Below are positions 1 to 34,713 of a stretch of 34,713 nucleotides of DNA, piece after piece. Location of the stretch: assembly GCA_013695925.1 (NCBI GenBank), contig JACCZO010000180.1, positions 1 to 34,713 of the forward strand, in the 5' to 3' direction. How positions within the stretch are numbered: position 1 is the stretch's first letter; each line of letters opens with the position of its first letter. The translations under genes were made by a program, and so were the position numbers. The stretch comes from Chthoniobacterales bacterium. Its GTDB lineage: Bacteria > Verrucomicrobiota > Verrucomicrobiia > Chthoniobacterales > UBA10450. Below the pieces are notes generated by a model. That model saw nothing but the letters and a program-made list of their open reading frames with translations. It ran no database searches and was not told the DNA's origin.

Positions 1-1
1 C

Positions 2-331
2 GTGCCGCGAGATACGATTGAGGAGGAGCGCCTCTTCGAACTGGCCCTGGAAGCCGGGGCGGAGGAGTTGACAACGGAGGAGTCGGAGTATGTTATCCTC
101 ACTTCCCACGATCAGCTCTACGCCGTAGCTGAGGCGCTCAAACACGCGAGCGTCACGATTGATGGGCAAAAGTTTACTTTCATTCCCGACACGACTGTTC
201 ATGTCGCCGACGAGGAGGCCGCGCTACAGGTCCTGCGCCTTTGCGAAAGCCTCGAAGACGACGACGACGTTCAAAACGTCTATTCCAATTTAGATATCCC
301 TGAAGAGCTACTGGCGAAACTGCCAGCCTGA
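2..331 (+). CDS. yebC: YebC/PmpR-family (TACO1-like) transcriptional regulator, C-terminal fragment (5' end lies left of the window)
   Basis: The ORF is open to the left edge. The C-terminal sequence (LYAVAEALKHA...FIPDTTVHV...LCESLEDDDDVQNVYSNLDIP) is typical of the YebC family. Confidence 0.8.
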   Translation: MPRDTIEEERLFELALEAGAEELTTEESEYVILTSHDQLYAVAEALKHASVTIDGQKFTFIPDTTVHVADEEAALQVLRLCESLEDDDDVQNVYSNLDIPEELLAKLPA

Positions 332-385
332 ACTGAAGCGAGACGACACCTCCGTGCCTTGCCTCCACCAAAGCCGATTTCAATT

Positions 386-1801
386 ATGAGCGAAGAATCA
401 GAAAACAAGCCTACCCAGGCTCCCGCCGCCCCGTTCCGGAGACGCCGCCCCTCGCGCCGTCGGTCCGGCCGTCGCAACGAGGCGGGACGCGGTCCCGGCA
501 ATTTCAACCAATCAGGCGAGGACAAGCCGGGACGCACCGACGGACCGGACATCCTCGAGGACGACGAGTCCCGTGAGGCCGAGCGCAGGCGTGAGGATGC
601 GGCGGAATTTGTCGATGCCACCGAGGAGACGGACGAGAACAGGTCTTCCGAGGACCGGGCGCAGGGCGGCTCGCAGAATGGCGTGGAACTGCCGCGGGAG
701 CCGGAATTCGGCGAAGGCATCATCGAGATCTCCGGCAAAGGCTTTGGTTTCCTGCGCGACGCGAAACGCAACTTCGTCCAGACCCCGCAGGACATTTTCG
801 TCACCCCGGAGCTCGTCCGGCGTTTTCAACTCCGCGACGGGATGTGGGTTTACGGCGAGACTCGCCGCGGCAATCGCGGTCCGCAGCTGACCCGCCTGCT
901 CAAGATCAATGACGAAGAGCCGACGAAGTATCAGGATTTGGCGCCTTTCGAAGAGCTGACCACGATCAACCCGAACGAACGGATCAAACTGGAAACAGTC
1001 CCCGATCGTTACACGACACGAGTGATGGATTTAATGACGCCGCTCGGCAAAGGCCAGCGCGGCCTGATTGTCGCTCCACCACGCACCGGCAAAACCACCC
1101 TCCTCCAGCACATCGCCGATGCGGTCGTTAAAAACCATCCCGAGATGAAATTGATCATCCTCCTGGTCGATGAACGGCCTGAAGAAGTGACCGACTTTCG
1201 GCGTTCCTCCCCCAACGCGGAGATCATGGCCAGCTCGAACGACAGCGACATCAAGAGTCACACCCGCATCGCACAGCTCGCGGTCGAGCGCGCCAAGCGT
1301 CTGGTCGAAGCGGGCAAGGATGTCTTCATCCTGCTCGACTCCATCACCCGGACCGCGCGCGCCTTTAACAATGCGACCGGCGGCGGCGGCCGCACCATGA
1401 GCGGCGGCATCGACGCCCGCGCGATGGAAATTCCGCGAAAACTTTTCGCGGCCGCGCGCAATACCGAAGAAGCCGGCAGCCTGACAATTGTGGCCACGGC
1501 CCTGATCGAAACCGGCAGCCGGATGGACGAGCTCATCTTTCAGGAATTCAAAGGCACCGGCAACATGGAGCTCGTCCTCGATCGCAAGATCAGCGACCAG
1601 CGCACTTATCCGGCGGTCGATATTTTCCTCTCCGGCACCCGTCGCGAGGAACTGCTCCTCCAGCCCTGGGAGCTCGATAAAATTAATCTCATTCGCCGCG
1701 GTCTCGCCGGTCACAAACCGGTCGAGGCGATCGAGCGTCTGCTCATGTTCGTGAAGAAATTTCCGACCAACGCGCAGATGCTGAAAGAGATCCCGGGTTA
1801 G
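386..1801 (+). CDS. rho: Transcription termination factor Rho, with a ~105 aa charged low-complexity N-terminal extension
   Basis: It has a cold-shock-like RNA-binding region (GFGFLRD), Walker A (PPRTGKTTLLQ), LLVDERPEEVT and EFKGTGNMELVLDR, aligning along its length with E. coli Rho. I chose the ATG at 386 (MSEESENK) over the TTG at 359 offered by the ORF track. Confidence 0.94.
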   Translation: MSEESENKPTQAPAAPFRRRRPSRRRSGRRNEAGRGPGNFNQSGEDKPGRTDGPDILEDDESREAERRREDAAEFVDATEETDENRSSEDRAQGGSQNGVELPREPEFGEGIIEISGKGFGFLRDAKRNFVQTPQDIFVTPELVRRFQLRDGMWVYGETRRGNRGPQLTRLLKINDEEPTKYQDLAPFEELTTINPNERIKLETVPDRYTTRVMDLMTPLGKGQRGLIVAPPRTGKTTLLQHIADAVVKNHPEMKLIILLVDERPEEVTDFRRSSPNAEIMASSNDSDIKSHTRIAQLAVERAKRLVEAGKDVFILLDSITRTARAFNNATGGGGRTMSGGIDARAMEIPRKLFAAARNTEEAGSLTIVATALIETGSRMDELIFQEFKGTGNMELVLDRKISDQRTYPAVDIFLSGTRREELLLQPWELDKINLIRRGLAGHKPVEAIERLLMFVKKFPTNAQMLKEIPG

Positions 1802-1817
1802 AGAACGATTAGGTAGC

Positions 1818-1866
1818 GCGAGCTTCCAGCTTGCGCTTTCCGTTAGGCTGCAAGCTGGAAGCTTGC
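1818..1866. repeat. Long inverted repeat between rho and the DUF4112 gene: 17-bp arms and a 15-nt loop, with each arm itself a small palindrome
   Basis: GCGAGCTTCCAGCTTGC (1818-1834) pairs with GCAAGCTGGAAGCTTGC (1850-1866) with one G:T pair. The loop GCTTTCCGTTAGGCT carries the CGTTAGG heptamer. The structure ends 6 nt before the ATG at 1873 and has no T-tract. Confidence 0.6.
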
Positions 1867-1872
1867 GTTACC

Positions 1873-2406
1873 ATGCCCAAGCCGACCGAAGTTCAAGACC
1901 TCGAATGGGAAGTCCTCCCGCCCGAGGAAAAGGAGAAGCGCTCCGAAGTCGAGCCGCTCTTTCGCTGGCTTGCGCTCATCATGGACAACTTCCTGCGCGT
2001 GCCGGGAACGCAGTTTCGCTTCGGTCTCGATCCTCTGATGGGCCTGCTTCCGGGTTTGGGCGACACCGGCTCGGCCATCATTTCCGCGATGGCGCTAATC
2101 GCCGCCGCGCGCCGCGGGCTTCCGAAAATCCTCCTCGCCCGGATGTCGCTTAACATCCTGATCAATGAAGCCATCGGCATCATCCCGATCGCGGGCGACG
2201 CCTTTTCTTTCTGGTTCAAATCCAACGCTCGAAACTACGAACTGCTCAAACGGCATACCGCCGGCACTCGGACCACGACCCGGGGCGATTGGATTTTTGT
2301 CGCGCTCGTGCTTGCTCTTCTGTTTGTGATCCTTCTCGTTAGTCTGGCCGTCAGCCTCTGGCTGCTCGCCCAGGTCGCGAGATTGCTGGGCGGCGCGCCC
2401 GGCTAG
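1873..2406 (+). CDS. DUF4112 domain-containing membrane protein
   Basis: The core FRFGLDPLMGLLPGLGDTGSAIIS...IPIAGDAFSFWFKSNARN plus a C-terminal TM helix matches DUF4112. I preferred the ATG at 1873 to the TTG at 1831, which lies inside the hairpin. Confidence 0.8.
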   Translation: MPKPTEVQDLEWEVLPPEEKEKRSEVEPLFRWLALIMDNFLRVPGTQFRFGLDPLMGLLPGLGDTGSAIISAMALIAAARRGLPKILLARMSLNILINEAIGIIPIAGDAFSFWFKSNARNYELLKRHTAGTRTTTRGDWIFVALVLALLFVILLVSLAVSLWLLAQVARLLGGAPG

Positions 2407-2463
2407 GGCGGGTTCAATAGAGCCGCAGCCATTGCGAAGCGCGGGAGGCGCGACAGAGAATAG

Positions 2464-2483
2464 CCCCGGGCCTGAGCCCGGGG
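2464..2483 (+). terminator. Candidate intrinsic terminator after the DUF4112 gene
   Basis: An 8-bp GC stem (CCCCGGGC / GCCCGGGG) with loop CTGA is followed by GATTAGCGTTTTC. It lies 58 nt after the stop codon. Confidence 0.35.
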
Positions 2484-2587
2484 GATTAGCGTTTTCATCC
2501 GATGAGCCCCGGCTGGGCGGCAGAGCATCCCAAAGCGCATCTACTTCCTCCGCTCGCCGCGGGGCGGAGCTTAATCAAGCTCGCAAA

Positions 2588-2606
2588 CCCCGGGCTCCGC
2601 CCGGGG
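2588..2606 (+). terminator. Second copy of the same GC hairpin, followed by a T-rich tract
   Basis: CCCCGGGC-TCC-GCCCGGGG is followed by CTATCTTCTTTTC. The flanks ATAGCCCCGGG (2461) and CCCGGGGCTAT (2600) are also mutually complementary. Confidence 0.35.
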
Positions 2607-2645
2607 CTATCTTCTTTTCACGCCTACCGGCGCTTCAAAACGGAG

Positions 2646-2664
2646 GCCGGGTTTCTAACCCGGC
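2646..2664 (-). terminator. Candidate intrinsic terminator of glnE (minus strand)
   Basis: The stem is GCCGGGTT / AACCCGGC. On the minus strand it is followed by CTCCGTTTTGAAG. It lies 45 nt downstream of the glnE stop. Confidence 0.35.
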
Positions 2665-2708
2665 AGACGGCTTTCAAAGCCGTCCTCCGCCAGCGTTTCC
2701 ATCTCCCG

Positions 2709-5441
2709 CTAGTCGACGAGGTAACGCAGCCGCAAAGAGTGGATGATTTCCCGCGACTGTCCGTACGGCTTCCGGAAATTCTCGATCGTCCCGCAATTCA
2801 TCCGGCGCGCGAAAATATCCTCTTCGGTGCGATCAGCCGGCAGGCGTGAGACACTGCGATTTGCCCAGCGCCGCAGGACCGATTCGCAGGCGCGCAAGAA
2901 ATTGTAGGCGCTCCGCAGGCTGCCGGCGTCGCCTGCCACCATGATTTTCTGGCCGCGCAAGAGGTCGAGGGCCGAAAGAAAATTCGGTTCCCAGATCCCG
3001 TGCCGCATCTGCAGACCCTGCACCAAAAACTCAGCTTCAATCATCCCGCCGATGCCGGTCTTGAAATCATAAAAATCATTCCCGCTCCCGCGCTCGTTGG
3101 CGATGCGGGCGAGCATGTTCTCGATTTGCCTAACGAGGTCGGGGCGGCGGCCTGCGGCCAGCCAGAGCTCTTTCGCGAGGGCCTCGAAATCGTATCGGTG
3201 CGGTCCGGAGATCCCCCGCGCCCGGGTGAGCGATTGCAGTTCCCAAAACTGGGCGCGCTTTTCGTAGTAACCGCGCAAAGTCTCGAGCGAACAGACCAGC
3301 GGCCCCTTTTCCCCTTCCGGCCGCAGCCGGGGGTCGAGCGTTGCGAAACTTCCTTCGGCAGTCGAGAGCGCCATCTCGCCAATCAGGTTTTGCGCCGGAC
3401 GCGGGTCGTCGCCCACGAAGAGAACATCCAAATCCGCGCCATAACTAATCTCGCGCCCGCCGAACTTCCCAAGCCCGACAATGGTCACCGTTCCCTCAGG
3501 ATTCAACAGGCAGTCGACAACAACAAGGCAGGCCTCGGCCAGGTCGTTCTGCTCGGCGAGCAGTTGCGAGAGGGGCGCGATCTCGAGGACATCACGCAAC
3601 AGGATCCGGAGCGATTCACGCTGCCGGTAGACCCGCACCGCATCCACCTTTTCGTTGGTCGCGCCTAACGACTCCAGGCGCTCGAGATGTTGCGCCAGGC
3701 TGAAGGTGCGATCGAGCATTCCGCCTCGGGTCAGCTCCTCGAGCCATTGCGGGCGACGTATCAACCAGCCGCCACCCGCCTCGCTCGCATCAAAGGTCTT
3801 CACCAGCAATTCCAGCAGCCGGGGATTCGCCCCGAGCAATTCAAAGAGCAAACTTCGGAAGCCGTAAGCTTCCACAAAACGCACGAACTGAGTGAGGGTC
3901 GCATCGGGGTCGGCCGCACGGCTCAGCCAGGTCACGACCAAGGGTCGAAGCTTGCGAAAAATCTGCCGGGTGCGCGGCGCGACATGGAATCCGGCGCCGC
4001 TCTCGCCCAGTTGGGTCAGCGCCTTTGCCGCCTGCGCGGGGTCGCGAAAATTGCGCAAGTCCGGCACACCTAATTCCTTCGCCGGCCCAGCTTCGCCAAT
4101 CACTCGCTGGAAGATGGCGCGCACCCGCCGCATCTGGGTGCGAAGTTCCGCGAGCAGCTCCGCGCTCCCGGCGAAGCCAAGGCTCTGCGCCAGCACCTGC
4201 AAAGCTTCGCCCTCTTCCGGGATGGTGTGCGTCTGCTGCTCGGCCTCGATCTGCAGGCGGTGCTCCACTCGCCGCAGAAATCGGTAGGCCATTTCGAGAT
4301 GATTCGCGTTTTCGTTAGGCAGCAACTCCAGCTCCGCCAGGCCGCGGATCGCCTTGAGCGTCCCGGCTTCCTGCAAAAACGGCTGCCGCGCCGCGTGCAG
4401 GAGTTGCAACGCCTGCACCACAAACTCGATCTCCCGGATCCCGCCCGCGCCCAGTTTCACATTCCGTTCCCGGTCCTCGAAGCCGAGGATGTCGCGCTCG
4501 ATCCGGCGCTTGATCGCGGCCACTTCGTCGAGCAGATCCGGCGTCGGACTTTTCGGAAAAACAAAGGGCTGGAGCTGACGGAGAAAATCGTAGGCCAGCT
4601 CGCGATCACCGCAGATCCAGCGCGCCTTGATCAAGGCCAGCCGCTCCCACATTTCGCCAAAACCGGCATAGTAGTTTTCCATGCTCTCGAGCGAGCGGAC
4701 GAGCGGGCCGCCGCCCCCTTCCGGCCGCAGCCGCAGATCGACCCGGAAAAGCGAGCCCGCCGGATCGGAGCCGGCGAAGGTCTCGACGATCTTGTTCCCG
4801 AGGCGGGTGAACCATTCGTGATAACTGAACCTCGCGTTCAACTGGCCCTCATCGCTGTAGAGGAAGATGAGGTCGACATCGGAGCTGTGATTCAGTTCGC
4901 GTCCGCCCAGCTTTCCCATCCCGATGATCGCAAACTGACTCTCCGGCGACCCCCAGCGCTGGCGCAGCTCGACGTCCCAGTGTTCAAAAACGGTCGTTAG
5001 GCAAATATCCGCCAGCTGCGACAGTTCGATCAGCGTTTCCTCGAGCGGCGCCACCTCGGATACTTCGCGCAATGCGATCCGCACCATCTCGCGACCTTTC
5101 CAGAAACGAAGGACGCGAAAATTATCGGCCGCAATCGAGGCGCGGCCCGCCAGGTTGTGCAGATCGGTCATCATCCGGCCAAAACCGCGCCGGTCGGCGC
5201 AGGTGTCGGGATGGGCCAGCCAAAGCAATATTTCCGGATGCTGACTGAGACGGGTGGCGCAGATCCCGGAGACGGAGAGGAGATGAAAGAGGGCCTCCGC
5301 GCCTAACGGAAAGCCGGCGATGAGTTCCGGCAGGGGCGGCGCGTCCGGCGGCCAATTCGCCTCGATTGCCTCCAGCGTCCGCGCCACCTGGGCCGGGCGG
5401 ATGCTGCGCGCGATTTCCCCTAACGAGTCCGCCACCGCCAC
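2709..5441 (-). CDS. glnE: Bifunctional glutamine synthetase adenylyltransferase / adenylyl-removing enzyme
   Basis: The 910-aa product has two nucleotidyltransferase modules (GMGKLGGRELNHSSDVDLIFLY...VDLRLRPEG and GLGKFGGREISYGADLDVLFV...LDPRLRPEG) plus GGIREIEF. It uses a GTG start, and the rhomboid stop codon (5443-5445) lies 1 nt upstream of that start. Confidence 0.93.
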   Translation of the reverse strand: MAVADSLGEIARSIRPAQVARTLEAIEANWPPDAPPLPELIAGFPLGAEALFHLLSVSGICATRLSQHPEILLWLAHPDTCADRRGFGRMMTDLHNLAGRASIAADNFRVLRFWKGREMVRIALREVSEVAPLEETLIELSQLADICLTTVFEHWDVELRQRWGSPESQFAIIGMGKLGGRELNHSSDVDLIFLYSDEGQLNARFSYHEWFTRLGNKIVETFAGSDPAGSLFRVDLRLRPEGGGGPLVRSLESMENYYAGFGEMWERLALIKARWICGDRELAYDFLRQLQPFVFPKSPTPDLLDEVAAIKRRIERDILGFEDRERNVKLGAGGIREIEFVVQALQLLHAARQPFLQEAGTLKAIRGLAELELLPNENANHLEMAYRFLRRVEHRLQIEAEQQTHTIPEEGEALQVLAQSLGFAGSAELLAELRTQMRRVRAIFQRVIGEAGPAKELGVPDLRNFRDPAQAAKALTQLGESGAGFHVAPRTRQIFRKLRPLVVTWLSRAADPDATLTQFVRFVEAYGFRSLLFELLGANPRLLELLVKTFDASEAGGGWLIRRPQWLEELTRGGMLDRTFSLAQHLERLESLGATNEKVDAVRVYRQRESLRILLRDVLEIAPLSQLLAEQNDLAEACLVVVDCLLNPEGTVTIVGLGKFGGREISYGADLDVLFVGDDPRPAQNLIGEMALSTAEGSFATLDPRLRPEGEKGPLVCSLETLRGYYEKRAQFWELQSLTRARGISGPHRYDFEALAKELWLAAGRRPDLVRQIENMLARIANERGSGNDFYDFKTGIGGMIEAEFLVQGLQMRHGIWEPNFLSALDLLRGQKIMVAGDAGSLRSAYNFLRACESVLRRWANRSVSRLPADRTEEDIFARRMNCGTIENFRKPYGQSREIIHSLRLRYLVD

Positions 5442-5442
5442 G

Positions 5443-6258
5443 CTATTGCGGTGGTTCAGTTATCTTCGCGCGCGCCTGCGCCAGGGCCCGGCGCTCTCGC
5501 CGGGTCAGGCTGCCGAGGCCGTTCCGCGAAATCTTTTCCAGGAGCGGATCGACCTCCTCGGTCATGAATTCATCGAGCGACATTTGCCGCAGCCGCTCAC
5601 CCTCCTGGCGACGTCGCCGCAAAAAGCGCTGCAGAAATGAGGGCCGCCCATACCCAAGCAGATGCGCGTAAAGCCAGCCCGCCGCACCTCCGCCGAGCAA
5701 AGCGCTATGGCCGACCACACCGTGGCGATCGAACAGCACCAGCACCGCGCCAATCGCGAAAAGAGCATTTCCCAGATACTTCGCCTTCAATTTCAGCGCC
5801 ACGATCAGCTCCAGCTCCGGCAGGATGGTGGCGAAAGCGACCGTTACCGCTGCGACTCCGCCCGAGGCCGCCAGCAAAACCGTCGTCCCTGGCATGAGGA
5901 AAAGATGCCCGAGCTCTCCGCCGATCAGGCCGCTGAGGTAGAGATAAAGGAAATGCTTTTGCCCGAAGATCGACTCCACGTCGCGCCCGAGGAAGTAGAG
6001 GAGAAAGATGTTGCCGGCGAAGGCGAAGACGCCGGCGTGCAGAAACATCGCGCTGAAAAATTGCCAGGCGTAAGCCCGATCGATCCCGCGATAGCTCAGG
6101 CCGAAATATTCGCCGAGCGCGGCCGGTTGATAAACCTGGACAAATTGCTGGGCGACGAAGACAGCAAAATTCGTCGCGACGAGCGCCAGCAGCACAACCT
6201 GTTGGCGATGCGTCCAGCGGGGCACGTGCGACGAAGCTTTTCGGCCGGACAGGCGCAT
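5443..6258 (-). CDS. Rhomboid family intramembrane serine protease
   Basis: It is multi-TM with FLHAG..H, a catalytic-type AASGGV and a later GHSALLGGGAAG helix. There is a basic C-terminal tail. Confidence 0.82.
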   Translation of the reverse strand: MRLSGRKASSHVPRWTHRQQVVLLALVATNFAVFVAQQFVQVYQPAALGEYFGLSYRGIDRAYAWQFFSAMFLHAGVFAFAGNIFLLYFLGRDVESIFGQKHFLYLYLSGLIGGELGHLFLMPGTTVLLAASGGVAAVTVAFATILPELELIVALKLKAKYLGNALFAIGAVLVLFDRHGVVGHSALLGGGAAGWLYAHLLGYGRPSFLQRFLRRRRQEGERLRQMSLDEFMTEEVDPLLEKISRNGLGSLTRRERRALAQARAKITEPPQ

Positions 6259-6534
6259 GGAGCAAAATTATCGCAAACGCTCCGGCTTGTCATTGGGAAT
6301 CCGAGGCGCGCTCTGTTGCTAGCGAGGCCCTGCCTCAGACCGGGGGTCTACCGATGGCGGAGCGAGCTCTGTCGAGATGGGGAGGGCGAACGGCTGCACA
6401 AAAGACTCTCTTCCCCTGCTCGACAGAGTCTCGCTCCACCCCCCAAGGCATACCATTCCCAACAAGGACAAAACTTGATCTCTTTACTCGGAATTTTAAG
6501 AAACAAGGATTCTAGCGCGCTACGTCGCGCCACC

Positions 6535-7398
6535 CTAACGAGGCGCGAGCACTTTTAGCCGCCGCGTTTGCATCTCAAATTCCACCGGGCAATTGCCGAC
6601 CAGTTCGCCATCCAGCTCCACCGGCACGTCGTCCGCGCTCGTCACGCGCAGGCGCGAGGTCTGAAAGTACTCCACCTCCCGCGTCGTGATCTCGGAAGTG
6701 AAGATGACGTTTTGGAGATACTTGACGATTTCGATGTAGCCGAGCTGCTTGAAGACGAGCACGTCGAGGAGACCGTCATCGAGCACGGCGTGCTTGAAAA
6801 AGGGAAATGGTCCGCCGTAAAGCCGACCGTTCCCGACCAGAACAAAGGAGCCTTCTTTCGTGACAGCATCCTTCGATTCGATCGATAAACGCGGCGGCCG
6901 CCGCCCCGCGATCTGCGCCGCGGAGATGAGATAACTGAGCGGTCCGAAATTTCGCTTCAACGTCAGGCTGGTTTCTTTCACGACCTGTGCGTCAAGCCCC
7001 ACGCCCGCCAGTTGCACGAAATGTTTCTTGTTCGCCGCCGGCAAATCGATCAGCCGGGTGCGACCGCTCCGGATGATTTCCCAGCAACGCCCGAGATCGT
7101 TAGCTGGGAGGCCGAGCTCGTTGGCGAAGACGTTCATCGTGCCCATCGGCATCAAGCCCAGGGCGGCATCCGAGCCGGCGATGCCGTTCACGACCTCATT
7201 GATCGTGCCGTCGCCGCCCGCCGCCACGATCCGGTCGAAACCGTCCGCGACCGCCGCCCGCGCCCGTTGCTCCGCATCCCCCGCCCCGACCGTCGCGCAA
7301 AAGAAGGCTTCGCCACACATCGAGCGCAGTTGTTTTTCCCAGCGGCGTGCGCGCTCGCTCCGCGCGGCTGGGTTTAGAATGACGCAGGTTTTGCTCAA
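6535..7398 (-). CDS. YegS/BmrU/DAGK-family lipid kinase
   Basis: Motifs present are VILNPAA, RIVAAGGDGTINEVVNG and PMGTMNVFANELGLP. The start is a TTG, and the TAG stop lies inside a CCTAACG heptamer. Confidence 0.85.
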   Translation of the reverse strand: MSKTCVILNPAARSERARRWEKQLRSMCGEAFFCATVGAGDAEQRARAAVADGFDRIVAAGGDGTINEVVNGIAGSDAALGLMPMGTMNVFANELGLPANDLGRCWEIIRSGRTRLIDLPAANKKHFVQLAGVGLDAQVVKETSLTLKRNFGPLSYLISAAQIAGRRPPRLSIESKDAVTKEGSFVLVGNGRLYGGPFPFFKHAVLDDGLLDVLVFKQLGYIEIVKYLQNVIFTSEITTREVEYFQTSRLRVTSADDVPVELDGELVGNCPVEFEMQTRRLKVLAPR

Positions 7399-7459
7399 GG
7401 GTTTACTTGTTAGGCCGGTTTCATCTTTTCTTCAATCACGCCTTGCGTAGTTTCACCCG

Positions 7460-9055
7460 GTGAAGAAACTCGGCCGCCTCTTGCTCTGGCTCCTCGCCGG
7501 GGCCGTAGTTTTGGCCTTCATCGTCTTGCTCGCGGTCAATCTCTATGTCCAATCGCAGGGCACCCACCATCGCATTCAGCAGGAACTCAGCCAGCGGCTC
7601 AACACGCCGCTCCATCTTCGCCAGATCAGCGTTACTCCCTGGAGCGGGCTGAAGCTCAACGGCATCACCATTCCGCAGGAGTCCGGCAAGATCGGCGGCA
7701 ATTTCCTCGAGGCGCAGAGCTTCCAGCTGCGGGTGCAGTTCTGGTCGCTTTTCAGGGAGCGGCTCGTCATCCGGCAGGTTTCGTTGATTAAACCGGAAGT
7801 CGTCTGGGCGCAGAATTCCGCCGGCAAGTGGCGGCTGCCCGAGTTGCCGCCGGAAAAGTCCGCCCCTCGACCGGCCCCTCCGACCGAGCCGGCGGCCTCT
7901 CCTCTTCCCACTGCAATTCTCGCCTCGACCGCGACGGTGGCCGTCCTGCCTAACGGGCCGGGTCTCGCTCCCACGCCCGCTCCCGTTTTTACCCCCGAAG
8001 TTCAGCGCGTCACGCTCAAGGACGGCGACTTCACCTTCCTCGATGCCGCCGGCCGGGTGATCGCGAAATTTAACGGACTCCACTTCACTTCCAGCTTCCG
8101 CACCGCGACCGCGATCAAGGGCAGTGCGCGGGTCGACAAGATCTCGTTGCGGGATCGCTTCTTCATCGAGAACCTCGAATCCCCGCTCCGCTACCAGCCC
8201 GAAGAGCTGGGCTTTTCCAACATTTCCGCCCAGGCCGCGGGCGGCTCGATCAGCGGTCGTTTTGAGATGGAATTGCAAGCCCCCGATTCGCCCTTCACCG
8301 TGGAGGTTAAATTCCGCGAGCTGCAGGCGGAGAAACTCATGACCAACGCGGGCGGGCCCGCCGGCATGATCCAGGGCCGCCTCGAAGGATTCCTCAATGC
8401 GGCCGGAAAAACAGCCGACAGCAACGCCCTGACAGGCCACGGCGAAATCGTGCTGCGCGACGGAAAATTGCAACAATACAGTCTCCTCGTCGCGCTCGGA
8501 CAGATTTTGCAGATCGATGAGTTAATGCAGCTCGATCTCGAGCAGGCCGAGGTGAAATATCACATCAGCCCCGGGATTGTGACGATCGACCAGTTGCTCC
8601 TTCGTTCGCCTAACATTCGCCTGACCGCGACCGGCACGATCAGTTTCCGGGGAAAATTACGGCTCGATTCGCAACTCGCGCTGAATGACAAGGTGCGGCG
8701 CCAACTCTTCAGCCCGATCCGGCAAAACTTCCAACCCCTGGCGGAACCGGCCGGCTACGCCGCGGTCAATTTTCAGGTCAGCGGAACCGTCGATCGGCCG
8801 AAAACCGACTTGATGGATAAGCTGGTCGGCCGCGATCTACGCGATCTGCGCGGCGTGATCAGCAGCCTCTTCGGGCACGGGAAAAAGAAAAAGAAACCCG
8901 CCAAAGAATCGCCTTCGCCTAACGAGGAGGTCGAGACGTCCCGCGAGACCACACTCGCGGCTGACCAGACCGCAACCCCTTCGGATCAAACCGCCTCCTC
9001 GCCTTCGGTTACGCCCACCTCCTCGCCGTCGGCCACACCTTCGCCTTCGCCATGA
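7460..9055 (+). CDS. AsmA-family (outer-membrane biogenesis) protein with an S/T/P-rich C-terminal tail
   Basis: It has an N-terminal signal-anchor (LLLWLLAGAVVLAFIVLLAV), an AsmA-like N-terminal region and a C-terminal region (VSGTVDRPKTDL). The start is GTG, and the stop overlaps the rsmD start (ATGA). Confidence 0.68.
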   Translation: MKKLGRLLLWLLAGAVVLAFIVLLAVNLYVQSQGTHHRIQQELSQRLNTPLHLRQISVTPWSGLKLNGITIPQESGKIGGNFLEAQSFQLRVQFWSLFRERLVIRQVSLIKPEVVWAQNSAGKWRLPELPPEKSAPRPAPPTEPAASPLPTAILASTATVAVLPNGPGLAPTPAPVFTPEVQRVTLKDGDFTFLDAAGRVIAKFNGLHFTSSFRTATAIKGSARVDKISLRDRFFIENLESPLRYQPEELGFSNISAQAAGGSISGRFEMELQAPDSPFTVEVKFRELQAEKLMTNAGGPAGMIQGRLEGFLNAAGKTADSNALTGHGEIVLRDGKLQQYSLLVALGQILQIDELMQLDLEQAEVKYHISPGIVTIDQLLLRSPNIRLTATGTISFRGKLRLDSQLALNDKVRRQLFSPIRQNFQPLAEPAGYAAVNFQVSGTVDRPKTDLMDKLVGRDLRDLRGVISSLFGHGKKKKKPAKESPSPNEEVETSRETTLAADQTATPSDQTASSPSVTPTSSPSATPSPSP

Positions 9056-9684
9056 GAGTCATCGCCGGAAGCTCCGGCGGCATCCGGCTCTTCGTTCCCA
9101 AGACCGATGTCCGGCCCACCATGGATCGGGTCAAAGCCGCCATCTTCTCCAGCCTGGGCGAGCGCGTTATCGGCGCGCGGGTGCTCGATCTCTTTGCCGG
9201 CACCGGCGCGCTCGGGATCGAGGCGCTCAGTCGCGGCGCGGCTTCTGCCATGTTTGTGGAAATCGATCGCCAGGCGATCGCCGCGATCGAACGCAATCTT
9301 GCCCAGACCGGCCTCAGCGGCCGGATTCGGAAACAGGACGTTTTTGATTTTCTCAATCACGCCAGCACCGCTGAGTCGCACGATCTGATTTTCGCCGACC
9401 CGCCCTACGACAAATCGAAGCTCGGCGATGCCTTCACCAAGCTTCTCCTGCGCAACGATCGTCTGCCCCCGCGCCTAACGAGTGACGGAATTTTCGTGCT
9501 CGAAAAAAGACCCGGCGAGCGCCTGCCGGCGACGGATTTTTGGGAAGTCACCCGGCGCAAAACCTACGGCGCGACCGAGACGATTTTCCTGCAAGTTGTA
9601 GCCGGGGGCGGTGACTCCGGCCGAGCCAGGGCCAAGAAAGCGTTACGCCAGCCGGGGTCAACGCCCCCGGCTACAACGCAATGA
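9052..9684 (+). CDS. rsmD: 16S rRNA (guanine966-N2)-methyltransferase RsmD
   Basis: Motifs present are MRVIAG..GG, RPTMDRVKAAIFS, LDLFAGTGALGIEALSRGA and FADPPYD. The C-terminal ~25 aa are read-through of a palindromic repeat (9595-9677). Confidence 0.88.
   Translation: MRVIAGSSGGIRLFVPKTDVRPTMDRVKAAIFSSLGERVIGARVLDLFAGTGALGIEALSRGAASAMFVEIDRQAIAAIERNLAQTGLSGRIRKQDVFDFLNHASTAESHDLIFADPPYDKSKLGDAFTKLLLRNDRLPPRLTSDGIFVLEKRPGERLPATDFWEVTRRKTYGATETIFLQVVAGGGDSGRARAKKALRQPGSTPPATTQ
9595..9677. repeat. REP-like palindromic element, family GTAGCCGGGGGCG (copy 1)
   Basis: GTTGTAGCCGGGGGCG (9595-9610) is the reverse complement of CGCCCCCGGCTACAAC (9662-9677), with additional inner pairing. A second copy lies at 25335-25404. 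Confidence 0.7.
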
Positions 9685-10973
9685 TCCGCCTCCTCTACAA
9701 TCTGCTTTTTCCCCTCGCCCTTGTGATTTTCCTCCCGGGCTATGTCGTGAAAATGTTCCGGCGCGGCAACTACCGAAACAAGTTCGGGCAACGTCTCGGT
9801 CTTTATGACGCGGAAACGCGCGCACGACTCGCTCCCGGCGGCTCGACCTGGCTGCACGCCGTCAGCGTCGGCGAGGTGATGATCGCGCTGAAACTCGCGG
9901 CTAAAATGAAAGAACGCGATCCAGGGCTGCGCGTTTCCCTAACGACTACGACCACGACCGGCTTCGCCCTCGCACAAAAGCACTCGCCGGACTGGATGGA
10001 AGTCCTTTACACACCACTCGACTTTTGGCCGATCATGCGCCGCGCCTTTGCTGTCATTCGGCCGAGCCGCGTCATTCTCGTGGAAGCGGAGGTGTGGCCA
10101 AACCTGACTGCAATCGCGCACGAGACCGGAATCCCGCTCGCCCTGGTGAATGCGCGCCTTTCCCCACGCTCGGAAGGGCGCTTCCGGAAGTTCAGGTTTT
10201 TCGTCCGGCCATATTTTCGCAAGCTTGATCTGATTTGCGTCCAGGAGCCGGAAGATATGGCGCGCTGGGAATCGTTAGGCGCGGAGCGCGCTCGCCTTTA
10301 TCCGGTCGGGAGCATCAAATATGATCCCGAGAATGTGGTTTCGCGCCCGGAGACGCCGCGCGCCGCGCTCCAGGATCTCGGGATTGATCCAGAACGTCCG
10401 ATCCTGCTCGCCGGCAGCACGCATCAGGGCGAAGAGGAAATCCTCGCCCGTATCTATCTCGAGTTGCGGCAGGACTTCGCCGACCTTTTTCTCATCCTCG
10501 CCCCCCGCCACATTGAGCGGACAACCGAGATCCGTTCGCGAATCGGCGCGCTCGATCTTTCCACCGCGCGCCGGAGCCAAATTGTGCACGCTCCCGGGAC
10601 CGATTGCCTGCTTCTCGATACCACCGGTGAACTGCGCGATTGGTACTCGATCGCGACCGTTGTTTTTATGGGCAAGAGCCTGACCGCGCGCGGCGGTCAA
10701 AACCCGGTCGAAGCGATCGTCGCCGGGCGGCCGGTAGTGTTCGGGCCCCACATGGAAAACTTCGCGAATCTCTCGCGCGCGCTCGTCGCCGCCGGAGGCG
10801 CGCTCCAACCGAAGGACGTGACCGGCCTAACGAATGGGTTGCGCGAATTATTGCGCAACCCGCAACAGCGGGAGCATCTGACCCAGCGCGCCCGCACCGT
10901 CCTCGACCCGCATCGCGGGGCGACCGCTCGCACCGCAGAGCTACTCGAAAAGCTGGCCGCGCACGGCACCTGA
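9681..10973 (+). CDS. waaA: 3-deoxy-D-manno-octulosonic acid (Kdo) transferase
   Basis: Evidence is the WLHAVSVGEV signature, GGQNPVEA, a 430-aa length and an ATGA overlap with rsmD. Confidence 0.92.
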   Translation: MIRLLYNLLFPLALVIFLPGYVVKMFRRGNYRNKFGQRLGLYDAETRARLAPGGSTWLHAVSVGEVMIALKLAAKMKERDPGLRVSLTTTTTTGFALAQKHSPDWMEVLYTPLDFWPIMRRAFAVIRPSRVILVEAEVWPNLTAIAHETGIPLALVNARLSPRSEGRFRKFRFFVRPYFRKLDLICVQEPEDMARWESLGAERARLYPVGSIKYDPENVVSRPETPRAALQDLGIDPERPILLAGSTHQGEEEILARIYLELRQDFADLFLILAPRHIERTTEIRSRIGALDLSTARRSQIVHAPGTDCLLLDTTGELRDWYSIATVVFMGKSLTARGGQNPVEAIVAGRPVVFGPHMENFANLSRALVAAGGALQPKDVTGLTNGLRELLRNPQQREHLTQRARTVLDPHRGATARTAELLEKLAAHGT

Positions 10974-11020
10974 AATCCCTTGCATCGGCCGGGAGCGCTC
11001 CGGATATTGGGCGCTCTCCT

Positions 11021-11096
11021 GACCCTATCGTCCAGAGGCCTAGGACACCGCCCTTTCACGGCGGTAACACGGGTTCGAATCCCGTTGGGGTCGCCA
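11021..11096 (+). tRNA. tRNA-Glu (anticodon UUC)
   Basis: The 76-nt sequence GACCCTATCGTCCAGAGGCCTAGGACACCGCCCTTTCACGGCGGTAACACGGGTTCGAATCCCGTTGGGGTCGCCA is near-colinear with E. coli tRNA-Glu. It has anticodon loop CTTTCAC, T-loop TTCGAAT and an encoded CCA. Confidence 0.93.
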
Positions 11097-11132
11097 TCGC
11101 GGGTAGGAGAAAAGGCTGGAAATCACGCGGCA

Positions 11133-11939
11133 ATGTCAAATCTTTCGGCCCTTCAGATCTACGTGATCAATCTCGAGGGCGCGACCAAACGCCGGGCGCA
11201 CATTGAGAAGAGCTTTGCGGAAGCTGGGATCACTTTCCAGCGCGTGCCAGCGATCGATGGGAAAACTTTCCAATGGCAACCTTCCGATTATTCGGAAGGC
11301 TGGTACCGATGCCTGCACGGGCGAGAAGTCAATCGCCCGGAAGTGGGCTGCTACCTTAGCCATCTCCAGGCGTTGCATACTTTTCTCGCGACGGAAGCAC
11401 ACTTCGCCCTGATTTGTGAAGATGATATCTCGCTTGAGAGCGAGCTGCCGGCTGTGCTTTCGGCGGCCGTCACCGCCCCGCGGTTCTGGAATGTTCTTCG
11501 CTTGAGCGGATTATCGGAAGGCCGGTCGCTGCGGGTAAACCGACTGGTCGGCGACTCCTGGGTCTGCCTCAGCCTCGCTCGAATGAAAGGCACCGGGGCT
11601 TACCTGGTCGACCGAAAAGCGGCACGAACTCTCACGCACCGGCTCCTCCCGATGAAGCTTCCCTACGATCACGCGCTGGATCGCGAGTGGTTCTACGGCC
11701 TGAGAGCCGCCACCATTCTTCCTTTTCCTATCAACCAGAAACAAAAGCGCTTCGGATCATCGATCCAAACCTATGCCCAGCCAAAGCTCTCTTCCTGGCG
11801 GCGATTACTCACGACTTACCCTTACCAGGCCTTCAATGAGAGCATGCGCTGGCTCTTCCGGAGCGCCTGGTTTCTGGCCCTCAAGCTGCGCAAGGCCGGC
11901 AGCAATCACCTGCCTCTGCCGCGGCTTCCGTTTTTATAG
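11133..11939 (+). CDS. Glycosyltransferase family 25 (LPS/LOS biosynthesis) protein
   Basis: The N-terminus IYVINLEGATKRRAHIEKSFAEAGITFQRVPAIDGK and the later CEDD motif are typical of GT25. I trimmed the track ORF (10980..) to the ATG at 11133 because its 5' part overlaps tRNA-Glu. Confidence 0.85.
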   Translation: MSNLSALQIYVINLEGATKRRAHIEKSFAEAGITFQRVPAIDGKTFQWQPSDYSEGWYRCLHGREVNRPEVGCYLSHLQALHTFLATEAHFALICEDDISLESELPAVLSAAVTAPRFWNVLRLSGLSEGRSLRVNRLVGDSWVCLSLARMKGTGAYLVDRKAARTLTHRLLPMKLPYDHALDREWFYGLRAATILPFPINQKQKRFGSSIQTYAQPKLSSWRRLLTTYPYQAFNESMRWLFRSAWFLALKLRKAGSNHLPLPRLPFL

Positions 11940-12148
11940 CCGTTTTATTCGTGGAATAGCCCGGCCCGTTTTTCGCCCGTTAGAACGGCAAGATGATGCA
12001 TATTCGCGTGACAAAACGTGACAAACTGAGGTCATTTTCGTGCCCTTCTGCGACCTGCTCAGGCCTTCGAGTCTGACGCCATCGCTTTCTTAAGTTTTTG
12101 ATATATGGCGCGTTGCAAATCATCGAAAGGTCACGAAGAGATCCCTGC

Positions 12149-12178
12149 AACCGGGTTCCAATCCCGTTAGGGTCGCCA
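12149..12178 (+). pseudogene. Duplicate of the tRNA-Glu 3' end (T-arm + acceptor + CCA), a possible att-type direct repeat
   Basis: AACCGGGTTCCAATCCCGTTAGGGTCGCCA compares with tRNA 11066-11096 AACACGGGTTCGAATCCCGTTGGGGTCGCCA (1 deletion, 2 substitutions). No 5' half or anticodon arm lies upstream. Confidence 0.6.
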
Positions 12179-12203
12179 CTCTTTTGCCTTCCCATTCAGG
12201 TAA

Positions 12204-12776
12204 TCAACGGGGCGGCCGCGTGATGCCGCCGGACCGAAGTACGGCGCTGCTGGTCAGATTCGTTGCCCGGAAAATCTTTACTTCCGCTTCCACTTTATCG
12301 AGCGCCTTGGTCTCGGCGGTGATGGTCGCATCCTGCTCTTTCGGCAACACCCTGGCGGCGTTCGCCGCGTCGGTGAAGACGGCCTTCAGCTCGGGCGATT
12401 CCTTGGCCAGCTCTTTCGCCTGCGGACTCTTGAGCCACGTCTGCACCTGATCGCTTTGAGTCGCGAACTGTTCCGTCCGTTGTTTGATGACGGCTTTCAG
12501 AACTCCAAGAGAATTCTCGGCCTGGCGCAATAAATCGTCGGTCAGGGCACGGGTCGGCGCGGCGGATTCCTCGGCGGCGAGCGCAAAGTGATCCGGCACC
12601 ACAATCGGTGTGCCTTTTTCGAGATCGCCGATCTGGTTGAGCTGCGGGTTCAAACGCAAAAGCGCGACCTCCATTTCCGCCTGGGTCGTCTTGGGCGTGT
12701 CCCTCGTTGGCTCGGCCAGTAGTCGTTTGGCCAGGGTTTTGACCGTCTTTTCACCTTTTAATTCTGCGATGTTCAT
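12204..12776 (-). CDS. Hypothetical protein, last gene of the eCIS operon (possible LysM-like N-terminus, helical C-terminal half)
   Basis: The 190-aa ORF has a GGAGGA Shine-Dalgarno 8 nt before its ATG. Its composition is not shadow-like, and I recognise no family. Confidence 0.6.
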   Translation of the reverse strand: MNIAELKGEKTVKTLAKRLLAEPTRDTPKTTQAEMEVALLRLNPQLNQIGDLEKGTPIVVPDHFALAAEESAAPTRALTDDLLRQAENSLGVLKAVIKQRTEQFATQSDQVQTWLKSPQAKELAKESPELKAVFTDAANAARVLPKEQDATITAETKALDKVEAEVKIFRATNLTSSAVLRSGGITRPPR

Positions 12777-12809
12777 GACTTCTTCCTCCGCTGCGTTTTT
12801 TTTGATTCG

Positions 12810-14141
12810 TTAGGCTCCGATGATGTTCAACGGCTGCCAGGGCCCGTCCAGGGCGACGCCGTTAATCAGGATGGGTCCCCCAACAATGTTGCCGAGAACG
12901 GTAAAAGCTTTTTCGTTGGCCGGTTTCAGGTCCAACCCGATGGTGTTGCGTCCGCATTGCACCCGGTTCTCCGCCGCGATGATGGTGGTCGCGGTAACGA
13001 CGGCGCCGGCCGGCATTTTTTCGCCGGTGCAGGCGCAATGATTGCCGGTGAAACGGCAACTGCCCGTGACCAAAATCTCGGCCAGCGCGCTCCGTCCATA
13101 ACCATGCAGCGAATTGGCGGTGATCCCGGCCTGTTCATTCGCCGGGACGGCCGCGGCCGCAAAGGCATTGACCGTGCTGACCCGGCTGAGAGTCGAATGC
13201 GAATCGAAGGCCCTGAAAACGCCGCTGGATGAGGATGCGCCGATCCCGGCGATGCGGATGGCCTGCCAGGGCGCGCTCGCGTCTTCGTTAGGCGTGATCT
13301 GCCGCTTGATCAGGTTATCAGCGATTTCGATATTCACGATCGGGCCCACAACCAAAATGCCGGCAGCGGTATTCGAGAACTGGGCCACGGGCGCGATGTT
13401 CGTGATGGAGTTGTCGCTCACCCGCACATCGAGGCTGTTCTCAACCCGGATGCCGGCGATGACCGCGGCGAGCGGCGAGTTGGTCCCGACCGAGCTGATC
13501 GCGTTGTCCGAGATGGCGCCTTCAAAGACGCCGCGCAGCAGAATGGCCGCGATCTCCGTCGCCTTGTCGGTGGTGCCTTCGGCGACCGCGATGTTGATCA
13601 ACTCGTTCCCGAGCACCTTCACGCTCCCGGCCACACTTCCCGGTTGCATGATGATGCCATTGCCCTCGACCGCGTTGAAAACGTTGTCTTCCACCAGGGC
13701 CGAGACGAGCAGGGTCTCGATCGAGAGTCCGTTCCCGCGCAAGCCCTGGAAACGATTTCCTCGCACGACAATCGGCAGGAGATCGATCGGGATTAACCCC
13801 TGCACGAGGCGGATTCCATTCTGCGTCTCGCCAGTGAAATTCGCGATCCGGTTGTCGGTCATCCGCACCCCGCCCGTGCCGACGACAATACCGTCGCCTT
13901 TTACCGGCGAGATCGTGTTATCGCTGATCTCCAGCTCCGGAAAAGCGAACCCGGTCGCGGAGATTCCGGCGGTGGCGGTACCGAAGATGAAGTTACGCGC
14001 CAGGACAGTGTCGCTCGTGTAATAGCTCGAGCCGCCGAGCACGATCCCATTTTCGCTGCATTGCATCAGGTTTGTGCTCGCAATAGAACGCCCCGAGCAG
14101 GAGGGTGCCGCTGTCGTCCTTTTGACCCAGTGAAAACGCAA
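12810..14141 (-). CDS. Right-handed parallel beta-helix repeat protein (distal fibre / receptor-binding part), probably the 3' portion of a frameshifted longer gene
   Basis: It carries repeated xxDNxI/GNGI beta-helix rungs (ISDNTISPVKGDGIVV, MTDNRIANF, VEDNVFNAVEGNGIIM, ISDNAISS, VSDNSITN). The start is uncertain (TTG 14141 or ATG 14066), and it overlaps the upstream ORF by 74-149 nt. Confidence 0.7.
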   Translation of the reverse strand: MRFHWVKRTTAAPSCSGRSIASTNLMQCSENGIVLGGSSYYTSDTVLARNFIFGTATAGISATGFAFPELEISDNTISPVKGDGIVVGTGGVRMTDNRIANFTGETQNGIRLVQGLIPIDLLPIVVRGNRFQGLRGNGLSIETLLVSALVEDNVFNAVEGNGIIMQPGSVAGSVKVLGNELINIAVAEGTTDKATEIAAILLRGVFEGAISDNAISSVGTNSPLAAVIAGIRVENSLDVRVSDNSITNIAPVAQFSNTAAGILVVGPIVNIEIADNLIKRQITPNEDASAPWQAIRIAGIGASSSSGVFRAFDSHSTLSRVSTVNAFAAAAVPANEQAGITANSLHGYGRSALAEILVTGSCRFTGNHCACTGEKMPAGAVVTATTIIAAENRVQCGRNTIGLDLKPANEKAFTVLGNIVGGPILINGVALDGPWQPLNIIGA

Positions 14142-15936
14142 CTCCCGCTTGCGCGCGCAAAAAGTTGTCGCGGATTTTGGTGAGGAGAAGGAAGCCCGGA
14201 TCGAGCAGAATGCCGGCCAGCGGCCCCGATCCCTCCGCCGGCGGCGCGACGATCAGTCGCTCGATCGTTGTCCCCACGGAATTACTCAATTGGATGGCGG
14301 GCCCAGCAGTAATGGCGGCGATGGTGTGGATCGTGAAATAATCGAGCGTGCACCATTGCGCCTGGCTGATGATGAAAGCCGCGGAGGCGCGCGGCGCGAT
14401 CACGACCGTGGCGGCACCCTGCCCGCGCACCCGCACGGCAAACGCGCCGTTCATCAAGACCGGCTTCTCGGCGAGATTAAAAACTCCCGGACCGAGACAA
14501 ACCGTGCCACCGGTCTTGAGCACTTGGTTGACCGCCTGCTGAATGGTGAGCGTCCCCTGGTTGTGTTGCTCGGCCGTGATGCAGATCGTGCAATCGCAGC
14601 TTTCCCCCTCGCCTAACGGCGGCGGCCAAAAGGTGCGGCAATCGATCACCGTCTCCGGCAAGGTGATGAGCGCCAGCCGGCAGTAATGATGATGCACCCC
14701 GCGCGGGGGGGCTTCGTCCAGTTCCTCGACTGAAGCGTCCGCCGTTCGCGCCACGAAAATCCAGTAATCTCCGGAGCGAAACGCGCCGCCATCCGGCTCG
14801 GTCGTAAACGTGATCTCGACGCCGTCTTCCAGAATAACCGGCGTGCCGGAGGCGGGGACATCGATCACCGCCGGCCCGCCGGATTCCTGATCCCAGCGTT
14901 TGATCCGGGTGTGCCGGTCGGCCTCCGTCAGGTTCTGTCCATTCACCGGAAAATCGCCCGCGTTTAGCGCTGTCTTGAGCGTGATTGTGCGGCTGGAATC
15001 ATCCACCGTATCGACCTGTCGGATGTCGCCCGGTTTGCCGGCGAATTCGCGCCAATCATCCGTGAGCTCGACCCAGTCGCCCGGGCTAAAGCGGCGCACG
15101 GAATCCCAGACCGCACGATCGACCGTCAGGGTCAGGTCGTTTTCTATCGCGCTCACCCCGCTCGCGACCGAGGCGTTGTCGCGCGACCATTTGAAAGTCG
15201 CGTCCCCGATCTCGCCGCCGTCGTGGATTTCGACCCGGTAAGTCCGGTTCTCGAGCCCGCGATAACCGCCGCTCGGAGGGATGAGGCAGGGATCGTCAGA
15301 GGTCGCGACGCCGACACCTTTGGTCGTTAGGCGTCCGGCTGTTGGGCGGACAATATCGAGCCAGCCTTTGATCTGCTCGTCGGGCGTGGCGCAGGTCACC
15401 CCGGGGCCGACATCCGGCAAAACGCGCACCTTCCAGGCCGTCTGCAAACGGGTCGTTGTATCAGGTCCACCGAGCGCGACTTCCCGCAGCTCCGGCTCTT
15501 CCACCGCCGTCACCTCCCGCTCCCAGACGTCGAGATGAACCAGATGCGGCCCGCCGGTCTTGGGCGAAGCCGTGGGATTCGGAAAATAGGGCTGCTCTTC
15601 GTAGGGCAGCGGTTTCACCCCGCGCGACTCGGCCAGAATCGCGTCAAACTCGAGGTCGCCCGCGCCATGGTTCTCGGCCTGCAAACCGTGAACGTAGATC
15701 CGGCCGCGTCCGATCGTCATCGCGCCGCCGCTCAGTTGAATTTCGAATCCTTCCGGCGTCTCCAGCGGGACGACGCAGCGCCCGATGATGTCGATCGTCT
15801 CCGAGCGCCAGCGGCGATCGAGAATCTCGTTCCATTCATTCCATTCCGCGTCGAGTTGCACCCGCCCCTGCTGCATCAGGACGTTTTGGAAATCGTTCTT
15901 CGGATTAAACCGTTGCCGGCTGATGTCTGAGCTCAT
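13993..15936 (-). CDS. DUF6519-like tail-fibre protein with the beginning of a beta-helix domain
   Basis: The N-terminus DISRQRFNPKNDFQNVLMQQGRVQLDAEWNEWNEI matches the DUF6519 signature as I remember it. Beta-helix rungs start near residue 470. The last ~30 aa (AFYCEHKPDAMQRKWDRARRLELLHERHCPGA) look out of frame. Confidence 0.72.
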   Translation of the reverse strand: MSSDISRQRFNPKNDFQNVLMQQGRVQLDAEWNEWNEILDRRWRSETIDIIGRCVVPLETPEGFEIQLSGGAMTIGRGRIYVHGLQAENHGAGDLEFDAILAESRGVKPLPYEEQPYFPNPTASPKTGGPHLVHLDVWEREVTAVEEPELREVALGGPDTTTRLQTAWKVRVLPDVGPGVTCATPDEQIKGWLDIVRPTAGRLTTKGVGVATSDDPCLIPPSGGYRGLENRTYRVEIHDGGEIGDATFKWSRDNASVASGVSAIENDLTLTVDRAVWDSVRRFSPGDWVELTDDWREFAGKPGDIRQVDTVDDSSRTITLKTALNAGDFPVNGQNLTEADRHTRIKRWDQESGGPAVIDVPASGTPVILEDGVEITFTTEPDGGAFRSGDYWIFVARTADASVEELDEAPPRGVHHHYCRLALITLPETVIDCRTFWPPPLGEGESCDCTICITAEQHNQGTLTIQQAVNQVLKTGGTVCLGPGVFNLAEKPVLMNGAFAVRVRGQGAATVVIAPRASAAFIISQAQWCTLDYFTIHTIAAITAGPAIQLSNSVGTTIERLIVAPPAEGSGPLAGILLDPGFLLLTKIRDNFLRAQAGVAFSLGQKDDSGTLLLGAFYCEHKPDAMQRKWDRARRLELLHERHCPGA

Positions 15937-15954
15937 AGGGATTCTCCCGGTTCG

Positions 15955-18039
15955 TTAGGTTGAATAAAAGACTCCCGCTTCGAGGCCGAAGCGCAGGTAT
16001 TCACGGAGCCGCGCGCGGATGTTGCTCTCGCGTTGCGGCTGAAAAAGATCATGAAAGGCGCCCATCTCCGCCTCGTCGTCTGCCCCGGCGCGGATCTGCT
16101 CCGGGGCACTGCGGCGGAGCTGGCCATAGCCGGGATCGGCGTAGCCTAACGACGTGAAGGAAGGCACGAGCCAGGGCACGACCGCGTCCCGGATCGCATC
16201 CCGTTCCCCCTGGCTGATCGTGCCGCTGCCCGATTGCTTGATCGCCGCCGCCACCTCCTCCGCGATTTCGAGATCGGGCTGGCAGCGATAGCGCCGCGGG
16301 ACGCGGGAAGTCAGTGGGAGCCAGGAAAAACGCACGCAACCGGTCTGGCGCCGCTCCGAGCGCACGGGCGCGGAATCATCCTCCGTCCGCGCGTAAAAGA
16401 TGCTGTTGGACGCAAGCTTGAGCAGCTCGGTGTGTATCGTCCCGATGATCGTGCTGTTCACGACCGAGACGGTACCGCCGGCGTCGTCTCCATTGAGCGC
16501 GGCATAGGCCACGTTGCTGTCGCCGTTCGCATCCACAATGCTATGCCGGATGAGAACCGTCGCGTTGGCCGGGGCGCGAATCGCACCGACGATCGAGTGG
16601 TCGATCTCGATCTCGAGCGGCATCTCATCCTGCTCGATCAGGAGCGAAGGCTCACCGGGCGAGCCGGGCGCGCCGTCGATGCCTAACGAAAAGCCAGGCA
16701 CGAGCGCGCAATGGACAAGGCGCAACTTGCGCAGCCCGTTCCCCGCGCCGCTTACAATCCGGATCGGGCCGCCCGCGATGAGGAGACCGTTCAATGTCAC
16801 CTCGGCATCTTCACCGCCCGTGATGTCGATCGGCCCCGCCACGATCAGCGTCGGACGATGTTCGTTGGCCGCGCGAAATTCAAATCGCACGCCGGGGTCG
16901 AGTGCGATGGAGGGCGTCTCTTCAAATCGCCCGCTGTCACTCAACTCCACCACCCCACCACTCGCGCGTCCGTCGAGCGCGGGCTGGATCGGGCCGGTTG
17001 AGGCCACGACATCGACTGGCCCGAGCGCGGCAGCGAAGGTCGGTCTGCGTTCGTACTCGCCCCCGCCCATCCCGGCGCTGAATCCGTAGTGAAACATGAC
17101 GCGCGGCGCTTCCTCCTGCGCTTCCTGGAAAACAATCCGACCGAGCTCGGGATCGATCGCGACCAGCGTTTTCGGCGGAGTGTGCGCCCAGGTGGTGCCG
17201 GAGGCATCGGTATCCGAGAGATTGCAGACGCTAAGGTCGCTGAGGCCGAAACCCTCGATCTCCATGCTCAGATCTGCGCCGTAATAACTCGCGAGCGAGG
17301 CATTGAGCACGCGCCGGCTGATCGGTTCCGGCACATTGATTGGCTCCGCCAGATGGGTTATCGACTTCTCGGTCTGCGGCCGATTGAAGAGCGGCATGTT
17401 CGCGCCTAACGGATTGAAAAGAAAGCGCTGCTCATCGACCCGTGCGGCGGGCGAACTGCGGAGGCGATAAGCGTTCAGGCGCCAGAGGAAAATCCCGATG
17501 TTCGGGATGTTGTATTTGCCTTCGCTGCGCGCGATGTGCCGGACGTCGATCGTGCGCGCGCTCGTTTCGAAGGCCGTGCCGAGGCGCTCCAGCGGCTCCC
17601 ATTCGCGCATGTCCGGCGCATAGTAGTTCGTTAGGCGAATATGGTTCATCCACTGCGTCCAGCCGAGCAGTTGGAAAAACTCGACCGCGCGCGCGTTCCA
17701 GCCGGTGACATCACGCGCCAGTTGTTCGAGGACCGAGGCGGTCCCTTTGCGGCGCCGATAACCGATCGTGTTCGCCACCTCCGCGCGCGGTGTGAGCTGG
17801 TCGGGCCCGATCGGATGGAGCGAGCGATATCCGATGAGATCGCCGATGTAGGGCAGGACCCAGGGCGCGCAGGTCTCGATGAACTGGTTATCGTAAAGCT
17901 GCTCGAGATCTTCCTCCAGAATGCCGGCCTGCTGGTTGATGAGGGCGAGCAATTGTCGGAGCGGCTCGCCGCGCTCGGCGTCGCGAATGCGATGGACCGC
18001 GGGAAGGAGGTGATAGAGCCGATCGGGATCGTAGCTCAT
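15955..18039 (-). CDS. Phage tail protein, P2 gpI-like baseplate wedge component (Afp12-like)
   Basis: The N-terminus is LYHLLPAVHRIRDAERGEPLRQLLALINQQAGILEEDLEQLYDNQFIETCAPWVLPYIGDLIGY. Its start overlaps the upstream stop (ATGA). Confidence 0.8.
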   Translation of the reverse strand: MSYDPDRLYHLLPAVHRIRDAERGEPLRQLLALINQQAGILEEDLEQLYDNQFIETCAPWVLPYIGDLIGYRSLHPIGPDQLTPRAEVANTIGYRRRKGTASVLEQLARDVTGWNARAVEFFQLLGWTQWMNHIRLTNYYAPDMREWEPLERLGTAFETSARTIDVRHIARSEGKYNIPNIGIFLWRLNAYRLRSSPAARVDEQRFLFNPLGANMPLFNRPQTEKSITHLAEPINVPEPISRRVLNASLASYYGADLSMEIEGFGLSDLSVCNLSDTDASGTTWAHTPPKTLVAIDPELGRIVFQEAQEEAPRVMFHYGFSAGMGGGEYERRPTFAAALGPVDVVASTGPIQPALDGRASGGVVELSDSGRFEETPSIALDPGVRFEFRAANEHRPTLIVAGPIDITGGEDAEVTLNGLLIAGGPIRIVSGAGNGLRKLRLVHCALVPGFSLGIDGAPGSPGEPSLLIEQDEMPLEIEIDHSIVGAIRAPANATVLIRHSIVDANGDSNVAYAALNGDDAGGTVSVVNSTIIGTIHTELLKLASNSIFYARTEDDSAPVRSERRQTGCVRFSWLPLTSRVPRRYRCQPDLEIAEEVAAAIKQSGSGTISQGERDAIRDAVVPWLVPSFTSLGYADPGYGQLRRSAPEQIRAGADDEAEMGAFHDLFQPQRESNIRARLREYLRFGLEAGVFYST

Positions 18040-20495
18040 GGCATCACCTCCAACTCGAACGCCGCCGGATCGAGCGTCAAGAGCTCGGCTGCGCCTAACG
18101 ACGCCGGATCGCCGCCGTTCGGCAGATCTGCCTCGAGCCGGGCCTCCAATTTCGCCGCGCTTCCCGTGCGATAGAGTTTGTCGAGATCGACCGCGACCAC
18201 GCCCGCGATCGATTGCAGGAGCGCGATCACTTCGCTCAGGACGACGGGTTGCCCGAACTGCCGATTGGCGAAGGAGAATTGCTCACGCAACGCATCCAGC
18301 GCCGCGCTTAGCACCCTCTCGGTTTCGTAATCCGGGTCGACCTTGATCTTGCCCGCGACCTTGAAGAGCGCCTCCTTATACGATGCCACCCGGACCGGCA
18401 CGAACGGATCGCCCGCGTCGTGGATGGCCGTGATCAGATCGTCGGCTAACGAAGCGGAAACCGCGTCGCCGAGCGGGCCGGCAACGGTAAGGAAGACACC
18501 TCGCGTTCGCCCATCCCACGTCCAGGTGGCGAGCGTTTTCGCAATTCCGGCATAGCTGCGGCTGAAATCTTCGTAGTCCTGGAGCGAAACCACGCGCTCG
18601 AGAGTGAGGACGGTGAACGGCGCGTTTTCTTGCGCGTTGTCGAATGATTCGGGCTCGTCCGCGCCTTCCGCCGCGATCGGATTAATGGCCGATTTCAAAC
18701 CGGGCGGCCGGGTCAGGAGCGTGCTGAGCTGTCCCGCCCTAACGAGTCCCTCAAGGCCGATCCCGCGCCGGTAAGTGGCCTTCACATTTTGCGCACCGGA
18801 AGGGAGCCGGGCCCCGCGTTCACCATCGCCGAAACGCACCGTCACTTTGCCGTCGTCCGCCAGCTCGGTTGTGAAAATGCGCTCCCGTGGTCCGCGCTCG
18901 AAGAGAGTTGGCACTTCGTGCCAAAGCAGATCGTTTACCCGGACTTGCAGGGTCGAAGCAGCGCCACCCGGGTCGGTCGAGCGTGTGTAGGTCAGAGCCG
19001 GCGCCTGCTTCAACTTGAAGGTCTGGTTCGCCTGCGCGCCATCGCCGCTTCCGAGGACTTCGGAAACGGTCTCGCCATGGGTGGCCGGCGCGACGTTTCC
19101 GTAGATGATGAGATTGTCGCGCCGATAAATCTTCGGACTCGAGGGAACGAGCGCCGCGAAAGTGACTTTCGTTAGGCCGGCAGCGACTTCGACCTTTGTG
19201 ATTTCCACCAGCTCGCTTAGCGGGGAACCGGTGATGCCATTCACGCCGGAGAAAAGGAGCAGTCGACCCTCGGTCAGGCCATCGACTTTGCTGTTCAAAG
19301 TCACACTGTTGCCGCTCACCAGGGTGGTCACGGGCACGTCCGCGAGGGTGAGCTGCTCGCTCTGGAGATAGGCGGTGGTGGACCGGAGCGGCAACAAGGC
19401 GAGATCCCGGTCGGGCGTGATGCGGGTGATCTTGGCGCTAAGCGCGAACTCCGCCCGCGAGACGCTGGTCACGCTCACGGCTTTGTGCAGCTGGACGTAG
19501 AGCGGTTTCGTCAGCACGACCCAACTGTCGACGGTAACTTTCGGATAAACCGCATCGAGGTCGATCTCGTTGTTTTGCACCCTGAAATCCGGCCAATTGG
19601 TAAAGTTGTGATCCGTGTCGCCGTAGGCTTCGCGCACGCTGAACGGCATGGTCAGCCAGGCTGGAGCGTTGTTGCCGAAAAAGGCCGCGCGCTGCCGGAG
19701 AGCAAAAACTTTCACGCTCGCCGCGTTTAACGGTGTCGGGAGTTTGCTTAACGCGTCCTTCCACGTCACAACGGTGTAATTTTTTTCCGGGTAAGCGGCG
19801 ACGCTTTGGAGGATCCGAAATTCCCAAACTGTGCTGTTCTTATCGCTCTCGCGGGCGCTGCTGACGAAGACGAGCGCATCGCCCGGCTGCAATTTGGTCT
19901 CGACGCCCTTGAGGTAAACCTGCTTCGCACCGTTGCCGAGCAGCGGGGGCGCGGTCAACTGTGGCTTGAGCGCATTCCACTCCACGCGGGCGGCGATTTC
20001 CTCGATCGTCTCAAAAGTCTGCGGCGTCTCGTCCGCGTCCGGAACGCTTTGCACTTTCGTGCCGATCTTGACGGTGACCCCGGTCGGCGCACCGGGCGTT
20101 TCGTCGAGGAGAAAGGCCAGCGGCGTCTCGGCGGCGACCCCGGCTTTGAGACGATAACCAATGAGCTGGGCGAGACGCAGGACAGAGTCGCGCTCGGTCG
20201 CGGTCCTCAGCCAGAGTTCGTTCGCGATCCGTTCCTGATAAAAGGTGAGGACGTCGGCCAGGGTGGCCCAGCCGTCGAGGAGCGCGATGGTGAGATCGTC
20301 TGAATCGCGCGTCGTTAGGCTGCGGAGGGCGCTGAAACTGGGATCGGACAAGGCGGCGAGCGCGCTGGCCAGAAAATCCCCGTGCGTCCCGACGCGATAA
20401 CTGACCTGTGACAGGCCCGGGCGATTGCGCAGCAGCTCGGGCACGAGCGCGGTGATTCCCTCGCAGCAGCCGCAGTCGGTGAGTTTGGTTGCCAT
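18036..20495 (-). CDS. Putative baseplate assembly protein (large J-like/gp6-like wedge protein)
   Basis: It has the N-terminal CGCCEG motif, LDGWATLADVLTFYQERIANE, and a C-terminal VSLQDYEDFSRSYAGIAK...W..GR..V.LTVAG J-like motif. Confidence 0.8.
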   Translation of the reverse strand: MATKLTDCGCCEGITALVPELLRNRPGLSQVSYRVGTHGDFLASALAALSDPSFSALRSLTTRDSDDLTIALLDGWATLADVLTFYQERIANELWLRTATERDSVLRLAQLIGYRLKAGVAAETPLAFLLDETPGAPTGVTVKIGTKVQSVPDADETPQTFETIEEIAARVEWNALKPQLTAPPLLGNGAKQVYLKGVETKLQPGDALVFVSSARESDKNSTVWEFRILQSVAAYPEKNYTVVTWKDALSKLPTPLNAASVKVFALRQRAAFFGNNAPAWLTMPFSVREAYGDTDHNFTNWPDFRVQNNEIDLDAVYPKVTVDSWVVLTKPLYVQLHKAVSVTSVSRAEFALSAKITRITPDRDLALLPLRSTTAYLQSEQLTLADVPVTTLVSGNSVTLNSKVDGLTEGRLLLFSGVNGITGSPLSELVEITKVEVAAGLTKVTFAALVPSSPKIYRRDNLIIYGNVAPATHGETVSEVLGSGDGAQANQTFKLKQAPALTYTRSTDPGGAASTLQVRVNDLLWHEVPTLFERGPRERIFTTELADDGKVTVRFGDGERGARLPSGAQNVKATYRRGIGLEGLVRAGQLSTLLTRPPGLKSAINPIAAEGADEPESFDNAQENAPFTVLTLERVVSLQDYEDFSRSYAGIAKTLATWTWDGRTRGVFLTVAGPLGDAVSASLADDLITAIHDAGDPFVPVRVASYKEALFKVAGKIKVDPDYETERVLSAALDALREQFSFANRQFGQPVVLSEVIALLQSIAGVVAVDLDKLYRTGSAAKLEARLEADLPNGGDPASLGAAELLTLDPAAFELEVMP

Positions 20496-23011
20496 CAGCG
20501 GCCCCCTCCGAGTTTAAGGGTAAAAAAACCGCGCTCGGCAAAGTTCGGATCGTTCTCGAGGCGCGCGATCTCGAGCCGGTTCAGGGTGAGAAATCCGTTC
20601 GTTAGGCCGCTGCTCCCCGCCAGACCCTGACGCTCGAAGACTGTGATCTCGACCGAAGCGACGCCCGCCACCGCCTGGGCCGCGGCGTAGAGCGGGCTCA
20701 GGTAAACGGTCTGGCCGAAAGTGAAGAAGTCGGGCTGGAAAAGGCCCTTCCTCCCGTCGGCCAGGGTACGGCTGGAGAAAACGTCGAGCAGCGCGGCTTC
20801 GACATCGCTTCGAAAATAGTCCGGCTTCACGCAGACAAACATCTCGATCTCGAGCGGGACGTATTCCGGGGTGTCGATCTCCAGGTCGTGCCCGGCCATG
20901 CGATAGGGCTCGATCCCGGCTCGCAATTGGGCTTCGAATTCAGGCGTCAGGGGAAGCGCGTCGAAGCGATCGACCGTGATGAAGACGGTGTGCCAGCTTC
21001 CAGTCCAACGAAAAGTCGCAGCCGCGCGTTGCACCGAAGTATTGTGCTCGGCGGCCCGCGCGTAATCGGCTTCCGTCACCGCGCGTTTTTGCGTGCGAAA
21101 GGCCTGCGGCGCGTCGCGGCGGATTTGGTCAATCGTCTCGGGGTCGATCCCGCCGACCGCCGGCAGCGGATTGCGCACGCCGATGATTGCGGGATTGGCG
21201 CTGACAATGTGCGCCAGTGTTTCCGCGCCGACGTTTCCCGCAGTCCCGTTGCCCGTGCGATAAGTTGCGGTGAATGCCATTCCGAGCTTGGTCTTTGTCC
21301 CCGGCTCTGGCTCCTGGCCATATTCATCATCGCCGAAACGAATGCAGGCCGTGCCATCACTCTCTGTTTCGACGACGAACTCAGCCGCATCCGGCGCGCT
21401 GCCTAACAAATCGCGCTGCGGGTGCCAGGTCGCGCTGTCGAGCCCCAGCGTGCTCGTGAGGGAAATCGCCGGGAGGGCGCCTTCCGCACCGATCACCAGG
21501 CAGGCGGAGGCCGGGAGCGTCGCATCATACTCCGACGACTGGGTCAAAGGTCGCGCTTGCAAGGAGGGACGAAAGCGCGGCCGGGCGAACTGCGGCGGCG
21601 GACGATTGCAGCGGTCCGCGTCGGCCTCGGGCGGAAGCAGGATTTGCGGCGCCGGCACCGCGCCTAACGATTCTCCGGCCACGGTCAGGCCGTGATCGGC
21701 GAGGACGATATTGCCGTGGGCCATGCTCAGGTCGTCGCGAAATTGCCCGCCGTGCTCTTCGTCGGTGAAATCGGAGAGGCAGAACGGAAACGGCAGCGCG
21801 TCTTCCGTCTTCCATTCGATGTTGGTAATCTGCGTGCCGGTCAGCGGATCGGTCAGCGGCTCACTTGCTGCATTGAAGGTCTGCACATTCGTTAGGCGCA
21901 CGGCCCAGCGCCGGGTGCGATCGGCATCCTCTTCTTCCCCGGTCAGCGGGCCCCGCTGTTCCTCGAAAATCAGGACGGCGTCATCCGGCAAATCAGGAAA
22001 ATGGCCGGCCAGCGTCGCCTGCGTCGCCCCTTTGGGCAGACAACATTCGCGATCGCTCCAGGTATAAAACGGCATCGCGTTGTGCGCCGCGAAGAGTGTG
22101 ATTTCGTGCACGGTTTCAAAGACGAGCGGATGCAGGCGGAGCGCTTCCTCGAGCACGGCGGAGGCCGGCGGAATCCGGGTATCTGTGCGTACGAGCCGGC
22201 TGAAAATCCCGGTTTTGGCCGGCACGACGACGAGGTCCGCGGCCGAAGTCAGCTGCACCCAGACGCGGGCGTTAGTGCCGTTGTCGACGAAGTAATCGAC
22301 CAACCGCGCGTGGCGCTGGAGCGAGACCCGCTTGCGCGCCGAATTGAGATAAGCCTCGGTCGCGACCGCATCCTGCCGGTAGCTGAAATGATCGCCGAGG
22401 TAGGCGAGCAGCTCGACTAGCGTGATCCCGAGATCGGCCGGGTTGCGCTCGCGCCACTCCGGCACGAGGAGCGCCATCCGGTCGAGAATCAGTTTGCGGA
22501 AACTGGCGTAATCCTTCGCCAGGTAATTGATTTCCGGCTCGGCCCGCGGCGCGGGCGGGCAGAGATGTCGCGGCGCGCAATCGAAATCCGAGGGGCACTC
22601 GACCTTGAAGGAAAAATCGATCGCGGCGAGACGTGGATCGATCCCGTTAGGCGCATTCGCATCGTGCGGTCCGCGCACAAGCGCGAGAGTGTAAATCGAG
22701 AAATCTCCCGGCTCTTTCATCTCCACCGTCAGGACATCGCTGTCATCCCCCGTGCCGATGGTCACGCCCAGAATCACGATCGGCCGGATGCGTTCGCCAC
22801 CGCGGATGCTGAGGTTGGTCGCAGCGAGGGAGTTGGCCGCGATGTCGTTGACGAAATGCACGCGCAAAAACCGCTGCCGATTCGACTTGGGCAAGGGCGC
22901 GTCCTGGTCGACGACCTCGAGATAATCGATCCCATTGAGCGCGCTCCCGCGCACGGCGTCGCGCCGGCGTTCGTCGCAACAGAAATACAACGGCATGGTC
23001 GCTTCGCTCAT
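20495..23011 (-). CDS. Baseplate J/gp47-family protein (Afp11-like)
   Basis: It has the N-terminus LYFCCDERRRDAV...GIDYLEV and the C-terminal motif VTEADYARAAEHNTSVQRAAATFRWTGSWHTVFITVD. It overlaps the gp25 gene with ATGA. Confidence 0.8.
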   Translation of the reverse strand: MSEATMPLYFCCDERRRDAVRGSALNGIDYLEVVDQDAPLPKSNRQRFLRVHFVNDIAANSLAATNLSIRGGERIRPIVILGVTIGTGDDSDVLTVEMKEPGDFSIYTLALVRGPHDANAPNGIDPRLAAIDFSFKVECPSDFDCAPRHLCPPAPRAEPEINYLAKDYASFRKLILDRMALLVPEWRERNPADLGITLVELLAYLGDHFSYRQDAVATEAYLNSARKRVSLQRHARLVDYFVDNGTNARVWVQLTSAADLVVVPAKTGIFSRLVRTDTRIPPASAVLEEALRLHPLVFETVHEITLFAAHNAMPFYTWSDRECCLPKGATQATLAGHFPDLPDDAVLIFEEQRGPLTGEEEDADRTRRWAVRLTNVQTFNAASEPLTDPLTGTQITNIEWKTEDALPFPFCLSDFTDEEHGGQFRDDLSMAHGNIVLADHGLTVAGESLGAVPAPQILLPPEADADRCNRPPPQFARPRFRPSLQARPLTQSSEYDATLPASACLVIGAEGALPAISLTSTLGLDSATWHPQRDLLGSAPDAAEFVVETESDGTACIRFGDDEYGQEPEPGTKTKLGMAFTATYRTGNGTAGNVGAETLAHIVSANPAIIGVRNPLPAVGGIDPETIDQIRRDAPQAFRTQKRAVTEADYARAAEHNTSVQRAAATFRWTGSWHTVFITVDRFDALPLTPEFEAQLRAGIEPYRMAGHDLEIDTPEYVPLEIEMFVCVKPDYFRSDVEAALLDVFSSRTLADGRKGLFQPDFFTFGQTVYLSPLYAAAQAVAGVASVEITVFERQGLAGSSGLTNGFLTLNRLEIARLENDPNFAERGFFTLKLGGGR

Positions 23012-23373
23012 GCGGTCGCGACTCCTTTCGTGAACTCGGCGGTTTGCCGCGTCTGTGTTCGCCTAACGAGATAACGAACTGAAACGCGAAGGGTGGAATC
23101 CTCGCTCAGCACGTCGACCGCATCGACTTGGATGAGATCGCCCAGATACTGCTGCAGCGATCCCTGGACCAGATACTGGGTGGTCGCGGCGAGCTGGTCG
23201 CTGTTGGGCGCGAAGACGAGCTGGAGCAATCCGCTCCCGAAGTCCGGGCGGTTGACCCGTTCCCCCGGCGCGGTGAAGAGCACCTGCTCGATCAGGTCAC
23301 GAATATGCGCGTCGTAATCGACCGCGGCGGTGCGGCCGCGTGCGTCGAAGTGATACGGGAAAGCGATGTTCAC
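23008..23373 (-). CDS. GPW/gp25-family baseplate wedge protein (Afp9-like)
   Basis: The 121-aa product contains IRDLIEQVLFTAPGERVNRPDFGSGL, the classic gp25 core. The start is GTG. Confidence 0.9.
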   Translation of the reverse strand: MNIAFPYHFDARGRTAAVDYDAHIRDLIEQVLFTAPGERVNRPDFGSGLLQLVFAPNSDQLAATTQYLVQGSLQQYLGDLIQVDAVDVLSEDSTLRVSVRYLVRRTQTRQTAEFTKGVATA

Positions 23374-23937
23374 AGAAGATAACGAAGTTAACGAAGAGGA
23401 TTAGAAAGCGAGGCTGCGAGGTTCGGTGGACTCGCCAGAAGGTCAATTTCGTCCTGGTTGGCGGCGGGCAGAACCAACCTCGAGATGCCATTTTTAAGTG
23501 TCTGCTCGTGAAAGTTGAAGAGGAGGCCGATCGGAACGTCGAGCAACTTCATGTAGCTCAGGAGCTGCGCCTTGTGCACGCCGACGATGGTTTCCACAAC
23601 TTTCAGTTCGATGAGCAGGCAATTCTCGATCAGCAGGTCGAAGCGCAGCGGTTCGTCAAAAACGAATTGCTTGTATTCGATGCGCACGAGTTTTTGCTGG
23701 ACCGCGTTGATCCCGCGTAGCTGCAACTCACGCCCGAGACATTTTTCGTAGATCGACTCGATCAGGCCCGGCCCCATCTGCCGATGCACTTCAATCGCCG
23801 CGCCGATGACTTCTTTGCTGAGCTTGTCTGCCTGATGAAATAAAGGGTGCATGGTCAGGGGATAAAACAGAAGGCCAGGAAAGAAACGCAGGGGTGGTTC
23901 CCGGGAAGAACCCTTTGTGACCTTCGTTTCCTTCTGT
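23372..23937 (-). mobile_element. Putative GxxExxY gene cassette 1, bounded by 16-bp inverted repeats
   Basis: ACAGAAGATAACGAAG (23372-23387) compares with the reverse complement of CTTCGTTTCCTTCTGT (23922-23937), ACAGAAGGAAACGAAG, with 14/16 matching. The cassette fills the gp25-PAAR intergenic gap almost exactly. Confidence 0.35.
23388..23852 (-). CDS. GxxExxY-family protein (PD-(D/E)XK nuclease-like fold)
   Basis: The motif GLIESIY (GxxExxY) is followed by a D...ELK-type core (RFDLLIENCLLIELKVV) and LLFNF. The C-terminal tail is read-through of flanking repeat sequence. Confidence 0.85.
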   Translation of the reverse strand: MHPLFHQADKLSKEVIGAAIEVHRQMGPGLIESIYEKCLGRELQLRGINAVQQKLVRIEYKQFVFDEPLRFDLLIENCLLIELKVVETIVGVHKAQLLSYMKLLDVPIGLLFNFHEQTLKNGISRLVLPAANQDEIDLLASPPNLAASLSNPLR

Positions 23938-23949
23938 AAAAATGCTTTC

Positions 23950-24267
23950 TCATGTCGCCATGACGCGCGGTTGAGTAGTGAGGACGAGCAGGCCCTGCCC
24001 GGTCGGCACGCAGACCGCCTGGCTGGTCTGAACGATCACCGGCACGCCGCCGGCGAGGACGCGCGTTGCACCAACGACCCACTGCGCGCTTACGCAAGGT
24101 GGCGTGGACGTGCTCGCCAAGGCGCATCCCGCGACAACGTAGGGAGTGGCCAGAGTGACAACCGGCTGGCCGCTCACCAGGACACGCGGAAACGGCGCAG
24201 TCGGCTGGGCCGGGCCCGCGTGCATGCAGGTGACGACCGCGCCAAGGTGAACAATGGGTCCGGGCAT
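23950..24267 (-). CDS. PAAR-like (DUF4280-type) spike-tip protein (Afp10-like)
   Basis: The 105-aa product starts at the ATG at 24267 (MPGPIVHLGAVVTCMHAG). Its Cys pattern and VLVSGQPVVT / VLAGGVPVIV strands resemble PAAR-like cones. It sits in the position expected between the spike and gp25. Confidence 0.68.
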   Translation of the reverse strand: MPGPIVHLGAVVTCMHAGPAQPTAPFPRVLVSGQPVVTLATPYVVAGCALASTSTPPCVSAQWVVGATRVLAGGVPVIVQTSQAVCVPTGQGLLVLTTQPRVMAT

Positions 24268-24271
24268 AAGA

Positions 24272-24703
24272 TCAGAGGAATATTTCGTCCGCAGATTTCG
24301 CAGATTTTCGCAGATTGGAAGAGGCGGTCGGATCGAAAGCCAACCGCTCATACTGCAGGCTGGTTGCTCCAAAATTGACGAGGAGACCGCGTCTCAGCCC
24401 GGTCGCTGTCAGTGCGTTGATGACCTGTGCCCGATCGGCGCCGGAGAGCTGGGAGATCGCTTTTGTTTCCACCAGGACTGCCTCGAAGCAGATGAAGTCG
24501 GCGCGATAACTGCAGGTTAGGAGCTTGCCCTTATAGCGAATCGGTAAAGGCACTTCGGCTTGAAATGCGATCCCGCGCTCAGCGAACTCCAACGCCATCG
24601 CGGTCTGATAGACGATCTCCAGGAAGCCATGTCCTAGTTCGCGATGAACGGCCATCGCCGCACCGAGAATCGCGTAGGTTTCGGGATCTCTGACTTCTTT
24701 CAT
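24272..24703 (-). CDS. GxxExxY-family protein (PD-(D/E)XK nuclease-like fold), second paralog
   Basis: It contains GFLEIVY (GxxExxY), YRADFICFEAVLVETKA and LLVNFG. The last ~15 aa (SNLRKSAKSADEIFL) translate the CGCAGATT repeat. Confidence 0.85.
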   Translation of the reverse strand: MKEVRDPETYAILGAAMAVHRELGHGFLEIVYQTAMALEFAERGIAFQAEVPLPIRYKGKLLTCSYRADFICFEAVLVETKAISQLSGADRAQVINALTATGLRRGLLVNFGATSLQYERLAFDPTASSNLRKSAKSADEIFL

Positions 24704-24803
24704 CTTGGAATTTCATCCGCGGATTTCGCAGATTCTCGTAGATGGGATGGCCGGCCCTCTCTCTCCATCCGGAAAAATCTGCGTAAATCTGCGTAATCTG
24801 CGG
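24289..24803 (-). mobile_element. Putative GxxExxY gene cassette 2, bounded by ~27-bp inverted CGCAGATT-repeat arms
   Basis: CCGCAGATTTCGCAGATTTTCGCAGATT (24289-24316) compares with the reverse complement of ATCTGCGTAAATCTGCGTAATCTGCGG (24777-24803). An extra forward arm lies at 24717-24743. Confidence 0.35.
24717..24803. repeat. Palindromic CGCAGATT-repeat element (copy B)
   Basis: The left arm CCGCGGATTTCGCAGATTCTCGTAGAT and right arm ATCTGCGTAAATCTGCGTAATCTGCGG flank a spacer that contains its own GGATGG...CCATCC hairpin. Confidence 0.7.
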
Positions 24804-24807
24804 ACAC

Positions 24808-25320
24808 TTAAATAATCGTTAGGGCGCTGGCGTTGATGTCAGTGGAAGGACCGACCATGTTGATGATCGCGCCCTTGCCGTTGGAAATGATGATGCCGGT
24901 GTCGCTGACCGAGACCATCGCGCCGGTCGTAGTCTTGATCAGAATGCCACCGGTCGGACCCGGCACGTCGCTGATCGTCAGGCTATTTTGCAACGGTGTT
25001 TGAAAAGTGATTCCGGGAACGCCGGGCGGGACGATCAAAGCCGCGGCTGGCACTTCCGCGGCGCTGCCGTAGAAACAGCCAGTCCAGATCGGGTAATCGG
25101 GATCGCCATGCTCGTATTCGATCCAGACGGCGGACCCAACAATCGGCACCGTGAACATACCATTCTGGATCCCGGCGATCGGGAAACATGGCATGCACCA
25201 GCTCGACGGAAGCAGGCCGGTCACATCGGGCACGATCGCCATGATCCGCCCCATCATCATGGGATCGATGTTGTTCAGGACCGTGCCGCGATATTTGCCG
25301 AAGAATTTTTTATCACTCAT
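24808..25320 (-). CDS. Phage baseplate assembly protein V / gp5-like spike (VgrG OB-fold; Afp8 C-terminal part equivalent)
   Basis: It contains FFGKYRGTVLNNIDPMMMGRI...GSAVWIEYEHGDPDYPIWTG. I chose the ATG at 25320 because the GTG at 25389 would translate the REP-like palindrome. Confidence 0.85.
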   Translation of the reverse strand: MSDKKFFGKYRGTVLNNIDPMMMGRIMAIVPDVTGLLPSSWCMPCFPIAGIQNGMFTVPIVGSAVWIEYEHGDPDYPIWTGCFYGSAAEVPAAALIVPPGVPGITFQTPLQNSLTISDVPGPTGGILIKTTTGAMVSVSDTGIIISNGKGAIINMVGPSTDINASALTII

Positions 25321-25334
25321 AACGGTGCGTGGGC

Positions 25335-25404
25335 TGTAGCCGGGGGCGTTGAACCCGGCGGGACGAGGTGGCCGCCAGGCCGGGGTCACCGCCCCCGGCT
25401 ACAA
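25335..25404. repeat. REP-like palindromic element, family GTAGCCGGGGGCG (copy 2)
   Basis: TGTAGCCGGGGGCG (25335-25348) is the reverse complement of CGCCCCCGGCTACA (25390-25403). It matches the arms of the 9595-9677 element. Confidence 0.7.
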
Positions 25405-25428
25405 CTGCGGTTTGCCTATTTCGTTTCA

Positions 25429-26556
25429 TCATGCCGGGACTTTCGCGAAGGTGGAGATGAGGCCGTTGCGGGTGAGGGTGAAATCCTGTTTGAACTCGCC
25501 GCGCTTAATCTTGCTCGTCACACTCTTGACGTAGTAGAGGCCGTCGAAGGCTTCTCCGACGCCGCGCAGCCCAACCAGCCGGCGCGCTTTCAGGACCTGG
25601 CCATAACGCGCGACGTTCAGGCTGCCCGTGGCGGTCACGGCCTCGACGCTTCGCGCCGCTTTCGTTAGGCCAAGGACGGCGGCGCGGATCGGCGAATAAT
25701 TCGCGGTCTCGTTGATCGGCTCGAGGTTGAGCGGGATCGGCGGGATCAAACCGAGCGGCGGATTGAGCGGCGAAATGTTCGGGATCGGAATGGGAACTGG
25801 GACATGGGTCTGCTGGTTTTGGATGTAAACGATCGGGATGACCGCACCCTGCGAACGGAAGCTGCAGGAGACGCTCTCGATGTTACTCGCCGCATCCATG
25901 TTGATGCTGAGCGCCTTTTGTGGCTCGCCCACCTTTATTTCTGGACCCCAGTAGGCCACGCTCATCCCCGGCTCCGGGCCGGGATCGACATAAAAGACGT
26001 AGCCAACCTCATCCGCGAGCGAGCGGATGTAGGCGAGGTCTTTGCCCTGCTGCACCGGGATGCGATCGGTCGGGATCGGGATATCGATTAGGATGCTCGG
26101 GATGACGAGCGGGACGATGCCGAGGAAAGCGTACTTGAGCAGGATCAATCCCACACGCGCTTCCGGCGGCATGGCGGGAAACGGGAACCCGCTGAAGTCG
26201 ATGTAATCCATCACCCGGCTGAGATCTTCACCGGTGATGGTGAGGACGGAATGCGAGGCATCGGCCCCGGGACGGATCTCGTGATTGGTCATCACGCCAT
26301 CCATTAGCACCTCGGCATTGCCGCCGACCGTGACGATGATTACCACCCTGACGAGTGGAATCGACGCGCCGCCTGCGAGAAGGAAGATGGTTTGGAGCGG
26401 CGAGCGATGGCTGAGGGTGAACTCGAGCTGGAAACCGCTCCCGCTCTCGCTGTTCGTGGTCACACTGAGGGAGGTCAGTGCCTCGAGCACCTCCTGCGAG
26501 ACCGGCACAGGCACGACCGGGCCGATCATGAGCGTGAGATGAAAACCATTAGCCAT
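25429..26556 (-). CDS. Phage late control gene D-like baseplate hub protein (Afp8 N-terminal part equivalent)
   Basis: The 375-aa product has a gpD/VgrG-N-like sequence (DLAYIRSLADEVGYVFYVDPGP...). It lies immediately upstream of the gpV spike and overlaps the LysM gene by 8 nt. Confidence 0.72.
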   Translation of the reverse strand: MANGFHLTLMIGPVVPVPVSQEVLEALTSLSVTTNSESGSGFQLEFTLSHRSPLQTIFLLAGGASIPLVRVVIIVTVGGNAEVLMDGVMTNHEIRPGADASHSVLTITGEDLSRVMDYIDFSGFPFPAMPPEARVGLILLKYAFLGIVPLVIPSILIDIPIPTDRIPVQQGKDLAYIRSLADEVGYVFYVDPGPEPGMSVAYWGPEIKVGEPQKALSINMDAASNIESVSCSFRSQGAVIPIVYIQNQQTHVPVPIPIPNISPLNPPLGLIPPIPLNLEPINETANYSPIRAAVLGLTKAARSVEAVTATGSLNVARYGQVLKARRLVGLRGVGEAFDGLYYVKSVTSKIKRGEFKQDFTLTRNGLISTFAKVPA

Positions 26557-26911
26557 TTTGTGCTCCGGGAATGTTCTCCGGCAGGGTGATGCGGAGGCGG
26601 CGGCCGACCGGCTCGATCAGTTCGTTAGGCCGAACCGCGCCGTTGGCGTCGCAAAGCCGCCAGAACTGCTCCGGATCGCCGAGATACTTCGCCGCGATTT
26701 GATCCAGCCGCTCCCCTTCGGTCACGCTGTGCTCCTGCAGGAGGGCGAAATTCTCCGGCGGCGGAACGAAGCGGCGCCGCAGATAAGCCACCTCGGTTCC
26801 GTCCGGCATCGTCAGCTTGGCGAGCGGCGTTTGGTGGTATCGGCTGTTGGCCGGGAAGGCCGGGGTGGCGGCGCCGGTTTGCTGGAGCAGGGCCTGGAGT
26901 TGATCGCTCAT
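26549..26911 (-). CDS. LysM-like / tail protein X-like protein
   Basis: The 120-aa product has a C-terminal HSVTEGERLDQIAAKYLGDPEQFWRLCDANG...GRRLRITLP region that is LysM-like. Its position matches the LysM part of Afp7. Confidence 0.68.
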   Translation of the reverse strand: MSDQLQALLQQTGAATPAFPANSRYHQTPLAKLTMPDGTEVAYLRRRFVPPPENFALLQEHSVTEGERLDQIAAKYLGDPEQFWRLCDANGAVRPNELIEPVGRRLRITLPENIPGAQNG

Positions 26912-26939
26912 TTTTCGTTAGCAAGAAAGACGGTTTCAT

Positions 26940-27021
26940 CCGCAGATTTCGCAGATTTACGCAGATTTCTTTCCGGCACTTCGGCGCTTCCTAAATCTGC
27001 GAAAATCTGCGTCATCCGCGG
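26940..27021. repeat. Palindromic CGCAGATT-repeat element (copy C, gene-less)
   Basis: CCGCAGATTTCGCAGATTTACGCAGATTT (26940-26968) is mirrored by AAATCTGCGAAAATCTGCGTCATCCGCGG (26993-27021). It fills the gap between the tube-like and LysM genes. Confidence 0.72.
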
Positions 27022-27026
27022 ACCTT

Positions 27027-27689
27027 TCATGAAATCCCCTTGATCCCGAAGTTGGCGAAGGATCCGTTAGGCGCGAGGCCCGCGAGCCGTTCCTTTTGCT
27101 GCTGGTAAATCATGTAAAGACTCCCCGCCTTGGCCTCGAAACCGACATCGTTCACACTCAGGACGCGCAGCCCGAGGCTGACCTTGGCCCGGATGGGATT
27201 GAGGTTCGGATCGAAGGCTTCCTCCGTGATGCTGAATTCCGTCAGGCGCACCGGGATGATCCGGTTCTTGCTCCAGATAAAAAGCGTAAGCGCGGACTGC
27301 ATCGGGATGATCTCGAGCGTGCCCGATTTCGAGAGCGCGTTGTTCGATTGCAACTGCTCGCTCGTCGGATAAACGATCGCCTCCAGCGCCGCGAGCTGCG
27401 GATGAATCCCGACCTCGACCGCGTTCGTATTTTGATCCGGAAACTCGAGCTGATCGGTCGCGTCGATCTCCGCATCGAGCTTGATCGTTTCCACCGGCGG
27501 CCCCTTCAGCCGCAATATCTCGGAACGATCACCGCCGCCATCCGCGCTCACGCCTTGGATTTGGAGCGAACGCGTCAGCGTGTCGGGATTGTATTGCAGC
27601 GAAATAATCCGCTGCACTGCGCCCGAGTCCGGATTCACGAGGACGATGCCGCCCTTGAGCAGTTTTGGTGAATTGGGAAAAGTGCTCAT
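27027..27689 (-). CDS. CIS tube-like protein (tube initiator / Afp7 N-terminal-like)
   Basis: The 220-aa product contains LLKGGIV...ISLQYNPDTLTRSL...LRLKGPPVETIKLDAEIDATD...IIPVRLTEFSITEEAFDPNLNPIRAKVSLGLRVL, resembling gp19/CIS-tube-fold proteins of eCIS loci. Confidence 0.68.
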   Translation of the reverse strand: MSTFPNSPKLLKGGIVLVNPDSGAVQRIISLQYNPDTLTRSLQIQGVSADGGGDRSEILRLKGPPVETIKLDAEIDATDQLEFPDQNTNAVEVGIHPQLAALEAIVYPTSEQLQSNNALSKSGTLEIIPMQSALTLFIWSKNRIIPVRLTEFSITEEAFDPNLNPIRAKVSLGLRVLSVNDVGFEAKAGSLYMIYQQQKERLAGLAPNGSFANFGIKGIS

Positions 27690-27692
27690 TCG

Positions 27693-29162
27693 TTAGGCAA
27701 GCTGGTCTCCTCCCTCGACCCGGTCGGGGCCGGCGTAGAGCGTGCCACTCGGCCGCTCCAACATTGCGCCCTGCTTCTTTTGGCCGCCGCTCGGCGCCGC
27801 GGCCGGTGCGGCCGTAGTCGTGATTTTGCAGGGACTGGTTTGATCGGTCAGGTCCTTGACGCACATCGAGCCCTTCTGCCAATCGTAGTTGTATTCCGGA
27901 CTCGCCCAGACGGCGGCCAGGTTCCCTTTGTGCGCAAAATAGAGCCGCTTGATTTTCGTCATGTTTTTCGCCGCTGTTTCTCCTTTCGCCAGGCCCTCGA
28001 TGCAGTCCTTGACCGCGTGCCCGTCGGCGCTTTTAAGTCCGCTCACCTGTTTGACCAGCGCTGCGTCCACCTCGCCTTCCTTGCCTTTCGGAATCTGACT
28101 CGGATCGGTCAGTTCGGTTCCGTCGGGCAGCACGAGGGGCGTAACCACGCTGACGATGCTCCAGCAGGTCATGCCGCGGGCCTTCTGCGCGCCGACATTT
28201 TGACGGAAGGTTTCCATCTCCTGCGGAGCGTCGCCGAGCTTGCAGCCACGAAAATCGATCAGCGCCGGTGCCTTGTCCGCAGGAATGCCCTTCAGATCCT
28301 TGCTCAAGTCGGAGAGCTTGACCCAGGAGATTGTCCCGATACCGGAGATGACCTGCACTTCGCCCGCGCGGTTCGAATGCGAGACGACGAAAATGGTGCC
28401 GATCGGTTTGCCTAACGCCAATAGCTTTTTCTTGGCATCTTCCCCACTGGTCACGCGGATGGCGGTCGGGGCGTAGCTTTTCCCTTCCGTCATCGCGTCC
28501 GCTTCGTCGCCGAAAACGATCGCCACATCGATCCGTTCTTCTGGTTTGGCGTCGTCGCGTTGCACCGCGTGACGGCCGGGCGCGGTCTGCTGTACGACAT
28601 GGGCGAGCTCGTGCGCGAGAAGTTTCTGGCCCGCCGCCGTCGCCGGCGCGTACCGCCCAGCGTTAAAAGCGATGTGGCTGCCCACGGTGTAGGCGTGCGC
28701 CCGAACGGCCCGCGCGCTTTCCGCCGCCCGCGAATCAGCATGAATGCGCACGTCTCCAAAATGATGACCGAAGTGGGAAGACATCCGGTCCCGCGTCGCC
28801 GAATCGAGCGGCTCGCCGCCGGATGCGACCACCTCATCCACGATCGGCGGCGAGGTCATGTCGCCGAGAGAGTCTCCGTTCCACGACGAGAGCCGCGCCC
28901 GGGACGCGCTCGAGCCTAACGAGTCGGCCGCCCGGTCCGCCTCCTCTTCCAAGGCGCTACCAGAAGCCGTCACAACCAGTTTGGCCTGCAGCTTCGCCGG
29001 CGGGCGCTCCGTCGCGCGCTGCTGCTTGCGACAGCTCTCGCATTCTCCCGCGGGCCCGGGGGTTCCACCGCAGGCGCATTTGCGCTGGAGCCGCGCACTC
29101 CGCCAGGGCGCGGACAGTTGCGCTGTGCTCGCCTGGGTTTGCAGTAGATTCGCCTCTTTCAT
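27693..29162 (-). CDS. DUF4157 domain protein 3 (Cys-rich leader + DUF4157 with HELAH + orphan ~285 aa C-terminal domain)
   Basis: Its parts are the leader LQRKCACGGTPGPAGECESC, EEEADRAAD, and the DUF4157 core PPIVDEVVASGGEPLD...FGHHFGDVRIHAD...AYTVGSHIAF...LLAHELAHVVQQ. It overlaps the upstream gene with ATGA. Confidence 0.85.
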   Translation of the reverse strand: MKEANLLQTQASTAQLSAPWRSARLQRKCACGGTPGPAGECESCRKQQRATERPPAKLQAKLVVTASGSALEEEADRAADSLGSSASRARLSSWNGDSLGDMTSPPIVDEVVASGGEPLDSATRDRMSSHFGHHFGDVRIHADSRAAESARAVRAHAYTVGSHIAFNAGRYAPATAAGQKLLAHELAHVVQQTAPGRHAVQRDDAKPEERIDVAIVFGDEADAMTEGKSYAPTAIRVTSGEDAKKKLLALGKPIGTIFVVSHSNRAGEVQVISGIGTISWVKLSDLSKDLKGIPADKAPALIDFRGCKLGDAPQEMETFRQNVGAQKARGMTCWSIVSVVTPLVLPDGTELTDPSQIPKGKEGEVDAALVKQVSGLKSADGHAVKDCIEGLAKGETAAKNMTKIKRLYFAHKGNLAAVWASPEYNYDWQKGSMCVKDLTDQTSPCKITTTAAPAAAPSGGQKKQGAMLERPSGTLYAGPDRVEGGDQLA

Positions 29163-31957
29163 GGCAGCGGATGGCGGGCGTTTAGTTGTTCCGCGAGGTC
29201 GACGATCTTGCTTTGGTGTCCGGCGATGATGTTACTGACCCGGCCGACGAGGGCGCGCAAAAGCAGGCGAGTCCGTTCCGGCGTCGTCGTTAGGGCAAAA
29301 AAATCGTCGCCGAGAACGATGGAAGTGCCCGGGCCGGCCGACCACGAAGTGGTTTTCGCCGCCGGATCGCGCTTCGCGTTCAGATCAGCGCGGACCCGAT
29401 TGAGCAGAGTCTTGTAACGGTCGGCCAGGCCCGCGACCGCAAAGCGATCGTCATCGGTCGGGAGGGCGGGCGGCGGCGTTAGGCCAAACTGCGCGGCGAT
29501 CAGCTTCATCGTTTCTTCGTAGTAGCTGTTGGTCCATTTCTTCTTCGGGGGACGCGATTCCACCATCGTGGAATAGGTGCTGGCCGTTTCCTGGTGGGAC
29601 CATTTCAACCAGTCCGCCAAGAGAGTGATGGCGTCGGCCACGCCGGATTTCTCGCCCGCGGCGACGGTCAGTTTGTCCACCGGAAGCTTCGGCCGGGCAA
29701 AGGACGGATCCGCCGCCAGCATGACGAAAAGCGAGTAACTGTCGGAGTTCTGCAGCGCCTGGTCCGGCGTCAGGCTGGCGATGCGGCGTTCGTGCCGGTA
29801 AGCGATATCAGTCGTGCCGGCCGTCTTCCCTGCGAGGCCCAGCCCCGGCGTGCCGTGGGCGGTTTCGTGGATGAAATTGCGTTTCCGTTCCTGCTTGCCG
29901 GCGCTCACGAAGGTCGGGCAAAGCGTCAGCGTCGCCTTCTTGCCTTCATCTTCGTTGTAGGCAATCGCTACCGTGCAGGTGCCGTTGCATAGCGTCCCGC
30001 AGCGATGTCGCTTTTTCTTCGCCACGATGTCCATTTGCGCCCGAACCTTCCCCAGGTTCGCGTCCAGCGTCGTCATCATCGCGGCCCCGCTGCCCGCGCC
30101 GCCTCCCCCCCCGAAAAACTCGTCCCGCAGATCGTTCGTACTTGCATCCGTTCCTGAGGTGAGAAGCCGGCGGGCCTTGTCGATTAATCCCTGCGCCTCC
30201 GTCCGTACCGCGACGAAATCCGTTTCGACGTTGGCGCTGCACGGCCCGGTGGCCGCCGTCTTTTTGCAATCAGGAACCGCGGAGGTGGCCCCGGCGGGCC
30301 CGATCTCGACCTCGCGCAAGCTGCGATAGTCGAGCCGTCCGTCGCCGACATCGGGCTTCGGGTCCGGCTTGCGTTTGCCGGTGTGTCCGACCGTCTTCAA
30401 TTCCGCATCGACCGCATTGATCCGCCGGTCGGCCAGGGTCCGGCCGATTGCCGGGGTCGTCGCCTCATCCTCGCTTACCCGACCGATGAGATCGAGATCG
30501 TCTCCGCTGTGCGCTCCGCCGCCGGCGATGAGGACGGCAAACTTTCCCTCCGAGCCGATCGCGACATCGTTGCGCTCAAAAAAGACGCTATGGGCGCCAG
30601 ACGAACCCATCCCGCTCTTGCGCCCCGTCACCTCCAGGCCCGCCGGAACGGCCCGCTGCACGGCGGGCGGCAGTGCGCTCTGCTGCAAGACGTGGGTCAA
30701 CTCGTGCGCGAGCAACTGGCGGCCGGCATTTGTCTCCGGGGCAAAGCTGCCGCCGGCAAAAACGACATCCTGCCCGACCGTGTAGGCCCGGGCCTGGACG
30801 GCGCGGGCCGATTCCGCCGCGCGTCCGTCGCGATGAATCCGCACGCTTCCAAACTCGTAACCGAAACGATCTTCCATGAACTCGCGCGTCGCGCGGTCGA
30901 GCGGTTCTCCGGACGATTGCAGTACCTGATCGACGATCGGGGGCGCGCTGCCCACTTCCTGATGGCCCGCGGCCTTGCGCTGGAGGGTTCCTTCTTCTTT
31001 TTTCTTCGGTTCCTCGCTCGTTTCGCCGCTCAGTTTGAAATCCGGAGCCCACGGGCCTAACGAACGTCGCGGCCCCGCGGCCGGGGCCCCGGGGCGGAAA
31101 CCGGGATCCTGCCCCACCGCCCCGAAGGAGAGCGGCGAGGTGCGCGGCGTCAGCTGGCCGGGAGCGAGCATCCGGCTCGAGACGTAGGCGTTGATCATCT
31201 CTTGCTCGCTCGCCTTCTCTTCATCGCTCTTGAGGCCTTCGCGAAACTTCGCCTGGTCCGCCGCCATCCGCGCGGTCTCGGCCCGGAACTTTTCGGTCTC
31301 GCTGAGCGTGGTTTTTTTGTCGCGCGTCTTTTCTTTGCCTAACGGAATGCTGAAGGTCGCGACCACCTTGGTCGGTTTATCGACCGGCCCTTCATAGGTG
31401 ATTTTCATCTTCAGGCCGGGCCTGATCTTATCGAGCGGGATCTCGGGAATTCCGATCGGCAATTCCTTGTGCGTGGCCGCGAGGGTCGCGACCGCTCCGG
31501 CAACGGCGGCGCCGGTAATGATCTTCCCCGGCAAGGTCGAAATGAAGGCGTCTCCGAGCTCTTCTGCTTTTTTTGTGATCTCTTTGCCCTGCGGAGTTTC
31601 GAGAAACGCTTCGCCCACCTTCTTGGCTGCTTCTTTGTATTTTTCCTCTTCGGATTTCGGCTTGGCCGGTTCTTCGCGTTGCACGGCACCGCCGCTACCT
31701 AACGAACTGATTGAAGGGCGGCCCGTGCGCCCCCCGCCGACCGCCTCTTCGGCTACCCGGTCGGCCTCCTGCTCGTACTGGTCGCCGGGCTGATTAATCG
31801 CCAACTTGGTCTGTAACGATAGCCGTTGCCGTTTGCACTCGGCACACTCCCCGGTCGGCCCGGGAGTTCCGCCGCAGGCGCACTTGCGCTGCAGCGTTGG
31901 TTGGGCGGAAAGCTTGCTGGCTGTGGCTTGGACAGGCTGAGCGACAGTTACTCTCAT
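29159..31957 (-). CDS. DUF4157 domain protein 2 (Cys-rich leader, ~300 aa K/E-rich linker, DUF4157 with HELTH, C-terminal aspzincin-like HExxH domain)
   Basis: Its parts are LQRKCACGGTPGPTGECAEC, EQEADRVAE, PPIVDQVLQSSGEPLD...FGYEFGSVRIHRD...LLAHELTHVLQQ, and then a second motif set, FIHETAHG...GTTDIAY...LQNSDSYSLF. There are ATGA overlaps at both ends. Confidence 0.85.
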   Translation of the reverse strand: MRVTVAQPVQATASKLSAQPTLQRKCACGGTPGPTGECAECKRQRLSLQTKLAINQPGDQYEQEADRVAEEAVGGGRTGRPSISSLGSGGAVQREEPAKPKSEEEKYKEAAKKVGEAFLETPQGKEITKKAEELGDAFISTLPGKIITGAAVAGAVATLAATHKELPIGIPEIPLDKIRPGLKMKITYEGPVDKPTKVVATFSIPLGKEKTRDKKTTLSETEKFRAETARMAADQAKFREGLKSDEEKASEQEMINAYVSSRMLAPGQLTPRTSPLSFGAVGQDPGFRPGAPAAGPRRSLGPWAPDFKLSGETSEEPKKKEEGTLQRKAAGHQEVGSAPPIVDQVLQSSGEPLDRATREFMEDRFGYEFGSVRIHRDGRAAESARAVQARAYTVGQDVVFAGGSFAPETNAGRQLLAHELTHVLQQSALPPAVQRAVPAGLEVTGRKSGMGSSGAHSVFFERNDVAIGSEGKFAVLIAGGGAHSGDDLDLIGRVSEDEATTPAIGRTLADRRINAVDAELKTVGHTGKRKPDPKPDVGDGRLDYRSLREVEIGPAGATSAVPDCKKTAATGPCSANVETDFVAVRTEAQGLIDKARRLLTSGTDASTNDLRDEFFGGGGGAGSGAAMMTTLDANLGKVRAQMDIVAKKKRHRCGTLCNGTCTVAIAYNEDEGKKATLTLCPTFVSAGKQERKRNFIHETAHGTPGLGLAGKTAGTTDIAYRHERRIASLTPDQALQNSDSYSLFVMLAADPSFARPKLPVDKLTVAAGEKSGVADAITLLADWLKWSHQETASTYSTMVESRPPKKKWTNSYYEETMKLIAAQFGLTPPPALPTDDDRFAVAGLADRYKTLLNRVRADLNAKRDPAAKTTSWSAGPGTSIVLGDDFFALTTTPERTRLLLRALVGRVSNIIAGHQSKIVDLAEQLNARHPLP

Positions 31958-33249
31958 GGCCTCTCTGGCAGGCGGATCTTGCCCGCCTTGCTGTTGTAGT
32001 AATAACCGCGGTCGTCCGACCAGACGGTCACGATGACCCCCTTCTTCTGCCAGCCTTCGCGCCCGGTGATCCGCTTGTAGACAAGGGGCGTCTTAGGATC
32101 GGGCACGTGGAGGTAAATGCCCGTCTCCGTGCCCGGGCCGGCGCGCACCAGTTCCACATCGATCAGGTCGTCAAAGACGATATCGACTGCAGGAGGGCCA
32201 ACGTAGTGCATTTGCAGCAATACCCGCAGGACGCCTGAGTCGGGAAAGATGATGGGCACGATAACGGCATAGCGCGTCGTCGACGCGCCCCCCCCGAACT
32301 TCACATCCAGGCCATCGGAATAAGTCGGCGCCGAATCCTGCCCGTTGAACAGCACCTTCTGCTGACCGTGAGCGGTCGTGAATTCGAAGCGCGCGCTAAC
32401 TCCGGAAATTCCTTTCAGTGGTTGTTTCGAATGCGGATATGGAGCCGCCCCCGGTCCAGACCAATCCAGAAAGTAGCGAAGGAAGAACTCCTCCGCCTCA
32501 CCTTCATAGGCGACCAATCTGCCGACACACGTGCGGTGTCCCGCAGGACCATCTCCTTGGACCGGGCCTGTTCCCTCGACAAAGGCCCCCATAACGTAAT
32601 CAGGATTACATTCCCTGTTCTCGGTGTGCATCCAGATCGTAATATTGTCAGCCGACCACGGCTCTGTCGCCTTGGCAGTTGCCCCGGCGCTGGGCCCCTT
32701 GCCCGCCGGTTTGTCGTCGGGCGACCTGCTCAGGACTGGCCCCGTGGCCCGCCCCACGAGCTGTTGCTTAGCCAAATCGGCCCCCACGGTTTCCTGCAGC
32801 ATGGTCTCGGCTTTCCTCTCCGATTCATCGTCGGCGTCCCTGACTTCGAGGCGGGCAGGCACCGGAATCTCGCCCTCGCTCTGTTGGAGGAAGTGGGTCA
32901 ACTCGTGCTTCAGCAGGCGAAGTCCCTCGGCCGTGCCGGGAGCGAAACGGTCTTTGGCAAACGCGATGTGCGACCCCACTGTGTAGGCGTGGGCATCCAC
33001 CGCCTGCGCTGAATCCGCCGCGCTCGAATCGCTATGAATTCGCACCCGGCCAAAATCATGTCCGAAGCGCGCCTCCATTGCCACACGAGTGGACTCTTCC
33101 AACGGCTGCCCGGGGGAACGCAAAACCTGATGCACAATTGGTGGCGCAATCGCCGGCGCCGCATCATTGGCAGCGCGGCGCTGCAGACGTGCGTTCGCTG
33201 GCACACACTGGCAACTCAAAGCGGGCGACCGCTGGCCTTGGAAAATCAT
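31954..33249 (-). CDS. DUF4157 domain protein 1 (DUF4157 with HELTH + orphan ~270 aa beta-rich C-terminal domain)
   Basis: It contains PPIVHQVLRSPGQPLEESTRVAMEARFGHDFGRVRIHSD...AYTVGSHIAF...LLKHELTHFLQQ. I preferred the ATG at 33249, which overlaps the upstream stop (ATGA), to the TTG at 33267. Confidence 0.85.
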   Translation of the reverse strand: MIFQGQRSPALSCQCVPANARLQRRAANDAAPAIAPPIVHQVLRSPGQPLEESTRVAMEARFGHDFGRVRIHSDSSAADSAQAVDAHAYTVGSHIAFAKDRFAPGTAEGLRLLKHELTHFLQQSEGEIPVPARLEVRDADDESERKAETMLQETVGADLAKQQLVGRATGPVLSRSPDDKPAGKGPSAGATAKATEPWSADNITIWMHTENRECNPDYVMGAFVEGTGPVQGDGPAGHRTCVGRLVAYEGEAEEFFLRYFLDWSGPGAAPYPHSKQPLKGISGVSARFEFTTAHGQQKVLFNGQDSAPTYSDGLDVKFGGGASTTRYAVIVPIIFPDSGVLRVLLQMHYVGPPAVDIVFDDLIDVELVRAGPGTETGIYLHVPDPKTPLVYKRITGREGWQKKGVIVTVWSDDRGYYYNSKAGKIRLPERP

Positions 33250-33500
33250 TCCGTTCCTCCTTTCCAAATCGTGCGCGCAATCTGCCGACCAGCGCGCGAC
33301 GGTTTCGTTAGACTTGCGGCGCGTAGCGGGCCGGCCTCGATTTTTTCCGGACTCTGATGCCAGGCCACCGGGAGGCCTTTTTCCATCAGCAATCCACGCA
33401 ACTCGCTTTCCAGCACGTCGCCGATCCGCCAGCGATCACCCGGGGCAAAGCCGTGCAGGACCAGCTCCTCGATGTGGACCTCGATCTCGCGCGGATTCAT
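33246..33500 (-). CDS. Small conserved-looking hypothetical protein (84 aa), translationally coupled to the first DUF4157 gene
   Basis: It starts at the ATG at 33500 (MNPREIEVHIEELVLHGFAPGDRWRIGDVLESELRGLL). The 37 codons upstream in the track ORF translate repeat element D. Confidence 0.6.
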   Translation of the reverse strand: MNPREIEVHIEELVLHGFAPGDRWRIGDVLESELRGLLMEKGLPVAWHQSPEKIEAGPLRAASLTKPSRAGRQIARTIWKGGTE

Positions 33501-33514
33501 AGGACTGAGGTGAT

Positions 33515-33598
33515 CCGCAGATTTCGCAGATTCACGCAGATGATTTGGGGCGCTTTTTCCTTTCCTCAAATCTGCGGACATCTGCGTCATCTGCAGAT
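33515..33598. repeat. Palindromic CGCAGATT-repeat element (copy D, gene-less)
   Basis: CCGCAGATTTCGCAGATTCACGCAGAT (33515-33541) is mirrored by AAATCTGCGGACATCTGCGTCATCTGCAGAT (33568-33598). It fills the gap between the ATPase and the small gene. Confidence 0.72.
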
Positions 33599-33607
33599 TA
33601 TTTAGTC

Positions 33608-34713
33608 TCATCGCCAGCCTCCCAATTCCGCTTCGGTCAGCGGTTTTTCGAGCTTCTCGTATTCAAGGCGGGCCGCGCCTAACAAATGCGGCATTCGCAC
33701 CGGTTCGCCCGCATCGGCCGCGGCAAAGGCGGCATTGAGCGCGATGCTGCGAATGTTCCCGCCAGAAATCGAAAGGCGGGAAAGGGCGCGCAGGTCCAAT
33801 TGATCGGTCGGCGTTTTCGCAGGGAAAATTCTTTTCCAGATTTCCGCGCGCTGCGCCTGATCGGGAAAGGGAAACTGGACGATGAAGCGCAACCGGCGGA
33901 GGAAAGCCTGATCGAGCGCCTCCTTCATGTTGGTGGTCAGAATCGCCAGCCCGCGATAGGCCTCCATTCGCTGCAGGAGGTAGCTGATCTCGACGTTGGC
34001 GTAACGATCGTGGCTGTCTTTCACCTCGCTCCGTTTGCCGAAGAGCGCGTCGGCCTCGTCGAAGAGCAGGACCGCACCGCCTTCCTCCGCTGCATCGAAG
34101 ACGCGCCGCAGATTCTTTTCCGTCTCGCCGATGTACTTGCTCACCACCGCGCTGAGATCGATCCGGAAAAGATCGAGCCGCATTTCGTTCGCGAGGATTT
34201 CGGCGGCAAGCGTTTTGCCGGTGCCGCTCGGGCCGGCGAAGAGCGCGCTCAAGCCGAGCCCGCGGCTCGATTGCTCGGCGAAACCCCACTCGTCGTAGAC
34301 CCGGCCGCGCTGCCGCAGATGCTGTGCGATCGTCTTCAGCACGGTCATCTGTGGCGTCGGCAGGACGATATCGGCCCAGGTGGCGTTCGAGGTGATGCGC
34401 GGCGCAAGATCCTGCAGGCGCGGACGGGCCTGCAGCCGGCAGGCATCCCAGAGACTCGACTCCGATGGTTCGCCTAACAATCCCGTCGCGGTCGTCCGGA
34501 TCGCGGCGGTGCTGAAGTCGAATTGCGCAACCAAGTGGTCGAGATGTCCGTTCCAGTTGCGGGCGTTTTCCCCGATCGCCTGTTCCCAGGCGAGGCGCTG
34601 CTCCGCCCGAGTTGGCTTCGGCACCTCGATCGTCATCAGCGGCCGCTCTAGATCGCGTCGCGGCTCGCGCGTGGAGATGAGCAACGGCGTGCCCGTGAGC
34701 TCGATCCAGCGCG
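33608..34713 (-). CDS. AAA+ ATPase of the eCIS type (Afp15/Pvc15-like), N-terminus beyond the right edge
   Basis: The frame stays open from 34684 to the window edge. It has Walker A (GPSGTGKT), Walker B (VLLFDEADALF), SKYIGETEKNLRRVF and LAILTTN..ALDQAFLRR, which is a CDC48/FtsH-like AAA core. Confidence 0.9.
   Translation of the reverse strand, partial: RWIELTGTPLLISTREPRRDLERPLMTIEVPKPTRAEQRLAWEQAIGENARNWNGHLDHLVAQFDFSTAAIRTTATGLLGEPSESSLWDACRLQARPRLQDLAPRITSNATWADIVLPTPQMTVLKTIAQHLRQRGRVYDEWGFAEQSSRGLGLSALFAGPSGTGKTLAAEILANEMRLDLFRIDLSAVVSKYIGETEKNLRRVFDAAEEGGAVLLFDEADALFGKRSEVKDSHDRYANVEISYLLQRMEAYRGLAILTTNMKEALDQAFLRRLRFIVQFPFPDQAQRAEIWKRIFPAKTPTDQLDLRALSRLSISGGNIRSIALNAAFAAADAGEPVRMPHLLGAARLEYEKLEKPLTEAELGGWR

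Follow-up and report, generated by a model that had tools for sequence, protein, structure and literature searches.

A non-palindromic word repeated about once per kilobase in a Verrucomicrobia and a Gemmatimonadota clade coincides with the integron core site

Only two kinds of short word have so far been known to saturate whole genomes with their copies, DNA-uptake sequences and the cyanobacterial HIP1. HIP1 (GCGATCGC) is a highly iterated cyanobacterial palindrome that contains known methyltransferase targets, and the best comparison among uptake words is offered by the DUS of Neisseriaceae (GCCGTCTGAA) and the USS of Pasteurellaceae (AAGTGCGGT). Another short recognition sequence is the integron core site, with the consensus GTTRRRY and the inverse core RYYYAAC (Hall/Stokes literature). 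DUES are not palindromic, show no orientation bias, stand in inverted pairs in only ~10% of cases and originate by point mutation (PMC1939737). The attC sites of integrons have a conserved AAC/GTT triplet and an R/L-box architecture, and integrons have been recorded in Verrucomicrobia (PMC4889954).

Here we analyse the 9-mer T-CGTTAGG-C, that is (T)CGTTAGGC with the core CGTTAGGC, in a window of 34,713 nucleotides (the whole stretch of DNA studied) from a Chthoniobacterales MAG. A sequence-only reading of this window had counted 45 copies of the heptamer CGTTAGG/CCTAACG by eye, and an exact search finds every one of them where it was placed (22 on the + and 23 on the - strand). Dinucleotide-preserving shuffles contain 1.69 copies on average (maximum 5; 0/100 reach 45). 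Markov expectations are 1.9 at order 2 and 5.3 at order 3, the latter being too high because the word itself inflates the model. The extended consensus proposed by the same reading also holds, with T at -1 in 34/45 and C at +1 in 36/45 copies; outside -1 to +1 the information content is ~0, both in the window and in the copies of Gemmatirosa kalamazoonensis described below. The exact search finds no copy in 1-1840, leaving rho and yebC word-free as had been stated, and none in 31705-34713. The copies of the word along the window, together with the hairpin that holds the first of them, are as follows (coordinates, strand, context):

1812..1872, +, 61-nt hairpin with a 27-bp stem downstream of rho (dG -50.4 kcal/mol, z -8.3), with the 1841 copy at its tip
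1841..1847, +, copy at the tip of the rho-downstream hairpin
3129..3135, -, copy in glnE, L-V-R frame, conserved in 7 related loci
3664..3670, -, copy in glnE, S-L-G frame, conserved clade-wide
4313..4319, +, copy in glnE, P-N-E frame
4995..5001, +, copy in glnE, L-T frame
5302..5308, -, copy in glnE, P-L-G frame, conserved
5419..5425, -, copy in glnE, S-L-G frame
6534..6540, -, copy forming the TAG stop of a DAGK/YegS-like gene (6535-7398, -)
7949..7955, -, copy in an AsmA-like gene, P-N-G frame
8918..8924, -, copy in an AsmA-like gene, P-N-E frame
9474..9480, -, copy in an rsmD-like gene, L-T frame
9938..9944, -, copy in kdtA, L-T frame, a gain specific to the window
10273..10279, +, copy in kdtA, S-L-G frame
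10826..10832, -, copy in kdtA, L-T frame
12165..12171, +, intergenic copy
12808..12814, +, copy forming the TAA stop of a beta-helix gene (12810-14141, -)
13286..13292, +, copy in P-N-E frame
14612..14618, -, copy in a DUF6519 gene, P-L-G frame
15325..15331, +, copy in L-T frame
15953..15959, +, copy forming the TAA stop of the gene at 15955-18039 (-)
16145..16151, -, copy in S-L-G frame
16682..16688, -, copy in S-L-G frame
17405..17411, -, copy in P-L-G frame
17629..17635, +, copy in L-T frame
18094..18100, -, copy in S-L-G frame
18738..18744, -, copy in L-V-R frame
19170..19176, +, copy in L-T frame
20313..20319, +, copy in L-T frame
20600..20606, +, copy in a baseplate-J gene, L-T frame
21663..21669, -, copy in a baseplate-J gene, S-L-G frame
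21890..21896, +, copy in L-T frame
22645..22651, +, copy in P-N-G frame
23062..23068, -, copy in a gp25-like gene, L-V-R frame
24817..24823, +, copy in a spike (Phage_base_V) gene, L-T frame
25663..25669, +, copy in L-T frame
26623..26629, +, copy in P-N-E frame
27065..27071, +, copy in a CIS tube gene, P-N-G frame
27691..27697, +, copy forming the TAA stop of an eCIS_core gene (27693-29162, -)
28411..28417, -, copy in A-L-G frame
28915..28921, -, copy in S-L-G frame
29288..29294, +, copy in L-T frame
29477..29483, +, copy in L-T frame
31056..31062, -, copy in S-L-G frame
31338..31344, -, copy in P-L-G frame
31698..31704, -, copy in S-L-G frame

The coding context agrees with the earlier description as well. 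The four stop-free frames are all used in the window ((S/P)-L-G 16, x-L-T 14, P-N-x 7, L-V-R 3), copies in the remaining frame supply the real stop codon of four genes (ending at 6535, 12810, 15955 and 27693), one copy (12165) is intergenic, and the 1841 copy does sit in the loop of the hairpin downstream of rho. Of the rare codons that the word was said to force, about a third lie inside copies in the window (15/40 TTA and 14/42 CTA codons).

An ortholog matrix and codon alignments of rho revealed that new copies are point substitutions at pre-sites in conserved genes, not insertions. The gains are mostly synonymous and draw on rare TTA, CTA or AGG codons; the rho alignments contain GTC-CGG to GTT-AGG, CTC-GGC to TTA-GGC and CTG-ACA to CTA-ACG, and one change from Q to N. 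Once established, sites are retained: 49/85 are intact against 17.8 expected, and they are conserved ~3-fold better than other heptamers. The exact word is far commoner than its one-off variants, and tolerance varies by position. The earlier claim of a natural word that is kept up at the level of the DNA stands.

The enrichment continues beyond the window. The word occurs ~1 per kb in genes of one soil Verrucomicrobia clade and one Gemmatimonadota clade, 25 to 220 times above chance across both, and the clades differ in the flank 'dialects' they use. Within Chthoniobacterales the heptamer enrichment is graded (26x, 8x, 2.4x and 0.2x); in the high-density clade (162 kb) it reaches 26x for the heptamer and 220x for the 9-mer. 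An unrelated accA locus carries 1.19 copies per kb in a 12:13 orientation. The word shows no link to transcription: relative to the sense strand the orientation is 108:86, and the intergenic density about equals that of coding DNA. In Gemmatimonadaceae, CGTTAGGC is the top outlier of a clade that includes the cultured G. kalamazoonensis KBS708, whose 1.1-Mb plasmid holds 778 copies against 14.6 expected (z ~200, the top 8-mer). A core shared by two phyla is unexpected, and a pure uptake drive would not predict it. Some metagenome contigs hold the word in tandem arrays.

Compared with DUS and USS, the present word is likewise a non-palindromic 9-10-mer at ~1 per kb and >100-fold enriched, and the density and fold enrichment bear out the likeness first suggested (45 against 1.7 in the window; 220x for the 9-mer). 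Copies stand in both orientations without chromosomal polarity, seen replicon-wide in the Gemmatimonadota organism only, occur within genes in tolerant frames and also in non-coding DNA, arise by point mutation, far outnumber one-off variants and form clade dialects. There are also differences. Inverted terminator-type pairs, a feature typical of the family though not strictly defining, are rare here (6/31 close pairs are inverted); the two DUES families have unrelated words, whereas one 8-mer core is found here in two phyla; the word coincides with an integron core site; and the carriers are free-living soil bacteria instead of host-associated Proteobacteria.

By this analogy we tentatively favour, with less than even confidence, the reading that (T)CGTTAGGC is a lineage-specific recognition word maintained by an uptake-sequence-like molecular drive. 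On the pattern established for the DUS of Neisseria and the USS of Pasteurellaceae, a sequence-specific process would keep writing (T)CGTTAGGC throughout the genome: the machinery by which these soil bacteria take up DNA would favour word-bearing fragments, homologous recombination of these fragments would replace word-less alleles, and copies created by point mutation would therefore be fixed more often than lost. Such a molecular drive would run until ~1 copy per kb is reached, wherever protein coding tolerates the word. The model presupposes biased uptake, a putative receptor and a capacity for natural transformation that both phyla would have to possess. Two PilB-like (MshEN/T2SSE) ATPase genes were seen at one locus, L240. 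No contig among 2.9 million viral contigs has a host-like word density, but this counts for little, as the phages that infect these hosts are possibly unsampled. The weak point of the uptake reading is the core shared by two phyla together with its integron identity. Both facts require that the recognising protein moved horizontally or that attC R boxes seeded the word; without seeding from attC sites, the word matches the integron core site by coincidence.

The integron link itself is close. GTTAGGC fits GTTRRRY and its complement GCCTAAC fits RYYYAAC, the adjacent C/G included, and the GTTRRRY family comprises just 16 of 16,384 heptamers. Plasmid 1 of G. kalamazoonensis encodes a genuine IntI (TIGR02249, 423 bits vs a cutoff of 265), and the 54 co-oriented elements adjoining it (810-856 kb of NZ_CP007129.1) show the classical attC fold. 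CGTTAGGC/GCCTAACG are the R'/R'' boxes found most often in them, so that GTTAGGC/GCCTAAC is identical to the commonest R box of a 54-cassette integron. True attC sites, however, cluster by intI and are imperfect palindromes of 60-140 nt that contain an L box, extrahelical bases and a variable loop. By contrast, 94% of the G. kalamazoonensis copies, like all 45 of the window, stand alone as heptamers or octamers within ordinary genes. The former are without L box or hairpin; the latter lack both a partner box within 117 nt and an attC-type hairpin, and are not attC sites. Inverted word pairs in G. kalamazoonensis are mostly attC sites, and besides these no more than some decayed orphan arms, few in number, and a single small CALIN (an attC cluster without integrase) were found.

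It is conceivable, though doubtful, that the genomes of two unrelated soil phyla became saturated, each independently, with the core site (R box) of the integron integrase. The solitary copies number hundreds on the one 1.1-Mb plasmid and, by extrapolation, thousands per genome. If true, this would point to an unrecognised coupling of integrons with whole-genome sequence evolution. It could take the form of IntI-recognised docking sites scattered over the chromosome, of a reservoir giving birth to new attC sites and cassettes, with a bearing on the unsolved question of where gene cassettes come from, or of a DNA-uptake specificity that evolved to fit the one sequence shared by all cassette DNA.

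A related explanation, which we consider rather unlikely, is that IntI or a related tyrosine recombinase binds the solitary copies as double-stranded R-box or attI-like core sites, and that they are kept for this reason. They might serve as docking or secondary cassette integration sites, or as raw material for new attC sites and cassettes. Besides the consensus match and the IntI with its 54 attC elements, a universal IntI consensus would account for one core in two phyla. The tolerance on the G. kalamazoonensis plasmid, with G, T and T of GTT invariant and transitions allowed at 3/4 of the R/R/R/Y positions, mirrors GTTRRRY, the flank aTT-CGTTAGGC of Chthoniobacterales resembles the attC right arm AACGATT-CGTTAGGC, and integrons do occur in Verrucomicrobia. 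Tolerance in Chthoniobacterales, on the other hand, is unlike GTTRRRY: GTC-AGG is elevated, while A to G and G to A changes are not. The solitary state of 94% of the copies also speaks against such sites, as does the lack of any sign of cassette insertion at solitary words in G. kalamazoonensis, and the other loci fetched, a tiny sample, yielded no IntI homologue. We know of no genome-wide core-site enrichment in known integron hosts, e.g. Vibrio. Moreover, site-specific nicking would be expected to erode sites and not to spread them, and no plausible per-site benefit is apparent for thousands of intragenic copies.

Less likely again, the word could be the site of another abundant host protein that is selected about every kb, a non-palindromic analogue of HIP1 whose gene moved horizontally into both clades; candidates would be a nucleoid-associated protein, a strand-discrimination or repair nuclease, or an orphan methyltransferase with a partner. 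Sequence-specific DNA enzymes readily cross phyla. HIP1 is similar in being an 8-mer at ~1 per kb, present in all frames, part of no larger repeat and lineage-restricted, but it is palindromic and TCGTTAGGC is not its own reverse complement; it offers a precedent for an iterated word without sequence-specific uptake (PMC4390886). A binding site would also fit the conservation of copies, the uniform, slightly under-dispersed spread over the 1.1-Mb replicon (variance/mean 0.81 per 10 kb, gap CV 0.85), the densities in the first 50 kb of the megaplasmids (0.50 and 0.78 per kb) and in a chromosomal locus (0.82), and the markedly even gaps in the window (CV 0.58, P<0.0005). The last of these does not generalise, since spacing pooled over related loci is ~Poisson, with frequent close pairs at distances of 8-27 nt. 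Targets of the restriction-modification type are usually avoided, whereas this word is over-represented, and here too the match to the integron core site would have to be coincidental.

It is improbable that the word is a functionless product of a sequence-specific mutation or mismatch-repair bias of the very-short-patch type. Many ancestral states are indeed one step off the word (CGTCAGG, CGTGAGG), and the near-cognates CGTTACGC and CGCTAGGC are depleted on the G. kalamazoonensis plasmid (5 vs 56 and 5 vs 48 expected). Yet gains often require two simultaneous changes, e.g. CC to TA, and established sites are conserved ~3-fold above background. A Vsr-like endonuclease corrects one position and would convert at most one neighbour class; it should thus be unable to yield a 50-220x enrichment with eight constrained positions.

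A polar signal such as Chi (RecBCD/AddAB) or KOPS/AIMS (FtsK), which are also short, over-represented and tolerated within genes, is highly improbable and was effectively refuted, in line with the first reading: these words are strongly co-oriented with replication and ~5-10 times rarer, and despite skewed single 20-kb loci (L008 5:18, L050 7:1) GTTAGGC is balanced over the complete 1.1-Mb replicon (456:436, arcs at most 57:43 at the best post-hoc split, no correlation with GC skew), as is the heptamer in the window (22:23 with 79% of coding bases on one strand). The word density is 5-10 times that of Chi. Equally remote is membership in a larger dispersed repeat (MITE, REP) or an assembly artefact: a minority of copies do lie in real repeats (the G. 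kalamazoonensis attC arms, the tandem arrays), but the flanks are uninformative outside -1 to +1, in-frame copies in conserved housekeeping genes arose by substitution, and the word recurs in MAGs of many independent studies and in an isolate genome. REP/MITE membership was rejected, as no conserved element longer than the word and no structured flanks were found, and the absence of a larger repeat claimed at the outset stands.

Two smaller observations concern the margins of the pattern. The near variant CCTAACA occurs 5 times in the window against 0.8 expected; of the positions named before, 8609, 21402 and 34473 are exact on the + strand, 33679 was off by one (33678), and a copy at 7408 (-) had been missed. 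On the G. kalamazoonensis plasmid, the word-free gaps are lower-GC islands of the SusC/SusD type.

An exact search of the 34.7-kb window recovers 45 copies of the heptamer CGTTAGG/CCTAACG (the word), 22 on the plus and 23 on the minus strand, matching the sequence-only reading at each coordinate it had listed. Dinucleotide-preserving shuffles give a mean of 1.69 copies and a maximum of 5, which bears out the over-representation claimed there. The 8-mers CGTTAGGC (n = 36) and CCTAACGA (n = 34) rank first and second among all strand-merged 8-mers of the window, and GCCTAACGA (n = 26) is its top 9-mer. When the 45 copies are aligned, T precedes the word in 34 and C follows it in 36, as the proposed consensus T-CGTTAGG-C had implied, and the flanks beyond -1/+1 carry zero information. 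The unit is therefore this 9-mer and no fragment of a longer repeat; sequence logos of the window and of a complete plasmid described below rule out a larger dispersed repeat.

The earlier description of how the word sits in genes also stands. Forty window copies are intragenic, in the four stop-avoiding frames (S/P)-L-G (16), x-L-T (14), P-N-x (7) and L-V-R (3), and four copies supply the stop codon of a gene. Two further placements are listed here.

Placement of individual word copies in the window
12165: intergenic copy in the frame analysis
1812-1872: hairpin with a 27-bp stem 3' of rho, dG -50 kcal/mol, with a word copy at its tip, as the sequence-only reading had noted

This hairpin, between rho and the DUF4112 gene, is unusually long and near-perfect; at the equivalent spot the related locus L007 carries an inverted pair of the word instead. 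In the window the two orientations are about equally frequent with respect to the sense strand. Copies use four frames and either strand and also occur between genes, which rules out a cause at the peptide, codon or RNA level. The word contains 15 of the 40 TTA and 14 of the 42 CTA codons of the window, despite a G+C content at third codon positions of about 0.76 in this genome, so the word runs against codon preference and is imposed on the DNA as such. Its cost is measurable as rare TTA, CTA and AGG codons in housekeeping genes, which implies that a strong force must maintain it. Spacing in the window is markedly even (CV 0.58, P<0.0005); this is a property of the window only, pooled related loci being close to Poisson. 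Close pairs in those pooled loci are mostly direct, not inverted.

By its Rho, which matches a MAG contig at 99% amino-acid identity, the window belongs to Verrucomicrobiota, order Chthoniobacterales. Enrichment was determined by group in 80 species-representative loci around rho, the Chthoniobacterales data consisting of stretches of 35 kb or less.

Enrichment of the word around rho
Window, L002-L004, L006-L008 and L010: heptamer 26x (1.3 per kb; up to 2.07 per kb in L007), 9-mer 220x
L005, L058, L017, L032 and L050: heptamer 8x, 9-mer 61x
Udaeobacter-like loci: heptamer 2.4x, 9-mer 9x
Chthoniobacter/Terrimicrobium-like loci: heptamer 0.2x, 9-mer with 0 copies seen

Enrichment is graded across these groups and independent of the rho neighbourhood. 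An accA-pdh-pilB region of 21 kb, reached through one soil contig of a metagenome search and part of a 3.67-Mb contig, has an AccA 98% identical to a Chthoniobacterales MAG protein and holds 25 copies (12+:13-, 1.19 per kb). This metagenome search, seeded with two word copies, returned many soil contigs with more dispersed copies in both orientations; tandem repeats (L083, L085, L105, L175 and L195) were left out as irrelevant. The enrichment, which the sequence-only reading had considered might be confined to the window, thus extends to other loci, to the accA region and to a second phylum. No extension of the window contig was found, the sole indexed contig with the same protein being shorter (13.9 kb).

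Several of the comparison loci have peculiarities of their own. L239-L241, from a word-rich Chthoniobacterales genome, carry at 17849-20978 two or three adjacent MshEN + T2SSE (PilB-like) ATPase genes, one of them split in some assemblies, which are predicted to encode type IV pilus or secretion ATPases. L009, a Verrucomicrobia MAG, seemed to offer a second dialect, GAATGACGAA, which was rejected since it forms two local inverted arrays (1749-1865 and 6427-6549) and no dispersed word; there AATGACGA occurs 13 times in 12.8 kb, and L197 has 6 copies. L116 (Ga0137408_1449394, 4380 bp) is a near-perfect inverted self-duplication with word contexts mirrored about position 2230, probably an assembly artefact that inflates its 3.4 copies per kb. 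L044 and L049 bear a Udaeobacter-type rho (86% identity) under MAG records naming Candidatus Limnocylindria and Alphaproteobacteria, probably through mis-binning.

Syntenic alignments of related loci reveal how copies come and stay. The sites at 3129, 3664 and 5302 are common to the whole high-density group, and many others are lineage-specific gains where relatives have near-cognates such as CGTCAGG, CGTGAGG or CGTCCGG. Within rho, a highly conserved gene, gains arose by synonymous single or double substitutions towards rare codons (GTC-CGG to GTT-AGG, CTC-GGC to TTA-GGC, CTG-ACA to CTA-ACG) and once by a conservative Q to N change. The conservation check suggested by the sequence-only reading, run in the high-density relatives (group A), finds window sites intact in 49 of 85 cases against 17.8 predicted from random heptamers in the same alignments; the intermediate group has no site in common with the window. 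Word-rich DNA totalling 201 kb contains 183 exact copies of the 9-mer and only 11-21 of each of its commonest one-off variants (T1>C, C2>T, T5>C, G8>T, C9>G/T), with G3, T4, A6 and G7 essentially invariant.

The metagenome search also returned high-GC contigs with dispersed N-CGTTAGG-C, whose proteins are 85-87% identical to Gemmatimonadaceae MAG proteins and 73% to those of Gemmatirosa kalamazoonensis, a member of the Gemmatimonadota.

Copies of the 8-mer form CGTTAGGC in Gemmatimonadaceae
MAG GCA_035279625.1, 22 kb: 24 observed, 0.4 expected
G. kalamazoonensis KBS708 chromosome, 22 kb: 17 observed, 0.3 expected
Roseisolibacter agri and two other Gemmatimonadaceae, orthologous regions of about 22 kb each: 0 copies

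Replicon-wide tests were carried out on plasmid 1 of this Gemmatimonadota carrier, not on the window's organism, using the complete 1,106,233 bp of the KBS708 plasmid assembled from PLSDB. Expectations come from order-1 and order-2 Markov models and shuffles; a maximal-order model is uninformative because the word dominates every sub-word. CGTTAGGC is by far the strongest 8-mer, with 778 copies where an order-2 Markov model expects 14.6 (z about 200). Its core GTTAGGC is present in 892 copies (456+:436-); all full 50-kb bins except one hold 31-47 of them, the variance/mean per 10 kb is 0.81 and the gap CV 0.85. The longest stretches lacking the word are islands of SusC/SusD type with lower GC. 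Word orientation has zero correlation with GC skew and even the best post-hoc arcs reach only 57:43, so that Chi- or KOPS-like polarity, which the sequence-only reading had denied from the balance in the window, is ruled out over a full replicon. Copies in coding sequence are predominantly in the x-Leu(TTA)-Gly(GGC) frame, and they favour the sense strand 63:37. The flanks lack T at -1 and have a purine at +1 in about 81% of copies; they differ from the verrucomicrobial form, and the two clades therefore use distinct dialects around a common core GTTAGG(C).

In the sole over-filled bin of plasmid 1 lie 54 elements, all in one orientation and each about 100 nt long (810,274-856,147), with the sequence GCCTAACG-CTGGA-GTTCAGCTGCGG...CCGTCAGCTGCAAC-GATT-CGTTAGGC. 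Their fold comprises a terminal stem of 8-11 bp, spacers that stay unpaired, a second stem carrying single-base bulges, and a loop that varies. Integron attC sites are built of R box, unpaired central spacer, L box and variable terminal structure (PMC4889954), and their predicted fold architecture identifies the 54 elements as attC sites. An integrase gene abuts the array.

Integrase of plasmid 1
NZ_CP007129.1 856,827-857,786, minus strand: integron integrase, 319 aa, TIGR02249, 423 bits against a cutoff of 265

The stretch from 810,274 to 857,786 (L264-L265) is a large sedentary integron with short cassette ORFs, the 3' end of the integrase gene facing the array ("inverted integrase" layout). 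Elsewhere on plasmid 1 are a small integrase-free attC cluster (879-882 kb) and orphan arms that have decayed (603,187, 612,336, 789,732 and 797,818). The R' boxes of the array are GTTAGGC (commonest, about a third), GTTAGCC, GTTGGGC, GTTATGC and GTTAGAC, and mostly fit GTTRRRY, the classical integron core-site consensus. This makes the hyper-abundant genomic word identical to the canonical integron core site. The attC array accounts for only 57 of the 892 plasmid copies; the rest, like all window copies, are solitary, and a solitary word is not an attC site. Plasmid 1 has no sign of cassette insertion at solitary words, and tblastn found no IntI homologue in the other loci compared, a sample too small to carry much weight. 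The metagenome contigs L106 (910-999, 60% GC) and L143 (1355-1438, 67% GC) contain typical attC sites with R boxes GCCTAAC/GTTAGGC, hence integron arrays with this R box also occur in mid-GC soil genomes. The chance that a random heptamer belongs to the GTTRRRY family is 0.001. With the few dozen fixed short motifs of a genome taken into account, we regard pure coincidence as very improbable, and therefore put the chances of a real integron link at roughly even. If the identity is no coincidence, the word bears on the interaction of integrons with host genomes and on the origin of cassettes.

Each surviving explanation requires that the word be recognised sequence-specifically, by a DNA-uptake apparatus or another protein. 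Tentatively, and at distinctly under an even chance, we favour an uptake bias that, together with recombination, would spread the word by molecular drive and so account for its abundance. Such a bias would yield every statistical feature of the word, and these features match published properties of the DNA uptake sequences of Neisseriaceae (DUS) and Pasteurellaceae (USS), jointly DUES (PMC1939737). It is also consistent with the lack of word-rich viral contigs: phage carriage was rejected on a pair search of IMG/VR that gave only 32 low-GC hits, chance or tandem, a weak negative. However, neither the shared core nor the integron identity would follow from uptake bias unless attC R boxes seeded the specificity or the receptor was transferred horizontally. 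Recognition by IntI or a relative would explain both the core-site identity and the sharing between phyla, but it lacks demonstrated activity on solitary sites, an evident benefit and evidence in the window's lineage, and we think it unlikely. Slightly more doubtful still is a site for an unknown host protein, as for HIP1 of cyanobacteria. The remaining probability is shared by explanations that are excluded or nearly so: Vsr-type repair bias, which drives only one position and cannot give a 50-220x enrichment of an 8-9-mer, polar signals (by orientation), a dispersed repeat (by the logos) and peptide- or RNA-level causes (by frames and strands).

Genome-saturating short words are very rare, the main examples being DUS, USS and HIP1, each of which has been informative on DNA uptake, recombination or genome maintenance. 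The word belongs to none of the HIP1, Chi/KOPS and REP families. It resembles DUS and USS in look and evolution, but preferential uptake is their defining property, and the terminator pairs typical of them are rare here; on this comparison, membership of the DUS/USS family cannot be claimed. To our knowledge, no DUES-like word has been reported outside Neisseriaceae and Pasteurellaceae; nor, as far as we know, has natural transformation or any sequence-specific process acting genome-wide been demonstrated in Verrucomicrobiota or Gemmatimonadota. A recent comparative DUES study covers only Neisseriaceae and Pasteurellaceae (10.1101/2025.10.24.684340). The literature searched contained neither a mention of the word itself nor a link between DUS and Verrucomicrobia. 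We describe a new genome-saturating word in two abundant but poorly studied soil phyla. Its cultured, fully sequenced carrier G. kalamazoonensis KBS708 makes it experimentally tractable, and as a sharp taxonomic marker it can serve to bin these clades and to spot horizontally acquired islands.

The window itself encodes yebC, rho, DUF4112, glnE, rhomboid, DAGK/YegS-like, AsmA-like, rsmD-like, kdtA and GT25 genes, the last followed by a 22-kb cluster for an extracellular contractile injection system (eCIS).

Other features of the window
23388-24703: two PD-(D/E)XK_3 (PF13366) genes in the eCIS cluster, flanked by the gp25-like and spike genes
24295-24316, 24723-24797, 26946-27005 and 33521-33532: 12-mer AATCTGCGAAAT, 7 copies with at most 1 mismatch, 0.18 expected
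9597-9675 and 25335-25403: inverted pair TGTAGCCGGGGG...CCCCCGGCTACA of about 70-80 nt, two copies

The PD-(D/E)XK_3 pair falls where the window goes longest without the word (23068-24817), a position that suggests the genes were inserted recently. Of the seven AATCTGCGAAAT copies, five sit between eCIS genes, and four of these form two inverted pairs (24723/24786 and 26946/26994) with partners about 50-60 nt from each other; the last two of the seven (24295 and 24305) fall at the overlap of ORFs 23950-24372 and 24272-24703. The motif looks like an operator or promoter element of the eCIS operons. The inverted pair TGTAGCCGGGGG...CCCCCGGCTACA is a REP-like palindromic element. One of its copies is at the rsmD-like gene's 3' end; the second is at the 5' (upstream) end of the spike gene and extends into the adjoining intergenic gap. 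Finally, the ORFs 12810-14141 (beta-helix) and 13993-15936 overlap by 149 nt as listed, and the beta-helix gene in fact probably starts downstream of 14141.

What the first reader, a model, noticed from the sequence alone, without database searches (positions are those of the whole stretch)
12204..34713. Baseplate/spike/effector half of an extracellular contractile injection system (eCIS) operon
About 18 co-directional minus-strand genes form one operon. Its contents are an AAA+ ATPase, a small protein, three DUF4157 proteins, a tube-like protein, LysM, a gpD hub, a gpV spike, a PAAR-like tip, gp25, two large baseplate proteins, a gpI-like protein, a DUF6519/beta-helix fibre and a terminal unknown.

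The window holds no capsid, portal, terminase, integrase or lysis genes, and no T6SS membrane-complex genes. The dedicated AAA+ ATPase together with DUF4157 proteins is the combination associated with eCIS (Afp/PVC/MAC-like) loci, not with prophages or T6SS. Sheath, tube, tape measure and cap genes should lie to the right of the window.

The locus carries the CGTTAGG heptamer at the same density as the core genes. This suggests it is long resident rather than recently acquired.
Basis: partly seen in the sequence, partly recalled or inferred. Interest (0 to 1): 0.72.

Follow-up and report, generated by a model that had tools for sequence, protein, structure and literature searches.

The report
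Verrucomicrobial contractile injection system operon
This stretch is most of an ordinary phage-tail-like "contractile injection system" operon (loading ATPase, three toxin cargo proteins, spike, baseplate, tail fibre) from a soil verrucomicrobium, a kind of system already catalogued in thousands of genomes.

Summary

Corrections:
- The window is the whole contig, so the AAA+ ATPase is cut at the contig end (about 268 N-terminal residues missing).
- The "DUF6519/beta-helix fibre" is one roughly 1040-aa gene split by a single extra A near 14076-14078.
- The PAAR-like gene is 23950-24267. The 90-aa ORF 23855-24127 is spurious.

Close relatives (Chthoniobacterales MAGs, ATPase 86-90% identical) carry sheath, tube, a baseplate-hub-like gene, a 211-228-aa ORF and a Pvc16_N cap directly upstream of the ATPase. 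They show no head genes and no T6SS genes. No tape measure could be identified. The structural genes are conserved, while the cargo block between the 84-aa gene and the tube initiator differs in every relative.

CGTTAGG density is equal inside and outside the operon (1.33 against 1.23 per kb). In one relative the operon is five times richer than its flanks, so residence in the lineage is supported but long residence in this genome is not.

Verdict: a new member of a known kind, of modest interest. Extracellular release is inferred, not shown.

The parts
33608..34713 (-). C-terminal 367 codons of the Cis15/Afp15-like AAA+ ATPase, cut by the contig end. Walker A (GPSGTGKT) and Walker B (LLFDEAD) are present.
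   Evidence: Pfam AAA E 8e-28. No stop codon upstream. The protein is on record on a 34713-base contig, so the window is the whole contig. Relatives are 635-641 aa with an N-terminal WHD domain (PF22977) and are 86-90% identical.
33501..33607 (.). REP-like hairpin repeat (ATCTGCG family) inserted between the ATPase gene and the small gene
   Evidence: Repeat families D1/D3 and I10. RNA fold -42.6 kcal/mol, z -6.0. In L086 and L088 the ATPase gene and the 84-aa gene overlap with no spacer.
33246..33500 (-). Conserved 84-aa protein of unknown function that follows the ATPase. The mechanical 121-aa ORF includes the hairpin.
   Evidence: No family hit. Homologues sit directly after the ATPase in 20 related loci. 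65-67% identical to the 81-84-aa genes of L086-L088.
31954..33267 (-). Cargo protein D1: short N-terminal region, DUF4157/eCIS_core domain (HELTH), and a unique C-terminal domain of about 255 aa with unknown function
   Evidence: eCIS_core E 6e-29. The C-terminal part has no Pfam hit and no counterpart in the cargo of relatives.
29159..31957 (-). Cargo protein D2 (932 aa): about 350-aa Lys/Glu-rich N-terminal region carrying the LQRKCACGG...C..C motif, DUF4157 (HELTH), and an Aspzincin_M35 metalloprotease domain (HETAH ... GTTDIAY)
   Evidence: eCIS_core E 7e-32 and Aspzincin_M35 E 1.8e-9. 87% identical over its full length to the L087 932-aa gene. The first 470-494 residues are 64% identical to L082 1240 aa and L088 1457 aa, which have other C-termini.
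27693..29162 (-). Cargo protein D3 (489 aa): N-terminal region with the same Cys motif, DUF4157 (HELAH), and a unique C-terminal domain of unknown function
   Evidence: eCIS_core E 2.4e-30. The motif is shared with D2 and with the cargo of L082 and L002. The C-terminal domain has no Pfam hit. The AF2 single-sequence model is unusable, pLDDT 41.6.
27027..27689 (-). CIS_tube protein (220 aa), a tube-initiator-like component
   Evidence: PF19266 E 1.3e-8, above the cut-off. 84% identical to L002. Same length and position in all near relatives.
26933..27023 (.). REP-like hairpin (ATCTGCG family) in the spacer between the tube gene and the LysM-like gene
   Evidence: -49.4 kcal/mol, z -5.4. The same element occupies the same spacer in L082.
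26549..26911 (-). LysM-fold baseplate protein (120 aa), like P2 gpX and T4 gp53
   Evidence: LysM E 0.067, Phage_tail_X E 0.078, PHROG baseplate hub E 2.4e-4. 10 of 14 family members hit Phage_tail_X. The family profile touches T4 gp53 (E 0.089) and Anabaena All3321 (E 0.62). Support is weak but consistent.
25429..26556 (-). gpD/gp27-like baseplate hub (375 aa)
   Evidence: No direct Pfam hit. A profile of 17 homologues hits the N-terminal part of a VgrG chain (9rce_F) at E 2.2e-7. Conserved at 375 aa in near relatives.
24808..25320 (-). gpV/gp5 OB-fold spike (170 aa from the ATG). The mechanical 193-aa ORF extends into a second type of hairpin repeat at 25330-25406.
   Evidence: Phage_base_V E 3e-18. 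170 aa in all relatives. Hairpin.
24272..24703 (-). GxxExxY / PD-(D/E)XK_3 gene 1. This is an insertion, not a system component.
   Evidence: PF13366 E 1e-35 and TIGR04256. Absent from the spike-PAAR spacer of L002, L082, L086, L087 and L088. Flanked by 38-nt direct repeats at 24710-24747 and 24282-24319.
23950..24267 (-). PAAR-like spike tip (105 aa)
   Evidence: ORF read-out. DUF4280 E 0.0036 and PAAR_motif E 0.057. The family profile hits the phiKZ PAAR protein 6p1z at E 5e-4. 88% identical to L002.
23388..23852 (-). GxxExxY / PD-(D/E)XK_3 gene 2. This is an insertion of about 577 bp placed exactly in the PAAR-stop/gp25-start overlap.
   Evidence: PF13366 E 3e-37. Junction comparison with L082 shows TGA on both sides, and gp25 now starts with GTG. 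Only 29% identical to gene 1.
23008..23373 (-). gp25-like baseplate wedge / sheath-initiator protein (121 aa)
   Evidence: GPW_gp25 E 6.7e-18. 90% identical to L002.
20495..23011 (-). Baseplate J / gp6-like wedge protein (838 aa)
   Evidence: Baseplate_J E 2e-9, TIGR02243 E 9e-93. PDB chains 9gtp_1K (Baseplate protein J-like) and T4 gp6.
18036..20495 (-). Second gp6-like wedge protein (819 aa)
   Evidence: TIGR02243 E 1e-61, above the cut-off. PHROG baseplate wedge E 2e-22.
15955..18039 (-). 694-aa baseplate-periphery protein: Mu Gp48/P2 gpI-like N-terminus plus a central right-handed beta-helix
   Evidence: No direct family hit. More than 7500 homologues, nearly all about 690 aa and unannotated. 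14 of 22 members hit Phage_Mu_Gp48 (best E 2e-5) and 2 hit Tail_P2_I. AF2 mean pLDDT is 56.7, but residues about 340-560 are confident. Foldseek top hits are pectate- and alginate-lyase beta-helices, E 2.7e-3 or weaker.
12810..15936 (-). Tail fibre: DUF6519 (eBAP5 baseplate anchor) plus a C-terminal beta-helix. Split into 647-aa and 443-aa ORFs by one extra A (CAC AAA CCT, about 14076-14078).
   Evidence: DUF6519 E 1e-43 and Beta_helix E 3e-10. Orthologues 80-91% identical are single 1035-1047-aa proteins with both domains. Frame switch mapped. The N part is 87% and the C part 57% identical to L085. DUF6519 = eBAP5 fibre anchor (PMC12923769).
12204..12776 (-). Conserved terminal 190-aa helical protein of unknown function. 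Its position suggests a fibre-assembly factor (inference only).
   Evidence: No significant family hit. 60% identical to the 183-aa gene that follows the fibre gene in L085.

Best explanation
Window 12204-34713 is the 3' 22.5 kb (about 80%) of an operon of roughly 28 kb. The operon encodes a phage-tail-like contractile injection system of the AFP/PVC/AlgoCIS ("eCIS") superfamily. It lies in the chromosome of a Chthoniobacterales (Verrucomicrobiota) bacterium, and the contig ends inside the ATPase gene.

**Shown by sequence**
- A Cis15-like AAA+ ATPase and a conserved 84-aa protein.
- Three cargo proteins, each built as N-terminal region + DUF4157 + variable C-terminal domain. One C-terminal domain is an aspzincin metalloprotease.
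- A tube initiator, a LysM-fold protein, a gpD/gp27-like hub, a gpV OB-fold spike and a PAAR-like tip.
- gp25, two gp6-like wedge proteins and a Mu Gp48/P2 gpI-like beta-helix protein.
- A DUF6519-anchored beta-helix tail fibre and a conserved terminal gene.

**Shown in close relatives only**
- Sheath, tube, a baseplate-hub-like gene, a short ORF and the Pvc16_N cap lie immediately upstream.

**Inferred from characterised systems**
- The particle assembles on the baseplate in the cytoplasm.
- The ATPase recognises the disordered N-terminal region of the cargo and loads it into the tube lumen. That region here carries a shared LQRKCACGG...C..C motif.
- The fibre's beta-helix binds, and perhaps cleaves, a surface polysaccharide on the target.
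- Sheath contraction then drives spike, tube and cargo into the target cell.

The cargo block is a swappable cassette: the structural genes are conserved among relatives, but the cargo differs in each. In this copy the fibre gene carries a one-base frameshift, and two selfish-looking GxxExxY genes plus REP-like hairpins have been inserted between structural genes. Its present functionality is therefore uncertain.
For: - Family hits for all components.
- Synteny in 80 related loci and four near relatives, including sheath, tube and cap upstream and housekeeping boundaries.
- The window is the whole contig and the ATPase is truncated.
- Organism inferred from the names given to 80-91% identical proteins (Chthoniobacterales, Candidatus Udaeobacter).
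- Cargo architecture and the shared N-terminal motif.
- Cargo variability, and a conserved loading module joined to different C-termini.
- No close relative among 50,697 phage records (best about 30% identity over part of the protein).
- Literature: DUF4157 is an eCIS marker with odds ratio 2614 (PMC8213781). AlgoCIS DUF4157 proteins Cgo1 and Cgo2 fill the tube lumen (PMC8894135). Their disordered N-terminal region is required for loading, a process attributed to the AAA+ protein Alg15 (bioRxiv 10.64898/2026.05.27.728243). DUF6519 is the eBAP5 fibre anchor and is often followed by a beta-helix (PMC12923769).
Against: - Sheath, tube and cap are not in the window and cannot be recovered for this genome.
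- Four assignments rest on sub-threshold or family-level evidence: LysM, hub, PAAR and gpI-like.
- No tape measure was recognised in the window or in relatives.
- No lysis or release genes were seen.
- The fibre gene is frameshifted, and insertions break the PAAR-gp25 translational coupling.
- Members of the same superfamily in Anabaena and Streptomyces are not released from the cell (PMC8894136, PMC11126660). The extracellular mode is therefore an inference.
Confidence: 0.85

Rival explanations
1. Same machine, different mode of action. The particles stay inside the producer, either free in the cytoplasm or anchored to a membrane, and act in regulated cell death, DNA release or development. 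This is what is reported for Streptomyces CIS and the Anabaena thylakoid-anchored CIS. They would not be released to attack other cells.
For: - The ATPase is 54-65% identical to those of Streptomyces and heterocystous cyanobacteria, and the gene order is the same.
- Streptomyces locus L065 has a giant ORF, mechanically 2702 aa, between the ATPase and the tube initiator, in the position of the S. davawensis Tme gene (PMC11126660).
- No lysis or release cassette appears in the window or in relatives' flanks.
- Anabaena CIS proteins stay in the cell pellet (PMC8894136).
Against: - A DUF6519 (eBAP5) fibre with a beta-helix tip is present. That class is catalogued as eCIS receptor-binding fibres (PMC12923769).
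- A hydropathy scan found no convincing transmembrane segment in the fibre or baseplate-periphery proteins of the kind that anchors the Anabaena system. The only windows above 1.6 in this group are in the 819-aa wedge protein (maximum 2.21, six windows) and one in the fibre's beta-helix ORF (1.64); these were not examined further.
- The cargo varies from strain to strain, including an M35-type protease. This pattern fits antagonism between organisms.
Confidence: 0.2
2. The locus is a decaying, no longer functional copy. The fibre is truncated before its receptor-binding beta-helix, and mobile insertions disturb expression of the spike-tip and baseplate genes.
For: - A +1 A insertion splits the fibre gene relative to 1035-1047-aa orthologues.
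- A 577-bp insertion sits in the PAAR/gp25 overlap and changes the gp25 start to GTG.
- A hairpin insertion separates the ATPase gene from the 84-aa gene.
- A relative (L088) shows fragmented sheath, PAAR and baseplate genes.
Against: - All other ORFs are intact and of the same length as their orthologues.
- A single-base indel in a metagenome-assembled contig may be an assembly error.
- The inserted genes are co-directional and need not stop transcription. No terminator-like excess was found.
Confidence: 0.2
3. Tail module of a prophage, or an R-type tailocin.
For: The baseplate, spike and tube genes are homologous to myophage tail genes. The best phage hits are baseplate J proteins of Streptomyces phages.
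Against: - No head, portal, terminase, integrase or lysis family in 34.7 kb.
- In relatives the complete operon is bounded by PPDK, NADH-dehydrogenase or FixO genes on one side and by a sulfatase on the other.
- A dedicated AAA+ ATPase, a Pvc16_N cap and DUF4157 cargo are present. These are eCIS markers (PMC8213781).
- Phage hits are only about 30% identical over part of the protein.
Confidence: 0.02
4. A type VI secretion system.
For: The OB-fold spike and the PAAR-like tip are shared with T6SS. There are weak VgrG sub-domain hits.
Against: - No TssB/C, Hcp, TssJ/L/M, TssK or ClpV family hit in the window or in relatives.
- The sheath in relatives is of the Phage_sheath_1 type.
- The cap is of the Pvc16_N type.
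Confidence: 0.01

Closest known systems
AlgoCIS of Algoriphagus machipongonensis (PMC8894135; bioRxiv 10.64898/2026.05.27.728243)
   Same: - Cargo built as disordered N-terminal region + DUF4157 + variable C-terminal domain, with a metalloprotease-type C-terminus predicted in one cargo protein.
- Cargo pairs of one system share N-terminal sequence.
- A dedicated AAA+ ATPase.
- gp25, gp6-like, spike and PAAR baseplate components.
- Tail fibres.
   Different: - Different phylum.
- Direct sequence searches of the window's proteins against solved structures found only distant matches. No AlgoCIS chain matched with significance; the best was 7aef_q at E 0.9.
- The fibre here is anchored by DUF6519/eBAP5.
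Tme-harbouring CIS group of Streptomyces davawensis (PMC11126660) and other Streptomyces CIS
   Same: - Same synteny: sheath, tube, cap, ATPase, DUF4157 protein(s), then tube initiator, hub, spike, PAAR, gp25 and wedge proteins.
- The group is described as spread across distant phyla.
- D2-type cargo keeps a conserved N-terminal module of about 470 aa and swaps its C-terminus. This matches the domain-exchange idea proposed for Tme.
   Different: - The window has three shorter DUF4157 proteins (437, 932 and 489 aa), not one ORF of more than 2000 aa.
- No tape-measure similarity was found in PHROGs, and the hydropathy scan found no hydrophobic window above 1.6 in D2 or D3. Coiled-coil content was not assessed.
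- The Streptomyces systems act in the producer's development or cell death.
Thylakoid-anchored CIS of Anabaena sp. PCC 7120 (PMC8894136)
   Same: - Two DUF4157 proteins as putative lumen cargo.
- The ATPases of heterocystous cyanobacteria are 59-65% identical to the window's.
- A LysM-containing tube-initiator relative, All3321, is touched by the profile of the 120-aa protein.
   Different: - No convincing transmembrane helix in the fibre. One hydropathy window in the beta-helix ORF reaches 1.64.
- No sign of a Cis19 crown protein. The paper that defines the eBAP domains treats DUF6519 as eBAP5, distinct from the crown's eBAP4 (PMC12923769).
- No thylakoids in Verrucomicrobiota (general knowledge).
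eCIS loci of Candidatus Udaeobacter / Chthoniobacterales already catalogued (Geller et al. 2021, PMC8213781, toxin EAT13)
   Same: - Same bacterial order.
- An eCIS locus whose toxin is flanked by DUF4157 genes.
- Homologues 80% identical to the window's fibre are named Candidatus Udaeobacter sp..
   Different: - The cargo differs: EAT13 is an actin cross-linking toxin.
- That paper lists no Afp13-type fibre for the locus, whereas a DUF6519 fibre is present here.
Afp (Serratia entomophila) and PVC (Photorhabdus)
   Same: Same overall set of parts: sheath, tube, gp25, gp6-like pair, VgrG-like spike, PAAR, fibre, AAA+ ATPase and Pvc16-type cap.
   Different: - The gene order differs. Here the ATPase and cap lie in the middle of the operon and the cargo lies upstream of the baseplate genes. 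In Afp and PVC the ATPase and cap are near the 3' end with the toxins after them (from my own knowledge of those loci).
- PVC cargo lacks DUF4157 (bioRxiv 10.64898/2026.05.27.728243).

Membership tests
eCIS / AFP-PVC-like contractile injection system superfamily | Baseplate core: a gp25-like protein plus gp6/Baseplate_J-like wedge proteins | tested here: met
   GPW_gp25 E 6.7e-18. Baseplate_J E 2e-9. TIGR02243 hits at E 9e-93 and E 1e-61, both above the cut-off.
eCIS / AFP-PVC-like contractile injection system superfamily | Spike complex: gpD/gp27-like hub, gpV/gp5 OB-fold spike and PAAR-like tip | tested here: met
   Phage_base_V E 3e-18. The hub family profile hits VgrG at E 2e-7. For PAAR: DUF4280 E 0.0036, and the family profile hits a PAAR protein at E 5e-4. 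The hub and PAAR rest on profile-level evidence only.
eCIS / AFP-PVC-like contractile injection system superfamily | Dedicated AAA+ ATPase (Afp15/Cis15-like) | tested here: met
   AAA E 8e-28 with intact Walker motifs. 54-90% identical to ATPases that sit next to a Pvc16_N cap in 52 of 59 loci.
eCIS / AFP-PVC-like contractile injection system superfamily | Contractile sheath, inner tube and Pvc16_N (DUF4255) cap | not testable with these tools
   These genes lie beyond the contig end. The source genome was not found in genome or metagenome collections. They are present directly upstream in the near relatives L082/L083, L086, L087 and L088 and in L002.
eCIS / AFP-PVC-like contractile injection system superfamily | DUF4157/eCIS_core-bearing cargo, or other linked toxins | tested here: met
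   Three eCIS_core proteins at E 2e-30 to 7e-32, one of them with an Aspzincin_M35 domain.
eCIS / AFP-PVC-like contractile injection system superfamily | No phage head or packaging genes and no T6SS membrane complex | tested here: met
   None were found in 34.7 kb. Relatives' complete operons are bounded by housekeeping genes.
eCIS / AFP-PVC-like contractile injection system superfamily | Release of free particles that bind targets through tail fibres (the extracellular mode) | not testable with these tools
   A fibre gene of the eBAP5 class is present but frameshifted. Release requires experiment.
Tme-harbouring CIS group (S. davawensis type) | A DUF4157 ORF immediately upstream of the baseplate genes, within the conserved synteny | tested here: met
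   The D1-D3 genes lie directly upstream of the CIS_tube gene. The order matches Streptomyces loci L065 and L079.
Tme-harbouring CIS group (S. davawensis type) | That ORF is the largest in the cluster and shows tape-measure homology, transmembrane helices and coiled coils | tested here: not met
   - PHROGs gave no hit for D1-D3 or for L082 1240 aa.
- The hydropathy scan found no window above 1.6 in D2 or D3 and only two marginal ones in D1, maximum 1.72.
- D2, at 932 aa, is shorter than the intact fibre.
- Remote homology below HMMER sensitivity is not excluded.
Thylakoid-anchored CIS (Anabaena) | Transmembrane domain in the fibre (Cis13), a Cis12 extension and a Cis19 crown | tested here: not met
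   No convincing transmembrane window in the fibre or the 694-aa protein; one window in the beta-helix ORF reaches 1.64. The fibre anchor is DUF6519/eBAP5 (PMC12923769). Cis19 and Cis12-extension homology were not searched directly.
Prophage / R-type tailocin | Head, portal and terminase genes (prophage), or a lysis cassette without ATPase and cargo (tailocin) | tested here: not met
Type VI secretion system | TssB/C sheath, Hcp, the TssJ/L/M membrane complex, TssK and ClpV | tested here: not met
   No such family was hit in the window. Relatives have a Phage_sheath_1 sheath and a gp19-type tube.

The most novel reading that the evidence does not exclude
The word TCGTTAGGC fills this genome at about 1.3 per kb, in every reading frame and on both strands, as DNA-uptake sequences do in other bacteria. 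It appears to travel with the injection-system operon.

In the relative GCA_049691355.1 the operon carries 1.23 copies per kb, several at orthologous positions, while 13 kb of its flanks carry 0.23 per kb. The operon also sits in three different chromosomal contexts among close relatives.

The unexcluded reading is this. The operon is exchanged laterally among soil Chthoniobacterales, outward from a word-rich lineage such as this one. The word itself, if it is an uptake or recombination signal, would bias that spread.
Probability: 0.1. Interest if true: 0.6.

Novelty: new member of a known kind. Interest (0 to 1): 0.3.

Why it matters
Chthoniobacterales, including Candidatus Udaeobacter, are reported to be among the most abundant soil bacteria and are almost uncultured (general knowledge). 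A conserved injection machine whose cargo differs from strain to strain points to ongoing antagonism with neighbouring cells or protists in soil.

The locus adds two cargo C-terminal domains of unknown function and one M35-type protease cargo to the pool of candidate toxins. It also shows a clean example of a conserved loading module (N-terminal region plus DUF4157) joined to different C-termini, which is of interest for engineering cargo.

None of this changes what is known about how such systems work.

Tried and rejected
**Recovering the missing right-hand part**
- The 121-aa ORF is on record on only a 1.1-kb read-assembly contig besides this one.
- An exact 52-mer from the contig end found nothing in metagenome contigs.
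- The best genome-collection hit is only 66-69% identical.
- The protein record shows that the window is the entire contig.

**Searches that gave little or nothing**
- Single-sequence searches of the hub, LysM, 90-aa, 694-aa and tube proteins against solved structures gave nothing useful. Profiles built from relatives were needed.
- The 90-aa ORF 23855-24127 was rejected as PAAR. It is Arg-rich with no hits, and it overlaps the conserved 105-aa PAAR-like gene in another frame.
- The AF2 model of the 694-aa protein is poor in its N-terminal 240 residues, so the gpI-like call rests on Pfam hits of family members, not on the fold.
- The single-sequence AF2 model of the D3 C-terminal domain reached only pLDDT 41.6 and was not searched.
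- A PHROGs search for tape-measure similarity in the DUF4157 proteins and in relatives' 211-301-aa ORFs found none.
- The promoter and terminator scan found no promoter-like sites (3.3 expected) and terminator-like sites only slightly above the shuffled mean (27 against 21.2, sd 4.7).
- Rfam found only a tRNA.
- Literature searches for the heptamer and for GxxExxY gave nothing relevant.

**Hypotheses rejected**
- Prophage, tailocin and T6SS readings, for the reasons given under the rival explanations.

Full report
**Observation.** The window has 62% G+C. Positions 1-12000 hold ordinary housekeeping genes on both strands: Rho, a DUF4112 protein, GlnE, a rhomboid, a diacylglycerol-kinase-like protein, AsmA, RsmD, Kdo transferase and a family-25 glycosyltransferase. 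A tRNA-Glu lies at 11021-11096.

From 12204 to the last base, every supported gene is on the minus strand. Start/stop overlaps occur at several junctions.

**Component identities.** These hits pass curated cut-offs:
- AAA (33608-34711)
- eCIS_core, the former DUF4157, three times (31954-33267, 29159-31957, 27693-29162), the middle one also with Aspzincin_M35
- CIS_tube (27027-27689)
- Phage_base_V (24808-25389)
- GPW_gp25 (23008-23373)
- Baseplate_J plus TIGR02243 (20495-23011), and TIGR02243 again (18036-20495)
- DUF6519 (13993-15936) and Beta_helix (12810-14141)

Four assignments needed more work.
- **120-aa protein.** It has only sub-threshold LysM and Phage_tail_X hits. However, 10 of 14 family members hit Phage_tail_X, and the family profile touches T4 gp53 and the Anabaena protein All3321.
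- **375-aa protein.** It has no direct hit, but a profile of 17 homologues matches the N-terminal part of a VgrG chain at E 2e-7.
- **PAAR-like tip.** This is not the 90-aa ORF, which is an Arg-rich artefact. It is a 105-aa gene at 23950-24267 in another frame. It gives DUF4280 E 0.0036, and its family profile matches the phiKZ PAAR protein at E 5e-4.
- **694-aa protein.** It belongs to a family of more than 7500 unannotated proteins of almost constant length. Of 22 members, 14 hit Phage_Mu_Gp48 and 2 hit Tail_P2_I. Mu Gp48 and P2 gpI are the same kind of baseplate protein (general phage knowledge). The confident central part of an AlphaFold model is a right-handed beta-helix resembling pectate and alginate lyases, with weak Foldseek E-values.

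The 84-aa and 190-aa proteins remain without a family, but both are conserved in position.

**Corrections to the anatomy.**
1. The ATPase reading frame has no stop upstream, and its product is on record on a contig of exactly 34713 bases. The window is therefore the whole contig and the ATPase is cut. Relatives are 635-641 aa with an N-terminal winged-helix domain, so about 268 residues are missing.
2. The fibre is one gene. Orthologues 80-91% identical are single proteins of 1035-1047 aa with both DUF6519 and Beta_helix. The frame switch maps to CAC AAA CCT, where the reading frame of the orthologous proteins requires CAC AAC CTG, which means one extra A. The anchor part is 87% identical to the relative and the beta-helix part only 57%. 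This is the usual pattern of a conserved attachment domain and a fast-evolving receptor-binding domain.
3. Two GxxExxY/PD-(D/E)XK_3 genes flank the PAAR gene. They are absent at these junctions in all six relatives examined and are only 29% identical to each other. One sits exactly in the ATGA overlap of the PAAR and gp25 genes, with TGA on both sides. They are insertions, not parts of the machine.
4. Strongly folding REP-like hairpins occupy three intergenic spaces and inflate some mechanical ORFs.

**What lies to the right.** The source genome could not be found, so relatives were used. The ATPase finds relatives at 54-69% identity across cyanobacteria, Chloroflexota, Acidobacteriota, Actinomycetota, Pseudomonadota and even methanogens.

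Of 59 loci with at least 8 kb upstream:
- all 59 continue the ATPase N-terminally;
- 52 have a Pvc16_N cap upstream on the same strand;
- 43 have a sheath, a gp19-type tube and a T4_baseplate-like gene there.

Protein-level searches found much closer relatives named Chthoniobacterales (ATPase 86-90%). Their contigs show sheath (532 aa in L082/L083 and L087, 673 aa in L086, fragmented in L088), tube 174, a T4_baseplate-like gene, a 211-228-aa ORF, cap about 415 and ATPase about 638. An 81-84-aa gene (called as 125 aa in L082-L084), the cargo and then the same structural genes at the same lengths as in the window follow. The series ends with the 1037-aa fibre and a 183-aa gene.

The operons are bounded by PPDK, by NADH-dehydrogenase genes plus a sigma-54 activator, or by FixO on one side, and by a sulfatase on the other. 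There are no head genes and no T6SS genes. The window thus holds about 22.5 kb of an operon of roughly 28 kb. No tape measure was recognised. The short ORF before the cap and the DUF4157 proteins are the two candidates, and PHROGs supports neither.

**Cargo.** All three DUF4157 proteins have the architecture described for AlgoCIS cargo: an N-terminal region, DUF4157 with HExxH, and a variable C-terminus. In AlgoCIS such proteins fill the tube lumen (PMC8894135). Their disordered N-terminal region is the part needed for loading, a process attributed to the AAA+ protein (bioRxiv 10.64898/2026.05.27.728243).

In the window, D2 and D3 share a motif, LQRKCACGGTPGP.GEC..C, with each other and with the cargo of L082 and L002.

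The cargo block differs in every near relative:

| Locus | Cargo block |
|---|---|
| L082 | Peptidase_C1 plus a 1240-aa DUF4157 protein |
| L086 | four DUF4157 proteins |
| L087 | the same 932-aa aspzincin protein plus a 256-aa unknown |
| L088 | 325 aa plus 1457 aa |

D2's first 470-494 residues are 64% identical to the 1240-aa and 1457-aa proteins, which then diverge. A loading module is therefore being recombined with different C-termini. L002 even keeps a 106-aa fragment copy of the tube-initiator N-terminus inside its cargo block.

**Mode of action.** The parts list, the eBAP5-type fibre (PMC12923769), the absence of a convincing fibre transmembrane segment in a hydropathy scan and the strain-variable cargo all favour a released, fibre-targeted particle.

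This is inference. The Anabaena system stays in the cell (PMC8894136). The Streptomyces systems, which share this gene order, act in the producer's own life cycle (PMC11126660). I give the intracellular alternative about 0.2.

Whether this copy works is a separate question. It depends on the fibre frameshift being real and on the effect of the insertions.

**The heptamer.** CGTTAGG occurs 45 times against 1.7 expected by chance, with an extended consensus T-CGTTAGG-C. It occurs in every frame and orientation that does not create an in-frame stop, and it supplies four stop codons. It is therefore a DNA-level signal.

The inference of long residence needs qualifying.
- The word is a feature of a sub-lineage. 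It reaches 0.7-1.6 per kb in the operons of near relatives, 0.3 in L002 and about 0 in other Verrucomicrobiota.
- In GCA_049691355.1 the operon has 32 copies in 26.1 kb against 3 in 13.3 kb of flanks (p 0.001), and three of four positions in the 694-aa gene are shared with the window.
- The chromosomal contexts also differ among relatives.

Together this suggests that the operon has moved among relatives. The window's genome looks like the native or donor type, but exchange with another word-rich relative cannot be excluded. The flank samples are small.

**Comparison and novelty.** eCIS loci number in the thousands in published catalogues: 1425 loci in PMC8213781 and 2585 in PMC12923769. DUF4157, Pvc16_N, CIS_tube and DUF6519 are the very markers used to find them. 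A Candidatus Udaeobacter locus has already yielded a validated toxin (PMC8213781).

This locus is a new member of a known kind. Its own contributions are two cargo domains of unknown function, a clear cargo-cassette comparison among relatives, and the incidental features listed separately. I score interest at 0.3.

Noticed in passing
window 23374-23949 and 24272-24808: Two GxxExxY / PD-(D/E)XK_3 genes, 29% identical to each other, are lineage-specific insertions inside the operon.
- One is a 577-bp insert placed exactly in the ATGA overlap of the PAAR and gp25 genes, with TGA on both sides.
- The other is flanked by 38-nt direct repeats (24710-24747 and 24282-24319, 87% identical) that are arms of a hairpin repeat.

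The pattern looks like small mobile gene cassettes. A full-text search of the held paper library for the family name returned three papers, none of them about the family.
   Followed up: partly
window 24710-24805, 26933-27023, 33508-33598 (half site 24282-24319); L082 17487-17613 and about 1653: A REP-like family of imperfect palindromes built from ATCTGCG(N)A repeats. It folds far better than shuffled sequence (z -3.8 to -6.0). It sits only in intergenic spaces of the operon here. One copy lies in the same tube/LysM spacer in a relative, and another lies near a housekeeping gene there. It lengthens mechanical ORFs, giving translations such as 'LRKSAKSAD'.
   Followed up: partly
window 9594-9680 and 25330-25406: A second family of G+C-rich hairpin repeats (GTTGTAGCCGGGGGCG...), with fold energies of -59 and -63 kcal/mol. 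One copy is at the RsmD/KdtA junction and one between the hub and spike genes. The latter explains the false N-terminal extension of the spike ORF.
   Followed up: partly
whole window (45 sites); relatives L082-L088: TCGTTAGGC (core CGTTAGG) occurs about 27 times more often than chance, on both strands and in all permitted frames. It provides the stop codons of four genes: ends at 6535 (TAG) and at 12810, 15955 and 27693 (TAA). Density and frame-independence resemble DNA-uptake or other genome-wide recognition words. It is confined to a sub-lineage of Chthoniobacterales. In one relative it is five times denser in the operon than in the flanks.
   Followed up: partly
window 11021-11096 (+): A tRNA-Glu (anticodon TTC) lies inside the 5' end of the mechanical glycosyltransferase ORF 10980-11939, about 1.1 kb from the end of the operon. 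The true glycosyltransferase start must be downstream of it.
   Followed up: no
L002 16044-16364: A 106-aa fragment copy of the CIS_tube N-terminus sits upstream of a fourth cargo gene in the Verrucomicrobiota MAG. It looks like a scar of recombination that swapped or added cargo cassettes at the conserved tube-initiator boundary.
   Followed up: no
L088 5909-6596, 20360-20635, 21026-21890: In one near relative the sheath, PAAR-like and baseplate J genes are called in fragments. Either the operon is decaying there or the long-read assembly has indel errors. This bears on how to read the single frameshift in the window's fibre gene.
   Followed up: no
L002 2201-3652 and L086 2662-4080: A sigma-54-dependent transcriptional activator lies immediately upstream of the sheath gene in two relatives but not in three others. 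It is a possible regulator of the operon in part of the clade.
   Followed up: no

Follow-up and report, generated by a model that had tools for sequence, protein, structure and literature searches.

Repeat-bounded GxxExxY gene cassettes as later insertions at stop/start junctions of a contractile-injection operon

The contractile-injection (eCIS) operon on the minus strand of the DNA analysed here (34,713 nucleotides; 'the window' below means this whole stretch) raises a simple question. The order gp25 - PAAR - spike is broken twice by a small gene of the GxxExxY family, and these genes could be parts of the injection system or insertions into it. The neighbouring genes are recognised by profile matches to PF04965 (gp25), Phage_base_V (spike), CIS_tube (tube) and Baseplate_J, while the PAAR-like gene gives a weak match to DUF4280 (E 0.0036, below cut-off). 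The two interrupting open reading frames are GxxExxY-1 (23388 to 23852, minus strand, 154 aa) and GxxExxY-2 (24272 to 24703, minus strand, 143 aa). An earlier note on this DNA had taken them for paralogues, and both match PF13366 (PDDEXK_3; 128 and 123 bits, cut-off 22) and TIGR04256 (GxxExxY; 132 bits for each, cut-off 35) well above the cut-offs, with a protein identity between them of ∼30%.

By profile search, the GxxExxY/PDDEXK_3 family comprises 15,550 clusters (50% identity) at E <=1e-10 and 36,266 at E <=0.001. Among 77 sequences from both clades, residues G26, E29, Y32, D69, E79 and K81 are invariant, corresponding to the GxxExxY motif and the catalytic D..ExK. An AF2 model built from this alignment has a pLDDT of 85.6, whereas one from only 20 close sequences reached 51 and was discarded. 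In a Foldseek comparison with the PDB it comes closest to Cas4 SSO0001, lambda exonuclease, RecE and the AdnAB nuclease, at modest TM-scores (∼0.45). On this modelling the GxxExxY proteins have the PD-(D/E)XK fold and are predicted nucleases. Searching the PDB by sequence with the profile of the family returned no solved structure, and the PADLOC and PHROGs libraries gave no match to a defence or phage family. No relatives of cassette 1 were found in the viral contigs scanned, and an HMM scan of all the compared loci revealed no additional GxxExxY paralogues.

Each gene lies within a larger repeat-bounded unit, whose distances to the neighbouring genes had been given correctly to within 1 nt. 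Cassette 1 (23370 to 23949, minus strand) is a 580-bp insertion running from the PAAR stop to the gp25 start and including one copy of a duplicated TGA. Its distal arm A (23913 to 23943), which reads ACAGAAGGAAACGAAGG on the transcript strand and takes part in inverted repeats I3 and I5, pairs with the proximal arm A′ (23366 to 23396; I3, 31 nt, 77% complementary), and also with an extra copy of A′ that lies just ahead of the gene (23867 to 23893; I5, 27 nt, 70% complementary). The proximal arm overlaps the stop of GxxExxY-1 and supplies the GTG start of gp25; the gene itself ends in TAA, with an in-frame TGA at the junction five codons beyond. Taken alone the arm pair is weak (inverted-repeat score 13.5, where shuffled sequences reached up to 12), as is the local hairpin of arm A and the extra A′ (fold z-score -1.1). 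The inverted repeat claimed in the earlier note is nevertheless real: the motif occurs four times in the window against 0.26 expected, and G1 homologues at three other loci (L151, L153 and L154) are flanked by repeats of this family.

Cassette 2 (24272 to 24807, minus strand, ∼536 bp, boundaries accurate to about 3 nt) lies between the spike stop (24808 to 24810) and the TCTT-ATG of the PAAR gene, and its repeats are much clearer. The distal arm A (24776 to 24805) holds three CGCAGATT units with a 9-10-nt period, and is 93% complementary over 30 nt to the proximal arm A′ (24287 to 24316; I1), giving a score of 25 where shuffled sequences reached at most 10. The claim of an inverted repeat here is thus borne out well beyond chance. 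An extra A′ copy again lies upstream of the gene (24716 to 24743; I4, 28 nt, 82% complementary), the local hairpin that it forms with arm A having a fold z-score of -3.4; the piece comprising the loop and this A′ is missing in L007, L095, L098 and L150. The proximal arm lies within the last codons of GxxExxY-2 and encodes residues ∼129 to 138 (NLRKSAKSAD). This tail is kept in more than 100 homologues, and is disordered in the AF2 model (pLDDT <50).

On the transcript strand each cassette therefore has the layout A - loop - A′ - gene - A′, with three arms and not two. The overlap of the 3′ repeat with the last codons had been described correctly, whereas the supposed small GC hairpins turn out to be the loops of the local A/A′ hairpins. 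The ends are asymmetric, with 0-4 nt beyond the 5′ arm and 12-29 nt beyond the 3′ arm. No promoter-like or terminator-like sites were found within the cassettes. Cassette 1 has a GC content of 0.53 and its flanking genes one of 0.62-0.69; that of cassette 2 (0.55) is likewise lower than in its flanking genes, and GC3 in both cassettes is below that of the neighbours.

Orthologous eCIS loci provide the most direct evidence on how the cassettes arose, with clean empty sites for cassette 1, for cassette 2 and for a gene-less hairpin at the tube|p120 junction. L004, L005 and L006 lack cassette 1, and in the alignment with them its junction reads GCGACATGAACATCG when empty and, when filled, GCGACATGA followed by the insertion (GAAAGC...TCTTCTGTGA) and ACATCG. 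The empty PAAR|gp25 overlap, ATGA or GTGA, is found in ∼30 other loci, and cassette 1 is confined to the lineage of the window itself, being missing at all the other related loci compared. At the cassette 2 site the spike stop and the PAAR ATG are only 4-6 nt apart in the empty loci L088-L093, L096, L097, L144 and L147, while L004-L007, L087, L095, L098 and L150 are filled; the cassette is missing from about ten close eCIS relatives and from all distant loci. Sequence comparison thus confirms both cassettes as later insertions at stop/start junctions of the operon. It agrees with the earlier suggestion of elements which enter intercistronic sites in the orientation of the operon and have gene-less relatives.

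The same comparison bears on the recruitment of a nuclease module by the CIS, also raised in the earlier note, which would make the two proteins accessory parts or cargo of the injection system beside the spike and PAAR proteins. The two genes do flank the PAAR-like gene, and nuclease effectors are common cargo of contractile injection systems. However, close eCIS relatives do without the genes, and members of the family sit in quite different operons: the cassette-2 clade at metK|ahcY and gltB|gltD, and other clades at fabD|fabG and after radA. We regard a role as eCIS effector as extremely improbable, and the claim of recruitment is not upheld.

Gene-less copies of the cassette 2 repeat were also said to lie elsewhere in the operon, and two are present, both with strong fold z-scores; the window contains 17 copies of the CGCAGATT motif in all, where 1.9 would be expected. 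The first (26912 to 27026, minus strand) is a MITE/REPIN-like hairpin element at the ATGA overlap of tube and p120, with ATGA on both sides and a DNA-fold z-score of -5.9 for the hairpin at 26941-27011. The site is empty in L092, L093 and L097 (TTTCATGAGCGAC), and filled in the window, L005 and L007 (TTTCATGA, the element, then ATGAGCGA). The second (33500 to 33607, minus strand; hairpin 33516-33586, z-score -6.6) lies between the stop of an AAA-ATPase gene (GCGATGA) and the next gene (ATGAATCCG); here the ATGA on both sides is read from the sequence of the window alone, L005 being rearranged at this point. An Rfam scan of 20000-34713 at a permissive threshold returned only two chance-level matches, and assigned the hairpins to no family. 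Two ORFs are over-extended through hairpins, the 193-aa one of the spike and a 121-aa one at 33246-33611.

Some junctions appear to have been hit repeatedly. The window, L007 and L087 each carry an element of a different repeat family at the PAAR|gp25 ATGA; the three are independent, and all are enclosed by (A/G)TGA. At the tube|p120 ATGA, L147 has a different element again. Gene-less hairpins are also found in the flanks of other loci, those in L017 sharing the terminal variant of the resident element; GTCATCC(C/T)GAGG arrays are among the gene-less families at junctions, and GTAG-type palindromes occur in the window. In six compared events the junction duplication is TGA, ATGA or ∼5 nt, and always includes the stop codon. 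As the duplicate always contains the stop, selection for intact neighbouring genes could yield the same pattern without any particular cutting mechanism.

The anatomy is not peculiar to this operon. We compared 80 loci of the cassette-2 clade, spanning Verrucomicrobiota, Chloroflexota, Proteobacteria, Phycisphaerae, Nitrospinae and Calditrichia. Arm A is present upstream of the gene in 78 of them and A′ in the gene tail in all 80. In 73/80 the terminal unit is no more than 25 nt from the end of a long ORF on the same strand (0-8 nt in 59/80), and in 15/80 the stop of the element overlaps the start of the next gene as ATGA. Several other clades are built in the same way, with arrays of 8-9-nt units whose sequence is particular to each protein clade: ACAGAAGG/AACGAAGG in the G1 clade, three copies of CGCGAAGG in the Sphingomonas cassette at fabD|fabG, three of CACAGAGGA in the Bacteroides cassette after radA, and CACAGAGA in Bernardetia. 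A flanking repeat was undetectable in three of ∼14 sampled genes of other clades (Prevotella, Fusobacteria and Persicobacter). The earlier note had proposed to judge the insertion reading by orthologous loci and by the surroundings of other GxxExxY genes; with empty sites at the former and repeats around the latter, both tests favour it.

How mobile these elements are is a separate matter. In the G2 protein tree the copies cluster by host site (eCIS, metK|ahcY, gltB|gltD), which implies that most are old and vertically inherited rather than recently hopping; two G2-type copies on one contig show 68% identity (8-kb pieces compared). Within the eCIS the copies are monophyletic yet patchy, with the empty L088 nested among filled loci and the filled L098 outside them, a pattern that, in quick NJ trees calculated with no bootstrap, suggests either gain plus loss or repeated gain of cassette 2.

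Such patchiness among close relatives, together with the position of a small gene between conserved genes, would also be expected of a free-standing homing endonuclease which cuts the empty allele in other strains and is spread by recombinational repair through the homology of the operon, the repeats then being secondary. PD-(D/E)XK homing endonucleases do exist, I-Ssp6803I being an example. Nevertheless, homing leaves unexplained the conserved and covarying terminal repeats, the gene-less derivatives, the many unrelated host sites of a single clade and the duplication of the stop codon, and we think it a decidedly improbable account.

A somewhat stronger case, though still an unlikely one in our view, can be made for the gene as a passenger, in which REP/MITE-like repeats are moved by another enzyme and GxxExxY is cargo, for example a nuclease of addiction, defence or repair, which is retained because of its place in the repeat unit. 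The many gene-less hairpin families at the same junctions, from the elements of L007, L087 and L147 to the GTCATCC(C/T)GAGG arrays and GTAG-type palindromes, would fit this, as would the low copy number and vertical inheritance of the G2 copies and the GxxExxY genes that lack repeats. Against it, no transposase, integrase or RAYT domain (DDE, HUH, Ser, Tyr or Cas1) is present in the 34.7-kb window, each protein clade keeps its own unit sequence across phyla, the 3′ arm lies within the reading frame in every one of the 80 loci, and the proteins match no defence or phage family in PADLOC or PHROGs. The pairing of protein clade and repeat family could itself be plain co-inheritance of one unit.

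Further evidence comes from the constraint on the arms. Codons read from A′ vary little at synonymous sites: for GxxExxY-2 the synonymous diversity is 0.02 there and 0.51 in the core, and the second pair of values is 0.16 and 0.56. Judged by these codon comparisons, the constraint on the arms is one that acts at the nucleotide level. At position 2 of the outermost unit the two arms covary (GC 41, AT 13, mismatch 1), with the inner units looser. The conserved parts of the arms are the 8-mer units, the spacers being free, and the period is near one turn of the DNA helix.

Nucleotide-level constraint could also reflect pairing of the arms in the operon mRNA, for processing, stability or translational control, with the constraint on RNA and not DNA; an rRNA intervening sequence that carries an ORF, or REP elements that stabilise mRNA, would be the parallels. 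The elements are always in the sense orientation and, judging by position, co-transcribed; their hairpins are stable, and tRNA-splicing endonucleases are among the weaker fold matches. Sense-strand mismatches in the arms, however, show no excess of G-U over A-C (25 against 65, and 16 against 27 in a second count), leaving a sense-strand RNA stem unsupported. Conserved units with free spacers at a helical period also argue for DNA, the strictest covariation, at the outermost unit, fits end recognition better than stem stability, and Rfam offers no match. Moreover, pairing in RNA would account for a function but not for the insertion polymorphism. All told, we consider an RNA-level module very improbable.

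We lean, by a small degree, towards the view that the two cassettes belong to one widespread class of DNA insertion element, with MITE/REPIN-like derivatives and a nuclease that acts on its own repeats. Each cassette consists of the gene for a small predicted nuclease of the PD-(D/E)XK type, lacking a promoter of its own, between inverted arrays of about three 8-9-nt units. It lies directly behind the stop of a gene on the same strand, in many cases where stop and start overlap as ATGA, and would share the transcription, and probably the translation, of the host operon. With a stop codon or ATGA on both sides, the upstream gene would retain its stop and the downstream gene its start, while the frame of the element reads through the 3′ arm to stop at or near the junction. 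Hairpin-only derivatives of the same repeats (arm-loop-arm, gene-less) take up other operon junctions. We infer that GxxExxY is an enzyme acting on the repeats, with a role in mobility: the nuclease may bind its own unit arrays, either as duplex DNA or as extruded hairpins, and its cuts may serve to move the element and its gene-less copies, or to maintain them, with host repair finishing the reaction.

A bolder version of this proposal, which we put forward tentatively and with some doubt, is that the ∼120-aa nuclease alone is the enzyme of an unrecognised class of mobile element, recognising the 8-9-nt unit arrays at both ends and moving the cassette and its hairpin-only copies into stop-codon/ATGA junctions, where the stop is duplicated and all three frames stay intact. 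The sole ORF of the element is the PD-(D/E)XK protein, and we know of no nuclease of ∼120 aa that performs transposition when acting alone. In the papers searched we found no account of such repeat-bounded cassettes, of intercistronic elements or MITEs at stop/start overlaps, or of equivalent IVS proteins; the few papers which mention GxxExxY, PDDEXK_3, PF13366 or TIGR04256 include none found to treat repeats or mobility.

If these elements are as proposed, a very large protein family of unassigned function is now tied to a defined DNA anatomy and insertion behaviour, and the findings suggest a system that resembles REPIN/RAYT or IS elements but uses another class of enzyme. By keeping stop and start codons on either side, such an element can live in tightly coupled operons without breaking them. 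Translated repeats would account for many odd tails and short ORFs annotated as 'hypothetical', and the annotation of eCIS and other operons should recognise both cassettes and hairpins. Clear examples are available in cultured hosts, namely radA|GxxExxY in Bacteroides finegoldii and fabD|GxxExxY|fabG in Sphingomonas parapaucimobilis.

Among known systems, homing endonuclease genes (phage T4 seg/mob, I-Ssp6803I) are likewise small nuclease genes set among conserved genes, patchy and clustered by site, but terminal repeat arrays, gene-less hairpins and many unrelated sites are features of the cassettes and not of homing endonuclease genes. Integron cassettes share a promoterless single ORF, an imperfect hairpin-forming repeat, one orientation and upstream transcription; here, in contrast, there is no integrase in the window and no attI array, the gene is flanked by repeats at both ends, and ordinary junctions between operon genes serve as insertion sites. 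The intervening sequences of 23S rRNA that carry an ORF also place it within an inverted-repeat stem inside a transcription unit, although the cassettes occupy mRNA operon junctions, encode another protein family and lack a signature of sense-strand RNA pairing. With insertion sequences and MITEs the cassettes have in common inverted repeats of ∼30 nt at or near the ends, an apparent 3-5-nt junction duplication, presence or absence that varies among relatives, and internally deleted gene-less derivatives, yet they carry no DDE, HUH, serine, tyrosine or Cas1 transposase, are only ∼0.55 kb long without a promoter of their own, and have asymmetric ends. The REPIN-RAYT system also has a low-copy, largely vertically inherited protein gene with cognate palindromic repeats, gene-less hairpin copies in extragenic space, and a repeat family for each protein clade. 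The cassettes differ from it in that their protein is of the PD-(D/E)XK (PDDEXK_3) type and not an HUH/Y1 transposase, each arm is made up of three 8-9-nt units and has no GTAG/CGTC tags, the reading frame of the gene runs through the 3′ arm, and they are intercistronic and sense-oriented, immediately after stop codons.

The eCIS operon is encoded by the minus strand. In the direction of transcription, an AAA ATPase and three successive eCIS_core proteins (27693-33267, one with an added Aspzincin_M35 peptidase domain) are followed by tube (27027-27689), the 120-aa gene p120 (26549-26911), a hub-like gene (25429-26556), the spike with its Phage_base_V domain (24808 to about 25320), GxxExxY-2 (24272-24703), a PAAR-like gene (23950-24267) identified solely by a weak DUF4280 match, GxxExxY-1 (23388-23852), gp25 with a GTG start (23008-23373) and Baseplate_J (20495-23011). 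Ordinary chromosomal genes, among them rho, glnE and kdtA, occupy the left part of the window. The spike ORF of 24808-25389 (193 aa, GTG start) runs through a REP-like hairpin; its true start is likely the ATG at 25320, giving 170 aa and matching the call in the related locus L001 (L numbers denote compared loci). A 121-aa ORF at 33246-33611 similarly traverses a CGCAGATT hairpin and likely starts at an ATG near 33500.

All of the inverted repeats listed in the earlier note around the two GxxExxY genes were present. The arm pair of cassette 2 (30 nt, 93% complementary) scores 25 against a shuffle maximum of 10; that of cassette 1 is weaker (31 nt, 77% complementary, 13.5 against 12), and carries weight because the repeat recurs elsewhere. 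Each cassette holds a third arm, previously overlooked, so that the transcript strand reads A - loop - A' - gene - A', where A is the distal repeat and A' its inverse. The GC hairpins described earlier exist, but are really the loops of local A/A' hairpins. The two CGCAGATT hairpins that lack a gene (26941-27011 and 33516-33586) proved real, with strong folds (z -5.9 and -6.6). The GC and GC3 of the cassettes are below those of neighbouring genes, and no promoter-like or terminator-like sites were found inside either cassette.

For comparison, 64 related eCIS loci and four longer ones were collected by exact protein matching and by scanning metagenomes with the PAAR-like protein as query. Among the related loci, cassette 1 is confined to the window's own lineage, and in about 30 others PAAR and gp25 overlap at ATGA or GTGA. 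The unoccupied site has the sequence GCGACATGAACATCG, and the filled site of the window reads GCGACATGA[580 bp]ACATCG. TGA flanks the cassette at either end, and the final bases of the cassette provide gp25 with its GTG start. Cassette 2 was found in L004-L007, L087, L095, L098 and L150, and is missing from L088-L093, L096, L097, L144 and L147, whose spikes are 63-94% identical to that of the window (89-94% without L096 and L097); at these empty sites, 4-6 nt separate the spike stop from the PAAR ATG. The tube/p120 site reads TTTCATGAGCGAC without a hairpin (L092, L093, L097) and TTTCATGA[...]ATGAGCGA with a gene-less one. The empty and filled sites bear out the descriptive part of the earlier note's main idea, that the cassettes are insertions at intercistronic sites with gene-less relatives; its alternative, recruitment of the nuclease genes by the CIS, fails. 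The duplication of the stop codon or ATGA may be a true target duplication, or may equally reflect the only kind of insertion to survive selection in a gene-dense operon.

The ATGA overlap occupied by cassette 1 in the window holds gene-less hairpins in L007 (4755-4902, 148 nt of AATGACGAA units) and L087 (855-967, 110 nt of AAATCCGAA units), each with ATGA on both sides; these are independent hits at that junction. Another, different insert of 70 nt lies in the tube/p120 ATGA of L147, and distant eCIS loci carry GTCATCC(C/T)GAGG hairpin arrays at spike/PAAR, the junction holding cassette 2 in the window. Arrays of this type span 160-290 nt with an inverted copy at the end (L107, L110-L113, L117, L149). 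A separate hairpin family, TGTAGCCGGGGGCG...CGCCCCCGGCTACA, occurs in the window at 25335-25403 and 9595-9677 and resembles a GTAG-tagged REP palindrome; the hub/spike spacer is taken up by one copy, and the L147 insert is of the same sequence type. The p120/hub junction is an 8-nt overlap in all loci except L006, where a 111-nt insert (1415-1580 region) contains a GC-rich hairpin.

Close homologues of the cassette-2-type proteins number over 1,200, and their C-terminal NLRKSAKSADEIYL tail, the translated A' arm, is conserved. Across 80 loci from species-representative genomes, a CGCAGATT-type arm lies just 5' of the gene in 78 and the inverse arm within the last codons in all 80. Their hosts are mostly Verrucomicrobiota, with Chloroflexota, several proteobacterial classes, Phycisphaerae, Nitrospinae and Calditrichia also represented. 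The end of a long same-strand ORF lies within 25 nt of the terminal unit in 73/80 loci (0-8 nt in 59/80), in 15/80 the stop of the element overlaps the ATG of the gene that follows, and metK/ahcY and gltB/gltD recur as host sites. Cassette-1-type genes at unrelated loci (proteins 70-77% identical) share ACAGAAGG/AACGAAGG repeats, and the layout in L153 is identical to that of cassette 1. In L151 (3400-3900) and L154 (2650-2930) these repeats form BIME-like tandem arrays of 3-4 complete hairpins adjoining the gene; in L151 another hairpin family, built of GAACG/CGTTC units, comes next. Distant clades in cultured bacteria have unit arrays of their own: three copies of CGCGAAGG flank the gene between fabD and fabG in Sphingomonas parapaucimobilis, three of CACAGAGGA flank that 3' of radA in Bacteroides finegoldii, and the Bernardetia gene has a CACAGAGA repeat. 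The repeat pair in Treponema is weak, the Gemmatirosa gene adjoins CGCGGAT-type hairpins, and the Prevotella, Fusobacteria and Persicobacter genes examined showed no unit arrays. The repeat-gene-repeat anatomy is a property of the GxxExxY protein family. We found no published description of this association in the searchable literature, although a passing remark in database family notes is possible.

Both proteins score above the curated PF13366 and TIGR04256 thresholds and share only about 30% identity. The GxxExxY motif and D...ExK residues are invariant in both clades. The AF2 model (77-sequence alignment, pLDDT 85.6) is closest in fold to Cas4, lambda exonuclease, RecE and related PD-(D/E)XK nucleases, with modest TM-scores; sequence searches for solved structures gave no match, nor did comparison with defence and phage families. 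A homing endonuclease gene ranks third of the four readings considered. The GxxExxY/PDDEXK_3 family is very large, and many representatives of about 260-295 aa (family proteins P0241-P0250 and others) hold two tandem GxxExxY domains, which may be two neighbouring cassettes read as a single ORF, or a true fusion.

Synonymous diversity in the A' codons is 0.02 in the eCIS clade and 0.16 in the ahcY clade, compared with 0.51 and 0.56, respectively, for the remaining codons. Since amino-acid conservation in the A'-coded tail is not above that of the core, and the tail is predicted to be disordered, the constraint is on the nucleotides. What is conserved in the arms is a series of 8-mers repeating every 9-10 nt, the spacers between them varying freely. 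Arm mismatches on the sense strand number 25 G-U against 65 A-C (16 against 27 in a second count), and this lack of a G-U excess speaks against selection for a sense RNA stem, and so against an RNA-level module, the reading ranked fourth. The outermost unit shows near-perfect covariation from one end to the other (GC 41, AT 13, a single mismatch), and inner units covary more loosely. In L095 and L150, CGCAGATT is replaced by CGCAGATG in both arms. The covariation and the paired change fit recognition of both ends by one factor. In L017, a gene-less hairpin (7085-7190) carries a rare terminal variant, CCACAGATT...AATCTGTGG, matching the resident gene-bearing element of the same genome, which hints that element termini are matched within a genome.

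In the GxxExxY-2 protein tree, copies cluster by host site, and most are therefore old residents inherited with the operon. In the eCIS tree (neighbour-joining, no support values), one empty locus branches among the filled loci and one filled locus falls outside them, a pattern which suggests precise loss, spread from allele to allele, or both. The loop and A' piece 5' of GxxExxY-2 is polymorphic, being missing in L007, L095, L098 and L150. If the two direct A' copies recombined, precisely a gene-less hairpin would remain, a plausible origin for the hairpin-only form. The reading in which the gene is a passenger riding a hairpin vehicle ranks second.

Ranked first is a PD-(D/E)XK nuclease system, in which the predicted nuclease would act on its own repeat arrays, moving or maintaining the element and its hairpin derivatives. 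Such a system would resemble REPIN/RAYT or IS/MITE systems, with the difference that the enzyme would be of the PD-(D/E)XK type; RAYTs are likewise old residents, inherited much as most GxxExxY-2 copies are.

Follow-up and report, generated by a model that had tools for sequence, protein, structure and literature searches.

Palindromes and nuclease cassettes in the eCIS operon

The window analysed here comprises positions 1 to 34,713 of the forward strand of contig JACCZO010000180.1, from the Chthoniobacterales bacterium assembly GCA_013695925.1. It contains a minus-strand eCIS operon in which palindromes and arms built from CGCAGAT heptamers occupy the intergenic gaps AAA ATPase/small gene, CIS_tube/next gene, spike/GxxExxY and GxxExxY/PAAR (Table 1). 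A first-pass annotation, made from the sequence alone, had described three palindromes and one lone arm, with three units per arm at 9–10-bp phasing, mirrored arms and a location exactly between genes of the operon. This architecture can be read directly from the sequence, and the location bore out at all sites. From the outside inwards, an arm follows the plan (T)CC-GCAGAT-NN-CGCAGAT-NNN-CGCAGAT, in which three heptamers are spaced 9 and then 10 bp apart, and the arms of a palindrome enclose a loop of 25–32 nt. The motif CGCAGATT has 17 occurrences in the window where 1.9 would be expected, a count that 0 of 100 shuffles reached, and 15 of these 17 sites fall within the four palindrome or arm sites. 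The count is 0 in the first 12 kb of the window, the housekeeping DNA in which the first-pass annotation had likewise seen no copies.

Table 1. Inserts, cassettes and arms in the window.
Feature	Position	Strand	Location or match	Arms and gene
Insert A, gene-less CGCAGAT palindrome	33501..33607 (107 bp)	.	AAA ATPase stop to small-gene start	Arms 33513-33541 and 33569-33598
Insert B, gene-less CGCAGAT palindrome	26912..27026 (115 bp)	.	CIS_tube stop to next gene's start	Arms 26938-26967 and 26994-27023
GxxExxY cassette 1	24268..24807	-	Spike stop (24808) to PAAR start (24267)	Outer arm 24776-24805; extra inner arm 24715-24743; gene 24272-24703; far arm (single arm) 24287-24316
GxxExxY / PDDEXK_3 nuclease-fold gene, CGCAGAT type	24272..24703	-	PF13366 1e-35; TIGR04256 8e-39	
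GxxExxY cassette 2	23373..23949	-	PAAR stop to gp25 start; gene matches PF13366, 3e-37	Outer arm 23912-23938; degenerate inner arm 23867-23892; gene 23388-23852; far arm 23369-23399

Inserts A and B contain no ORF. Beyond its arms, insert A has short non-palindromic tails, with ATGA on either side; in insert B, a 27-nt tail ends ...CTAACGAAAA and is followed by the restored ATGA. The single arm of cassette 1 had been taken for a half copy; it actually pairs with the outer arm around the GxxExxY gene. In sense order, the cassette consists of the outer arm, a loop, the extra inner arm, the gene and the far arm; the outer and inner arms make up the third palindrome. The inner and far arms match at 28 of 33 positions, and the orthologue of the cassette in the relative L004 is a plain arm–gene–arm. 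A second cassette, with different arms, was overlooked by the first-pass annotation. Its units, ACAGAAG/ACGAAG, lie 9–10 bp apart; the build is that of the CGCAGAT arms and the unit is different, and its far arm provides the GTG start of gp25.

The spurious ORF extensions attributed earlier to the elements are real in two places. A 121-aa ORF at 33246–33611 begins within a palindrome, its true start being the ATG at 33500, and the GxxExxY ORF reads on across the lone arm (...NLRKSAKSADEIFL). The palindromes are not assembly artefacts, because contigs identical to the window cross them in independent metagenomes of soil and of sediment (X2, X4). Rfam gave no known RNA family and no rRNA at the elements, and its sole match was a tRNA at 11021–11093.

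The GxxExxY protein and its arms

The gene in cassette 1 is the sole cognate gene found for CGCAGAT arms in this assembly. Its product has an intact GFLEIVY motif and intact catalytic-type residues (D...ETK), and it falls into the CAGAT-arm clade of the protein tree. An AlphaFold model (pLDDT 81) gave only weak PD-(D/E)XK matches (for example to Cas4 SSO0001 and to lambda exonuclease, at a TM of about 0.4), which are too generic and weak for a function to be read from structure; no sequence relatives were found in the PDB. To our knowledge, no GxxExxY protein has a known biochemical activity. The literature found on GxxExxY, PDDEXK_3, PF13366 and TIGR04256 consists of catalogue mentions only, and a survey of the PD-(D/E)XK fold files the family as 'unknown' (PMC3424549).

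In this genome, inverted three-unit arms bracket all six PF13366 genes, each gene having a unit of its own. Among the relatives, 45 of 67 PF13366 genes have an inverted flank match of at least 22/26, compared with 0 of 201 shuffles (maximum 19). In 23 of the 24 cases that could be scored, the cassette gene and its flanking genes point the same way. At the variable unit positions, agreement is 0.87 between the two arms of one element versus 0.52 between elements, whereas the spacers between units agree at 0.57 versus 0.49 ± 0.05. Since the units agree across arms and the spacers do not, it is the heptamers that are kept rather than a continuous stem. The outer arm consensus is the pentamer T-T-R-W-C.

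A different mover could lie behind these associations. Arms and gene-less shells might be moved by host recombination or repair at the hairpins, by homologous exchange of entire junction alleles among relatives or by another enzyme, with the nuclease as a frequent cargo or as an addiction or defence gene lodged between the arms; we consider this unlikely, though it deserves to be weighed. Arguing against it, the nuclease clade closely follows the arm unit: the tree requires 11 state changes, whereas 300 shuffles averaged 24.7 and never fell below 20. Furthermore, the arms abut the gene within 10–30 nt in the same 45 of 67 cases, no other gene type is regularly enclosed by arms, and RAYT-like genes have distinct repeats of their own.

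Distribution in the genome and its relatives

The CGCAGAT family is present at many unrelated loci of this genome, in which a strict arm pattern found 39 arms versus 0 in a reversed control. CGCAGAT arms were also found in 41 of 61 related genomes, with 0 matches in the backwards control. For a unit-agnostic census, a reversed genome does not serve as a control, since reversal preserves inverted repeats. The large gene-less families here are CGCAGAT, CACAGAT, CACGGAT, CGCAGAG and CAGGAAAG, and a gene-bearing copy with a matching unit exists for all five. The first-pass annotation had set a CIS-specific role against a generic REP/MITE family strewn uniformly between genes. The spread over many loci of this genome and over 41 of 61 relatives is that of a generic family and by this measure speaks against a CIS-specific role, but the scatter is not uniform, as copies are enriched about 40-fold in the eCIS operon (4 sites versus 0.09 expected).

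Several features of the distribution favour movement by something other than the nuclease. Two arm-rich genomes lack an intact cognate gene: G008 has 27 CGCAGAT arms and one PF13366 gene, of CGCGGAT type, and G002 has 11 CGCAGAT arms and one weak match. A CACAGAT arm pair at C463:4839-5818 encloses an antitoxin-like and a PemK-like gene and no nuclease gene. The spread in relatives is patchy and does not track the identity of the tube protein.

Mobilisation by a RAYT (Y1 HUH) transposase, which would make the palindromes ordinary REP/REPIN sequences, is highly improbable. The palindromes are short, intergenic and multicopy, and the genome has about 10 Y1_Tnp matches, one of which (C205) adjoins an ACAGGAT-type palindrome. 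However, the inverted repeats that flank Y1_Tnp genes, both here and in relatives, are GGGGTC-type repeats or GTAG-type REP hairpins, and heptamer arms were found at 0 of the 28 Y1_Tnp genes with scorable flanks in relatives. A single arm, unlike a REP, is not self-complementary. The RAYT/REP link was rejected on the grounds that the Y1 genes of the genome and the 28 in relatives carry different repeats.

Two further candidates were set aside. A 23S rRNA site was considered for identical copies that end contigs C1, C136, C147, C448 and C454, where no rRNA was found. The sequence CCTAACG was considered as a start-codon signal; it is over-represented, yet shows no peak upstream of ORF starts.

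Filled and empty operon junctions

The four insertion sites of the operon, junctions A to D, were compared across orthologous operons. L001, in which the tube protein is 98% identical, has 0 of the 4 inserts, and at its junctions A, B and D stop and start overlap in ATGA. Junction A reads GGCGATGAAC and has no insert in L001, L002, L005, L010, L011, L013 and L014. Junction B is TTTCATGAGCGATCAA without insert in seven relatives, and in others the identical point holds CGCAGAT or different palindrome families. Junction D is GCGACATGAAYATCGAC, again without insert, in L001, L003 and most relatives. Each insert in the window is bordered on both sides by ATGA, or by GTGA at D, so that the upstream stop and the downstream start frames both survive.

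Across the orthologous operons, junctions A, B, C and D are filled in 7/16, 11/18, 7/17 and 7/17 cases, respectively, by at least five different palindrome families, and other junctions are almost never filled. Four further ATGA overlaps in the window's eCIS operon have no insert. Intact orthologous operons with 0 or only 1 of the four junctions filled are those of L001, L007, L013, L014 and L067. At the housekeeping junction C53, G006 and G018 have no insert, G000 and several relatives carry a gene-less CACGGAT element, G012 carries another palindrome family, and G010 and G014 contain GxxExxY genes.

Non-palindromic tails of 4–27 nt, which differ from site to site, lie between the arm and the restored ATG. 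The duplicated ATGA could be the mark of a survivorship filter and not a target-site duplication of mechanistic origin. The varying tails fit recombination-mediated spread as well as precise transposition, and their travelling together with the palindromes counts in favour of a mover other than the nuclease. The contigs of four metagenomes contain filled sites only, with no excised form, transposition event or empty allele in the population. Metagenome joints that had been candidates for empty alleles proved to be other arm copies elsewhere.

Transcribed hairpins and regulatory readings

Folded as sense-strand RNA, the three palindromes are predicted to form long stems with interruptions, at energies between -38 and -48 kcal/mol and z-scores between -3.8 and -5.9, with values of -42.4 kcal/mol (z -5.9) for insert A and -48 kcal/mol (z -5.8) for insert B. 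The RNA stems proposed at the outset, together with the helical-turn phasing, are thus upheld in the strength of the folds, but not as unbroken stems. In E. coli operons, REP hairpins make the mRNA upstream of them more stable. The stems of intervening sequences (IVS) in 23S rRNA are RNase III substrates (PMC4990558).

The hairpins might accordingly be read as functional RNA elements that, whatever their origin, persist because stems placed behind the genes for the ATPase, tube, spike and PAAR proteins uncouple translation, block 3′ exonucleases or make RNase III sites, and so tune subunit ratios. We regard such a role as distinctly unlikely. The strength of the sense-strand folds speaks for a function, as does the repeated refilling of the four junctions by unrelated palindrome families, at tube/next in 11/18 operons; the 40-fold enrichment in the operon is also what would arise if hairpins were selected for an effect on expression. 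However, the closest relatives have intact operons with 0 or 1 insert, which implies that the hairpins are dispensable, and the housekeeping junction behaves in a like manner. Moreover, the spacer positions of the stem are not kept complementary. Terminator prediction flagged none of the palindromes on the operon's sense (minus) strand, and the total of its calls did not exceed that in shuffles; an intrinsic terminator or attenuator, which would have a G+C-rich stem with a U-run immediately behind it, was rejected for this reason. The device for setting eCIS subunit stoichiometry that the first-pass annotation had envisaged is not supported, given the operons of close relatives that lack inserts and the occurrence of the family at unrelated loci.

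At the DNA level, the phased heptamers have been viewed as iteron-like operators for an eCIS transcription factor, a reading to which we give almost no credence. The heptamers do form two inverted sets with a spacing of about one helical turn, and conservation resides in them and not in the stem. Yet the sites are missing from orthologous operons and the arms are also found at many unrelated loci. Their location is between cistrons, not in a promoter region, and promoter-like sites showed no enrichment over shuffles. The only co-varying protein is the cassette's own nuclease. The earlier suggestion of an iteron for an eCIS regulator is not supported either, given that the same junctions are empty in relatives and that the arms are the ends of GxxExxY cassettes. 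Side effects of the hairpins on operon expression are possible from the predicted folds; a search for RNA runs containing this sequence found none.

A probable selfish cassette with a GxxExxY nuclease

The data show that the inserts are present in some operons and absent from others, that the nuclease gene travels with the arms, and that the family extends across the genome and the lineage. From the scatter over 41 of 61 relatives, the arm–gene linkage and the empty junctions, it follows that this is a REP/MITE-like selfish element and not a CIS-specific regulator. Small selfish cassettes with a promoterless GxxExxY gene as their regular cargo are the probable source of the palindromes, some being their terminal inverted arms and others MITE-like derivatives without a gene.

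Each arm presents a conserved outer pentamer, T-T-R-W-C, followed by three family-specific heptamers about one helical turn apart. On the cassette reading, cassettes and empty shells would have entered the eCIS operon at stop/start junctions, leaving overlapping ATGA on both sides, and loaded cassettes, being sense-oriented, could be expressed through read-through from the host operon. The GxxExxY protein may bind its own heptamers as a symmetric oligomer on both arms and may cut at the ends or close by, which would drive movement or homing; we infer that the element is moved by its own nuclease. Once transcribed, the hairpins would be tolerated or mildly useful between cistrons.

The GxxExxY-cassette class is defined operationally here, no published definition having been found, and it is apparently new to description. 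Its defining features are inverted arms of three heptamers spaced 8–10 bp apart, a PF13366/TIGR04256 gene between the arms of full copies, gene-less copies with the unit of a gene-bearing one, and a nuclease clade that co-varies with the unit, all of which are observed here. A broader generalisation is offered tentatively: GxxExxY nucleases, which are a very large family, and three-heptamer inverted arms may together form a new class of operon-parasitic mobile element, in which each lineage reads its own heptamer code and lands on stop-containing tetranucleotides (ATGA or TTAA-like) where genes meet, restoring both stop and start. If true, such elements could colonise even translationally coupled operons, such as the eCIS locus, without harm and be expressed by host read-through.

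With the cassette reading, an eCIS-specific account of stoichiometry hairpins gives way to a concrete and testable selfish-element one. The orphan nuclease family PF13366/TIGR04256 gains a DNA partner, pairs of filled and empty junctions and a strong orientation rule. In annotation, the arms account for false N- and C-terminal extensions and for shifted starts, as at the gp25 GTG. For eCIS engineering, the inserts show which intercistronic junctions tolerate 100–600-bp inserts.

Comparison with known elements

The cassettes resemble REP/REPIN-RAYT systems in that short intergenic palindromes occur in tens of copies per genome, often between co-transcribed genes, and in that one protein-coding 'master' gene is bracketed by matching repeats. 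In contrast to these systems, the gene here encodes a GxxExxY protein of ~125 aa with a PD-(D/E)XK fold rather than a Y1 transposase, and the arm consists of three direct heptamers and is not itself a hairpin.

As with MITEs, the gene-less copies share terminal inverted repeats with a gene-bearing copy, presence/absence polymorphism is found, and each insert stands between two copies of a short direct repeat (ATGA). This duplication always coincides with a stop/start overlap and may therefore reflect selection. Unlike MITEs, the elements have no recognised transposase, their only cognate gene encoding the ~125-aa PF13366 protein, and their arms are modular arrays in which the unit varies by family and the layout is constant.

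A further parallel is provided by the 23S rRNA IVS of Coxiella and Leptospira, in which a small ORF lies in the loop of a ~28-bp inverted-repeat stem, inside a host transcription unit with which it is co-transcribed (PMC4990558). The IVS with an S23p, four-helix-bundle ORF has been described as a selfish element (PMC4990558). The host site here, however, is a junction in a protein-coding operon and not an rRNA helix, the ORF belongs to PF13366 and not to PF05635, and gene-less copies are abundant.

Integron cassettes and their attC sites are similar in having promoterless small sense ORFs bounded by imperfect palindromes, of which the structure is kept and the sequence is variable, and toxin–antitoxin cargo occurs in both. 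The elements described here differ in standing as single cassettes at scattered junctions rather than in a cassette array, in having two arms per cassette rather than one attC, and in their outer motif, which is T-T-R-W-C as opposed to the RYYYAAC/GTTRRRY cores of attC.

Palindromes of the window and their setting

The palindromes of the window are the ends and shells of GxxExxY cassettes (PF13366/TIGR04256) and colonisers of stop/start junctions. Three palindromes and a 'half copy' had been seen in the sequence by the first-pass annotation, and their positions are exactly as it described. Every CGCAGAT arm reads, from the outside inwards, (T)CC-GCAGAT-NN-CGCAGAT-NNN-CGCAGAT. CGCAGATT occurs 17 times in the window against 1.9 expected, a count reached by 0/100 shuffles; the four sites account for 15 of the 17, and the housekeeping half has none. 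An assembly artefact was ruled out because window-identical contigs from other studies' metagenomes (X2 and X4) span the palindromes.

The window spans the whole of contig C149 (34.7 kb). The MAG that it comes from, of soil origin and fragmented (3.29 Mb, 495 contigs, 60% G+C), is affiliated with Verrucomicrobiae, order Chthoniobacterales, and is Udaeobacter-like. Its eCIS genes lie on the minus strand in the order AAA ATPase, small gene, three eCIS_core proteins, CIS_tube, two unassigned genes, spike (Phage_base_V), GxxExxY gene, PAAR-like gene, second GxxExxY gene, gp25, Baseplate_J and further genes. The three consecutive eCIS_core (PF13699) proteins have unrelated C-terminal parts, the middle one carrying an Aspzincin_M35 domain, and the junction comparison shows strong variation of these genes among orthologous operons. 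The housekeeping half contains a tRNA gene.

Coordinates of features in the window and of related elements elsewhere
Feature	Location	Strand	Remarks
tRNA gene	11021-11093	plus	Rfam RF00005, 61.9 bits
Cassette 2 arms	outer 23912-23938; inner 23867-23892; far 23369-23399		inner arm degenerate
gp25 start	23369-23372		GTG, within far arm of cassette 2
Cassette 2 GxxExxY gene	23388-23852	minus	layout as cassette 1; different unit, ACAGAAG/ACGAAG
Cassette 1 GxxExxY gene	24272-24703	minus	PF13366 1e-35, TIGR04256 8e-39
Cassette 1 arm-encoded C-terminal codons	24272-24340		NLRKSAKSADEIFL
Cassette 1 bracketing arms	24287-24316; 24776-24805		first is the 'half copy'
Cassette 1 extra inner arm	24715-24743		between gene and outer arm
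GTAG-type hairpin	25390-25428		GTTGTAGCCGGGGGCGGTGACCCCGGC
CCTAACG/CGTTAGG, examples	26912-26937; 27690-27700		insert B tail; core3/tube junction
Three eCIS_core genes	27693-33267		
CACAGAT-type palindromes at or near contig ends	C1:2220-2335; C136:1-110; C147:2760-2870; C448:10225-10348; C454:1-100		window's own genome (G000)
CGCAGAT palindrome, gene-less	C463:4724-4808		30 bp upstream of toxin-type arm pair
Toxin-type CACAGAT arm pair	C463:4839-5818 (L117:1340-2319)		G000
Junction filler in closest relative	L001:8650-8810		

Filled and empty junctions in orthologous operons

The comparison covered 17 orthologous operons with tube proteins 84-98% identical. All four of the window's inserts are absent from the closest relative, L001. 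Its ATPase/small gene (GGCGATGAAC), tube/next gene (TTTCATGAGCG) and PAAR/gp25 (GCGACATGAAT) junctions each have a stop TGA overlapping the start ATG. At these junctions the window holds 107, 115 and 577 extra bases, respectively, with ATGA on either side of each insert except for GTGA on the right of the third. The gp25 start is a GTG in the window; in insert-less relatives it is the ATG of the ATGA overlap. Among all loci compared, fillings were found at ATPase/small gene in 7/16, tube/next gene in 11/18, and spike/PAAR and PAAR/gp25 in 7/17 each, and neighbouring junctions were hardly ever filled. The fillers, again ATGA...ATGA, come from at least five palindrome families (CGCAGAT, TCGAA/TCCGAA, GGACGTGC, GAATGACGAA and others); in L001, L003, L005, L006, L015 and L057 their units also include CAACGCC. 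The inserts are thus polymorphic and located on stop/start overlaps.

Once transcribed, the three CGCAGAT palindromes would indeed form the stable stems foreseen in the first-pass annotation, folding at -38, -48 and -42 kcal/mol (z -3.8 to -5.9). No terminator-like hairpin was called at them on the operon sense strand, and none matched Rfam. These hairpins may affect operon expression as a side effect, or may even be selected for such an effect at the four hot junctions, but this cannot be the primary nature of the elements because intact operons lack them. The suggested CIS-specific regulatory role is unsupported, as intact orthologous operons of close relatives lack these inserts and arms occur at many non-eCIS loci.

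Arms and GxxExxY genes

The 'half copy' forms one end, the far arm, of cassette 1. The extra inner arm of this cassette equals the far arm at 28/33 positions; the orthologous cassette in the relative L004 is plain arm-gene-arm. Both window proteins retain the GxxExxY and D...E-x-K residues, and a predicted model (pLDDT 81) has a PD-(D/E)XK fold, with only weak matches to solved structures. Approximately 20 C-terminal codons of the cassette 1 ORF are arm-encoded. Homologues of 139-143 aa (P0004-P0122) share this tail with its length and sequence conserved, so that it either belongs to the protein or is constrained by the arm.

Each of the six PF13366 genes in this genome is bracketed by inverted three-unit arms that have a unit of their own; on contig C51, the gene is directly enclosed by two CACAGAT arms. 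Among 67 near-full-length PF13366 genes of relatives, 45 have a flanking inverted match of at least 22/26, compared with 0/201 shuffles (maximum 19). Arm-unit class changes 11 times on the protein tree, against a mean of 24.7 and a minimum of 20 in 300 label shuffles. Furthermore, each large gene-less family of this genome has a gene-bearing copy of matching unit.

In a small sample of 27 elements, arm-arm agreement at variable unit positions was 0.87 within and 0.52 between elements, and inter-unit spacers were no more alike within (0.57) than between elements (0.49 +/- 0.05). In this sample the heptamers, rather than a continuous stem, are conserved, which points to recognition of the arm heptamers by a protein. 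Cassette and flanking genes are co-oriented in 23/24 scorable cases (p = 3e-6). With the arms in place there is no space for a promoter, so the cassettes are probably expressed via host read-through.

On contig C463, a CACAGAT-type arm pair surrounds antitoxin-like and PemK/MazF-like ORFs without a GxxExxY gene; the latter ORF scores 23.0 bits to PF02452, below the 23.1 cut-off. A PIN-domain gene follows the ORF pair.

Spread beyond the eCIS operon

A 10-kb stretch of the window is strongly enriched in these elements, with four sites against 0.09 expected if uniform; many other loci also carry arms. The CGCAGAT pattern gives 14 arms on five contigs of this genome and matches in 41/61 relatives over many contigs (backwards control, 0). 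Allowing the unit to vary reveals a superfamily in this genome and adds CACAGAT, CACGGAT, CGCGGAT, CGCAGAG, CAGGAAAG and ACAGGAT, for at least 29 sites, a lower bound because contigs break at identical copies. The elements are not specific to the eCIS operon.

Identical copies of a CACAGAT-type palindrome, each carrying a further outer inverted repeat (CCTAACAGACTGTTGAAATAG...), occur at or near five contig ends; as they break the assembly, MAG copy numbers of these elements are underestimated.

A housekeeping junction on contig C53 is empty in relatives G006 and G018, and holds a gene-less CACGGAT element in this genome and several relatives, another palindrome family in G012 and a truncated cassette in G001. 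PF13366 genes of CACGAAG type occupy the site in G010 and G014, where 520-590 bp separate the two flanks. At this junction the stop codon of the upstream gene comes from the element's outer TTTAAC or TTTGAC. In a set of 116 distinct arms, the consensus of the five bases flanking unit 1 on its outer side is T-T-R-W-C; 53% of the arms have a stop triplet within 8 nt, compared with 15% of random 9-mers.

REP-type and other repeats

About ten Y1_Tnp (RAYT-like) matches were found in this genome, one adjoining a palindrome. Y1_Tnp genes here and in relatives have other inverted repeats (GGGGTC-type or GTAG-type REP hairpins), and heptamer arms flank 0/28 scorable Y1_Tnp genes of relatives. The REP/RAYT assignment therefore fails.

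A GTAG-type REP-like hairpin, of the kind found beside Y1_Tnp genes on C192, C435 and C345, occupies the 39-nt gap between a 375-aa gene and the spike gene; its metagenome depth, 5-40x that of its flanks, marks it as a multi-copy repeat. Separately, the heptamer CCTAACG/CGTTAGG has 2362 genome copies against about 430 expected from composition and often provides the TAA stop of genes (GCCTAACGAATG); genome-wide, its positions do not peak upstream of ORF starts.

Comparison with known systems

Full-text literature on GxxExxY, PDDEXK_3, PF13366 and TIGR04256 yielded catalogue mentions only, with the family given as of function unknown. New here are the exact pairs of filled and empty junctions, with the insert flanked by ATGA on each side, together with the pattern of hot junctions, the variant cassette layout arm-loop-arm-gene-arm, the rule of co-orientation and a RAYT control that came out negative; the mechanism by which cassettes and shells would move is one that we infer. 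Among the closest published analogues, REP/REPIN-RAYT systems share the logic but differ in enzyme and repeat anatomy. MITEs behave alike, although the cassettes here have no transposase. In 23S rRNA intervening sequences, an ORF occupies the loop closed by a 28-bp stem that RNase III cuts (PMC4990558); the architecture is similar, whereas host site and ORF family differ. Integron cassettes are likewise promoterless ORFs in sense orientation whose ends are structured, but no integrase or array is present here.

Follow-up and report, generated by a model that had tools for sequence, protein, structure and literature searches.

Organisation of the locus

The window (the whole 34,713-nucleotide stretch of DNA that was analysed) comes from a soil Verrucomicrobiae/Chthoniobacterales-like bacterium and contains an unmistakable locus for a contractile injection system (CIS), a phage-tail-like machine, inside which three adjacent genes, here called A, B and C, are encoded on the minus strand. 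Gene A (31954-33249, 431 aa) has a short degenerate leader, a DUF4157 core, a downstream ExxAE helix, a disordered linker and a predicted all-beta C-terminal domain. Gene B (29159-31957, 932 aa) has a four-cysteine (Cys4) leader with an EQEADR helix, a conserved insert of ~250 aa, the DUF4157 core and an aspzincin-like C-terminal region, and gene C (27693-29162, 489 aa) has a Cys4 leader with an EEEADR helix, the core and a C-terminal domain that appears caspase/CHAT-like. The three ORFs were found with the lengths that the original prediction gave them, and its placing of the array between an ATPase gene and a tube-like gene was borne out when the flanking genes were identified by Pfam. Upstream lies an Afp15/Pvc15-like AAA+ ATPase gene (33608-34684, minus strand; PF00004, E 8e-28), which is truncated at the end of the contig to its C-terminal ~358 aa; full-length orthologs in relatives are 634-649 aa long and have an N-terminal WHD. 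Directly downstream of the array is a 220-aa tube-like or tube-initiator gene (27027-27689, minus strand; PF19266 CIS_tube, E 1.3e-8). A small conserved ORF (33246-33611, minus strand, listed as 121 aa) has no family match in Pfam, PHROG or NCBIfam, and its homologs of 84-115 aa (49-68% identity) occupy the equivalent position in related loci L001, L002 and L005, always between the ATPase and the DUF4157 array.

Direct reading of the sequence confirms chaining by ATGA overlaps at 33246-33249, 31954-31957 and 29159-29162, in that the stop of the small ORF overlaps the ATG of A, A/B and B/C are likewise joined by 4-nt overlaps, and 3 nt separate the stop of C from the ATG of the tube gene. These overlaps and the 3-nt gap leave no room for an interleaved same-strand ORF, and so the claim that no small immunity-like ORFs are interleaved also holds; at the junctions of A, B and C a cognate immunity gene directly downstream of each cargo gene is absent. 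The start of A is placed at the ATG at 33249 (MIFQGQ), with GGAGGA upstream. A longer ORF from a TTG at 33267 was considered as gene A and rejected, because the MIFQxQ start is shared by the first-position array genes of relatives and GGAGGA precedes the ATG at 33249.

Other CIS genes at the locus are LysM-like, Phage_base_V spike, PAAR-like, gp25, Baseplate_J and TIGR02243 genes, and the sheath, gp19 tube and Pvc16_N cap genes are found upstream in the loci of relatives. The array is thus mid-operon, upstream of the baseplate genes. Further downstream a DUF6519 gene and a beta-helix protein gene are probable fibre or receptor-binding genes, and the adjoining Kdo transferase and AsmA genes indicate that the host is diderm. 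Profile search recognised no CIS_TMP (PF19268) in the window or in the upstream genes of relatives, the positive control being a 502-aa protein of locus L008 (E 3e-98). [quoted passage not shown]

The DUF4157 core and the leader

The feature common to all three proteins is DUF4157 (PF13699, now named eCIS_core; also the zincin-like PVC-metallopeptidase domain), which lies at aa 49-126 of A (32872-33105, minus strand; E 5.9e-29, 100.5 bits), aa 352-428 of B (30674-30904, minus strand; E 7.3e-32, 109.8 bits) and aa 118-194 of C (28581-28811, minus strand; E 2.4e-30, 105 bits). The profile check proposed with the original prediction thus gives matches for all three genes (E 6e-29 to 7e-32), far above the gathering score of 22 bits, and upholds a shared core that includes HExxH. 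The zinc-binding signature HExxHxxQ is intact as HELTHFLQQ (A115), HELTHVLQQ (B418) and HELAHVVQQ (C184), and in the predicted structure of A the core has a pLDDT of 84-97. Pairwise the cores are 56-63% identical (E 1e-31 to 1e-33), well beyond chance.

Outside the core, similarity is limited to the leaders of B and C, over ~70 aa with ~48% identity (71 aa, E 1e-13). These leaders carry four cysteines as LQRKCACGG..GECxxC, followed by a (D)xxExEADR helix. The leader of B (aa 1-84; 31706-31957, minus strand) carries LQRKCACGGTPGPTGECAEC (aa 26-41) and EQEADRVA (aa 62), and that of C (aa 1-117; 28812-29162, minus strand) carries CACGGTPGPAGECESC (aa 29-44) and EEEADRAA (aa 72). The AF2 model of C gives a pLDDT below 50 at aa 1-25 and 52-61, about 80 at aa 31-50 and about 90 at aa 71-80. 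The leader is present in 90 of 159 DUF4157 ORFs and also in array ORFs that have no DUF4157. In A the leader is only vestigial, lacking both the Cys4 motif and the upstream EQEAD helix, and the model has a pLDDT below 50 at aa 1-29. A instead has a downstream version of the ExxA[DE] motif, ERKAETML, 16 aa past the core in a helix at aa 142-165 (32755-32826, minus strand). More generally the helix follows HExxH by 14-16 aa in A-type proteins and sits inside the N-terminal leader in B- and C-type proteins, which have ExEADR upstream only, in B ~270 aa ahead of the core. Both the four-cysteine motif and the placing of the ExxAD helix either before or after the core may be new.

The glutamate of this helix invites comparison with that of M48 peptidases ('NEQEADR', for example in BepA), and an unlikely reading is that the DUF4157 zincin takes its third ligand for zinc from the (D)xxExEADR helix, the domain being circularly permuted. 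The PVC-metallopeptidase study (PMC3482391) puts the third ligand, a Glu, on a helix after HExxH, whereas in B and C the candidate counterpart, the ExEAD helix, comes ahead of the core. If this reading were true, the leader would serve both for packaging and as the completing part of the active site of the peptidase, which would be turned off when the AAA+ ATPase unfolds the protein at loading and turned on when the protein refolds after ejection, such that self-cleavage would free the C-terminal effector only in the target.

The C-terminal regions and their exchange between loci

Past the core the proteins diverge completely, as had been claimed; the C-terminal regions of A, B and C have no detectable similarity to one another and differ in predicted fold. 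That of A (aa 244-431, 31957-32520, minus strand) is predicted to be an all-beta, Ig/arrestin-like beta-sandwich. It matches no Pfam model, and just two full-length homologs of it occur among 5.8e9 proteins. A profile of the domain gives 67 matches, most of them over the last ~60 aa only and always at the protein C-terminus, marking out a separately distributed terminal module (31957-32136, minus strand); PF13699 is found in 27 of the 49 matching proteins that were scanned. The structure prediction and Foldseek comparison originally proposed for each C-terminal domain were carried out for A and C. For A they support the all-beta fold with no significant structural match (E > 1e-3), and for C they indicate a caspase-like fold. 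Because A has a vestigial leader and a C-terminal domain that resembles a binding fold and not an enzyme, A might be something other than a toxin, or might go unloaded.

In B the core is preceded by a conserved insert at aa 85-335 (30953-31705, minus strand) which has no Pfam match and contains a hydrophobic segment, GKIITGAAVAGAVATLAATH, at aa 144. Of 62 related loci, 23 have a single copy of the insert, joined to different C-terminal domains, and in a large protein database it is found mostly in 330-440-aa proteins that end directly past the core. Since the N-terminal 430 aa of B (leader, insert and core) thus also exist as a free-standing ~400-aa protein, a partly adaptor or structural role is possible. 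The C-terminal region of B contains an aspzincin (M35-like) metallopeptidase domain at aa 640-745 (29723-30040, minus strand; PF14521, E 1.8e-9, score 38.6 bits where the cut-off is 30 bits). Its motifs, of the HExxH plus GTxDxxYG type, are HETAH (aa 697) and GTTDIAY (aa 714), and there is a weak match to the peptidyl-Lys metalloendopeptidase 1g12. The spacing from HETAH to GTTDIAY exceeds that of deuterolysin/GfMEP enzymes.

C ends in an alpha/beta domain at aa ~205-452 (27807-28550, minus strand) which is modelled by AF2 as a caspase-like (clan CD) fold with pLDDT above 90 throughout. Foldseek ranks the SAVED-CHAT structure 8tl0 first (E 1.5e-4, prob 1.0) and lists legumain and butelase further down; normalisation to full-length chains keeps the TM-scores low (~0.2). 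His262 (FVVSHSN) and Cys307 (DFRGCKLG) are invariant in a 40-sequence alignment and in the model follow strands 254-260 and 301-304, in the order His then Cys, as a putative catalytic dyad. None of the 40 C-type members matches CHAT or Peptidase_C14 in Pfam (E <= 1), nor does PDB sequence or profile search of the domain give a CHAT or caspase match, and it is on the predicted fold and the two invariant residues that C appears caspase/CHAT-like. The C-type family has 55 homologs at 45-92% identity, nearly all of ~450-510 aa with an N-terminal PF13699.

An unbiased comparison of 64 related loci took the tube gene as its anchor; 357 relatives of this gene were found in genome contigs. The slot is conserved, as 61 of the 64 tube-anchored loci hold one to five DUF4157 genes, which end a median of 43 nt before the tube gene, and three hold none. 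Its contents are hypervariable, with zero to five genes of 83-1929 aa per locus and 153 C-terminal regions that sort into 106 clusters, of which 81 have a single member. In the count of C-terminal types the C-type was scored in 0/80 loci, the B-type in 4/80 and the A-type in the window only. Three genes had been called an unusually rich payload, which does not stand, because 16 of the 64 loci carry three or more and the maximum is five.

In the closest relatives the flanks are 80-92% identical in nucleotide sequence and A, B or C is swapped. L010 is without A, keeps B at 83% nucleotide identity and has in third place another gene that carries the same leader; L005 keeps C and differs in the first and second genes; L002 keeps B and C and has a different first gene. 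L002_461 is 44% identical to A over the N-terminal 156 aa and differs from it in the C-terminal region. The comparison of orthologous loci that was proposed for detecting C-terminal swapping therefore reveals swaps of cassettes between conserved flanks, and the hypervariable slot and mosaic relatives support the original view of a conserved module with variable C-termini as a polymorphic cargo set; Cgo1 and Cgo2 of AlgoCIS (PMC8894135) and the toxins validated by Geller 2021 and Danov 2024 are experimental precedents in its favour. Gain, loss and replacement of cassettes between these flanks shape the array, probably through recombination via the conserved leader- and core-coding stretches.

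Probable cargo function, alternatives and relation to known systems

Overall it is likely that A, B and C are CIS cargo (effector) proteins, each composed of a leader, the DUF4157 core and an exchangeable C-terminal effector, namely a predicted beta-sandwich in A, a putative aspzincin-type metalloprotease in B and a putative caspase/CHAT-like cysteine protease in C. By analogy with Cgo1 and Cgo2 of AlgoCIS the leader would direct unfolded cargo into the inner-tube lumen via the AAA+ ATPase encoded upstream, and sheath contraction would then expel it for delivery to its presumed targets, where the protease and toxic activities might act. The Cys4 leader is in this way a candidate portable loading tag for this CIS lineage. 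The core, rather than being the loading signal, would serve as a peptidase (accessory or self-processing) or as an adaptor to the spike/tube-initiator complex.

In a different arrangement one or more of the three proteins, B being the most plausible, would be mainly structural or for assembly, either tape-measure-like or a spike/tube-initiator adaptor comparable with Streptomyces Tme and Sle2, its C-terminal domain a passenger. As the lineage has no recognisable CIS_TMP, either in the window or in the upstream genes of relatives, a DUF4157 protein could have the part in determining length or in assembly that has been proposed for Tme of Streptomyces, and the DUF4157 gene directly upstream of the tube-initiator genes in 61/64 loci stands where tme stands in S. 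davawensis. In loci that have just one DUF4157 gene its product is long (median 932 aa), the pre-core insert of B is present exactly once per locus where it occurs (23/62), leader, insert and core make up a stand-alone protein, and in Streptomyces a small DUF4157 protein links an effector with the baseplate (bioRxiv 10.1101/2025.11.06.686954). However 39 of the 62 loci are without the B-type insert and 3/64 are without any DUF4157 gene in the slot, single-gene slot proteins span 306-1929 aa, which is hard to square with a ruler, and PHROG and Pfam detect no tape-measure similarity. Upstream in relatives a TAC-like gene precedes an unknown gene of 205-257 aa, a pair that offers another tape-measure candidate, and AlgoCIS has a separate Alg14 tape measure beside its DUF4157 cargo. 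C-type proteins also occur in the Afp-order loci L008 and L009 with a separate CIS_TMP, and so what was found, with widely varying lengths and no CIS_TMP similarity, is not the pattern of a tape measure with conserved C-termini against which the original prediction set itself. The structural role is improbable on this balance.

Quite improbable is that the CIS acts inside or on its producer, as do the cytoplasmic Streptomyces CIS in cell death and differentiation, with A, B and C as self-directed proteases and factors. Such a use would fit the absence of interleaved immunity genes, the resemblance of the lineage to the widely transferred group of the S. davawensis CIS, which affects the development of its producer (PMC11126660), and the assignment of two of the three C-terminal domains as proteases, which need not be toxins. 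Yet the host is diderm, unlike Streptomyces, probable fibre or receptor-binding genes lie downstream, hypervariable C-termini are a signature of conflict systems, and PVC-type toxins are commonly without immunity genes (PMC3482391). That A, B and C are instead recent tandem duplicates whose C-termini diverged past recognition with no cassette exchange is exceedingly improbable. Although they are adjacent, on the same strand, translationally coupled and 56-63% identical in their cores, each core resembles cores of other loci about as closely as those of its array neighbours, full-length orthologs of B and C (62-87% identity) are found elsewhere in varied combinations, and the predicted folds are different (aspzincin, caspase-like alpha/beta and all-beta). 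Core comparison, C-terminal clustering and mosaic relatives already contradict such duplication.

Under the cargo reading A, B and C are fresh examples of a well-described class of interchangeable cargo and not a new kind of system, and the locus leaves the understanding of injection systems unchanged. What it adds is three as yet uncharacterised types of cargo from a lineage of uncultured soil Verrucomicrobiae, these being a recurrent family of DUF4157 with a caspase-like domain, an aspzincin fusion and a rare beta-sandwich protein, together with a clean natural case of cassette swapping between near-identical injection machines, of use in the engineering of programmable injection systems.

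The layout itself has been published for the PVC-metallopeptidase polymorphic toxins in 2012 (PMC3482391), for validated DUF4157 toxins by Geller 2021 (PMC8213781) and Danov 2024 (PMC11297309), and for Cgo1 and Cgo2, the tube-lumen cargo of AlgoCIS, in 2022 (PMC8894135). Cgo1 and Cgo2 of Algoriphagus machipongonensis, for which the N-terminal region is needed for loading and DUF4157 is dispensable (PMC8894135; bioRxiv 10.64898/2026.05.27.728243), are like A-C adjacent CIS genes with no immunity gene, and the layouts agree in a disordered N-terminal region (modelled for A and C), DUF4157 and differing C-terminal domains. The N-terminal regions of the cargo of one system resemble each other, as do the leaders of B and C but not the vestigial leader of A, and as in the array one C-terminal domain is a predicted metalloprotease. 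In contrast to AlgoCIS the array has three genes and not two and has the Cys4 motif in the leader, and it belongs to another CIS lineage and gene order, between the ATPase and tube-initiator genes and with no separate CIS_TMP.

S. davawensis Tme and S. lividans Sle2 share with the array a DUF4157 gene directly upstream of the tube-initiator and spike genes and a CIS lineage spread over distant phyla, and B likewise has a hydrophobic segment upstream of the core. Tme co-purified with spike and tube-initiator proteins in S. davawensis (PMC11126660). It differs from A, B and C, which show no tape-measure similarity in Pfam or PHROG, in its 2247 aa, its several transmembrane helices, its homology to tape measures and its nuclease.

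The PVC-metallopeptidase toxins join this constant domain to variable toxins that include caspases and metallopeptidases, with immunity genes often absent (PMC3482391), and so caspase-like and metallopeptidase toxins with the same domain, several per genome, are their likeness to the array; the C-terminal domain of A and the C-type family match no Pfam model. In the surveys of Geller 2021 and Danov 2024 DUF4157 is similarly the core eCIS marker, N-terminal to toxins, and most C-terminal domains are unannotated. There the toxins are mostly at the operon 3' end, whereas the array here is mid-operon and upstream of the baseplate genes. The validated toxin EAT13 of Candidatus Udaeobacter is flanked by DUF4157 genes and comes from the same bacterial group as the closest relatives of the window.

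Organisation of the CIS operon and its DUF4157 array

The window, the entire 34.7-kb contig, carries housekeeping genes in its left third (Rho, GlnE, a rhomboid protease, a DAG-kinase-like protein, AsmA, RsmD, a Kdo transferase and a GT25 glycosyltransferase), and a single contractile injection system (CIS) operon on the minus strand takes up the stretch between position 12.2 kb or so and the right end. It opens with an AAA+ ATPase gene truncated at the contig end and a small conserved ORF (listed as 121 aa), continues with three DUF4157 genes, here A, B and C, and then encodes a CIS_tube protein, a LysM-like 120-aa protein, a 375-aa protein, a Phage_base_V spike, a PAAR-like protein, gp25, Baseplate_J, a TIGR02243 baseplate protein, another large protein, DUF6519 and finally a beta-helix protein. 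The upstream genes absent from the window were read in relatives, and comprise sheath, gp19 tube, a T4_baseplate/TAC-like protein, an unknown protein of 205-257 aa, a Pvc16_N cap and the full ATPase. In two related loci (L001 1862-3165, L005 3405-4774) the T4_baseplate-like protein encoded between tube and cap has a weak Phage_TAC_7 match, and its neighbour of 205-257 aa belongs to no family; by gene order these two could be a chaperone and tape-measure pair.

Genes A (31954-33249, 431 aa), B (29159-31957, 932 aa) and C (27693-29162, 489 aa), all on the minus strand, match PF13699, which Pfam now names "eCIS_core", with E values of 6e-29, 7e-32 and 2e-30, and each keeps HExxHxxQQ intact. The original prediction of three consecutive genes sharing a DUF4157 core with HExxH, chained by ATGA overlaps (33246-33249, 31954-31957 and 29159-29162) and free of interleaved immunity-like ORFs, was correct in every testable detail. 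These overlaps and the 3 nt separating the C stop from the tube gene start leave no room for another gene on that strand. Gene A starts at an ATG at 33249 with GGAGGA just before it, and its MIFQGQ N-terminus recurs in many relatives, in the gene that opens the array. Pairwise identity between the cores is 56-63%; a recent tandem duplication as the origin of the three genes was rejected on sequence comparison. Sequence searches of the PDB with A, B and C gave nothing significant, and no solved structure is related to the core by sequence; PHROGs and NCBIfam returned nothing for any of the three.

The nearest relatives of the tube protein (84-98% identity) come from uncultured Verrucomicrobiae, Chthoniobacterales and Candidatus Udaeobacter MAGs. 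A tube-like protein some 65-75% identical, likewise with a DUF4157 slot upstream, occurs across many phyla and in a methanogenic archaeon (for example L057 from a Methanosaeta sp. MAG, L067 from Paenibacillus, L048 from Geothrix, L079 from Thiobacillus and L083 from Nitrosomonas), and this level of identity across such hosts points to extensive horizontal transfer of the CIS type.

Within the baseplate module the PAAR-like tip gene lies at 23950-24267 (minus strand), with 96% identity to a 91-aa protein of L005 and 54-63% to the tip proteins of L001, L003 and L006; a 90-aa arginine-rich ORF at 23855-24127 had been considered for this gene and is spurious. Either side of it, in the spike to gp25 interval, lie two divergent GxxExxY / PD-(D/E)XK_3 genes (23388-23852 and 24272-24703, minus strand; TIGR04256, E about 1e-38 each) of 28% mutual identity. 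Among the 89 related loci the first copy was present only in L013, at the same site and 92% identical, and the second in none. Both seem to have been inserted into an operon that is otherwise conserved. A cysteine-rich N-terminal motif (CGC..CGCCEGI), different from the Cys4 leader motif of the array proteins, begins large baseplate proteins of about 1000-1200 aa 3' of Baseplate_J in several related loci (L006 13723-17310, L028, L031, L032, L046 and L074).

Exchange of C-terminal regions in the slot

The first set of related loci (L001-L009, n=9) was obtained via homologs of C and hence is biased toward carrying C, and so all frequencies come from a second sample anchored on the adjacent tube gene. 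DUF4157 ORFs occupy the slot in 61 of the 64 tube-anchored loci having the full 10 kb upstream: 29 of these carry a single such gene, 16 carry two, nine three, six four and one five. The last gene of the slot ends a median of 43 nt before the tube gene. The three genes of the window thus fall in the upper quartile, and the payload is not exceptional, contrary to its description as unusually rich in the original prediction.

The 153 slot C-terminal regions form 106 clusters, 81 of them singletons; across 80 loci the C-type was found in none, the B-type in four and the A-type in the window only. At the nucleotide level the nearest relatives have flanks of 80-92% identity around a mosaic array. 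In L010 and L011 gene A is missing, B is present at 83% identity, and the third gene, of 393 aa, has the Cys4 leader of C with a different body and no HExxH. In L010, the closest relative, this gene (8748-9929, plus strand), in the C position, encodes the C leader, a degenerate core remnant (HDFDKLRIYAES), a linker rich in Pro and Thr and a C-terminal domain that is unrelated, and its product looks like a cargo that has lost its peptidase. L005 retains C, with homology from the core onward, behind two different genes, and L002 has B and C behind a different first gene, whose product shares its N-terminal 156 aa with A and not the C-terminal region. Occupancy, clustering and mosaic arrays together indicate, at the level of sequence, that the slot is conserved and its payload exchangeable. 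This bears out the proposal of a polymorphic set in which a conserved module is joined to variable C-termini, for which comparison of orthologous loci had been suggested; C-termini conserved across loci, as a structural component would have, were not what that comparison found. Short DNA patches conserved within the stretches that code for leader and core could have served as substrates for recombination.

Domains of A, B and C and the elements around the core

In C the core is followed by an alpha/beta domain of roughly 250 aa with 55 homologs of 45-92% identity, nearly all of about 450-510 aa with an N-terminal DUF4157. An alignment of 40 sequences has His262 (FVVSHSN), Cys307 (DFRGCKLG) and four further cysteines invariant. 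The AlphaFold model (mean pLDDT 82.8, above 90 over the C-terminal domain) has as its best PDB match the CHAT protease of SAVED-CHAT (8tl0; E 1.5e-4, probability 1.0), with legumain and butelase lower, and has first the His and then the Cys each following a beta-strand, which is the clan CD arrangement. Pfam scans of the 40 family members gave no CHAT or caspase match, only weak zincin matches to the core, and the domain is for that reason called a probable, not a proven, caspase-like cysteine protease. Pfam at E <= 5 gave nothing for the N-terminal or the isolated C-terminal region of C.

B has four parts, namely a leader, a conserved insert of about 250 aa (30953-31705, minus strand) carrying a hydrophobic segment rich in Gly and Ala, the core, and a C-terminal region of 500 aa. 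This last region matches Aspzincin_M35 above the gathering score and contains HETAH and GTTDIAY; the N-terminal region gave nothing with Pfam at E <= 5.

A consists of a short leader, the core, a helix, a disordered linker of about 80 aa and an all-beta domain. For its C-terminal region a search of 5.8 billion proteins recovered just two full-length homologs, and most of the 67 matches to a HMMER profile cover the last 60 or so residues alone (31957-32136, minus strand; TGIYLHVPDP..YKRITG.EGWQ..VWSDDRGYYYN..LPERP). This small, beta-rich module invariably forms the very end of the proteins that carry it, which number more than 60 among representatives and measure 54-703 aa; 27 of 49 scanned proteins have PF13699 as well. 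No Pfam model covers it, and Pfam at E <= 5 gave nothing for the isolated C-terminal region. Foldseek searches of PDB and BFVD with the A model (pLDDT 69) returned nothing beyond generic sandwiches of the Ig, arrestin or fibronectin-like kind, all at E > 1e-3, which does not allow a function to be assigned to A.

A four-cysteine leader motif, LQRKCACGG..GECxxC(R/K)K, is present in 90 of 159 DUF4157 ORFs across phyla, in B (31880-31927, from the region of aa 11-26 onward) and in C (29031-29078), where the modelled stretch has a pLDDT of about 80. It recurs in some 11 array ORFs without DUF4157, among them the 393-aa gene of L010 and a 236-aa gene of L005, and is almost absent elsewhere in related loci; in the form LQRKCACGG..GECxECRKK it stands at array protein N-termini in many loci, such as L055, L089, L037 and L029. 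The motif, which may be new to the literature, is a candidate zinc knuckle and lineage packaging tag.

A second element, the helix (D)xxExEADR, lies upstream of the core in 69-73 ORFs and 14-16 aa downstream of it in 26-40, rarely in both positions (1-6 of 152 ORFs), against a background of 0.03-0.3 per 1000 aa. Its ExxA[DE] signature is downstream in A (aa 144, about 32797-32820) and upstream in B (aa 62) and C (aa 72), and in L010-L089 likewise lies on one side of the core or the other; the PF13699 model stops short of the downstream copy. A profile search of the PDB gave only a marginal BepA/M48 match (E 0.3), used as a lead only; in that alignment the motif is similar to the helix that bears the third ligand in M48 peptidases. 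That the helix sits on either side and almost never on both suggests the core may be a circularly permuted zincin with its last (third) ligand on this helix, which in B and C would lie within the loading leader. The movable helix, too, may be new to the literature.

Possible structural role, probable cargo function and known systems

A tape-measure role is rejected for C and unlikely for A and B. C-type proteins are also found in Afp-order loci having a CIS_TMP gene of their own, lengths in the slot run from 83 to 1929 aa, and A, B and C have no tape-measure similarity by PHROGs or by Pfam at E <= 5 (run on the C-terminal part of A and of C and on the N-terminal part of B and of C). No recognisable CIS_TMP (PF19268) gene was found in this CIS lineage, window and relatives included, which could leave room for a DUF4157 protein to take a part in assembly, and the leader, insert and core of B are the best placed to do so. 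Of 62 related loci, 23 have the insert, each in a single copy, and with varied C-terminal regions; leader, insert and core also form a widespread stand-alone family of about 330-440 aa ending directly after the core (P0125-P0186 in a large protein database, with examples from Candidatus Scalindua japonica and Nitrosomonas), and most copies of the insert in that database are in such proteins. In such a role it would resemble the DUF4157 proteins known from Streptomyces to bind those of the spike and tube initiator (PMC11126660; bioRxiv 10.1101/2025.11.06.686954). A partly adaptor or assembly role of this kind for the B module seems rather improbable.

Cargo is the reading favoured by what is known of other systems. 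Zhang et al. 2012 (PMC3482391) defined the domain as PVC-metallopeptidase, a constant N-terminus to which recombining C-terminal toxins, caspase-like and metallopeptidase ones included, are attached, with several such toxins per genome and immunity genes often lacking. DUF4157 was established as a core eCIS domain by Geller et al. 2021 (PMC8213781), who also validated toxins, including one from Candidatus Udaeobacter with DUF4157 genes on its flanks, and Danov et al. 2024 (PMC11297309) predicted 1130 DUF4157 toxins with mostly unannotated C-termini. In AlgoCIS the adjacent DUF4157 proteins Cgo1 and Cgo2 occupy the tube lumen and are released on contraction (Xu et al. 2022, PMC8894135), and a 2026 preprint (10.64898/2026.05.27.728243) reports that loading via an AAA+ protein needs a disordered N-terminal region and not DUF4157. 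Given these studies, the array falls in a known class: the original observation is confirmed and its interpretation supported save for the unusual richness, and A, B and C, as probable cargo, belong to the well-described DUF4157 class of contractile injection systems.
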